Positions 1-34,564 are shown, numbered from the stretch's first letter. The stretch is DNA of 34,564 nt from an uncultured Verrucomicrobiota bacterium (GCA_964459315.1 CAYWMH010000002.1:1-34564); one strand, 5' to 3'. A program made the numbers and translations. The notes: a model not told the origin generated them from the letters alone.

Positions 1-205
<205 letters not shown>

Positions 206-265
206 CGGAACAGGGCACACAGTCTGAAAACGGGAACAGTTTATGGCAAGCCATCAATCGGGCTG

Positions 266-279
266 CGCTTGGCCAAGCG
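266..279. repeat. iterated palindrome CGCTTGGCCAAGCG (14/14), intergenic
   Basis: Exact self-complementary 14-mer read directly from the sequence. Confidence 0.95.
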
Positions 280-317
280 ACAAATTGATTTGGAGAATCC
301 ATCGGATGGAACGATAC

Positions 318-340
318 CCTCTCCCCCGTGGGGGGAGAGG
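318..340. repeat. GC-rich hairpin (REP-like element) CCTCTCCCCC-gtg-GGGGGAGAGG
   Basis: 10-bp perfect stem with a 3-nt loop, in the spacer between two minus-strand genes. A similar hairpin lies at 423-443. Confidence 0.6.
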
Positions 341-422
341 ACAAAGGTGAGGGGAAATTGTTTTGCTTGTACAACCGTTAACGCAAAACGTTAACCTTTC
401 ACCCTCATCCGGCCTGCAGCCA

Positions 423-443
423 CCTTCTCCCTGAGGGAGAAGG
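423..443. repeat. GC-rich hairpin (REP-like element) CCTTCTCCC-tga-GGGAGAAGG
   Basis: 9-bp perfect stem with a 3-nt loop, about 50 nt downstream of the cytochrome stop on the minus strand. No U-tract follows, so it is not a classical terminator. Confidence 0.55.
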
Positions 444-494
444 GATGCTCCGCAACGTTTGAGACGACGGGTGGAACTCGTCCCTCCCACGCAT

Positions 495-2402
495 TCACTC
501 CCGCAGGCGCATGGGGCGGTTGTTGCGGGTGCGGATGAGGCGCTGCACCCGGTCGACATCGCGGACACCCTCGGCGTTAAGCAACACCGGGCCGGCCGGC
601 TGGGGGAGGTCGATTCGCTGCTCTCGCAGCCAGATCTCGATCGCCTCCTTCTGATTGGCCAAGCGCTTGGCCTCGGCGGCGACGAAGTCGTACTCAAAAG
701 ACCCAAAACCGGGCTGCTTCACCAGGGCTTTGTGCGCCATGTAGCGGACGGCGGAGTAAGGGTCGTTCAAGCTATCGGCCAGCAGGGGCGACTGCCAGCC
801 ACTACCGCTGGCCTCGAGCGCCGGCTGCCAGCCCATGTGCCACGCAGCGAGCGAGCGCTGGCCGGCGTCGCCGTTGAGCAGCCACAGCACCGAGGCGGCG
901 GTTGTGCGGTGTTCGGCGGGCACGGCCGGCTTGGCCCGGCCGTTGCGCTTGGCCAACTGCTCGGCCGTCCAGTCGAGCGTCTTGTCGAGGTGGCACAGGT
1001 TGCAGGCGTTGGGCCGGCCGGTCTTGAGTGTGGTCGCCACGTCGGGTGTCTCGATTGTGTGGCCGCGGATCGCCTTGAGTAACCCGTATGCGGTGTGCGG
1101 CATATGGCAGTTGTAACAGTTGCTGCCGGCTGAGTCGGCGGCGTGGCGCGTATGCCTGGTGAGGTCGGCGGCCATGTCGGAGTGGCATTGGAGGCACGCC
1201 CGGTTGCCGCGCATGCCGCGGGCGAGCTGGTCGTTGGGATCGCTGTCGTGCATCGAGTGGCAACTGACGCACGACATTTCGCCGCGCTGGTGGCAGGGCG
1301 ACTCGAGCAAGCCGTTGTACTCGCGGCCGGTCACGCGGATGTGGCCGTCCGGCCAGAAAAAGTCGCCGAGGATGTCCGGGTTTTTCTCAAGCACCGGTTT
1401 CAGCCACGGTTGCTCGTCCAACTTGGATGGTTGGATGATGGGGGTGGTTGCCGCGAGGTCGTCGCCGGGCCGGTATCGGAAGCCGTGCGCGGTCCATTCC
1501 TCGCTTTTGTCGAACCACTTCATCCCGTGGCAGGAGCCGCAAACCTGCGAGCTGCGGACCGGGTCGAGATCGGCCGGCTGTATGATGGCCAACGGCTCGA
1601 CATCGAGCGCCGCTTGGCGTTCGGTCTCGGGCAGCTTGGCCAGGCGTTGCTGCCGATCGACGTGTCGTGCGCCCGGGCCGTGACACGCTTCGCACGAGAT
1701 GCCGAGGTCGGCCACGCGCGACGCAAAGCGTCGCTCCGCCCGGTTGGGCCTTGGTTGCGGGCCGGTGGTGTGGCAGCGGATGCAGGTCATGTTCCAGTTC
1801 TCCTTGCTGAGAACCGTGTGCGGGTCTCGGATGAACAGGCTGTTGCGCGGCGCCCAGCGTTGGTCGTCGATGAGCCACCCGAACGGGAAGCCAATCTGCA
1901 GATTGCCCATCATGCCGGGCAGCCAAAAGACCTGCATGTGGTGCGAACCGGTGACCATGCCGAGCCGCAGGTGCAACGCCTCGGGATCGTGGCCGTCGGG
2001 AGCGGCTTTGGCCGCGTCAACGCTCTCGATGGTCGCCCAATATTCATCGCCGCGCCGGTGCATCGTGAAGCGCTCGCCCTGGAACTCGTACGCTTGGCCG
2101 TCGAACGCCGCCCGGACCGTGTCGGGCGACATGAGCTGGGTCATGCTCCGGTGATACGAGGCGTGCCAACTTCGGTGTTCACCAGCATGGCAGGCCGGGC
2201 AGGCGCCGGCGCCGGAGTACTGGTTGTCTTCACGGCTTAAGGGCTGGGGGGCGGCGGGGCGGGGCGGCGCTTGGCCAAGCGCTTGGCCGGTCTGCTCGGG
2301 CGGTCCGGTGAGGTTAATGGCCAGCAGGACAACGACGACGATCGACAGGGCAAGCAACCATCGGAGGGTGGATGGGTGACATTTTGGATCGTCGCCGTGC
2401 AT
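495..2402 (-). CDS. membrane-anchored multiheme (octaheme) c-type cytochrome with HEAT-like C-terminal region
   Basis: 635-aa ORF with eight CxxCH motifs (CPACH, CIRCH, CEACH, CGSCH, CVSCH, CLQCH, CYNCH, CNLCH). N-terminal hydrophobic anchor WLLALSIVVVVLLAI. C-terminal DPYSAVRYMAHKAL is HEAT-like. Confidence 0.85.
   Translation of the reverse strand: MHGDDPKCHPSTLRWLLALSIVVVVLLAINLTGPPEQTGQALGQAPPRPAAPQPLSREDNQYSGAGACPACHAGEHRSWHASYHRSMTQLMSPDTVRAAFDGQAYEFQGERFTMHRRGDEYWATIESVDAAKAAPDGHDPEALHLRLGMVTGSHHMQVFWLPGMMGNLQIGFPFGWLIDDQRWAPRNSLFIRDPHTVLSKENWNMTCIRCHTTGPQPRPNRAERRFASRVADLGISCEACHGPGARHVDRQQRLAKLPETERQAALDVEPLAIIQPADLDPVRSSQVCGSCHGMKWFDKSEEWTAHGFRYRPGDDLAATTPIIQPSKLDEQPWLKPVLEKNPDILGDFFWPDGHIRVTGREYNGLLESPCHQRGEMSCVSCHSMHDSDPNDQLARGMRGNRACLQCHSDMAADLTRHTRHAADSAGSNCYNCHMPHTAYGLLKAIRGHTIETPDVATTLKTGRPNACNLCHLDKTLDWTAEQLAKRNGRAKPAVPAEHRTTAASVLWLLNGDAGQRSLAAWHMGWQPALEASGSGWQSPLLADSLNDPYSAVRYMAHKALVKQPGFGSFEYDFVAAEAKRLANQKEAIEIWLREQRIDLPQPAGPVLLNAEGVRDVDRVQRLIRTRNNRPMRLRE
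2268..2281. repeat. iterated palindrome CGCTTGGCCAAGCG (14/14) followed by an overlapping extra half copy (to 2288)
   Basis: Exact 14-mer inside the cytochrome CDS. With the extra CTTGGCC it encodes GQALGQA. Confidence 0.95.
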
Positions 2403-2440
2403 ATAGCCCGTCCGAGGTAAAGCGCTGCGAGTTGACAGGG

Positions 2441-2474
2441 AAAGAAAAAAGACGGCCTGTAATTAGAGGCCGTC
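2441..2474 (-). terminator. rho-independent terminator after the 307-aa pilin-like gene
   Basis: On the minus strand: GACGGCCT-ctaattac-AGGCCGTC followed by TTTTTTCTTT, about 25 nt after the stop at 2498. Confidence 0.75.
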
Positions 2475-2497
2475 CTTTGCAAAATGGGTTTCTGGCC

Positions 2498-3421
2498 TCA
2501 ACGGCTGGAGCTGCCCCACCAGATGTCGTTCTTGACGGTTGGGCGACCACTTGTTTGGGCCATCGCATAAAACTTCTTGTAGGTCAGGTTGACGGAGGCT
2601 CCGGAGACAATCCCCACCGTGGATGCTCCACCGACATCTTGGTGGCCTTGCCTGTTGGTGCCAGCGGTGACATGGCGCTGAGAAATGCCCTCGTGGGGCT
2701 GGTTGCCGGCATCATTGAACCAGAACGGATTGGTGTCATCCGTCTCCCACTGCACGATGTCGCCAGGATCGGTGGCCGAAATTTTGCGAACTTTGCCTGA
2801 ATCGTAATTGCCTCTTGACGGATTCCCATTGTGAAAAAAGATGATGTTGCCGTTCCAGGTGTAGCTGGTCAGCGTGATCGGGCGCTGGAGAAACAGCCTT
2901 TTGTTGGTGCCGGTCGATGGGGCCTTGTCCTTGGGGCACATCAACACTTGGGGAGTTTGCAGATAGTTCCCCAGTTGGCCATGCTTGAACGATTCGTACT
3001 GGCCGGCCAGTTGCTTTTCCAAGCCACTTACGGTGGTAGGGCTGGCATAGGACGGCATGCCGGTTGTGCCTTTCCAGTTGTGGGACGCGATATCGCACCG
3101 CCCGCCCGCCTTGAATCCTGTGTTTTTTTGCGGCTGATTGCCGGCATAGGCCCAGCCAGTGGGGCCGCTCCCGTTACCGCCCCATGTGGGGTGGGGCATG
3201 TACTCTTCATGGTCGCCGGTGAACATGTTCAAGGCCAGCATGATCTGCTTGTTGTTGTTCCAGTCGATGGTGTTGTGGGCCTTGTCCTTGGCCCGTGCCA
3301 GGGCCGGCAACAATAGCGCCGCCAGGATGGCAATAATGGCGATCACCACCAGCAACTCGATGAGCGTGAAGCCAAGTAGAACCTTGGTGCCTAGTGTCTT
3401 GCGAACGGTTGTCTTTTTCAT
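2498..3421 (-). CDS. prepilin-type N-terminal cleavage/methylation domain protein (pseudopilin-like, PVC-expanded family)
   Basis: 307-aa ORF. N-terminus [50 protein letters not shown]. Coding-like composition throughout. Confidence 0.85.
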
Positions 3422-3676
3422 GATTTTGAAAGTTCAAATTAAGCCGGTCAGCCGCGTGTCGCGCTGAAAGACTGGTTGCGCACGGAAACTAGCCCTCTCC
3501 AGCTCGGGAGTCAAACGCAAATTGGGCGAGATTCGAGTGGGCTTTGCGCCTGGCCAAGCAACTCGGCGGGACACGGGGGGTACGTCTCGGAGTAGGGACA
3601 GTCCCTCCCGCTATGTTGGATGCGCCAAACTGATGCGAATTGTGTGAGTCGGTTAATGTCGATTTGGCGTTAGCCG

Positions 3677-3708
3677 AAAAAAAAGACCCTCCCTTTTCGG
3701 GAGGGTCT
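3677..3708 (-). terminator. rho-independent terminator after the 258-aa pilin-like gene
   Basis: On the minus strand: AGACCCTCCC-gaaaa-GGGAGGGTCT followed by T8, about 20 nt after the stop at 3730. Confidence 0.85.
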
Positions 3709-3729
3709 CTGAAAAATGGTTCGATCGGA

Positions 3730-4506
3730 TTATTTCCCGTCTGGGAAAATCAAAGTAGTTTTTGGAGAGGATGTAGCCCCTGTTTCGCTTATGTATTGGT
3801 TAAGCTTCTGGCTGGTGGCCTGCTGAACCGATGAGTCAGACAAAAGAATATCACCCTGTTCCTCGTGGAGGGACTCGGTCCATAATGCTTTCTTTTTAAC
3901 ATTATTGCCCGTTAAATCCCTCTTCGTGAAAACAACGTATTCGGCTTTCTTTTCGTCGTTGTTGTATTTGCCGTAGCTAACGTTACGGTCACCGGCGAGA
4001 ATGTATTGCGGCTTTGCTTCGTCCGCTTCCTCGCCGAGGAAGTAGCTCATGCTCTTGTTTCCGTTTTTGTGCTTCTTTTCAGTCCCATCGCAGAACGGAA
4101 CAATGCTCTTGTTTCGGCGATCCACATCTGCCTTATTGTCAAAGGTGGTTGATTCCGTGCGGGTGTCTCGCGGGCATCGAACCACTTTCGGGTTGCTCAG
4201 CTCGTTCCCAAGCGCCTGCCAATGCCGGCAAGTTTCCGTTTTGAATTTCTTGCCAAGAAACTCAGATGAACCACCCTCCAGCGCCCTCACCTGCCACGGG
4301 AACCGATCCTGGTTATCCGTCGCGTAGATGCGGGTGGCGATGCCAATCTGCTTGAGGTTGTTCACGCAGGAGATGCGCTGTGCCTTTGCCTTGGCCTTTG
4401 CCAATGCGGGCAGGAGCATACCGGCCAGAATGGCAATGATTGCGATAACGACCAGCAGCTCGATGAGCGTGAAGGCCCCGACTTTGTTTTTATGAAAACG
4501 CTTCAT
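3730..4506 (-). CDS. prepilin-type N-terminal cleavage/methylation domain protein with an H-X9-D(S/G)-like C-terminal motif; low-G+C paralog
   Basis: 258-aa ORF. N-terminus [54 protein letters not shown]-terminal [14 protein letters not shown] resembles the pilin-processing-associated H-X9-DG motif. Visibly lower G+C than its neighbours. Confidence 0.85.
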
Positions 4507-4889
4507 GATGCAATTCTCGTTTTTTAGTTAACAGTTAACAAACACTTCACCGTACGGGTAAAAGGAAACCCGAGCTTGGTGTCCGATTGAACCTTTGTCA
4601 ACGCCAAACTTAAAAAAAAATAGCACACAAAATGCCATCTTTTCCGGGGTGAAATTGGAATCAATTCGGAGTGCTAAACAGAAGCGTGGCGAGTGAAACT
4701 CACTCGTTTTGCGTGAATTTCACACAGATGAAGGTTTTTCGGCTTGAGCTGTTTCAAGTGGTTTGTCCCCGGATTATGGAATGTTTACGTTGTGGGCGCT
4801 ACCGCCCCGCGATACAAGCGTGCCGGTGGCAACGATATTGCTGGAGGCACGCCGGAGGTTGGGCGGCCCGAGAGCCGTGGCACCACTTG

Positions 4890-7115
4890 ATGAATCTTGA
4901 GAATCGACTGCTGCGCCTGCTGGCGCGCAAACAGTACGTCCCGGCCGGGGCGGACGACATCACCAAAAAACTGGGGCTTGGCCAAGCGCAGGCCGGGGAG
5001 GTGCGGCGGGAATTGCGCGGCCTCGTGCGGTCGGGCCGCGTGGTGCGCCTGCCGGATAAGCGGTTCGCGTTGCCGGCCGACGAGGACCTGGTCGCCGGGC
5101 GCATCCTCATGAACCGCCGTGGCGGCGGCCGGGTCGTGACGACCGATGCGTCGCAGCCGGCCATCGACATTTCCCCCAACGCAGCCGGCACGGCGATGCA
5201 CAACGACCGCGTGCTGGTACTGGTGGAGTCATCCCCACCACCCGCCCGCCGCCGGGCCCAGCGTCCGGCGTCGGGGCCAAGCGGCAAGGTGGTCGAGGTG
5301 CTTGAGCGCGCCCGGACGCAGGTGGTCGGCACGCTGGAGAAGTCGCGGCAGCTTTGGTACGTCGTGCCGGCCGACCCGAGGATTTCGCACGACATTTACC
5401 TGCCCAAGCTTGGCCAAGCGGGCAAGCCGAAGGCCAAGCGCGGTGACAGTGTGGTGGTTGAGATTACCGAGTGGCCGTCGCGGCACAACGCGCCGGAGGG
5501 GCGGTTGCTTGAGGTGATCGGCAGCCCAAGCGCGGCGGGTGTTGATGTCGAGTCGGTCATCCGCCAGTACGAACTACCGACGCGTTTCCCCGGCAAGGTG
5601 CAGGCCGAGGCCAGGCGGTTTGGCGCGAAGGTGACATCGGCCGATCGCAAGGGCCGCCGGGATTGCCGCAAGCATTGCGTGGTGACGATCGACCCGGTCG
5701 ATGCGCGGGACTTCGATGACGCCATCTCGCTGGAGCGGCTCGAGGGACGGCGGTGGCGGTTGTGGGTGCATATCGCCGATGTGTCGCATTACGTTAAGCC
5801 GGGGAGCGCGCTGGACAAGGAGGCGCGGCGGCGCGGCAACTCGACCTATCTCATCGACCGCGTCATCCCGATGCTGCCGGAGGCGTTGAGCAACGAGCTG
5901 TGCTCGCTCAAGCCGGGAGTCGACCGGCTGGCGCGCAGCGTGGAGTTTGTGCTGAACGATCGTGGACGGGTCGAGCAGGCGAAGTTTCACTCGACGGTCA
6001 TCTGCTCGAAACGCCGTTTTTCATATGAGGAGGCCATGGCGATCCTCAGTCGCGAACCGACCGGTGGCATTGAGCGGATGCTGCACGACGCCCATCGGCT
6101 CGCTCAAAAGCTGAGGCAGGCGCGCTTCCGGGCAGGCGCGCTCAATCTTGACATGCCGGAGCACAAGGTGCTGCTCGATGCCAAGGGCCGCGTGAGCGGA
6201 GTGCGCCGGGATGAGAGCGACGAGTCGCACCAGTTGATCGAGGAGTTTATGCTGCTGGCCAACGAGGCGGTCGCGAAGGAGATCAAGCGGCGGCGTGTCA
6301 AGGCGATCCACCGCGTCCACGAGGAGCCGGACACTGAGAAACTGGACAACCTCCGGGCGCAGGCGGGGTTGATGGGTCTGCGCGCCGGCAACCTGTCCGA
6401 CCAGAAACAGGCCGGGAAATTTCTCGCCGGACTCAAGGATCACCCGCTCGCGGATGTTTTCCGCATCGGCTACCTGCGTTGCATGAAACGGGCCTGCTAC
6501 TCAACCGAGCCGATCGGCCACTACGGCTTGGCCAAGGACGACTACGTCCATTTCACCTCGCCGATCCGCCGGTACGCCGACCTGATCGTGCACCGCGTGG
6601 TTTATCAAAGGGTCAAGCTCGACGCCGTGGCGCTGGCCACGGCGGCCGACCATATTTCGCTGACTGAGCGTAACTCCGCCGACGCCGAGTGGGACAGCAA
6701 ACTGATCAAGCTGTTGAGCCATTTGAAGCGGCAGCTCGACCGGAAAAAACCGGAGACTTACACGGCGATGGTCACCGAGGTGCGTAACATCGGCGCGATG
6801 GTCGACATCACCGAGCTGGGGCTGAAGGGCTTGGTCAAGCGCCTCAGCCTGAGCGGCGACCATTACCGGTTCGTGCCGGAGCGCGGCCGATTGGTCGGCC
6901 GGTTACGCGGCAACGAGATCGCGCCGGGCGACCAATTGAAAGTGCAGGTCGAGGATATCGACCTGCACAAGAAACAGGCCGACTTCCGCGTCGTCCCATC
7001 GAAGGTGGCCAAGGGCAAAAAGAAAAGTGCGTCCGCCCGCAAAGCGCGTCCGAAAAAATCTCCCCAGCGCAAAGGCAAACCAAGGCAGCCCAAGACCCGT
7101 CGTAGACGAAAATGA
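4890..7115 (+). CDS. rnr: ribonuclease R (3'-5' exoribonuclease, RNB family)
   Basis: Start chosen at MNLENRLLRLLARKQYV, the typical RNase R winged-helix N-terminus. RNB motifs DDAISLE and HFTSPIRRYADLIVHR are present, as are an S1-like region and a Lys/Arg-rich tail. The ORF-track start at 4671 adds 73 non-homologous residues and was rejected. Confidence 0.9.
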   Translation: MNLENRLLRLLARKQYVPAGADDITKKLGLGQAQAGEVRRELRGLVRSGRVVRLPDKRFALPADEDLVAGRILMNRRGGGRVVTTDASQPAIDISPNAAGTAMHNDRVLVLVESSPPPARRRAQRPASGPSGKVVEVLERARTQVVGTLEKSRQLWYVVPADPRISHDIYLPKLGQAGKPKAKRGDSVVVEITEWPSRHNAPEGRLLEVIGSPSAAGVDVESVIRQYELPTRFPGKVQAEARRFGAKVTSADRKGRRDCRKHCVVTIDPVDARDFDDAISLERLEGRRWRLWVHIADVSHYVKPGSALDKEARRRGNSTYLIDRVIPMLPEALSNELCSLKPGVDRLARSVEFVLNDRGRVEQAKFHSTVICSKRRFSYEEAMAILSREPTGGIERMLHDAHRLAQKLRQARFRAGALNLDMPEHKVLLDAKGRVSGVRRDESDESHQLIEEFMLLANEAVAKEIKRRRVKAIHRVHEEPDTEKLDNLRAQAGLMGLRAGNLSDQKQAGKFLAGLKDHPLADVFRIGYLRCMKRACYSTEPIGHYGLAKDDYVHFTSPIRRYADLIVHRVVYQRVKLDAVALATAADHISLTERNSADAEWDSKLIKLLSHLKRQLDRKKPETYTAMVTEVRNIGAMVDITELGLKGLVKRLSLSGDHYRFVPERGRLVGRLRGNEIAPGDQLKVQVEDIDLHKKQADFRVVPSKVAKGKKKSASARKARPKKSPQRKGKPRQPKTRRRRK
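4976..4987. repeat. iterated palindrome GCTTGGCCAAGC (12/12)
   Basis: Exact 12-mer inside rnr (encodes LGLGQAQ). Confidence 0.95.
5408..5419. repeat. iterated palindrome GCTTGGCCAAGC (12/12)
   Basis: Exact 12-mer inside rnr (encodes KLGQAG). Confidence 0.95.
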
Positions 7116-10100
7116 AACTCAAATCGAAGCAAGGGGTTGCGCTTCTTGCGGTAGCGTTGGCCGGGGTTGCACTTGTGAACCGCGACGAGTGGCAGGCGAC
7201 AGTTGCAGTAACTTCGCCGGTTCAGCCGATTGGCCAACCGGTCGTGGAGTTCGCTAAGCACTTGGCCAAGTCGGGGTCACGCTTGGTGCCGTCGGCTCAG
7301 TCGGTGCCATTGTCTTTGGCTGCGGCGCTCGACCGGGGCCAGCCGCTGCGGCTGGAATTGCCCTGGCGTGAGCCGCTCGATTTTTCGTTCCGCGATTTTC
7401 CGCTGCTCGCCGACGGATACCGCACGACGCTTGGCCAAGCCGGCCGGCTTGACGCCGAGCTGCGGGTTTTCGAGGGCCGCGCCATCGGCGGCGACGGCCA
7501 ACAGCACACCGCGACGCTGACCTTGGCCAACCGTTCCATTGCCGGGGTGGTGCGCCTGGCCAACGGCGGCCAGGTGCAGTTGCGCGGGACCGATGGTGGC
7601 CAATTCAACGCCTTGGCCAACCGGCTCCCGACGCTGACATGCGCTCGCGATCCGCGCACCGGTGCGTACCGGACGATCTCGCTCGACGGTCGCTTGGCTA
7701 AGTCGGACTGGGGCCAGGCCAAGCCGGCCCAACTCGAGCCGTCGCCGGAGTTCCCGATGATGGCCAGTTCGGGACTCGATCCGGTGACCGGCGCGCCGAC
7801 GTTGGTGCTCGGCGGCCCAGCGAACCCGCCGCGATATGAGGCGTCGCTCAAGGTGGCCACAGTGATCGTTGTGCTCGACAAGTCGGCCACCGGCTTGAAC
7901 TCGAAAAACCACCTGATGGAAGTCACCAGCCAATACCTCGCGCTGATGTCCAACGTGGCATCCATCTATGAGAATCAGCTCGGCATCCGGTTGTTGGTGC
8001 AGGAGCTGATCCTCACGCCGGATTCGGACGACTACGACGACATCCCTTTTGACGACAACGGCGGCACATTGGACGATTTTGCTGACTGGACTCAGCGTTG
8101 GCGCCCCGAGTCAACCTACGGGCAAACGGTGGCGATTCGTTTCGGTGACGGGTTGAGCGGTGGAATACTCGGAATTGCCTTCCAGAATGCACTACACACG
8201 CGCAACGGGGTCGGAGTGTTGCGCACCGGCTTCGGCTGGGCATTAACCAGCCATGAGATGGGGCATGTGTTCGGTTCATCCCACTCGCTCGGGGGCATCA
8301 TGAACGGGCAGTATACGACCGAGGAACGGTCGTTTTTCAAGGACATCGAGGGGCAGGAATACACGGCGGCTACCCAGGTTTACAACCGGGCCAGCGGACG
8401 GCTCGGTGGGCCGGCGGCGATGCGCAACCCGGACGAGATGCCGTTCGCCGTGGACGACGTCGCCTGGGCTGCACCGGGCGAGCGTGTCCGCATCGACGTG
8501 TTGGCCAACGACCTTAAAAAGGTTTATCGCGGGCAGGAAAATAGCCTGACACTTGCGGAGGTCGGACGCGTCACGCCGCGCTACGCCGGCTCGGTGGCGG
8601 TTGAGGTGGGTCAGGCGGTGTTCACACCGTCGAGCGGGTTCACTGGCACGGCCTGGTTCAGCTACTCGGTGCGGGGCGATGTCGGGCGTGGGTGGCTGCA
8701 CAAGGGCGACGTGGCTGTGGTGGTCGGCGATCCCGAGGGCAACGCCCACGAGTTGGATCTGGCCGTGGGACAGGCGCGCACCCTCAAGCTGCCCGGCAAC
8801 GGCAGCATCACCCAATTGCGCCCGCCGAAACAGGCGGCGATGCACGAGATGATCAGCGACTCCGCGGTGTACATCGTGCGCGTCAACGCGGATGCCAGCG
8901 GCAGCGAGACCATCCGGTACCGCGCCGGGGGCAAGCGCCAAATCCTTACGCTGAATTACATCAAGGAGCCGCCGATCGCCGAGCCGGATGTGCTGTACCT
9001 CAGTCCTGGCGAGTCGGTCAGTTTCAACCCGCTGGCCAACGACCACGCGGCCGGGCTGCGCGGCGCGTTCAAGACCGAGCCGGTCCTCGCCGTCGGAACC
9101 ACAGGCGAGGGGCGGGACGGGCAGGATTATTTCCCCGGCGGCTTTCGTCTTTACAGCGCACGCTCGAAGGCCAGCAAACTGGGCAGCCTGACCGTGCATC
9201 GCTCGCCGGTGATGCGCGACGGCCGCCGCCGCAACGACCCGAACGGCCTGCTGACGTTCAAGGCCAACAGTTCGGCCAGTGGCACCGGGGTGATCGAGTA
9301 CACAATCGAGGACGCGCTGGGCCAACGGGCCACCGGTACGGTGCAACTCATCGTGGACGGTGCCAGCGACACGCTCCTTGGCGCGAGTGAATACGCGCGC
9401 GGCTGGGTGCCGACCCACGGACGCGACGACAACGCGTGGACTGCGCCTGCGTTCAACGACAAATCCTGGAAGCGAGGCCGTCAGGGAGCCGGCTACGAAC
9501 GCAGCAGCGGCTATCAGTCTCTCATTAGTTCCGCGCTCAACTTTCGCTCGCAAATGTACAACAAGAATGAATCGCTTTACCTGCGGTATGCCTTCGATGT
9601 CGATGACCCGGACGCGGTCGGGCAACTCCGCCTCCGGATGAAATACGACGACGGTTTCGTCGCCCACCTCAACGGCCAACGGGTGGCCTCCGCCAATGCG
9701 CCGACCAACCTGCGGTGGGATTCCGGTGCCACCACCCTGCATGACGACTCGTTGGCGGTGCGGTACGAGTCGTTCGACATCACCGCACACAGGGAACGGT
9801 TGCGCCCCGGTAAAAACATCCTCGCCATTCACGGCCTGAACAGCGGCCTGACCAGTTCCGACATGCTGATCGTCGCCGAGATTGTCTCGACTGACACCGG
9901 CAAGTTGCGCCTGCCAGAGATCGTCTGCGAATCGCCGGCCGAGCGCACGCCGGAGTCGGTCACGCTCGCCGGCCGCCTGGCCGGGGTGGCGGCCAACACG
10001 AAAGCCTTTTTTGTCTGGGGCAATACCGACGGTGGCCCGGATGCCGCCAAGTGGGATCACTCCAGCGAGGCATCGCTGGGAGAGGATGGTCGGCTCCGCC

Positions 10101-11230
10101 ACCAGGTCGACGGCTTGGCCGCCGGTTCCGTTCTGTACTATCGACTGTATGCCAAAAACAAACTCGGTACCGCTTGGTCGGCGGACACGCAAAAAACATC
10201 GACCTTGGCCAAGGGCATTGTGGTGGCACGGGCGGATGAGTTTGTCGTCGAGCCGGGCGGGACACTCCGCTTGGCCAAGCGCGGGGAGGGCGTGCTCGCG
10301 AATGACGCCGGGGTGACACCGGCGACCGACGCCCAACTCTTGGCCAAGCCGCAACATGGCCAGTTGACCTTCCGGCCCGACGGCACATTTGATTACACCC
10401 CCAACGACGGCTTCTCCGGCAACGATCGATTCCTGTACCGATTGTCCAAGGCCGATGCGTCGCTCGAACGAATCGTGGTCTCGGTTGGTGGCCAATGGAG
10501 TTTTTACGACGGAGTGACGGCACCCAGCCGCAACTGGATCAAGGCGGACTTCGATGATAGCGCCTGGTCGGTTGGGCCGGGGTTGCTTGGTTACGGCAAC
10601 GGTAACGAGGCCACGACAATCAGTTACGGCACCAACCCGGACAACAAACGGGCCACCGCATATTTCCGGCAGATCTTTGAGGTCGATGCGGTCGAGTTGA
10701 TTGACCGACTCACCTTTAAGCTGCTTCGCGACGATGCGGCGGCCGTTTACCTGAACGGCAGGGAAGTGTACCGCGACAGCAATCTGTCGCGTACCGCACG
10801 CCATACCACCTATGCCAGCAGCACGATTGTCGATGAAAATGCCTACGCCACATTCGAGGTTTCCGGCAAGCGCTTGGCCAACGGGAAGAACGTCATCGCG
10901 GTGGAAGTGCACCAAGCTAGCCGCAACAGCTCTGACCTCAGCTTCGCCCTGTTCGGAAAAACCCACCAATACCCCGGCGCTTGGGCAACTGTACGAACAA
11001 AAAAAATCCATTTTGACGACATTGCGATTAAGATTAACGAAAAAGAAAACAATTTTACTCTCAACTTTGACTCGGAATTACGAATATCATACATTATTGA
11101 TTCTTCAACTGACTTGCGGGTGTGGGAAGAAGTTCAAGTTATTGATGGAACAGGGGATAGCATTGAATACACCCCAGCGCCGCGACTTGATGGCGAGGCC
11201 AGATTCTTTCGACTTCGGGTAAGTCGCTGA
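7112..11230 (+). CDS. large secreted multidomain protein: metzincin-type zinc metalloprotease domain plus cadherin/Ig-like repeats, an FN3-like module and two beta-sandwich modules
   Basis: 1372-aa ORF. Signal-like N-terminus MKLKSKQGVALLAVALAGVALV. HEMGHVFGSSH (nt 8252-8284) fits the HExxHxxGxxH zinc site. Repeated ANDxx / YTPNDGFSGNDRFLY motifs are typical of cadherin-like or Ig-like bacterial repeats. Two modules carry the pattern D(K/D)SW...GY(G/E)...Y(L/F)R...DD(G/A)...(H/Y)LNG. The ATG overlaps the rnr stop (ATGA at 7112-7115). Confidence 0.8.
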   Translation: MKLKSKQGVALLAVALAGVALVNRDEWQATVAVTSPVQPIGQPVVEFAKHLAKSGSRLVPSAQSVPLSLAAALDRGQPLRLELPWREPLDFSFRDFPLLADGYRTTLGQAGRLDAELRVFEGRAIGGDGQQHTATLTLANRSIAGVVRLANGGQVQLRGTDGGQFNALANRLPTLTCARDPRTGAYRTISLDGRLAKSDWGQAKPAQLEPSPEFPMMASSGLDPVTGAPTLVLGGPANPPRYEASLKVATVIVVLDKSATGLNSKNHLMEVTSQYLALMSNVASIYENQLGIRLLVQELILTPDSDDYDDIPFDDNGGTLDDFADWTQRWRPESTYGQTVAIRFGDGLSGGILGIAFQNALHTRNGVGVLRTGFGWALTSHEMGHVFGSSHSLGGIMNGQYTTEERSFFKDIEGQEYTAATQVYNRASGRLGGPAAMRNPDEMPFAVDDVAWAAPGERVRIDVLANDLKKVYRGQENSLTLAEVGRVTPRYAGSVAVEVGQAVFTPSSGFTGTAWFSYSVRGDVGRGWLHKGDVAVVVGDPEGNAHELDLAVGQARTLKLPGNGSITQLRPPKQAAMHEMISDSAVYIVRVNADASGSETIRYRAGGKRQILTLNYIKEPPIAEPDVLYLSPGESVSFNPLANDHAAGLRGAFKTEPVLAVGTTGEGRDGQDYFPGGFRLYSARSKASKLGSLTVHRSPVMRDGRRRNDPNGLLTFKANSSASGTGVIEYTIEDALGQRATGTVQLIVDGASDTLLGASEYARGWVPTHGRDDNAWTAPAFNDKSWKRGRQGAGYERSSGYQSLISSALNFRSQMYNKNESLYLRYAFDVDDPDAVGQLRLRMKYDDGFVAHLNGQRVASANAPTNLRWDSGATTLHDDSLAVRYESFDITAHRERLRPGKNILAIHGLNSGLTSSDMLIVAEIVSTDTGKLRLPEIVCESPAERTPESVTLAGRLAGVAANTKAFFVWGNTDGGPDAAKWDHSSEASLGEDGRLRHQVDGLAAGSVLYYRLYAKNKLGTAWSADTQKTSTLAKGIVVARADEFVVEPGGTLRLAKRGEGVLANDAGVTPATDAQLLAKPQHGQLTFRPDGTFDYTPNDGFSGNDRFLYRLSKADASLERIVVSVGGQWSFYDGVTAPSRNWIKADFDDSAWSVGPGLLGYGNGNEATTISYGTNPDNKRATAYFRQIFEVDAVELIDRLTFKLLRDDAAAVYLNGREVYRDSNLSRTARHTTYASSTIVDENAYATFEVSGKRLANGKNVIAVEVHQASRNSSDLSFALFGKTHQYPGAWATVRTKKIHFDDIAIKINEKENNFTLNFDSELRISYIIDSSTDLRVWEEVQVIDGTGDSIEYTPAPRLDGEARFFRLRVSR
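7429..7440. repeat. iterated palindrome GCTTGGCCAAGC (12/12; 13/14 of the long form)
   Basis: Exact 12-mer inside the 1372-aa CDS (encodes TLGQAG). Confidence 0.95.
10268..10281. repeat. iterated palindrome CGCTTGGCCAAGCG (14/14)
   Basis: Exact 14-mer inside the 1372-aa CDS (encodes RLAKRG). Confidence 0.95.
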
Positions 11231-11302
11231 CCGCTTGACTCAGGGAAATCTAAAGAAAAAGTGCCATTCGGCCGACTTTGTGAATTTTTTCACAAATTCA
11301 TT

Positions 11303-11331
11303 TTGACCTTGCGAAACGCCGGCGATAGATT
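11303..11331 (+). promoter_or_regulatory. candidate sigma70-type promoter for nuoB (TTGACC-N17-TAGATT)
   Basis: -35 at 11303-11308 and -10 at 11326-11331, about 25 nt upstream of the nuoB ATG in an AT-rich spacer. Motif match only. Confidence 0.35.
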
Positions 11332-11356
11332 GCCCGACAGGGATCGTCAAGCCGTC

Positions 11357-11884
11357 ATGAGCAGCACTAAATTAGGTTACAACTCCAAGGTCGAGGGTGA
11401 TGTCGTGCACACCACGCTGGAGGCTGCCGTGAACTGGTTTCGCAAGAATTCCCTCTGGCCAATGCCGATGGGCTTGGCCTGCTGCGGTATCGAGTTAATG
11501 GCAACGGCGGCTAGCCGGTTCGATATCTCGCGATTTGGCGCGGAGGTGATGCGGTTCTCGCCCCGCCAATCCGACCTGATGATCGTGGCGGGAACGGTTA
11601 CTTACAAAATGGCACTCGCGGTGCGTCGGATTTACGACCAGATGCCGGAGCCGAAATGGGTGATCGCGATGGGGGCTTGCGCTTCGACTGGCGGCATGTA
11701 CCGCAGCTACGCGGTATTGCAGGGGGTGGATCGGATATTGCCGGTGGATGTTTACGTGAGTGGCTGTCCGCCGCGCCCGGAGGCGTTGCTCGAGGGGTTG
11801 ATGACCCTCCAAAACAAGCTTTCACACGAGCCTCATATCAAGGATACCAAGCCGGCCCGCGCCAGAGAGTCGGTGGTCGCTTAA
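11357..11884 (+). CDS. nuoB: NADH-quinone oxidoreductase subunit B
   Basis: [26 protein letters not shown] and VSGCPPRPE (N2 cluster cysteines). Start chosen at MSSTKLGY; the ORF-track GTG start at 11261 adds a non-homologous extension. Confidence 0.9.
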
Positions 11885-11891
11885 GACCCGG

Positions 11892-12470
11892 ATGAGCGCG
11901 AAGCATCTGGCCAGTAAACTCAAGCAACAATTCAGGGAGATTGTCTCCTTGCCGGCGGAGTTTCGTGGTGAGTGGACGCTCGAAGTGTCGGACGCTTCGC
12001 AAATCGAGGCCGTATGCCAGTTCGCAAGGGAGTCGCTGGGCTTCGACTTTTTGGTCGATCTCACAACCATCGACAACGGCGATGACGTTCCACGATGGAC
12101 GGTGGTTTATCACCTGTATGGTTACGGACACGGTTGTCACCTGCGCCTGAAGACGAGCGTGAGTGAGGAGGCGTCGGAGTTACCCTCGGTGTCGGCGGTT
12201 TGGCACACAGCCAACTGGCATGAGCGCGAGTCGTACGACATGATGGGGATCCGGTTTGCCGGGCATCCCGACCTGCGCCGCATTCTGATGTGGGAGGGCT
12301 ATCCATATTACCCGTTGCGAAAGGATTTCCCCTTGGCTGGCAAGCCAAGCGAGATGCTGGACGTGGCATTCTCCGATCCGGCCCCGCTTGAGGGCGGGCC
12401 GTTTGTCACCGTGGCCGGTGGCGTAGACTCGACCGCACGCGAACCCCGTATGCGCGACCTGGAAGGCTGA
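11892..12470 (+). CDS. nuoC: NADH-quinone oxidoreductase subunit C
   Basis: 192-aa ORF with ANWHERESYDMMGIRFAGHPDLRRIL, the typical 30-kDa subunit signature. Operon position is consistent. Confidence 0.9.
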   Translation: MSAKHLASKLKQQFREIVSLPAEFRGEWTLEVSDASQIEAVCQFARESLGFDFLVDLTTIDNGDDVPRWTVVYHLYGYGHGCHLRLKTSVSEEASELPSVSAVWHTANWHERESYDMMGIRFAGHPDLRRILMWEGYPYYPLRKDFPLAGKPSEMLDVAFSDPAPLEGGPFVTVAGGVDSTAREPRMRDLEG

Positions 12471-12473
12471 TTG

Positions 12474-13724
12474 ATGGCGGCAACCAAGGAATTGAAGGTG
12501 GGGGATTCGGCGGCACGCTCGGCACAGGCCCTGGACGAGTTGGCGGATGTGCGGGGCGACACGATGACTCTGAACATGGGGCCGTCGCATCCCGCGACGC
12601 ACGGAGTGTTGCGGCTGTTGCTGGAACTCGACGGCGAGATCATCACGAAGGCCGACCCGGAGATCGGCTACCTGCATCGCGGCGACGAGAAGATCGCCGA
12701 GAACATGACCTACACCCAGTTCATCCCGTACACGGATCGGCTGGACTACCTCGCGCCGCTGGCCAACAACGTCGCCTACGCGCTGTCGGTGGAGAAGCTT
12801 CTTGGCATCCACGAAAAGCTACCGGAGCGCTGCCAGTACATCCGCGTGATCTGCTGCGAACTGGCCCGCATCTCGGCGCATCTTCTCGGCATCGGGGCGT
12901 TTGCCATGGATGTCGGCGCGATGACGGTGTTCCTGCACACGTTTACCGAGCGCGAAAAAATATACAACCTGATTGAGGCGCTGACCGGCGCGCGTTTCAC
13001 GACGACCTACACGCGCATTGGCGGGTTGTCGCGTGATTTGCCGGATGGCTGGACGGACGAATTGGTCAAGTTCACCAAGGAAGTCAGCGTGGCCATCAGC
13101 GAGGCGGACAAGCTGCTCACACGGAACAAGATTTTTGTGGATCGCACCCGCGACATCGGCGTGATCAGCCGGGAGGAGGCGATCGATTTCGGCCTGACTG
13201 GCCCGAATCTGCGCGGGAGCGGCGTGGAGCACGACCTTCGCAAGGTGCACCCGTATCTCGTGTACGACCGGCTCGACTTTGACGTGCCGTACGGCGAGGC
13301 GGGTGACTGTTACGACCGTTACCTCGTCCGCATGGAGGAGATGCGCCAGAGCGTGCGCCTGCTCGAGCAATGCCTCGCCGCACTGCCCGGCGGCCCGGTC
13401 AACGTGGGTGACGGCAAGATCGTCTTGCCGGACAAGCAAAAGGTGCTCACGAGCATGGAGGAGTTGATCCACCAGTTCATGCTTGTGACGCAGGGGCAGG
13501 ACGCCCCGGCTGGCGAGGTTTATTTTGGCGCCGAGAACCCGAAGGGTGAGCTTGGCTTTTACATCATGAGCAAAGGCGGTGGCGTGCCGTACCGTCTGAA
13601 GATTCGCGCGCCGTCGTTCGTCAACCTCGGCATCCTGCCGCACATGCTGCCGGGACACATGATCAGCGATGTGGTGGCGATCCTGGGATCCCTCGACTTC
13701 GTGATGGGGGAATGCGACCGATGA
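12474..13724 (+). CDS. nuoD: NADH-quinone oxidoreductase subunit D
   Basis: LNMGPSHPATHGVLRL, IGYLHRG and a C-terminal DFVMGECDR. ATG at 12474, with a possible TTG at 12471. Confidence 0.92.
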   Translation: MAATKELKVGDSAARSAQALDELADVRGDTMTLNMGPSHPATHGVLRLLLELDGEIITKADPEIGYLHRGDEKIAENMTYTQFIPYTDRLDYLAPLANNVAYALSVEKLLGIHEKLPERCQYIRVICCELARISAHLLGIGAFAMDVGAMTVFLHTFTEREKIYNLIEALTGARFTTTYTRIGGLSRDLPDGWTDELVKFTKEVSVAISEADKLLTRNKIFVDRTRDIGVISREEAIDFGLTGPNLRGSGVEHDLRKVHPYLVYDRLDFDVPYGEAGDCYDRYLVRMEEMRQSVRLLEQCLAALPGGPVNVGDGKIVLPDKQKVLTSMEELIHQFMLVTQGQDAPAGEVYFGAENPKGELGFYIMSKGGGVPYRLKIRAPSFVNLGILPHMLPGHMISDVVAILGSLDFVMGECDR

Positions 13725-14209
13725 GTTTTGTCGTCCCCAAAAAACTGGAGCGCGAAGTCAACCGGCTAGTGAAGTGCTACCCGGAGAAACGCAGCGCGTC
13801 GCTGATGGTGCTTCATGCGTTGCAGGAGGAGTTCGGTTACATCTCGCCGGAGGCCCAGGAGTGGGCGGCGGCCAAGCTCGGTCTCAAGCCGATCAACATT
13901 CACGAGTTGGTGACGTTTTACCCGATGTTGCGCGAGCACGACCCCGGGAAAACCGTCGTGCGGGTTTGCCGGACGTTGAGCTGCGCCCTGGCCGGGAGCG
14001 CGAAGTTGCACGGGCATATTTGCAGTCGGCTTGGTCTCGATGCGAATGCGCCGGGGTTGCAGCGGACGAAGGACGGCAGGTTCGGTGTCGAGTTCGCCGA
14101 GTGCCTGGCCAGTTGCGGCACCGGGCCGGTGATGATGTGTAACGACGACTTTTACGAAAATATCTCAAACGACAGGGCGGATGAAATCCTGGAGAAATAC
14201 GACGAATGA
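13712..14209 (+). CDS. nuoE: NADH-quinone oxidoreductase subunit E (2Fe-2S)
   Basis: CRTLSCALAG ... ECLASCGTGPVMMCND cysteine pattern. An alternative start at 13721 forms an ATGA overlap with the nuoD stop. Confidence 0.9.
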   Translation: MRPMSFVVPKKLEREVNRLVKCYPEKRSASLMVLHALQEEFGYISPEAQEWAAAKLGLKPINIHELVTFYPMLREHDPGKTVVRVCRTLSCALAGSAKLHGHICSRLGLDANAPGLQRTKDGRFGVEFAECLASCGTGPVMMCNDDFYENISNDRADEILEKYDE

Positions 14210-14212
14210 AGA

Positions 14213-14286
14213 TGGTTGCCGAACTAGGATTCGAACCTAGACAAAGTGAGTCAGAGTCACTCGTGCTACCGTTACACTATTCGGCA
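14213..14286 (-). tRNA. tRNA-Gln (anticodon CUG), CCA encoded
   Basis: The minus-strand 74-mer TGCCGAA-TA-GTGT-AACGGTA-GCAC-G-AGTGA-CTCTGAC-TCACT-TTGT-CTAGG-TTCGAAT-CCTAG-TTCGGCA-A-CCA folds by hand into a canonical cloverleaf. It has a 7-bp acceptor stem with U1:A72, U33, anticodon CTG, A37 and T-loop TTCGAAT. Confidence 0.9.
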
Positions 14287-14304
14287 ACGCCGTTGAGGAA
14301 ATAC

Positions 14305-14331
14305 ATAGTAAAACCGGGCCGGATGAGTCAA
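14305..14331 (-). promoter_or_regulatory. candidate promoter for tRNA-Gln (TTGACT-N15-TACTAT on the minus strand)
   Basis: -35 is the complement of 14326-14331 and -10 the complement of 14305-14310, 18 nt upstream of the mature tRNA 5' end. The spacer is short (15 nt), so this is tentative. Confidence 0.35.
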
Positions 14332-14346
14332 GGCCCGAATCGTTGA

Positions 14347-15750
14347 ATGCCGAAAGAAACGAAACTGGTTTTGAAGCACGTCGATGAGGCGGGTTACACG
14401 AACGACATTCGCTGTTACCTGAAGCATGGCGGCTACAAGACCTTGAAAAAGGTCCTCCGGCTCAAGCCTAGGAAGACCGGCGGCGGTGTCGTGACGCCGC
14501 AGGAAACCGTTCGCAAGGAGGTGCTTGCTTCCGGTCTGCGTGGCCGGGGCGGGGCCGGATTCTCGTGTGGGGTGAAGTGGAACTTCGTCAATCGCAAGTC
14601 CGGCAAGCCGGTCTACTTGATCTGCAACGCCGACGAGTCCGAGCCGGGCACGTTCAAGGATCGGCAAATCATCCACAAGGATCCGCATCAACTCATCGAA
14701 GGCATGATCCTGTCGTGCTTCGCCAACGAGGTGAAGCTGGCGTACATTTACATTCGCGGCGAATTCCCCGAGGGCGCGAAGATCCTCAACCGCGCCATCG
14801 ACGAGGCCAAGGCCAAGGGGTTCCTCGGCAAAGGCATCTGCGGCACGAAATACGACCTTGAGATTCACGTGCACCGCGGTGCGGGCGCGTACATTTGCGG
14901 CGAGGAAACCGGGCTCATCGAGTCGCTCGAGGGCAAGCGGCCGTACCCGCGCATCAAACCGCCGTACTTCCCGGCGGCGCTTGGCCTCTATATGTGCCCG
15001 ACCATCGTCAACAACGTCGAGACGCTCTGCAATGTGCGGCATGTCATGGAGATGGGCGGCGACGCCTACGCCTCGCTGGGCACGGCTGGCAACACCGGCA
15101 CGCGGATCGTCAGCCTGAGTGGGAACGTTCAGCGCCCCGGCTACTACGAGATTGAAGTCGGAAAGGCCACGCTCGGTGAACTGATCTTTCACAAAAACTT
15201 TGGCCAAGGTCTACGCGACGGTTGCAAGCTGCGCGCGATCATCCCCGGTGGCTCGTCGTCAAAGGTGTTTCGCGCCGAGGAGGCGTTCACCATCCAAAGC
15301 AAGGACAAATGGGGCGAGGTCACCGAGCAGAAACTCGATCTGCTCGACATCCCGTACGACTTCGACACGCTGATGAAATGCGGCTCGATGTCCGGCTCGA
15401 GCGCGATCATCGTGCTGGACGACTCCGTCGACATCGTCGAGGCGCTTGGCAATCTCTCCGACTTTTACGCGCACGAAAGCTGCGGCCAATGCACCCCGTG
15501 CCGCGAAGGTTCGCTCTGGATGGCCAAGGCGCTCAAGCGCATGCGCAGCGGCGAGGCGCGGAAGGGCGACGCCGATTATCTGCGACATATCGCGCAGAAC
15601 ATACAGGGCCGCACCATTTGCGCCTTTGGCGAGGCGTGCGCCTGGCCGGTGATGAGTTTTGTGGACAAGTTCCGCGACGATTTCGAGAAACGCGGCGCAG
15701 AGGATGAGGCCCGCTTGGCCAAGCGCAACGGGGAGGCCACAACGAAATAA
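14347..15750 (+). CDS. nuoF: NADH-quinone oxidoreductase subunit F (FMN/NADH-binding, 4Fe-4S)
   Basis: GLRGRGGAGFSCGVKW, CNADESEPGTFKDR and ESCGQCTPCREG motifs. Confidence 0.93.
   Translation: MPKETKLVLKHVDEAGYTNDIRCYLKHGGYKTLKKVLRLKPRKTGGGVVTPQETVRKEVLASGLRGRGGAGFSCGVKWNFVNRKSGKPVYLICNADESEPGTFKDRQIIHKDPHQLIEGMILSCFANEVKLAYIYIRGEFPEGAKILNRAIDEAKAKGFLGKGICGTKYDLEIHVHRGAGAYICGEETGLIESLEGKRPYPRIKPPYFPAALGLYMCPTIVNNVETLCNVRHVMEMGGDAYASLGTAGNTGTRIVSLSGNVQRPGYYEIEVGKATLGELIFHKNFGQGLRDGCKLRAIIPGGSSSKVFRAEEAFTIQSKDKWGEVTEQKLDLLDIPYDFDTLMKCGSMSGSSAIIVLDDSVDIVEALGNLSDFYAHESCGQCTPCREGSLWMAKALKRMRSGEARKGDADYLRHIAQNIQGRTICAFGEACAWPVMSFVDKFRDDFEKRGAEDEARLAKRNGEATTK
15712..15725. repeat. iterated palindrome CGCTTGGCCAAGCG (14/14)
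   Basis: Exact 14-mer in the nuoF C-terminal tail (encodes RLAKR). Confidence 0.95.
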
Positions 15751-15752
15751 CG

Positions 15753-17453
15753 ATGGCAGCCGATCGGACAGAACCTGCAGTTGACACCGTCACGGTGAAA
15801 GTGGATGGCCGCGCAGTGGAGGTGCCGCGCACCACGCCGAACTGGCAGGGCCAGCCGGAGCCGACCACGGTGTTGCAGGCCTGCAAGCATGCCGGTATCG
15901 AGATTCCCCATTACTGCTATCATCCCAAGCTGCCGGTGGCCGGCAACTGCCGAATGTGCCTCGTGCATGTCGCCATGCCCGGACGGCCCGGCCCGGACGG
16001 CAAACCACCGACGAACGACGACGGCACTCCAAAAGTTTTCCCGATGCAGCTTCCGTATGAGACGGGAACGGCGCGGGGCGTCATCGGCTGCGCGACCGGC
16101 ATCATTCCCGGGATGGAGATATACGCCAGCAGCCCGGAAACGAGGCAGATGCGCGAGGCGGTGCTTGAGTCGTTGCTGATCAACCACCCGCTTGACTGCC
16201 CGATCTGCGACCAGGCCGGCGAATGCAAACTTCAGGAATACTCGGTCGAGCACGGACAGGCGCAGAGCCAGTTCGCCGAGGTGAAGGTGCACAAGCCGAA
16301 GGCCGTCGACCTTGGCCCGCGCATCACGCTCGACGCCGAGCGGTGCGTGTTGTGCACCCGCTGCATCCGGTTCACCGCCGACATCGCCGGCGACGATGCG
16401 CTGGGCATCGTGAACCGAGGCAGCTACAACGAGATATCGACCTATCCCGGCGAGCCGTTTGACAACAACTACACGCTCAACACAGTGGATCTCTGCCCGG
16501 TGGGCGCGCTGACTTCGGACGATTTTCGGTTCCAGATGCGCGTCTGGTTCCTGAAGGAAACCAAGAGCCTTTGCACCGGCTGCGGCACCGGTTGCAACAC
16601 GATCATCGGCTCGCGCGAAAACCGGATGTACCGCTACGAGCCGCGTCGGAACGATGCGGTCAACAGCGATTGGATGTGCGACGCGGGCCGGCTCGACTAC
16701 AAGTGGATCGGCCGTGACGATCGTCTGGCCAAGGTGCGCGGGCCGAAGGGCGACACCGCTTGGCCAAGCGCGTTGCGCGAGATTACCGACCGCTTGGCCA
16801 AGGCCGAAGAAGACTCGGTGGCAGTTGTCGCCTCGGCTCGCCAGAGCAACGAGGAGCTTTTCCTGTTGTACAAATTGGCCAAGCGCTTCAAGGCGTTGAC
16901 CGACTCGGTGCCGCGCAAAGGCGAGCCCGACCACCTGCTCGTCGCCGGGGATCGCAACCCGAATACCACCGGCGCGCAGTTGACCGGCATCACGACCAAG
17001 AGCGTCGGCTCAAAGCTGGGCACGATCGCCAAGGGCATCGCATCCGGCAAAATCAAGACGCTGATCGTGTACGGTGAGGACGTCACGCAGCACGGCATTG
17101 ACGCCAAGCTAATCGGAAAGCTTAACACACTGATTGTCAGTGATATCCTACAAAGCGCCACGACGAAAAAAGCTGACTTTTTGCTGCCGGGCTGCGCGCA
17201 CGCCGAGAAGCGTGGGACGTTTACCAACGTGAAGGGCCGTGTGCAGAGGTTCAACAAGGCGCTTGAGCCGCCCGGGGACGCAATGCCGGAGTGGGAAGTG
17301 CTGCACGAACTCGTTCACAACCTCACCGGACTCGACGGCTTCAACAGCATCGAGGGGTTGTTCAACCAAATGGCCGGCGAGGTGAAGGCGTTCAAGGCCG
17401 CCGGGCTGACATGGGGCGGCTTGGGCGATGATGGAGCGGATGTGAAACTTTGA
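15753..17453 (+). CDS. nuoG: NADH-quinone oxidoreductase subunit G (short form, 566 aa)
   Basis: N-terminal 2Fe-2S pattern CYHPKLPVAGNCRMCLV, HPLDCPICDQAGECKLQ, CVLCTRCIRF, and a molybdopterin-like domain. Confidence 0.9.
   Translation: MAADRTEPAVDTVTVKVDGRAVEVPRTTPNWQGQPEPTTVLQACKHAGIEIPHYCYHPKLPVAGNCRMCLVHVAMPGRPGPDGKPPTNDDGTPKVFPMQLPYETGTARGVIGCATGIIPGMEIYASSPETRQMREAVLESLLINHPLDCPICDQAGECKLQEYSVEHGQAQSQFAEVKVHKPKAVDLGPRITLDAERCVLCTRCIRFTADIAGDDALGIVNRGSYNEISTYPGEPFDNNYTLNTVDLCPVGALTSDDFRFQMRVWFLKETKSLCTGCGTGCNTIIGSRENRMYRYEPRRNDAVNSDWMCDAGRLDYKWIGRDDRLAKVRGPKGDTAWPSALREITDRLAKAEEDSVAVVASARQSNEELFLLYKLAKRFKALTDSVPRKGEPDHLLVAGDRNPNTTGAQLTGITTKSVGSKLGTIAKGIASGKIKTLIVYGEDVTQHGIDAKLIGKLNTLIVSDILQSATTKKADFLLPGCAHAEKRGTFTNVKGRVQRFNKALEPPGDAMPEWEVLHELVHNLTGLDGFNSIEGLFNQMAGEVKAFKAAGLTWGGLGDDGADVKL
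16757..16770. repeat. iterated palindrome CGCTTGGCCAAGCG (14/14)
   Basis: Exact 14-mer in nuoG. Here it is read in the third possible frame (encodes AWPSA). A 12/14 copy lies at 16791-16802 and an 11/14 copy at 16875-16885. Confidence 0.95.
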
Positions 17454-18592
17454 TGTTCGCCACGATGACAGGACTGTTCGCCGAGCCGTGGGTGATGACG
17501 CTGCTTAAGGTGGTGGGCGTGTTTGCTGTGGTGATGCCGATGGTCGCCTACTCGGTCGTTGCCGAGCGTCGCATCTCGGCTTGGATCCAGGATCGTATTG
17601 GCCCGAACCGTGTTGGCATTCCGTTCACAAACATCAAACTGCTTGGTCTTGGCCAACCGCTGGCCGATGGGCTGAAGGCGTTGGTAAAGGAGGACTTCAC
17701 GCCGGCTCATGTGCGGAAAGTATTTTATTGGATGGCCCCAGCGGTGGCGATGGTGCCATCGTTCGTGGTGCTTGCTGTGTTGCCGTTTGGCTCGCTGCTC
17801 GGGGCACAGAAGATGGTCATCGCTGATCTTGATGTTGGCATTCTGTTTACCTTCGGCATCGTCTCGTTGGGAGTGTACGGCGTCGTGCTGGCTGGCTATG
17901 CCTCGAACTCGAAGTATCCGTTCCTCGGCGGCATCCGCTCGACGGCGCAAATGATTTCCTACGAGATCGCGATGGGCTTGGCGGTCGTGCCCGTGTTCAT
18001 GCTGGCGGCCGATCCTGCTTGGCAGACTGAACTGATTGATAAATCCACCGCGTGGGCGAAATACATGAATAACGCGGGGTTGCTGAACCTCTCCAGCGTG
18101 GTCGCCTATCAGCACGAGAGTATTTTAGATTGGCTGGTGTTTAAGCAGCCGGTGGCGTTTGTGATTTTTTTGATCGCGATCTTTGCGGAGACGAACCGGC
18201 TGCCGTTCGACATGCCGGAGTCGGAGACGGAGCTGGTGGCCGGCTACAACACCGAGTACAGCTCGATGCGGTTCGCCCTCTTTTTCATGGGCGAATACGC
18301 CGCGATGATCGCAGGCTCAGCGCTAATGGTGGTGCTGTTTTGCGGCGGCTGGACGCTGCCGCTCGGCGAATTTTTCAACACACCGGCCCAGTCGCTTGCC
18401 CAAGGGTTGGTGCACATTGGCGTGTTCATCGCGAAGATCGCGATGTTCCTTGGTTTGATGATTTGGATTCGTTGGATGTTGCCTCGATTCCGCTACGATC
18501 AACTGATGAACATAGGTTGGAAACGGTTCCTGCCATTGAGCCTCGCCAACATCATCGTGACGGCCATCGTAATGTGGGGGCTGCACAGTTGA
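17453..18592 (+). CDS. nuoH: NADH-quinone oxidoreductase subunit H
   Basis: VAERRISAWIQDRIGPNRVG and ETNRLPFDMPESETELVAGYNTEYS signatures. The ATG at 17453 overlaps the nuoG stop (TGATG); a TTG at 17450 is also possible. Confidence 0.92.
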   Translation: MFATMTGLFAEPWVMTLLKVVGVFAVVMPMVAYSVVAERRISAWIQDRIGPNRVGIPFTNIKLLGLGQPLADGLKALVKEDFTPAHVRKVFYWMAPAVAMVPSFVVLAVLPFGSLLGAQKMVIADLDVGILFTFGIVSLGVYGVVLAGYASNSKYPFLGGIRSTAQMISYEIAMGLAVVPVFMLAADPAWQTELIDKSTAWAKYMNNAGLLNLSSVVAYQHESILDWLVFKQPVAFVIFLIAIFAETNRLPFDMPESETELVAGYNTEYSSMRFALFFMGEYAAMIAGSALMVVLFCGGWTLPLGEFFNTPAQSLAQGLVHIGVFIAKIAMFLGLMIWIRWMLPRFRYDQLMNIGWKRFLPLSLANIIVTAIVMWGLHS

Positions 18593-18599
18593 GGATGCC

Positions 18600-19214
18600 A
18601 TGAAAGTCAACCGCACAAAACTGACCTGGTGGGAGCGGCTGTATTTGCCGACGCTGTTCAACGGCTTCAAGGTCACGCTGCGGCATTTCTTCTCGTGGAA
18701 ACGCTCAAAGGTATATGGCGCCAAGCAGGCGGGGTACGCCGCCAAGAACACGATGCAGTACCCGGAGGAGAAATGGGACGTCCCGGACGGCTACCGGGGC
18801 GCGCCGTATCTCGTGAAGGATGTGGACGGGAACACCAAGTGCGTGTCGTGCCAGTTGTGTGAGTTTGTCTGCCCGCCGCGGGCCATCCGCATCACGCCTC
18901 CGGGCGGGGGCAGCACGGCCGACCGCGAAGGGGTTGAGAAAATGCCGGAGGAATTCGAGATCGACATGCTTCGCTGCATCTACTGCGGCTACTGCCAGGA
19001 GGTTTGCCCGGAGGAGGCGATCTATTTGCTAAAAGATTACGCCCTCACCGGCGGGAGTCGTGAGGAGTTGGTTTACGACAAGGAAAAGCTGCTCGCGCTG
19101 GGTGGTGCGGATCGGCGTGCCTACGATCACCACGTACAGGACGGGGTGACCGAGGGCGTCAAAAAATGGGAGATTAAGACGCGGGAAGCCGGGGAACAAC
19201 CGAAATTTCACTGA
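18600..19214 (+). CDS. nuoI: NADH-quinone oxidoreductase subunit I (2x 4Fe-4S ferredoxin)
   Basis: CVSCQLCEFVCP and CIYCGYCQEVCP motifs. Confidence 0.92.
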   Translation: MKVNRTKLTWWERLYLPTLFNGFKVTLRHFFSWKRSKVYGAKQAGYAAKNTMQYPEEKWDVPDGYRGAPYLVKDVDGNTKCVSCQLCEFVCPPRAIRITPPGGGSTADREGVEKMPEEFEIDMLRCIYCGYCQEVCPEEAIYLLKDYALTGGSREELVYDKEKLLALGGADRRAYDHHVQDGVTEGVKKWEIKTREAGEQPKFH

Positions 19215-19229
19215 CGCGATAAGCTAGGG

Positions 19230-19781
19230 ATGGAAGGAACGCTGTTCAACATTTTCGCGGGGCTGGCGGTGCTGAGTGCGCTGCTGGTGGTGGCCAATCC
19301 GTTCAGCCGTAACCCAGTGACGAGTGCGTTGTTCCTCGTGACGACGATGATCTCGATCTCGGGATTGTTCGTGCTGCTTGGCGCGTACTTTTTGGCGGCG
19401 GTGCAGATTCTCGTCTACGCCGGTGCGGTGATGGTGTTGTTCCTGTTCGTGATCATGCTGCTTGATCTACGGGAGGGCGCCCGGCGCAAGCTCAATCTCG
19501 TCAGTCTCACCATGGGGCTATTGGCAGTCGGAGCGTTGTTCCTCGTTTACAAAGGCTCCATCGATCAAACGTACGGCGGTGAGGCTCCGCGCCACGAGGC
19601 GGCGGCGGAAGCAGGCCAAGCGGAGGCCAAGCCGCTCAAGGCGGTGGGCAGCACACGCGCGCTTGGCCAAGCGCTATTCAGTCCCGACAACGGGTTTATC
19701 CTGCCGTTTGAGATTGTCTCTGTGCTGCTGCTGGTGGCGATGGTAGGCGTGATTTTGTTGAGCAGAAAGGAGCCGCGCTGA
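19230..19781 (+). CDS. nuoJ: NADH-quinone oxidoreductase subunit J
   Basis: Hydrophobic 183-aa ORF with [21 protein letters not shown]. Operon position is consistent. Confidence 0.88.
19660..19673. repeat. iterated palindrome CGCTTGGCCAAGCG (14/14; extends to the 16-mer GCGCTTGGCCAAGCGC at 19659-19674)
   Basis: Exact copy in nuoJ (encodes ALGQA). Confidence 0.95.
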
Positions 19782-20086
19782 TGGAACCGACCCTGAGTCA
19801 ATACCTGATGGTGAGCGGTGCGCTGTTTGCGATCGGCCTGCTGGGCGTGATCGTGCGGCGCAACCTGCTGATCATCTACATGTCGCTCGAGTTGATGCTC
19901 AATGCGGCCAACGTGGCGCTCGTCGCGATGTCCCGGTTCAACGGTAACCTCGACGGGCAGGTGATGGTGTTTTTTATCATCACCGTTGCGGCGGCAGAGG
20001 TGGCTGTTGGCCTGGCCTTGATTGTCGCCCTGTACCGCAAACGCCAGACTACCGAGGTGGCGGACCTGGCCATGATGAAACTGTAA
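19781..20086 (+). CDS. nuoK: NADH-quinone oxidoreductase subunit K
   Basis: 101-aa hydrophobic ORF with [16 protein letters not shown]. The ATG overlaps the nuoJ stop. Confidence 0.9.
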
Positions 20087-20089
20087 ACG

Positions 20090-21847
20090 ATGAACATCGC
20101 CGCATGGCTGATCTTGTTGCTTCCGCTGTTCTCGGTGGCGGCCATCGGCTTGGGCGCGTATCGGTCGCGCTTGGCCAGCGCGGTGCTCTCCGTCGGCGCG
20201 GTGGTTGGCTCGTTCTTGCTGACGCTTTGGCTGATCGCCGTTGGCGGCGAATTGCATTCGAGCATCCCTTGGCTTGCGATCGAGGGGCTGCAGATAGACA
20301 TCGGGCTGCAGATTGACCCGTTGAGCAAGTTGATGCTCTGCGTCGTCACCGGCGTCGGGAGCTTGATCCATATTTTCTCCCTGGGCTACATGAAGGAGGA
20401 TCGTGATTTCTCGCGCTACTTCGCCTTCCTCAGCCTGTTCGTCTTCTCGATGCTCGGCATCGTACTGGCTGACAACTTTGTGATGATGTTCATCTTCTGG
20501 GAATTGGTCGGCGTCTCCAGTTATCTGCTGATCGGTTTTTGGTTCGAAAAACCAAGTGCGGCCGATGCTGCCAAGAAGGCGTTCCTCACCAACCGCGTCG
20601 GCGACTTCGGCTTTCTGCTCGGCATCCTGATGGTGTGGGCTGCGCTTGGCACCGTTGGGTTCGCCGAGTTGGAGAAAGCAGAGGCAACAGCCATCTGCGG
20701 CTTGGCCGGCTTCCTGATTTTCTGCGGCGCGATGGGCAAGTCGGCGCAGTTCCCACTGCACGTCTGGCTGCCGGACGCGATGGAGGGGCCGACGCCGGTC
20801 AGCGCGCTCATCCACGCCGCGACGATGGTGGCCGCTGGTGTCTACATGCTGTGCCGCGTGTTTTTCCTGATCGACGGCACGTGGGCGATGGAGGCGATTG
20901 CGTGGATCGGCGGACTCACGGCGCTTTTGGCTGCTCTGATGGCGGTGCAGCAGGACGACATCAAGCGTATCCTCGCCTACTCGACGCTGTCGCAACTCGG
21001 CTACATGGTGATGGCGGTGGGGTTGGGCTCACCCGACGCGGCGATGTTTCATCTGACGACGCACGCGTCATTCAAGGCGCTGCTCTTCCTCGGTGCCGGT
21101 TCGGTGATCGTGGCGCTGGATCACGAGCAGAATATCTGGAAAATGGGCGGGCTGCGCGAGCGGATGCCCAAGACGTACTGGACGTTTTTGATCGGTACGA
21201 TGGCGCTCTGCGGCGTGCCGCTATTTAGCGGTTTTTTCAGCAAGGAAGCCATCCTCGACGCCGCGCTGGAGAACAATCTTTTGCTGTTTCTAGTCGCCGT
21301 GCTCGTCGCGCTGCTGACGACGTTTTACATGACGCGGCTGTTTGTCGTTGCGTTCATGGGCGAGCCGCGCTCGGCCCAGGCCAGGGGCGCGGTGGAAAGT
21401 CCCTCCGTGATGACCGGGCCGTTGATTCTGCTCGCTGTGCCGTCGGTGATCTCCGGTTACTTCAACGCCCACGCACCGAACCCGCTGGTGCTGGCTGCGT
21501 CGCTGGTTGTTCTGGTTTTTGGCATGCTTGTCGCCAACAGCCTTTACAGCGGGGCCAAGACCGATCCGTTGCCGGCCTGGCTGGGGCGCTTGGCCAAGGC
21601 GCTGCGCGACCGGTTTTGGTTTGACGAGGCGTACCAGTGGCTCATCGACCATGTGCAGGAGAACTTGGCCAAGCTGGCTGACGCCATCGACCGCTGGGTG
21701 ATCGCCGGGCTGCTGGTGCGCGGCACTCACGGCACGACCGAGTTGGCCGCGCGCGTACTGCGTTTGGCTCAAACCGGCAACCTGCAGACATACGCCTTCT
21801 GGTTCGCCGCCGGCATGGCCGCGCTTTTGATTTTTACATTGGGCTGA
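20090..21847 (+). CDS. nuoL: NADH-quinone oxidoreductase subunit L
   Basis: 585-aa antiporter-like subunit with WELVGVSSYLLIGFW, GKSAQFPLHVWLPDAMEGPTPVSALIHAATMV and a C-terminal lateral-helix region. Confidence 0.92.
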   Translation: MNIAAWLILLLPLFSVAAIGLGAYRSRLASAVLSVGAVVGSFLLTLWLIAVGGELHSSIPWLAIEGLQIDIGLQIDPLSKLMLCVVTGVGSLIHIFSLGYMKEDRDFSRYFAFLSLFVFSMLGIVLADNFVMMFIFWELVGVSSYLLIGFWFEKPSAADAAKKAFLTNRVGDFGFLLGILMVWAALGTVGFAELEKAEATAICGLAGFLIFCGAMGKSAQFPLHVWLPDAMEGPTPVSALIHAATMVAAGVYMLCRVFFLIDGTWAMEAIAWIGGLTALLAALMAVQQDDIKRILAYSTLSQLGYMVMAVGLGSPDAAMFHLTTHASFKALLFLGAGSVIVALDHEQNIWKMGGLRERMPKTYWTFLIGTMALCGVPLFSGFFSKEAILDAALENNLLLFLVAVLVALLTTFYMTRLFVVAFMGEPRSAQARGAVESPSVMTGPLILLAVPSVISGYFNAHAPNPLVLAASLVVLVFGMLVANSLYSGAKTDPLPAWLGRLAKALRDRFWFDEAYQWLIDHVQENLAKLADAIDRWVIAGLLVRGTHGTTELAARVLRLAQTGNLQTYAFWFAAGMAALLIFTLG

Positions 21848-21853
21848 TCGGAA

Positions 21854-23362
21854 ATGGACTGGATGTTAATCATAGTTTTGTTGCCGTTGCTCGCCGCTGC
21901 GGCTGTCGGGTTTGTGCCCGGGAGTCAGCGCCGGGCGGTTCGCGGCATCACGCTGGGCGCGTCCGGGCTGTCGCTGCTGTGTGCGTTGATCGCGTTTTGC
22001 TCGTTCGAGGTTGGCGGTGTTTTACAGTTCGAGACCAAGTGGATTTGGGTCGAGAGTCTTGGATTGAATTTTCACCTGGCTGCAGACGGCATTAACATCG
22101 GCATTATCTTGATGGGCGCGATCGTCGCCTTTGCGGCGGCCTGTTGCGCGGACGACATCGCGCACCGGGTGAAGGAGTTTCACATCCTGCTCAACCTGAT
22201 GATCGGCGGCATCCTCGGCGCGTTCGCCTCGATGGATCTGTTTTTCTTTTACTTCTTCCACGAACTGGCACTGGTGCCGACGTTCATTATGATCGGAGTG
22301 TGGGGCAGGGGGGCGAACCGCAATTACGCGACCTACAAGATCACGCTCTACCTCAGCCTCGGCGCGTTGCTGGCGCTTGTCGGGTTGATCGGTATCTACG
22401 TGCAGGCCGGGGCGAAGTCGTTCAGCATCCCGGAACTGATCGCCACGGTGCAGGTGACGCCGATTGACGAGGCGGCGCAGCAATGGATTTTCCCGCTGCT
22501 GATGTTCGGCTTCGGCATTCTTGTTTCGCTGTGGCCGTTTCACACCTGGGCGCCGCTGGGATACGGCGCCGCGCCGACCGCCACCGCGATGCTGCACGCC
22601 GGTGTGCTAAAAAAGTTCGGCTTGTACGGCCTGATCCGCGTGGCCATCCCGATGGCTCCGGCTGGCGCGCAAAGCTGGCTCGGTGTGCTGGCATGGCTGG
22701 CGCTGGCCAATTTGCTCTATTGTGGCTTGGTCGCTGTACGCCAAAAGGACCTCAACCAACTCATCGGCAACTCGAGCGTGGCGCACATGGGTTTCATCTT
22801 TCTTGGCATCGCCAGCCTGAATGTGATCGGCTTGACCGGCGCGGTGCTGGTGATGATCGCCCACGGGCTGCTGGCCGCCCTGGCCTTTGGCCTGAGCGGG
22901 CATCTGTACCGGCAAACCGGCTCGCTCGAGATGGGTCGCATGGGCGGACTGCTCCGGCAGATGCCGCTCGCCGGTTCGGCGCTGTTGATGGCGCTCTTGG
23001 CCGGTTGCGGGCTGCCCGGTTTCGCTAATTTTGTCGGCGAGGTGACGGTCTTTTTCGCCGCTTGGGCGGCTGGGCTAAAGACGGTAACGGTCATCGCTGC
23101 GTGGAGCGCGCTGGTGATCGGCGGCCTGTACATGATACGAGCCATTCGCGGCATCCTGCACGGGCCGCTTGGCGGGGACTGGGCCAAGGCGGCCGACCTA
23201 AGCCCGCTGATCGCGACGGCGCTTGGCCTTCTACTGGCTGCGTTATTGGTGTTCGGCTTCGCGCCGGGCCAGCTGGCCAAGCGCATCGAGGGTGACGTGG
23301 CGAAGATCGTGAGCTTGGCCAAGCCAAGCCAGCCACAGGCAACGGAGGCGACCGGTAGGTAA
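21854..23362 (+). CDS. nuoM: NADH-quinone oxidoreductase subunit M
   Basis: 502-aa antiporter-like subunit with FFYFFHELALVPTFIMIGVWG, LWPFHTWAP and SSVAHMGF. Confidence 0.92.
   Translation: MDWMLIIVLLPLLAAAAVGFVPGSQRRAVRGITLGASGLSLLCALIAFCSFEVGGVLQFETKWIWVESLGLNFHLAADGINIGIILMGAIVAFAAACCADDIAHRVKEFHILLNLMIGGILGAFASMDLFFFYFFHELALVPTFIMIGVWGRGANRNYATYKITLYLSLGALLALVGLIGIYVQAGAKSFSIPELIATVQVTPIDEAAQQWIFPLLMFGFGILVSLWPFHTWAPLGYGAAPTATAMLHAGVLKKFGLYGLIRVAIPMAPAGAQSWLGVLAWLALANLLYCGLVAVRQKDLNQLIGNSSVAHMGFIFLGIASLNVIGLTGAVLVMIAHGLLAALAFGLSGHLYRQTGSLEMGRMGGLLRQMPLAGSALLMALLAGCGLPGFANFVGEVTVFFAAWAAGLKTVTVIAAWSALVIGGLYMIRAIRGILHGPLGGDWAKAADLSPLIATALGLLLAALLVFGFAPGQLAKRIEGDVAKIVSLAKPSQPQATEATGR
23323..23334. 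repeat. iterated palindrome GCTTGGCCAAGC (12/12)
   Basis: Exact 12-mer in the nuoM C-terminal tail (encodes SLAKP). Confidence 0.95.
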
Positions 23363-23368
23363 ACGGAC

Positions 23369-24856
23369 ATGGGCGACCAATTACAATTTGTTCAACTCGA
23401 GATGATGGTCGCGGCGCTTGGCCTGTGCATGCTGCTCGGTGACCTGTTCCTGCCGGTGACCGCGCGCCGCGCGCTGGGCTGGATCGCCGCCGGGGCGCTT
23501 GGCCTCGTGTTCCTGTTGAGTTTCCGGGAGAGCTATACCGGCTTGGCCGACGGCGAGGCGTTCGGCGGGATTTTCCAGCTCGACGAATTGGCTCTCTTTT
23601 TCAAGCGGTTCTTTCTGTTGGCGGGCATCTTCGTGCTGACATTCGCGGTCGACTTCGCCGCGCGGCTGCGGGGCGGCGTGTCGGAGTACCTGGCGTTCAT
23701 CCTGTTCGCATTGTCGGGGATGATGTTTGCCGCGTCGGCCAACGATTTCAGCCTCCTGTTCGTCTCGATCGAGTTGATCACCGTGACGTTTTACATCCTC
23801 GTCAGCTTTCAGCGGCACCGGATGCAGTCGCTCGAGGCCGGGGTGAAGTACCTGATTCTCGGCGCGGTGTCGTCGGCGTTCCTCGTGTACGGGATCGCGC
23901 TCGTGTTCGGCGAGGCCGGCAGCCTGAAATTCAACGAGATCCGCGCCGCGCACGCCGAGCTGCTGGGGAGCAACGTCTTTTTATTCGGGATGCTGTTCGT
24001 GTTTGCCGGGCTGGCGTTTAAGATTTCCGCGTTCCCGTTCCAGGTCTGGGCACCGGACGTCTACCAGGGCGCGCCGCCTCCCACGACGACCTTCCTCGCC
24101 GTCGGCTCGAAGGCGGCCGGGTTCGTGCTGCTGATCCGCCTGTTCGGCAGCGTTGTCCCGGAACTCACCGCGCAGTGGACCGGCCTTTTGATCGCCGTTG
24201 CCGCGTTGACGATCCTGTACGGCAATCTCTGCGCCCTCCCGCAGCGCAACCTCAAGCGGCTCCTGGCCTACTCCGGCATCGCCAACGCCGGCTACCTGCT
24301 GATGGGGATCGTGGCCCAGTCGGGCGAGGGGACAGCGGCGATTTTGTACTACCTCGCCGGCTACCTGTTCACGCTCGTGGCGGCATTCATTATCATCCAC
24401 CTCGTTACCCGCGATGGTGAAGGGGAGGACATCGCCTGTCTGTCCGGCCTGTACAAACGCTCGCCGTGCCTCGCGTTCGCGCTTGCGTTGTGCGCGGTAT
24501 CGCTGGCCGGCATCCCGCCACTGGCGGGGTTTTTCGGCAAATTCCTGCTGGTGAAATCAGTGGCCGCCGAGGCGTTTGGGAATACCGGCTATTTCGTGCT
24601 GCTGGCAGTCGCGGTGTTCGGGGTCGTCGTGTCGATTTACTACTACTTCTGCATCATCCGCGCCATGTATTGGTCGAGGGAGACGCCGGACGAATCGCCC
24701 GTGGCGGTCGCTTGGCCAACGCGGGTCGCGCTTGGCCTCTGCGTCGCGGCGATCCTTTACCTTGGCCTACTGCCCAACAAGCCGATGAACTGGGCCAACA
24801 CCGCCGCCAAGATCGAGAAGAGATCATCCCCAGATGCCGCAGATCCTCGCAGATAA
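23369..24856 (+). CDS. nuoN: NADH-quinone oxidoreductase subunit N
   Basis: 495-aa antiporter-like subunit with AFKISAFPFQVWAPDVYQGAPPPTT and LAYSGIANAGYLL. Confidence 0.92.
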   Translation: MGDQLQFVQLEMMVAALGLCMLLGDLFLPVTARRALGWIAAGALGLVFLLSFRESYTGLADGEAFGGIFQLDELALFFKRFFLLAGIFVLTFAVDFAARLRGGVSEYLAFILFALSGMMFAASANDFSLLFVSIELITVTFYILVSFQRHRMQSLEAGVKYLILGAVSSAFLVYGIALVFGEAGSLKFNEIRAAHAELLGSNVFLFGMLFVFAGLAFKISAFPFQVWAPDVYQGAPPPTTTFLAVGSKAAGFVLLIRLFGSVVPELTAQWTGLLIAVAALTILYGNLCALPQRNLKRLLAYSGIANAGYLLMGIVAQSGEGTAAILYYLAGYLFTLVAAFIIIHLVTRDGEGEDIACLSGLYKRSPCLAFALALCAVSLAGIPPLAGFFGKFLLVKSVAAEAFGNTGYFVLLAVAVFGVVVSIYYYFCIIRAMYWSRETPDESPVAVAWPTRVALGLCVAAILYLGLLPNKPMNWANTAAKIEKRSSPDAADPRR

Positions 24857-24883
24857 AACATCTGCGAGGATCTGCGGCATCTG
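24831..24883. terminator. 24-bp perfect stem-loop between convergent nuoN and dprA (putative bidirectional terminator or 3' stabiliser, no U-tract)
   Basis: CAGATGCCGCAGATCCTCGCAGAT-aaaac-ATCTGCGAGGATCTGCGGCATCTG. The left arm is the last 8 codons plus the stop of nuoN. Confidence 0.55.
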
Positions 24884-24918
24884 CGGATAAAAAAACTTCG
24901 CACTTTCGGAAGACCCGT

Positions 24919-26019
24919 TCAGCGGCGGGCGAACAGTTTGCCTGGAAGTTGCCTGGCCATGCGCTTTATCTCCAGCCCGAGCAACGCCACCGAGACCGTC
25001 GCCACCGGCAGCCCGCTGTTGGCTATAACCGTGTCGATCGGTTGCTCGGTGGCATCGAGGATATCCAGCACGGCCTGCTCGTGGTCCGTGAGGTTGGCCA
25101 GCGGTACCGGCTCCGCGGCGTCCGCTTGACCAAGCGCTTGGCCAAGCGCCAGATGCTCAAACTCGGCGAGAATGTCCTCGGCGTTTTCGCAAAGTGCGGC
25201 TCCGTTGCGGATCAGGTTGTGGCAGCCCCGGCTTTGCGGCGAGTCGATCCGACCCGGCACGGCGAACACCTGCCGGTTGTTGTCGGCGGCCATGTTGGCG
25301 GTGATGAGCGAGCCGCTTTTCAGGTCGGCCTCCACCACCACGCTGCCAAGCGTCATTCCGGCGACGATGCGGTTGCGGATCGGGAAACTCTGCTTGTCGC
25401 CCTTCCGGTTGAACGGGAACTGGGTGATCACCGCGCCGTTTTCGATGATGCGCTCGTACAGTTCCGCGTTCTCCGCCGGGTAAACGATGTTGATCCCGGT
25501 GCCGAGCACGGCGATCGTTCGGCCCTTGGCCGAGAGGGCGCCTTGGTGCGAGGCGGAATCGATGCCGCGCGCGCCGCCGCTGACTACCGTGACACCGTGG
25601 CCGGCGAGTTGGTAGGCCAGTTTGCGGGCGGCGTCTTGCCCGTAATGCGTCGTGCGCCGCGCACCGACCATCGCGATGCTGTTTTTGTCCTCCGGCAGCA
25701 GGCGCCCCTTCACGTAAAGGACGATCGGCGGATCGTAAATCTCACGGAGCAGCTCGGGGTACTCGTCGTCGTCATGAAAAACGAGTCGCGCGCCAAAGTC
25801 GTCGGCGCGCTTCAACTCTCCAGCCAGGTCGGTGGTGGATTGCCACTTGACAATCGTACCGGCTAGGTCGTCGCCGATGCCCTTGACGCGTGTGAGGGCC
25901 GCGCGGCTGGCCTGCAACACCTTCGTGGCTTCACCAAAAAACTCGAGCAGTTGCCGCACGCGAACCGGCCCGATCCCCTCGAGCAGGTTCAACACAACCA
26001 AAGCCTCGCGCGCGTCCAC
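24919..26019 (-). CDS. dprA: DNA processing protein DprA (Smf)
   Basis: 366-aa ORF with VVSGGARGIDSASHQGAL, VLGTGINIVYP and VVVEADLKSGSLITA, plus a C-terminal winged-helix-like region. Confidence 0.9.
   Translation of the reverse strand: MDAREALVVLNLLEGIGPVRVRQLLEFFGEATKVLQASRAALTRVKGIGDDLAGTIVKWQSTTDLAGELKRADDFGARLVFHDDDEYPELLREIYDPPIVLYVKGRLLPEDKNSIAMVGARRTTHYGQDAARKLAYQLAGHGVTVVSGGARGIDSASHQGALSAKGRTIAVLGTGINIVYPAENAELYERIIENGAVITQFPFNRKGDKQSFPIRNRIVAGMTLGSVVVEADLKSGSLITANMAADNNRQVFAVPGRIDSPQSRGCHNLIRNGAALCENAEDILAEFEHLALGQALGQADAAEPVPLANLTDHEQAVLDILDATEQPIDTVIANSGLPVATVSVALLGLEIKRMARQLPGKLFARR
25135..25148. repeat. iterated palindrome CGCTTGGCCAAGCG (14/14), overlapped by a 13/14 copy at 25123-25136
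   Basis: Exact copy in dprA. The tandem pair encodes ALGQALGQA. Confidence 0.95.
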
Positions 26020-26057
26020 GGAGGGACGGTAGCGGGGGAGGTGAACCGAGGCCAGCG

Positions 26058-26089
26058 AGAAAGAAAAAGGCGGCCGTTTGGCCGCCTTT
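26058..26089 (-). terminator. rho-independent terminator after the aldolase-like gene
   Basis: On the minus strand: AAAGGCGGCC-aaac-GGCCGCCTTT followed by TTCTTTCT, about 20 nt after the stop at 26110. Confidence 0.75.
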
Positions 26090-26109
26090 GGGAAAGTTGT
26101 TGGACGATG

Positions 26110-27093
26110 TCAGACTTCCGACATGCAGGCGTCGTAGAAGTCGAGGAACTTGTTTTTGTCCTCGGTGTCACGGACGCGCATGGCGGCGCGCGGATGCTGG
26201 TTAAGGATGCCGGTGACCACGTACGGGATGAGGGCGCCCCATTCCTTGGTGCGGCGCAGCGGCATGAGTTGATCCTGCAGCAGCTTGAAGATCGGGCGCA
26301 GATCGAACTTCGGGTTTTTCAGGAAACCGAGCAGCAGTTCCATCGGGCAGTTGCCGGCCCCGCGGCCAAGCCCAAGCATGGTGGCGTCGATACGGTTGGC
26401 TCCCTGGATGATTGCCTCGATCGTGTTGGCGAAGGCGAGCTGCATGTTGTTGTGCGTGTGGATGCCAACCTCCTTGCCGGTGGCCTTGCCCACGGCTACG
26501 TATTTCTGAACCAACGCCCGAATCTGCTCGTGGTAAAGTGAGCCGTAGCTGTCGACGACGACGATGGTTTCCACCGGCGTCCCGGCGAGGATCTCCAATG
26601 CCTTGTCAATCTCGGGATCGGCGACGGTGCTGATGGCCATGATGTTGCAGCAGGTCTCGTAGCCCTTGTCGTGGGCGTCCTGGATCATTTCCACCGCGGT
26701 CGGAATCTGGTGCGCGTAGGTGGCGACGCGGATGAAGTCGAGCACGCTTTGCTCGGCCGGCAGGATGTCGGTCTTGTAGTCGGTCTTGCCGGCGTCAGCC
26801 ATGGCGGTGAGCTTGAGCGGGCTGTCGTTGTCGCCAACGATCCGGCGCAGGTCGTCCTCGTCGCAATATTTCCAGTCGCCATGGTCCGCCCGGGCGAACT
26901 GGGTCTTGGAGGCCTTGTAGCCAAGTTCCATGTAGTCGATGCCAGCGGCGATGGCGGTCTCGTAGACGGCCTTGACGAATTCGTCCTCGAACTGGTGGTT
27001 GTTGATGAGGCCGCCGTCCCGGACGGTGCAATCCAGCACCTTAATCTCGGGGCGGAAGGTCACCCACGGCGCGTTTTCTTTCGAAGCGGTCAT
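26110..27093 (-). CDS. DRE-TIM metallolyase family protein (HMGL-like / pyruvate carboxyltransferase-type aldolase domain)
   Basis: 327-aa ORF with LDCTVRDGG near the N-terminus and GIHTHNNMQLAFANT, the metal-binding HxH of the HMGL-like fold. Exact substrate unknown. Confidence 0.75.
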   Translation of the reverse strand: MTASKENAPWVTFRPEIKVLDCTVRDGGLINNHQFEDEFVKAVYETAIAAGIDYMELGYKASKTQFARADHGDWKYCDEDDLRRIVGDNDSPLKLTAMADAGKTDYKTDILPAEQSVLDFIRVATYAHQIPTAVEMIQDAHDKGYETCCNIMAISTVADPEIDKALEILAGTPVETIVVVDSYGSLYHEQIRALVQKYVAVGKATGKEVGIHTHNNMQLAFANTIEAIIQGANRIDATMLGLGRGAGNCPMELLLGFLKNPKFDLRPIFKLLQDQLMPLRRTKEWGALIPYVVTGILNQHPRAAMRVRDTEDKNKFLDFYDACMSEV

Positions 27094-27230
27094 AAATTTA
27101 CAATGGTTGAGGAGTCAAAAGCCTTGATGCCCAATGACTTGGGTCTTTAGCCTATTGATTTCCCGGCGAAAAAGGGCGGCAAATGTCTTAAAATCCCCGC
27201 CAAATGTGAAGCGTTAAAACCGGCTTTCAC

Positions 27231-28856
27231 TCACTTTTTCACCGGCTGGCCAGGTTTTATGGTGTGAATGGCGTTAACGGGGTGGATATCGAGGATGTTC
27301 GGGTGGATGCCGCCGATGCGGTCGGGGTCGTAAATATTGATGCCAACGTAGAAAAACAGCGGTGCGATCGGCAACTCATTGGCGATGAGAATGGTCTCGG
27401 CCTGACGGAACAGTCCGTTGCGCTTGGCCAAGTCGGGTGTGGCGTTGGCGAAGCGGATGAGTTGGTCGTAGTCAGCGTTGGCCCAGCCGGTGCGGTTGTT
27501 GCCGTTCCGCGCCATGAACATGTCGAGAAAGGTGTTGGGGTCGTTGTAGTCGCCGATCCAGCTACTGCGGGTGATGTGGTAGTCTAGGGCGCTTTGGGCG
27601 GCGAGGTACACCTTGTGTTCCGCCTGGCGCAGCTTGACCTGGATGCCCAGTGTCTCGCGCCACATGTGCTGCAACTCGACCGCGATGTTTTTGTTCAACG
27701 GGCTGGAGTTGAACAGGTACTCGAAGTCGCGCGGAAACAGTTTGCCGCCTGGATAGCCGGCCTCGGCGAGCAGTCGCTTGGCGAAGTCGGGATCGTGCAC
27801 CGGGCCGCTTGGCGAGGTGTAGTCACCAGTGCCGGGCGGGACGAAGTGGCCGGCCGGCCTCTCGCCGCCCTTGGTGTATTTCGCAACTAGGCGTGCCTTG
27901 TCGATGGCCAACGCCATCGCCTTGCGGACGCGCGGATCGTCGAGCGGTTTTTTCGTGGTGTTGAACCGCACGAAGTAGGTGCCGAGGTAGTCGAATCGGT
28001 GAAAGTCGGGCCTCCGGCTGAGGGCATCGAGCAGCTCTGTCGGCACAAGGCCCTTGTCCCAGATGATGTCGGCCTGGCCGGCTTCGTACAGGTTGATAGC
28101 TGTTTCCGGGGTCTCCACCGGCAGAAAGTCGATGACTTCGTTTCGTGTGTTGGCCGCGTCCCAGTATCGTTCATTCCTGCGGAGGCGAATCCGATCGCGC
28201 ACCCGCCAATGTTCGAGCGTGTGCGAGCCGCTCACCGGCAGCCGCCGGCTGAGGCACCATTGGTCGCCGTGCCGTGCGATCGCCGTTTCCGGTACGACGG
28301 CCAGCGTCCAGAACGCGCACAACTCAATAAAGAATGGAGTGGGGGCGGCCAGTTCCACGCGCACGGTTTGGTCGTCGACCGCGCGCACTCCAAGCCGGCT
28401 GAGGTCGGTGAGTTCGCCGCTATTGATGGCCTCGGCATTTTTCACGTAATAGAGCATCCCGGCGTAGTCGCTGGCGGTGGCAGGATTGACGGCACGCCGC
28501 CACGAGTAAACCACGTCGTGCGTCGTGATCGGCTCCCCGTTCGACCATTGAAGGTCGTCGCGCAGGTGAAAGGTGTAAACCAGGCCGTCGCCGGAGATGT
28601 CCCAGCGCTTGGCCAAGGCCGGCTCGGCCTGGGCGGTGACGGCGTTAAAGCGGGTGAGTCCTTCGAACAGCGCCGAGACGATGCGACCATCCGACTGGCT
28701 GGTGATGATCGCCGGGTCGAGCGACTCGGGGTCAGGGCCGTTGATGATCACGAAGTCGGCCGGTTCGTGCTGCTGAAAACAGCCGGCTTGGCCAAGCAGG
28801 CAGAGGCACAAAAAAAGCGTCCCCAGCCGATGCACAGGAACGCCGTTGAAAGTCAT
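27231..28856 (-). CDS. ABC transporter substrate-binding lipoprotein, family 5 (oligopeptide/dipeptide OppA/DppA-like)
   Basis: 541-aa ORF with a lipobox-like LLGQAGC. The length and conserved blocks (FHLRDDLQWSNGEPITTHDVVYSW, YFVRFNTTKKPLDD) are typical of SBP_bac_5. Confidence 0.85.
   Translation of the reverse strand: MTFNGVPVHRLGTLFLCLCLLGQAGCFQQHEPADFVIINGPDPESLDPAIITSQSDGRIVSALFEGLTRFNAVTAQAEPALAKRWDISGDGLVYTFHLRDDLQWSNGEPITTHDVVYSWRRAVNPATASDYAGMLYYVKNAEAINSGELTDLSRLGVRAVDDQTVRVELAAPTPFFIELCAFWTLAVVPETAIARHGDQWCLSRRLPVSGSHTLEHWRVRDRIRLRRNERYWDAANTRNEVIDFLPVETPETAINLYEAGQADIIWDKGLVPTELLDALSRRPDFHRFDYLGTYFVRFNTTKKPLDDPRVRKAMALAIDKARLVAKYTKGGERPAGHFVPPGTGDYTSPSGPVHDPDFAKRLLAEAGYPGGKLFPRDFEYLFNSSPLNKNIAVELQHMWRETLGIQVKLRQAEHKVYLAAQSALDYHITRSSWIGDYNDPNTFLDMFMARNGNNRTGWANADYDQLIRFANATPDLAKRNGLFRQAETILIANELPIAPLFFYVGINIYDPDRIGGIHPNILDIHPVNAIHTIKPGQPVKK
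28786..28797. repeat. iterated palindrome GCTTGGCCAAGC (12/12)
   Basis: Exact 12-mer within the signal-peptide coding region of the binding protein (encodes LLGQAG). Confidence 0.95.
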
Positions 28857-28869
28857 GGGAGGCTTCCGC

Positions 28870-29379
28870 TTATTTTTTCTCGCCGCCCTCCGGCGGTGCG
28901 GCCGGTGTCTCGGCCGGGTTCTCAGGGGCAGCAGGAGGGGGGGGCGCTTCGGGAGCCTGCGGTGCAGGGTTGTCTGCGGCGCCGGCTAGGGCGTCATCCA
29001 CCTTGTCGGTCACTTCCGCCTCAACCGACGCGGCCGCTGGTGTCGTGGGCGGTGTTGTTACCGGTGTCGTAGTGGGTGTTGTGGCCGGTGTCGTGGCGGG
29101 CGTTGCCTTGGCGCCGAGGCGTGCGCTGATGTCGTCCTTGCCGGGGTTGCCGATAATGGCCAGCACGAGGCAGAGCAACAGGAACAGCGATGCGGAAACC
29201 TTGGTCAGCTTGGTCAGCATGTTTCCCGCTCCGGCGCCGAGCGCCATGTCCAGCGTGCCGCCGCCGAAGGCCAGACCGGAGCCGGATTCTTTCTTCGGTA
29301 GCTGAATCAGGATCAGCAGCACGAGGAAGAAGCAGTTCAGGACGAGTACGGTTGTCAATAATCCAATCAGGACACTCAT
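28870..29379 (-). CDS. secG: preprotein translocase subunit SecG with a ~90-aa Pro/Thr/Ala-rich C-terminal extension
   Basis: The first ~78 aa (LILIQLPKKESGSGLAFGGG...MLTKLTKVSASLFLLLCLVLAIIGN) match SecG topology and motifs. The conserved tpiA-secG synteny is present. The tail TPATTPATTPTTTPVTTPPTTP... is low complexity. Confidence 0.85.
   Translation of the reverse strand: MSVLIGLLTTVLVLNCFFLVLLILIQLPKKESGSGLAFGGGTLDMALGAGAGNMLTKLTKVSASLFLLLCLVLAIIGNPGKDDISARLGAKATPATTPATTPTTTPVTTPPTTPAAASVEAEVTDKVDDALAGAADNPAPQAPEAPPPPAAPENPAETPAAPPEGGEKK
29039..29110. repeat. imperfect 24-bp tandem repeat x3 (encodes the TTPxTTPx units of the SecG tail)
   Basis: GGTGTCGTGGGCGGTGTTGTTACC / GGTGTCGTAGTGGGTGTTGTGGCC / GGTGTCGTGGCGGGCGTTGCCTTG, read on the plus strand. 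Confidence 0.7.
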
Positions 29380-29394
29380 GGTTCTATTTGTCTA

Positions 29395-30159
29395 TCAGAT
29401 CGAGTTCAGGATGATCTCGGAAAAATTTCTCACGTCGAGCGAGGCCCCGCCGACCAGTGCGCCATCCACGTCCGGCTGGCTCATCAGTTCGCGGGCGTTG
29501 TCCGGCTTGACGCTGCCGCCGTACTGGATACGCACTCGCTTGGCCGTGTCCTCATCAAAAATGTCGCCCAGCAGGTTGCGAATGAACGCGTGCACTTCCT
29601 GTGCCTGGGCGGAGGTGGCGGTTTTGCCGGTGCCGATCGCCCAGACCGGCTCGTAGGCGACGACCGTGCCCTCCATTTGCCCGGCGGTCAAGCCCGCCAA
29701 GCTGTCGCGGACCTGCGATCCGACGACCTCTTCCGTGCGGCCGCTCTCACGATCCTCAAGTTGTTCGCCCACACAGACGATCGGCTTGAGGCCGGTCTCG
29801 TGGGCGGCCTTGGCCTTGGCGGCGACGAGTTCGTCGGACTCCCGCTGGTATTGGCGTCGCTCGGAATGGCCGAGGATGACGTAGCGGGTGGAGAATTCCT
29901 TGAGCATCCCGGCAGCGGTCTCGCCGGTGTGGGCGCCGTAGCCGTGCTCGCTCATGTTTTGCGCGCCGAGCCGGATGTTCGAGTCGAGAATCGCCTCGGA
30001 CACGGCGGACAGCGCCGTGAACGGCGGGCAGACGGCAATGTCCACCTCGGTCACGTCTTTCAGTTCGCGAACCAGGCCGTTGGCCAGGTCGCGCGACTCC
30101 GCGACGGTCTTGTTCATTTTCCAGTTCCCGGCGATGATCAGTTTTCGTTCCTTGTCCAT
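29395..30159 (-). CDS. tpiA: triose-phosphate isomerase
   Basis: AGNWKMN, ILGHSERR, AYEPVWAIGTG and YGGSV motifs. Confidence 0.95.
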   Translation of the reverse strand: MDKERKLIIAGNWKMNKTVAESRDLANGLVRELKDVTEVDIAVCPPFTALSAVSEAILDSNIRLGAQNMSEHGYGAHTGETAAGMLKEFSTRYVILGHSERRQYQRESDELVAAKAKAAHETGLKPIVCVGEQLEDRESGRTEEVVGSQVRDSLAGLTAGQMEGTVVAYEPVWAIGTGKTATSAQAQEVHAFIRNLLGDIFDEDTAKRVRIQYGGSVKPDNARELMSQPDVDGALVGGASLDVRNFSEIILNSI

Positions 30160-30167
30160 GCGTTGAT

Positions 30168-31400
30168 TTATTTGTCAGCCAAGGCGTCGACGCCGGGCAA
30201 CTCCCGGCCCTCTAGAAACTCGAGGCTCGCGCCGCCGCCGGTGCTCATGAAGGTGACTTGGTCGCCAAGGCCGGCCTTGTTCAGCGCCTTCACGCTGTCG
30301 CCGCCTCCGATGATGCTCTTGGCCCCATTGGCGGTCGCCTCGCAAACCGCCTTGGCCACGGCAAAGGTGCCGCCAGCGAACCGCTCATCCTCGAAGATGC
30401 CCATCGGGCCATTCCACAAAATTGTCCCGGCCCCGGCGATCACGCCGCAAAATTCCTCCGCCGATTTGGGGCCGATGTCGACACCCTCCACGTCGTCCGG
30501 GATATTTTCGCTGTCGTTCACGCGGTGATCGCCAAACGCGAATTTGCCGTCGATCTCCGTCGATATGGCGATGAGGTTGTCGCTCGGGATCAAAAACTGC
30601 ACGCCGCACCCGGCCGCCTTGTCGAGAGCCGCCTGGGCGACATCCACCTTGTCCCGCTCGACGAGTGATTTGCCAACAGTGAACCCTTTGGCCAGCTTGA
30701 ACGTGTACGCCATCGCACCGCCGATGAGGATCGTGTCGGCCTTGTCAAGCAGGCGGTCGATCACCTTGATTTTGTCGGAAACCTTCGCGCCGCCGAGGAT
30801 GACGACGAACGGGCGCTTCGGTGATTCCAGTTCATCGCCGAGAAACTGCAATTCACGCTCCATCAGCAGGCCGGCCACGCATTGGCCGCCCCGGGCGTTG
30901 AGCACGGCGGCCACGCCGGCGGTTGAGGCGTGGGCGCGGTGGGCCGCGCCAAAGGCGTCGTTCACGAACACGTCGGCATCGGCGGCGAGTTGCGTGGCAA
31001 AGGCCGGTTCGTTGGCCTCCTCCTCGGCGTGATAGCGGACGTTTTCCAGTAGCAGCAGGCCGCCATCCTCTAGCTTGGCTGCTGCGTCGGTTGCCGCTTG
31101 GCCAACGCACTGGTCGCAGAAGGCGACCGGTTGGCTGATCAACTCGGAAAGCCGGTCGGCGACGGGGCGGAGACTCATCGACGGCACGCGCTCACCCTTG
31201 GGCCGGCCAAGGTGCGCGGTGAGCACCACCTTTGCGCCACTCTCGGTTATCGACCGCAGCGTCGGCAGGGTGGCGCGGATGCGGGTGTCGTCGTTGATCC
31301 GCATCGTGCCGTCCTTGTCGGCCATCGGCACGTTGTAATCGACGCGTGCCAGGACGCGCTTGCCCCGCAGGTCGATGTCGTTGATGGTTCGCTTGGCCAT
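30168..31400 (-). CDS. pgk: phosphoglycerate kinase
   Basis: [32 protein letters not shown] and [13 protein letters not shown] motifs. Confidence 0.95.
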
Positions 31401-31424
31401 TTGCCCCCGAAAAAAGGGCGCGAA

Positions 31425-31452
31425 ATCATACCCGCGAACCCTTAACTGTCAA
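31425..31452 (-). promoter_or_regulatory. candidate sigma70-type promoter for pgk-tpiA-secG (TTGACA-N16-TATGAT on the minus strand)
   Basis: -35 is the complement of 31447-31452 and -10 the complement of 31425-31430, 24 nt upstream of the pgk ATG. Near-consensus hexamers. Confidence 0.5.
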
Positions 31453-31511
31453 CGGTTATGTGGGGTCATACCGGTGGAAAACAGCGGTTTTGACAGCATA
31501 CATGGGCGGCG

Positions 31512-31525
31512 CGCTTGGCCAAGCG
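31512..31525. repeat. iterated palindrome CGCTTGGCCAAGCG (14/14), intergenic (pgk/carA divergent region)
   Basis: Exact 14-mer, 60 nt upstream of the carA ATG. Confidence 0.95.
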
Positions 31526-31584
31526 GGTATCCTCATTCGGAGTGCGCTTGCCGATGGGGTGTCGTGTCTGTAATCTCCCCGGCG

Positions 31585-32763
31585 ATGTCTGGCTTGGGGC
31601 CTAAAGCCGTCCTCGCACTGGAGGACGGTACCATTTTCGAGGGGCGTGCGTTTGGCGCTGCAGCGTCGGTCGCCGGGGAAGTCTGTTTCAACACCTCCAT
31701 GACAGGGTATCAGGAAATCCTGACCGACCCGTCGTACAAGGGCCAAATCATCACGATGACCTATCCGCTGATCGGCAACTACGGGGTCAACGAGCAGGAT
31801 GTGGAGTCGTACCAGACGCACGCCAGCGGCTTTGTCGTGCGCGAGTTGTCGCCGGTCGTCAGCAACTACCGCGCGGACAGTTCGCTTGGTGACTACATGG
31901 CGCGCAACGGCATCCCCGGCATTGAGGGGATCGACACGCGGGCGTTGACCAAGAAGCTTCGCGTCCGCGGCGCGATGAACGGCTACCTCACGACGGAGGA
32001 GGGCGCATCGGCTGAAGACGCCCTAGCCAAGGCGAAGGCGTGGCCCGGCCTCCTCGGTGTCGATTACGTGAAGGAAGTCACCCATGAGTCGAGCTTTGTG
32101 TGGGACGAGGAGGATGCGTTGAGCCCGGCATTTCGGCTGCCGAAGGGGCCGCGCGAGATCGACGGCCGAACCCAGCGCGACCCGATGCCGTCAGCGGACA
32201 TTCCAATCGTTGCCTACGACTTTGGCATCAAGTACAACATTTTGCGCCGACTGCGGCAGACCGGTTTCGCGGTCACGCTCGTCCCGGCGAACACGCCAGC
32301 GGAGGAGGTGTTGAAGCAGAAGCCGGCCGGCATATTTCTCTCGAACGGCCCCGGCGACCCGGCGGCAGTGACGTATGCGACGGAGGCGGTCGCGGCGTTG
32401 CTGGCCAAGGGGCTGCCGATTTTCGGCATCTGCCTGGGCCACCAAATTCTCGGATTGGCCATGGGGGGCAAGACGAGCAAGCTCAAGTTCGGGCATCGCG
32501 GCGCGAACCAACCGGTGAAGGATCTCGAGAGCGGCCGGGTAGAGATCACCTCGCAGAATCACGGGTTCATGGTGGACGCCGACACGCTGCCTAGCGACGT
32601 GGCGGTGAACCGTGTCAACCTGAACGACCAGACGGTCGAGGGGTTGCGGCACAAGACCAAGCCGATGTTCTGCGTGCAGTACCACCCGGAGGCGTCGCCC
32701 GGGCCGCACGACTCAAGCGGCCTGTTTGGCGAGTTCCGGCAGTTGGTCGAGAAGCACGGCTGA
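31585..32763 (+). CDS. carA: carbamoyl-phosphate synthase small (glutamine amidotransferase) subunit
   Basis: [37 protein letters not shown] and [12 protein letters not shown] motifs. Start chosen at [12 protein letters not shown]; the ORF-track start at 31360 overlaps pgk and was rejected. Confidence 0.92.
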
Positions 32764-32790
32764 CCTTGGCCAAGCGCGGCGGAGTCTGGA

Positions 32791-33270
32791 CTACTTTTTG
32801 ACCCTTCGGAACTTGCCCGGGTTGACGAACAGCTTCTTGTTTCGCCTTTGCTTCAGGAAGGAGTGCGCCAGCGACTCTGAGGTCTTAAACTCATCATCCA
32901 CCAGTTCCTCATTCAGCAGCCTGATTTCGAGTTCCTCGTTTTCCAGTCGATACGAGGCGACGTGGTTCAGGTTTTTCTCCCCTTTGCTCGGTGGGCCTTC
33001 GTTGGTGCCGATGGCCTAAAGCTGGACGCATGACACGCCACCGTGCTTGATGGGGTAGGCACAGAAGTACATGGCGTCCTCCCCGATCGGTTAATGAATG
33101 ATGTACTCGGTGGCGGAGAAATTCAGGATCATCATCCGTTCCTTTTTCTCTTTACCGTTATCCGGGACGATCTCCCACAGAGCAAGCAGGGATCAATCAA
33201 CCGGGATGGTGTGATCCTCCGTCAGGCGTGCTTCATACTCGCAACCATAAAAAAACAGGACAGCCCCCAT
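32791..33270 (-). pseudogene. decayed ORF (about 160 codons) with three in-frame stops (TGA, TAA, TAG); family not recognised
   Basis: A single minus-strand frame reads MGAVLFFYGCEYEARLTEDHTIPVD*SLLALWEIVPDNGKEKKERMMILNFSATEYIIH*PIGEDAMYFCAYPIKHGGVSCVQL*AIGTNEGPPSKGEKNLNHVASYRLENEELEIRLLNEELVDDEFKTSESLAHSFLKQRRNKKLFVNPGKFRRVKK*. Stops are at the complement of 33193-33195, 33091-33093 and 33016-33018. The composition is protein-like and the G+C is low. The segments lack Met starts, so they are absent from the ORF track. Confidence 0.5.
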
Positions 33271-33287
33271 TAAAAAGTGCTGTCCTG
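33249..33287 (-). terminator. rho-independent terminator after rplI
   Basis: On the minus strand: CAGGACAGC-14 nt loop-GCTGTCCTG followed by T7, about 25 nt after the rplI stop at 33313. Confidence 0.8.
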
Positions 33288-33312
33288 CTTATCGACATGA
33301 TGTGATTGTTGG

Positions 33313-33822
33313 TTAACTCGCGGGAGCCTCTTCCGCGGTGGCCTCGGATTCCTCTTCCGGAAGCGGGTTGCTGCTCTCCACGCGCACCTTGAGGTTGGTG
33401 CTGACCTCAGAATGCAGCCGCAATTCGACGTCGTGGTCGCCCACCGTGCGGATCGGCTCCACGAGGTTAACCTTACGGCGGTCGAGCTTGATCTCGAACT
33501 GCTCATTGAGCTGCTCGATGATGTTTGCCGGGGTGACCGAGCCGTACATCTTGCCGGTGTCCGGGGGCTTGGCCTTGATGGGCGATATGAGGTGCCTGAA
33601 GCTGGCGGCCAGTTCCTTGGCGTCCTTGGCCTCGCGGATTTCGCGATCGCGCCGCACCTTGCGCAGGGCCTCGAGGCGGCGTTCGTTGCCCTCGGTCAGC
33701 GGGATAGCGAGTCCGTGTGGCAGGAGGTAGTTGCGGGCATAGCCGGTGGCCACATTCACTTGGTCGGATTCCCCGCCCAAGCCTTCCACATTCTTGATTA
33801 AAATAACGTCAGTTTTTGCCAT
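33313..33822 (-). CDS. rplI: 50S ribosomal protein L9 (with a short acidic C-terminal extension)
   Basis: MAKTDVILIKNVEGLGGESDQVNVATGYARNYLLPHGLA is the canonical L9 N-domain. Confidence 0.93.
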   Translation of the reverse strand: MAKTDVILIKNVEGLGGESDQVNVATGYARNYLLPHGLAIPLTEGNERRLEALRKVRRDREIREAKDAKELAASFRHLISPIKAKPPDTGKMYGSVTPANIIEQLNEQFEIKLDRRKVNLVEPIRTVGDHDVELRLHSEVSTNLKVRVESSNPLPEEESEATAEEAPAS

Positions 33823-33852
33823 GAGTCGCTTGTGGTGTGAATTGGTCTTTGC

Positions 33853-34299
33853 TCAAAACGGGACGTCGTCGTCCCCGGGGGCGTCCACGGGTGGGCCGCC
33901 TGCTGGCTCGGATGGGGGAGGGGCGGACTGCTGCGGGGCAGCGTCTCCGCCGCCCGCTTGGCCACCGCCACCGCCAACGAAGGTGAATCGCTCGAGCACG
34001 ACGCCGAGTCGGCTCCGGTTTTGGCCGGTGTTTTTGTCCTCCCACTGGTCGAGCTTGAGTCGGCCTTCGACTAGGATTGGGCGGCCTTTTTGCATGTATT
34101 GGCCAATCGTCTCGGCCTGTTTGCCAAAGGCATCGACGTCCACAAAGGTGACTTCCTCCTTCTGCTGTCCCTCGGCGTCGCGCCAGACGCGGTTGACGGC
34201 GAGGCCCATCTTGGCGATCGCGGTGCCGCTGGGCGTGTAACGCAGCTCGGGGTCGCGGGTCAGGTTGCCCATCAGGATTACTTTGTTGAAGCTTGCCAT
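33853..34299 (-). CDS. ssb: single-stranded DNA-binding protein
   Basis: OB-fold N-terminus MASFNKVILMGNLTRDPELRYTPSG, a Gly/Pro-rich linker and an acidic tip DDDVPF. Confidence 0.93.
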   Translation of the reverse strand: MASFNKVILMGNLTRDPELRYTPSGTAIAKMGLAVNRVWRDAEGQQKEEVTFVDVDAFGKQAETIGQYMQKGRPILVEGRLKLDQWEDKNTGQNRSRLGVVLERFTFVGGGGGQAGGGDAAPQQSAPPPSEPAGGPPVDAPGDDDVPF

Positions 34300-34343
34300 G
34301 GTTGGAGTTTAACCGGATTGCACGATCGGAATCAACCCGCGAA

Positions 34344-34564
34344 TCACGTCGGTTTGGTGAAGAACACGCGGAAGACGTCCTTCAGCTTAAGCAGGCGTTT
34401 TTTTAGGTCGCCAGTTGCTGCTGGGTCGCCCTCGAACGTGACTTCAAGGTAGTAGCCATCCGGGTTCTTGCGGTTGGCCACCCGGGCAAACTCCTGCTGG
34501 CCCACGGCATTGAACTCGCCGACCTTCCCGCCAGCCGTGTCGATTTCGGCCGAGATAAGGGTCT
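34344..34564 (-). CDS. rpsF: 30S ribosomal protein S6, C-terminal part only (5' end beyond the right edge)
   Basis: The minus-strand frame gives ...GKVGEFNAVGQQEFARVANRKNPDGYYLEVTFEGDPAATGDLKKRLLKLKDVFRVFFTKPT*, with the stop at the complement of 34344-34346. S6-like pattern and rpsF-ssb synteny. Confidence 0.75.
   Translation of the reverse strand, partial: TLISAEIDTAGGKVGEFNAVGQQEFARVANRKNPDGYYLEVTFEGDPAATGDLKKRLLKLKDVFRVFFTKPT

What the first reader, a model, noticed from the sequence alone, without database searches (positions are those of the whole stretch)
266..34106. Hyper-iterated perfect palindrome (C)GCTTGGCCAAGC(G), a HIP1-like genome-wide element
SEEN: I counted these by eye. The exact 14-mer CGCTTGGCCAAGCG occurs at 266, 2268, 10268, 15712, 16757, 19660, 25135 and 31512. 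The exact 12-mer GCTTGGCCAAGC also occurs at 4976, 5408, 7429, 23323 and 28786. The 10-mer CTTGGCCAAG also occurs at 6527, 7261, 10204, 10339, 16793, 21589, 21664, 27423, 28608 and 32765. The bare TTGGCCAA core also occurs at 655, 949, 7230, 7523, 7613, 8501, 10874, 15200, 16875, 17649, 24712, 31098 and 34099. That totals about 36 cores, 23 10-mers and 13 12-mers in 34.5 kb. One-mismatch or indel relatives are also present, for example at 6829, about 7691, about 20168, about 23273 and 25123. A rough base-composition estimate, assuming about 62% G+C, predicts about 0.4 copies of the 8-mer and about 0.004 of the 12-mer. This estimate is not a formal model. The motif lies in genes on both strands and in spacers. 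It is read in all three frames: RLAKR in nuoF and the 1372-aa gene, ALGQA in nuoJ, dprA and the cytochrome, and AWPSA in nuoG. The constraint is therefore on DNA, not on a peptide motif. ESTABLISHED: cyanobacterial HIP1 (GCGATCGC) behaves similarly and has been linked to DNA methyltransferases. Uptake sequences (Neisseria DUS, Pasteurellaceae USS) reach similar densities but are not palindromic. The core contains TGGCCA (BalI/MscI-type) and GGCC (HaeIII-type) sites. INFERENCE: this may be a lineage-specific iterated palindrome maintained by a sequence-specific process. Candidates are a methylation or mismatch-repair bias, a binding site for a nucleoid or segregation protein, or a recombination or uptake signal (dprA is in the window). 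I know of no description of this motif.
Basis: partly seen in the sequence, partly recalled or inferred. Interest (0 to 1): 0.85.

Follow-up and report, generated by a model that had tools for sequence, protein, structure and literature searches.

The report
Hyperabundant phased palindrome in marine Verrucomicrobiota
A 10-16 bp perfect palindrome, (GCG)CTTGGCCAAG(CGC), occurs about once per kilobase across the genomes of one marine Verrucomicrobiota clade, is kept there at the DNA level even at the cost of changing conserved proteins, and its neighbouring copies sit whole numbers of DNA helical turns apart, which points to an unknown protein that binds them cooperatively.

Summary
TTGGCCAA occurs 36 times in 34.6 kb, against 0.8 expected from dinucleotide shuffles and 4.2 from a synonymous-codon shuffle. 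The 12-mer occurs 13 times and the 14-mer 8 times, against about 0 expected. Copies lie in all three reading frames and in spacers, with no conserved sequence beyond 16 bp.

The window is from a marine Verrucomicrobiota (Limisphaerales-like) lineage. The motif is equally dense in relatives down to 74% nucleotide identity. It is also dense in 69 unrelated metagenome contigs (571 kb), so it is genome-wide. It is absent from 80 other Verrucomicrobiota nuo loci.

Copies are conserved about twofold or more above phase-matched controls. Conserved residues of Nuo proteins were replaced to fit the motif. One nested sub-lineage is losing it.

New here:
- Copies cluster 50-200 bp apart.
- Their distances fall on integer multiples of about 10.4 bp (power 14.5, n=199, phase 0°). 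Control palindromes and control peptides lack this signal.
- One phage-like contig carries the motif.

Best reading: a HIP1/uptake-sequence-class element recognised by a dimeric protein that binds cooperatively on one DNA face. The protein and its function remain unidentified.

The parts
266..279 (.). perfect 14-mer CGCTTGGCCAAGCG, outside the called genes
655..662 (.). core TTGGCCAA in the multihaem cytochrome gene (RLANQK); followed by GCGC and a partial second core TTGGCC at 667-672
949..956 (.). core in the cytochrome gene (QLAKRN)
2268..2281 (.). perfect 14-mer (16-mer GCGC..GCGC) in the cytochrome gene (ALGQAP); partial tandem TTGGCC at 2283-2288
4976..4987 (.). 12-mer in the RNase R gene (GLGQAQ)
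5408..5419 (.). 12-mer in the RNase R gene (KLGQAG)
6527..6536 (.). 10-mer in the RNase R gene (GLAKDD)
7230..7237 (.). core in the 1372-aa M12 peptidase/Big_9 gene (PIGQPV); gained in the window lineage relative to L081 and L082
7261..7270 (.). 10-mer in the 1372-aa gene (HLAKSG)
7429..7440 (.). 12-mer in the 1372-aa gene (TLGQAG)
7523..7530 (.). core in the 1372-aa gene (TLANRS)
7613..7620 (.). core in the 1372-aa gene (ALANRL)
8501..8508 (.). core in the 1372-aa gene (VLANDL)
10204..10213 (.). 10-mer in the 1372-aa gene (TLAKGI)
10268..10281 (.). 14-mer in the 1372-aa gene (RLAKRG); core present in 5 of the 6 aligned clade genomes
10339..10348 (.). 10-mer in the 1372-aa gene (LLAKPQ)
10874..10881 (.). 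core in the 1372-aa gene (RLANGK)
15200..15207 (.). core in nuoF (NFGQGL); the most common outgroup peptides are NFGGGL and AFGGGL, so a conserved Gly was replaced by Gln
15712..15725 (.). 14-mer in nuoF (RLAKRN); core conserved in all 6 clade genomes
16757..16770 (.). 14-mer in nuoG (TAWPSA); core conserved in all 6; outgroup peptides are mostly xxWTAA-like
16793..16802 (.). 10-mer in nuoG (RLAKAE); outgroup peptides include KLKQAP and KLRKAA
16875..16882 (.). core in nuoG (KLAKRF); conserved in all 6
17649..17656 (.). core in nuoH (GLGQPL); the most common outgroup peptide is GLLQPL
19660..19673 (.). 14-mer (16-mer) in nuoJ (ALGQAL); the most common outgroup peptide is ALGKLL
21589..21598 (.). 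10-mer in nuoL (RLAKAL)
21664..21673 (.). 10-mer in nuoL (NLAKLA)
23313..23324 (.).
24712..24719 (.). core in nuoN (VAWPTR)
25124..25148 (.). tandem pair in dprA: one-mismatch 12-mer GCTTGACCAAGC (25124-25135) directly followed by the perfect 14-mer/16-mer (25135-25148; ALGQAL)
27423..27432 (.). 10-mer in the SBP_bac_5 gene (DLAKRN)
28608..28617 (.). 10-mer in the SBP_bac_5 gene (ALAKRW)
28786..28797 (.). 12-mer in the SBP_bac_5 gene (LLGQAG)
31098..31105 (.). core in pgk (CVGQAA)
31512..31525 (.). 14-mer between the pgk start (31400) and the carA catalytic domain; probably in the divergent spacer
32765..32774 (.). 10-mer starting 2 nt after the carA stop codon (intergenic)
34099..34106 (.). 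core in ssb (TIGQYM)

Best explanation
The motif is a genome-wide, lineage-specific protein-recognition site of the same general class as cyanobacterial HIP1 and the Neisseria/Pasteurellaceae uptake sequences. The consensus is a 16-bp palindrome, s-C-G-C-TTGGCCAA-G-C-G-s, whose information content falls off symmetrically from the centre. That is the footprint expected of a homodimer reading two CGCTTGG half-sites (inference).

Shown:
- The constraint acts on DNA, not on peptides or codons.
- It is maintained above neutral expectation across lineages down to about 74% nucleotide identity.
- It has overwritten conserved amino acids.
- It is relaxed in one nested sub-lineage.
- It also operates on at least one phage-like genome.
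- Neighbouring copies are clustered 50-200 bp apart, at integer multiples of about 10.4 bp.

Inferred: copies on the same face of the helix are bound cooperatively, by bridging or looping of dimers, by an abundant sequence-specific protein. The array then serves as a sequence-encoded mark of resident DNA. Its role could be nucleoid organisation or sequestration, or recognition by the uptake and recombination machinery. Copy number is held near 1 per kb by selection and/or a biased conversion process that depends on that protein. The protein, any methylation of the TGGCCA/GGCC core, and the cellular function are not identified.
For: Enrichment beyond composition, dinucleotides and codon usage.

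All frames plus spacers, with tripeptides LAK, LAN, LGQ, WPS and AWP enriched 3-8 fold as a consequence.

No extended element; symmetric decay of information from -4 to +11 relative to the first base of the core.

Sharp optimum: 463 perfect 10-mers against about 304 for all one-off variants together.

Genome-wide and clade-wide. Syntenic relatives have 1.0-1.2 cores per kb (L081, L082, L087, L088). In the metagenome scan, 69 of 120 stretches carrying the 16-mer are motif-dense (571 kb). In the pooled set there are 607 cores against 34.7 expected. The motif is absent from 80 other Verrucomicrobiota nuo loci.

Conservation of window cores above phase-matched 8-mers: L082 13/20 against 7.4, L087 12/20 against 5.2, L088 9/19 against 3.2.

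Non-synonymous convergence in conserved proteins: NuoF NFGGGL to NFGQGL, NuoD CLDKLP to CLAKLP, NuoJ ALGKLL to ALGQAL, NuoH GLLQPL to GLGQPL. Presence patterns are patchy and homoplasious among 41 orthologous sites.

Lineage-specific relaxation: L089 has 0.69 and L086 0.34 cores per kb, and L089 shows no excess conservation (5/19 against 6.0), although L089 branches inside the clade.

Clustering: 70 adjacent gaps of 50-100 bp against 28 expected, and 69 against 51 for 100-200 bp.

Helical phasing:
- best period 10.4 bp, power 14.5, amplitude 0.27, phase 2 degrees, n=199 pairs in 542 kb of non-redundant DNA
- none of 2000 jittered nulls, with the maximum taken over 9-12 bp, reached the observed power
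- bootstrap over loci gives 10.25-10.9 bp
- both random halves replicate the signal
- the signal persists to about 130-200 bp
- it is absent for six other palindromic 6-mers or 8-mer pairs, the one-off 8-mers, and non-core TGGCCA
- it is absent for non-motif L[AG][KNQRE] and hydrophobic-small-polar tripeptides in the same ORFs (amplitude 0.05 and 0.008)

A phage-like contig (terminase, DnaB-like helicase, DnaD-like loader, exonuclease) carries 8 cores in 13.7 kb with the typical flanks.
Against: No candidate binding protein, methyltransferase or Vsr was found. Motif regexes and tblastn with E. coli Dcm and Vsr against about 0.9 Mb of clade DNA gave nothing. This is weak negative evidence, because the sample is a small fraction of several genomes.

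The period of about 10.4 bp equals 3.5 codons. A protein-structure origin (heptad or amphipathic helices tolerating L-A-K and L-G-Q) therefore cannot be excluded by period alone. It is disfavoured only by the negative peptide controls and by persistence beyond 100 bp.

The periodicity rests on 199 pairs from pooled metagenome fragments of several species, not on one complete genome.

No known nucleoid or segregation protein has thousands of near-perfect 10-16 bp sites (my own knowledge), so selection for binding alone may not explain the abundance.

Clustered multi-nucleotide changes at motif sites between the window and L081 were only about 3-fold enriched (3 of 38 clusters), which is not significant.
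Confidence: 0.45

Rival explanations
1. DNA uptake or transformation 'watermark'. The motif would be recognised on incoming DNA by the type IV pilus/competence machinery, or would act Chi-like during recombination. It would spread by molecular drive: preferential uptake and recombination of motif-bearing alleles, as in DUS/USS and as now proposed for HIP1.
For: Density of about 1 per kb, all frames, proteome distortion and patchy turnover between relatives match what is described for USS/DUS (PMC1939737; abstract of PMC2817400 seen). HIP1, the closest palindromic analogue, raises natural transformation up to more than 100-fold when methylated (10.1101/2024.09.10.611283) and has been proposed as a phylum-wide uptake sequence (10.64898/2026.06.24.733823). 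The window encodes DprA and pilin-like N_methyl proteins. A pilus-borne receptor could also favour same-face pairs.
Against: Known uptake sequences are asymmetric, not palindromes, and show no reported helical phasing (PMC1939737 for the asymmetry; the rest is my own knowledge). There is no marked intergenic or terminator enrichment (88% of cores lie in 91% ORF DNA). DprA and pilin-like genes are ubiquitous in this phylum, and competence is not known for it. A phage-like contig carries the motif, which uptake drive explains only if that contig is a prophage.
Confidence: 0.22
2. Methylation-coupled repair ratchet (Elhai-type model). An orphan methyltransferase acting on the TGGCCA or GGCC core, together with a methyl-directed or very-short-patch repair activity, would convert near-matches into matches. 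The motif would then accumulate mutationally in any DNA replicating in these cells.
For: In cyanobacteria, HIP1 and alternate HIPs co-occur with cognate methyltransferases, and a methyl-dependent repair model has been proposed (PMC4390886). The core contains TGGCCA and GGCC. TGGCCA alone occurs 79 times against 11 (base composition) or 28 (codon shuffle). The motif is present on a phage-like contig. It decays in one sub-lineage, as expected if one enzyme were lost.
Against: The deamination products of the central GGCC (CTTGGTCAAG and CTTGGCTAAG) are neither depleted nor strikingly elevated among one-off variants: 13 and 11, against 2-10 for each transversion at those positions. A 6-bp enzyme site does not predict graded information out to 16 bp, nor helical phasing. 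The spacing is clustered with an excess of long gaps, not even as an MMR-coverage model predicts. No m5C methyltransferase or Vsr was found in 0.9 Mb (weak evidence).
Confidence: 0.18
3. The motif is real, but the ~10.4-bp phasing is a by-product of protein structure. Copies would be tolerated mainly where Leu-small-polar tripeptides fit, and such positions recur every 3.5-3.6 residues in helices.
For: 10.4-10.5 bp equals 3.5 codons. About 88% of copies are coding. In all three frames a hydrophobic codon (Leu or Trp) sits at the start of the core. A redundant outgroup control showed some 10.5-10.8 bp signal, but those loci are orthologous to each other, so that control is pseudo-replicated.
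Against: In the same non-redundant ORFs, non-motif L[AG][KNQRE] pairs (n=276) have amplitude 0.05, and hydrophobic-small-polar tripeptides (n=14071) have 0.008 at 10.4 bp, against 0.27 for the motif. The amplitude is still 0.33 at 70-130 bp, that is 23-43 residues apart, which is longer than typical helices. The bootstrap period of 10.25-10.9 bp is centred at 10.35, not at the alpha-helical 10.8. The signal is also present for pairs in different frames.
Confidence: 0.2
4. By-product of codon usage, dinucleotide bias or a selected peptide motif.
For: L-A-K and L-G-Q are common, tolerated tripeptides, and GCC, GGC and AAG are preferred codons.
Against: The codon-shuffle null gives 4.2 against 34 observed. 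TTG is only 20% of Leu codons, yet it is used in 19 of 36 LA[KN] sites. Copies use three frames plus spacers. Outgroup proteins carry different residues at those positions.
Confidence: 0.01
5. Copies of a short mobile or REP/MITE-like element, or an assembly artefact.
For: High copy number and a palindromic sequence.
Against: There is no sequence conservation beyond 16 bp. Copies sit in frame inside conserved single-copy genes at orthologous positions. The motif is seen in independent assemblies from ENA, NCBI, JGI, Logan and TARA.
Confidence: 0.01

Closest known systems
HIP1 (GCGATCGC) and alternate HIPs of cyanobacteria
   Same: Both are perfect GC-rich palindromes at about 1 per kb. Both are strongly over-represented, occur in coding DNA in all frames and in spacers, and are conserved above neutral expectation. 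Both have weaker symmetric flanks, both are lineage-specific with secondary losses, and neither has an agreed function (PMC4390886, PMC5861425; here).
   Different: The sequence, the phylum (Verrucomicrobiota) and the footprint (10-16 bp against 8-10 bp) all differ. No cognate methyltransferase has been identified here. Short-range clustering and ~10.4-bp phasing are seen here. In my test of HIP1 on Nostoc PCC 7120 plasmid alpha (400 kb, 250 sites) there was no 50-200 bp clustering and no 10.4-bp signal. With only 38 pairs, that periodicity test is underpowered. The HIP1 periodicity reported in the literature is on a scale of tens of kb (PMC5861425).
DNA uptake sequences (Neisseria DUS, Pasteurellaceae USS)
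   Same: Density of about 1 per kb, occurrence in genes in all frames with distortion of the proteome, gradual gain and loss between relatives, and clade specificity (PMC1939737; abstract of PMC2817400).
   Different: DUS and USS are asymmetric and not palindromic, and are enriched in non-coding DNA (PMC1939737). Uptake bias is demonstrated for them and is untested here.
Dam GATC sites read by SeqA (Enterobacteria)
   Same: A palindromic site read by a dimer that needs two copies on the same helical face and forms higher-order complexes. This gives a mark of resident DNA. Basis: my own knowledge, not tested here.
   Different: GATC is 4 bp and, to my knowledge, not hyperabundant. Neither methylation nor a SeqA-like protein has been shown here.
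Chi sites
   Same: An over-represented short motif that marks self DNA for the recombination machinery. A Chi-like role has been suggested for HIP1 (10.1101/2024.09.10.611283).
   Different: Chi is asymmetric, strand-oriented with replication, and about 5-fold rarer (my own knowledge). A palindrome cannot carry orientation.
parS / Noc-binding / matS-type palindromic chromosome-organisation sites
   Same: 14-16 bp palindromes bound by dimeric proteins that bridge DNA (my own knowledge).
   Different: Those occur about 10-100 times per genome, not thousands of times, and are not embedded throughout coding sequence.

Membership tests
Highly iterated palindromes (HIP class, sensu Elhai 2015 / Xu et al. 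2018) | Perfect palindromic oligomer at least 15-fold over-represented genome-wide, at about 1 per kb | tested here: met
   The 8-mer is 19-fold and the 10-mer 182-fold enriched in the window. In 596 kb of pooled clade DNA there are 607 cores against 34.7 expected, and 463 10-mers against 2.0.
Highly iterated palindromes (HIP class, sensu Elhai 2015 / Xu et al. 2018) | Not explained by codon usage or peptide selection; present in all frames and in non-coding DNA | tested here: met
   Codon shuffle gives 4.2 against 34 observed. Frame counts are 19/12/3 plus intergenic copies.
Highly iterated palindromes (HIP class, sensu Elhai 2015 / Xu et al. 2018) | Copies conserved between genomes more than comparable oligomers | tested here: met
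   13/20 against 7.4, 12/20 against 5.2, and 9/19 against 3.2 expected from phase-matched 8-mers.
Highly iterated palindromes (HIP class, sensu Elhai 2015 / Xu et al. 2018) | A cognate (orphan) DNA methyltransferase for the embedded site is present in the genome | tested here: inconclusive
   No m5C, N6 or N4 methyltransferase motif hits and no Dcm or Vsr homologue were found in about 0.7-0.9 Mb of clade fragments. No complete genome was available.
HIP1 proper | Sequence GCGATCGC in a cyanobacterial genome | tested here: not met
   GCGATCGC occurs 3 times in the window. The host is Verrucomicrobiota.
DNA uptake sequences (DUS/USS) | Asymmetric 9-12 bp motif in both orientations | tested here: not met
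   The motif is a perfect palindrome with a symmetric logo.
DNA uptake sequences (DUS/USS) | Preferential uptake or transformation of motif-bearing DNA by a competent host | not testable with these tools
   This needs uptake assays. Only DprA and pilin-like genes were seen.
DNA uptake sequences (DUS/USS) | Excess in non-coding DNA or terminator pairs | tested here: not met
   In the window, 2-3 of 36 copies are intergenic and 7% of the DNA is intergenic. In the pool, 88% of cores lie in 91% ORF DNA.
REP / MITE-type dispersed repeats | Longer (20-40+ bp) imperfect palindromic units, intergenic, with conserved flanks | tested here: not met
   Information is confined to 16 bp. Copies lie inside conserved genes.
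Restriction-modification target | Site avoided (under-represented) in the host genome | tested here: not met
   TGGCCA occurs 79 times against 11-28 expected, and GGCC 400 times against 300.
Chi / architecture-imparting skewed motifs | Strand-asymmetric motif with replication-oriented skew | tested here: not met
   A palindrome reads identically on both strands.

The most novel reading that the evidence does not exclude
A marine Verrucomicrobiota clade encodes in its primary sequence a dense array of helically phased, paired binding sites, about one cluster per 1-3 kb. An unknown abundant dimeric protein would bridge or loop DNA at these sites. This would be a sequence-programmed chromatin-like or 'self-DNA' marking system, strong enough to rewrite conserved proteins and copied by at least one phage. 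It would be the first HIP-type element outside cyanobacteria, and the first with a structural signature that points to how such elements are read.
Probability: 0.35. Interest if true: 0.9.

Novelty: new variant of a known kind. Interest (0 to 1): 0.78.

Why it matters
Hyperabundant short motifs such as HIP1, DUS and USS are rare. Their origin and function have been debated for 30 years, and HIP1 has so far been treated as a cyanobacterial peculiarity. An independent element with a different sequence in another phylum shows that the phenomenon is recurrent.

This example offers two handles that HIP1 has not given. The first is a same-face, ~10.4-bp phasing of neighbouring copies, which predicts a cooperative DNA-binding reader that can be fished out biochemically. 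The second is a nested sub-lineage in which the motif is decaying, which allows the responsible gene to be found by comparative genomics.

It also matters in practice. The motif distorts amino-acid sequences of core proteins. It is a clade-specific k-mer signature useful for binning and for phage-host linking. It would probably be relevant for any future genetic system in these uncultured marine bacteria.

Tried and rejected
1. Exact look-up of two window proteins in the contig index found nothing. I reached relatives through homologues of the 1372-aa protein instead.

2. The single genome-contig scan, with NuoF as query, returned only outgroups at 70-83% identity with no motif. This was useful as a negative control, but it gave no complete genome of the clade.

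3. I searched for a cognate methyltransferase or Vsr. Sequence-motif regexes on all ORFs of 74 loci gave only chance NPPY-like hits. tblastn with E. coli Dcm and Vsr gave nothing below E=0.3.

4. I suspected that motif sites are hotspots of clustered multi-nucleotide replacement, for example nuoD TGCTTGGCCAAGCT against TGCCTCGCCGCACT between genomes 95% identical. Genome-wide, 38 such clusters exist in 15 kb and only 3 are at motif sites. I rejected this as a specific effect.

5. A dialect switch in the motif-poor L089/L086 lineage is rejected. The same motif is still their top k-mer, only rarer.

6. Another HIP-like palindrome in relatives (ATCGCGAT, 10 times in L016) turned out to be mainly a 43-bp tandem array.

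7. The outgroup peptide control for periodicity was discarded, because those loci are orthologues of each other and so pseudo-replicated. I replaced it with a control inside the non-redundant clade ORFs.

8. A hairpin or cruciform role is unlikely. Single-strand folds are weak: -3.3 kcal/mol for the 14-mer and -5.5 for the 16-mer, with z about -1.8.

9. Literature searches for the motif string and for iterated palindromes in Verrucomicrobia or Planctomycetes found no description.

Full report
**Observation.** The window contains 36 copies of TTGGCCAA, against 0.76 expected from dinucleotide-preserving shuffles (largest 7). It contains 13 copies of GCTTGGCCAAGC and 8 of CGCTTGGCCAAGCG, and no shuffle produced either. 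Under a second-order Markov model the 8-mer is 19-fold and the 10-mer 182-fold enriched. The half-site GCGCTTGGCC is itself enriched 58-fold.

I annotated 27 genes: a multihaem cytochrome, two pilin-like N_methyl/DUF1559 proteins, RNase R, a 1372-aa M12-peptidase/Big_9 protein, nuoB to nuoN, dprA, an HMGL-like enzyme, an SBP_bac_5 protein, secG, tpiA, pgk, carA, rplI and ssb. Shuffling synonymous codons within each gene gives 4.2 +/- 1.9 cores (maximum 12 in 500 shuffles) against 34 observed in genes. The same null gives 0.86 against 21 for the 10-mer and 0.25 against 12 for the 12-mer.

Copies are read as L-A-K/N (19), x-G-Q (12) and W-P (3), and 2-3 are intergenic. The corresponding tripeptides are themselves 3-8 fold over-represented. 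TTG is only 20% of Leu codons, yet it is used in 19 of 36 LA[KN] sites. The constraint is therefore on DNA, and it spills over into protein sequence.

**Anatomy.** I built a logo from 514 non-seed copies in 596 kb of clade DNA. Information is present only from -4 to +11 relative to the first base of the core: s(0.14 bit) C(0.29) G(0.34) C(0.95) TTGGCCAA G(0.88) C(0.41) G(0.25) s(0.17). Beyond that there is nothing. So it is a 16-bp palindrome with graded, symmetric flanks, not the core of a longer repeat. The perfect 10-mer (463 copies) outnumbers all thirty one-off variants together (about 304). As single strands the 14-mer and 16-mer fold only weakly, at -3.3 and -5.5 kcal/mol.

**Who has it.** NuoF places the window in Verrucomicrobiota, among Limisphaerales/Pedosphaera-like MAGs, with a best match of 83%. 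None of the 80 related nuo loci (about 1.2 Mb) has more than 3 cores or any 12-mer.

Homologues of the 1372-aa protein form a graded series. Their contigs show the following:

| Locus | Protein identity | Cores / length | Note |
|---|---|---|---|
| L081 | 94% | 30 / 24 kb | |
| L082 | 83% | 29 / 24 kb | NCBI GCA_014382705.1 |
| L087 | 73% | 25 / 24 kb | |
| L088 | 64% | 18 / 16.7 kb | TARA |
| L089 | 77% | 12 / 17 kb | reduced density |
| L086 | 76% | 5 / 14.7 kb | reduced density |
| L001 | 59% | 1 / 20.7 kb | 42% G+C |

A metagenome scan for the 16-mer returned 120 stretches, and 69 of them (571 kb, mostly marine) carry at least 3 cores at 0.4 per kb or more. These stretches are almost all non-homologous to each other and to the window. 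The motif is therefore genome-wide in a marine clade spanning at least about 74% nucleotide identity.

**Evolution.** In a 16-kb six-genome alignment, 41 distinct core sites exist. Only 3 are shared by all six genomes. The rest are patchy, and many patterns are incompatible with the tree (for example 110010, 011001). The genomes lacking a copy usually carry a one- or two-off version such as CTGGCCAA or TTGGCCAG.

Window cores are retained in relatives more often than phase-matched 8-mers: 18/20 against 14.2 in L081, 13/20 against 7.4 in L082, 12/20 against 5.2 in L087, and 9/19 against 3.2 in L088. In L089 the figure is 5/19 against 6.0, which is no excess. L089 branches between L087 and L082, so the maintaining process appears to have been weakened secondarily in the L089/L086 lineage. 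Their top k-mer is still the same motif, so this is not a new dialect.

At motif positions in conserved Nuo subunits, the other Verrucomicrobiota loci carry different residues: NuoF NFGGGL against NFGQGL, NuoD CLDKLP against CLAKLP, NuoJ ALGKLL against ALGQAL, NuoH GLLQPL against GLGQPL, and NuoG KLKQAP against RLAKAE. Proteins were changed to accommodate the DNA motif. An apparent excess of clustered multi-nucleotide changes at motif sites did not hold up (3 of 38 clusters).

**Spacing (new).** In the pooled loci, adjacent copies are clustered. There are 70 gaps of 50-100 bp against 28 expected and 69 against 51 for 100-200 bp. Gaps of 200-800 bp are depleted and gaps of 1.6-3.2 kb are in excess. 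Exactly 12-bp tandems (TTGGCCAAGCGCTTGGCCAA) occur 13 times.

Distances of 25-260 bp show a sharp spectral peak at 10.4 bp:
- Power is 14.5 and amplitude 0.27, with n=199 after removing eight homologous loci.
- The phase is 2 degrees, so distances are integer multiples of the period.
- None of 2000 nulls, in which distances were jittered by multiples of 3 with the maximum taken over 9-12 bp, reached this power.
- A bootstrap over loci gives 10.25-10.9 bp (median 10.35).
- Two random halves give power 6.1 and 9.5 at 10.35-10.4 bp.
- The amplitude is 0.39 at 13-70 bp, 0.33 at 70-130 bp and 0.23 at 130-200 bp, and the signal is gone beyond 260 bp.

Six other palindromic 6-mers or 8-mer pairs, the one-off 8-mers, and TGGCCA outside the core show nothing at this period.

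Because 10.5 bp equals 3.5 codons, I tested the protein-helix alternative. In the same non-redundant ORFs, non-motif L[AG][KNQRE] tripeptides (276 pairs) have amplitude 0.05, and hydrophobic-small-polar tripeptides (14,071 pairs) have 0.008. An earlier outgroup control was discarded as pseudo-replicated. I conclude, with moderate confidence, that the phasing is a DNA-level property: neighbouring copies lie on the same face of the helix.

**Mechanism.** A symmetric 16-bp footprint implies a homodimeric reader. Same-face clustering peaks at 5-12 turns and is depleted below about 25 bp apart from the overlapping 12-bp tandem. That is the pattern expected for cooperative binding, looping or bridging.

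Even coverage, as a mismatch-repair strand-signal model would predict, is not seen. Deamination products of the central GGCC are neither depleted (as VSP repair predicts) nor strongly elevated (as an m5C hotspot predicts). No methyltransferase or Vsr was found in about 0.9 Mb of sampled clade DNA, but this is weak evidence.

IMG/VR scans found chance-level single copies in about 1 Mb of viral stretches (0.17 cores per kb, which includes the seed copy in each stretch). The exception is one 13.7-kb phage-like contig, L304, which encodes a large terminase, a DnaB-like helicase, a DnaD-like loader and an exonuclease. It has 8 cores against 0.28 expected, with typical flanks. Whatever maintains the motif therefore also acts on, or is mimicked by, at least one virus or prophage.

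My preferred reading is a cooperative protein-binding array that marks resident DNA, at about 0.4 for that specific mechanism. An uptake or recombination watermark stands at about 0.2, and a methylation-repair ratchet also at about 0.2. These three are not mutually exclusive.

**Comparison with known systems.** The closest is HIP1. It shares abundance, palindromy, frame independence, conservation and lineage-specific loss (PMC4390886, PMC5861425). Recent work links HIP1 to methylation-dependent enhancement of natural transformation (10.1101/2024.09.10.611283; 10.64898/2026.06.24.733823).

The differences are the sequence, the phylum, the longer footprint, the unidentified methyltransferase, and the short-range phasing. 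On 400 kb of Nostoc PCC 7120 plasmid alpha (250 HIP1 sites), HIP1 shows no 50-200 bp clustering (24 against 21.7 expected) and no 10.4-bp peak. With only 38 pairs, that periodicity test is underpowered.

DUS and USS share the density and the effects on the proteome, but they are asymmetric and enriched in non-coding DNA (PMC1939737). REP/MITE elements, restriction targets and Chi each fail a defining feature (see the membership table).

Full-text searches found no description of this motif or of an iterated palindrome in Verrucomicrobia or Planctomycetes.

**Verdict.** This is a real, robust, clade-wide feature and a new variant of the HIP/uptake-sequence kind of element in a new phylum. It has an added structural signature, helical phasing, and a natural loss-of-maintenance lineage. 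Together these make the reader protein experimentally and computationally tractable.

Noticed in passing
L304:1-13670 (IMGVR_UViG_3300032087_002358): This phage-like contig encodes a large terminase, a DnaB-like helicase, a DnaD-like loader and an exonuclease. It carries 8 TTGGCCAA cores against 0.28 expected, with host-like flanks. It is the only motif-dense stretch among 129 viral stretches, so it is probably a phage or prophage of this clade.
   Followed up: partly
L089 and L086 (whole loci): This sub-lineage is nested inside the motif-rich clade but has only 0.69 and 0.34 cores per kb, and L089 shows no excess conservation of the window's copies. It looks like secondary loss of the maintaining factor. 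It is a natural experiment for finding that factor.
   Followed up: partly
window 655-672, 2271-2288, 25124-25147: There are head-to-tail overlapping copies with a 12-bp (four-codon) period, TTGGCCAAGCGCTTGGCC. The exact 20-mer form occurs 13 times in the pooled clade DNA. It could arise by in-frame slippage or by independent conversion.
   Followed up: partly
L016:124-424: A 43-bp tandem array of 7 units, each containing ATCGCGAT, lies at the end of a Limisphaerales MAG contig. It is not a dispersed palindrome.
   Followed up: partly
L081:1-2091, L082:1-2150, L087:1-2218: A second nuoA/nuoB-like gene pair on the opposite strand, plus an FGE-sulfatase gene, lies upstream of the pilin-like and cytochrome genes. 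The clade seems to have two complex-I-type gene sets.
   Followed up: no
window 4671-20086 against L081: Differences between these two 94.8%-identical genomes are clumped: 38 clusters of at least 4 differences in 14 nt over 15 kb. This suggests mosaic divergence or recombination with diverged alleles.
   Followed up: partly
L089, L086, L082, L087: Other short over-represented words appear: GGGAGGGTCTT (5 times) and GACTTAAGTC in L089/L086, and GGAGAGGG/CCCTCTCC (6 occurrences counted over both strands) in L082 and in L087. These may be small intergenic repeats or ribosome-binding-region motifs.
   Followed up: no
window 8276-11011 (-) and 24466-25866 (+): Two very long ORFs (911 and 466 aa) lie antisense to the 1372-aa gene and to dprA. 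The 466-aa ORF was scanned and has no Pfam match. Both overlap real genes and are typical G+C-rich shadow ORFs.
   Followed up: yes
window 32764-32775; L081, L082 and L089 positions equivalent to window ~11235: Two motif copies begin within about 5 nt after a stop codon: after carA in the window, and after the 1372-aa gene in L081, L082 and L089 (one-off in L087 and L088, lost in the window). This is too few to call a 3'-end association.
   Followed up: no
L210 (IMGVR_UViG_3300048852_000059, a 744-kb contig): A very large 'viral' contig has 4 cores in the 10 kb held. It may be a giant phage or a misclassified cellular contig related to the clade.
   Followed up: no
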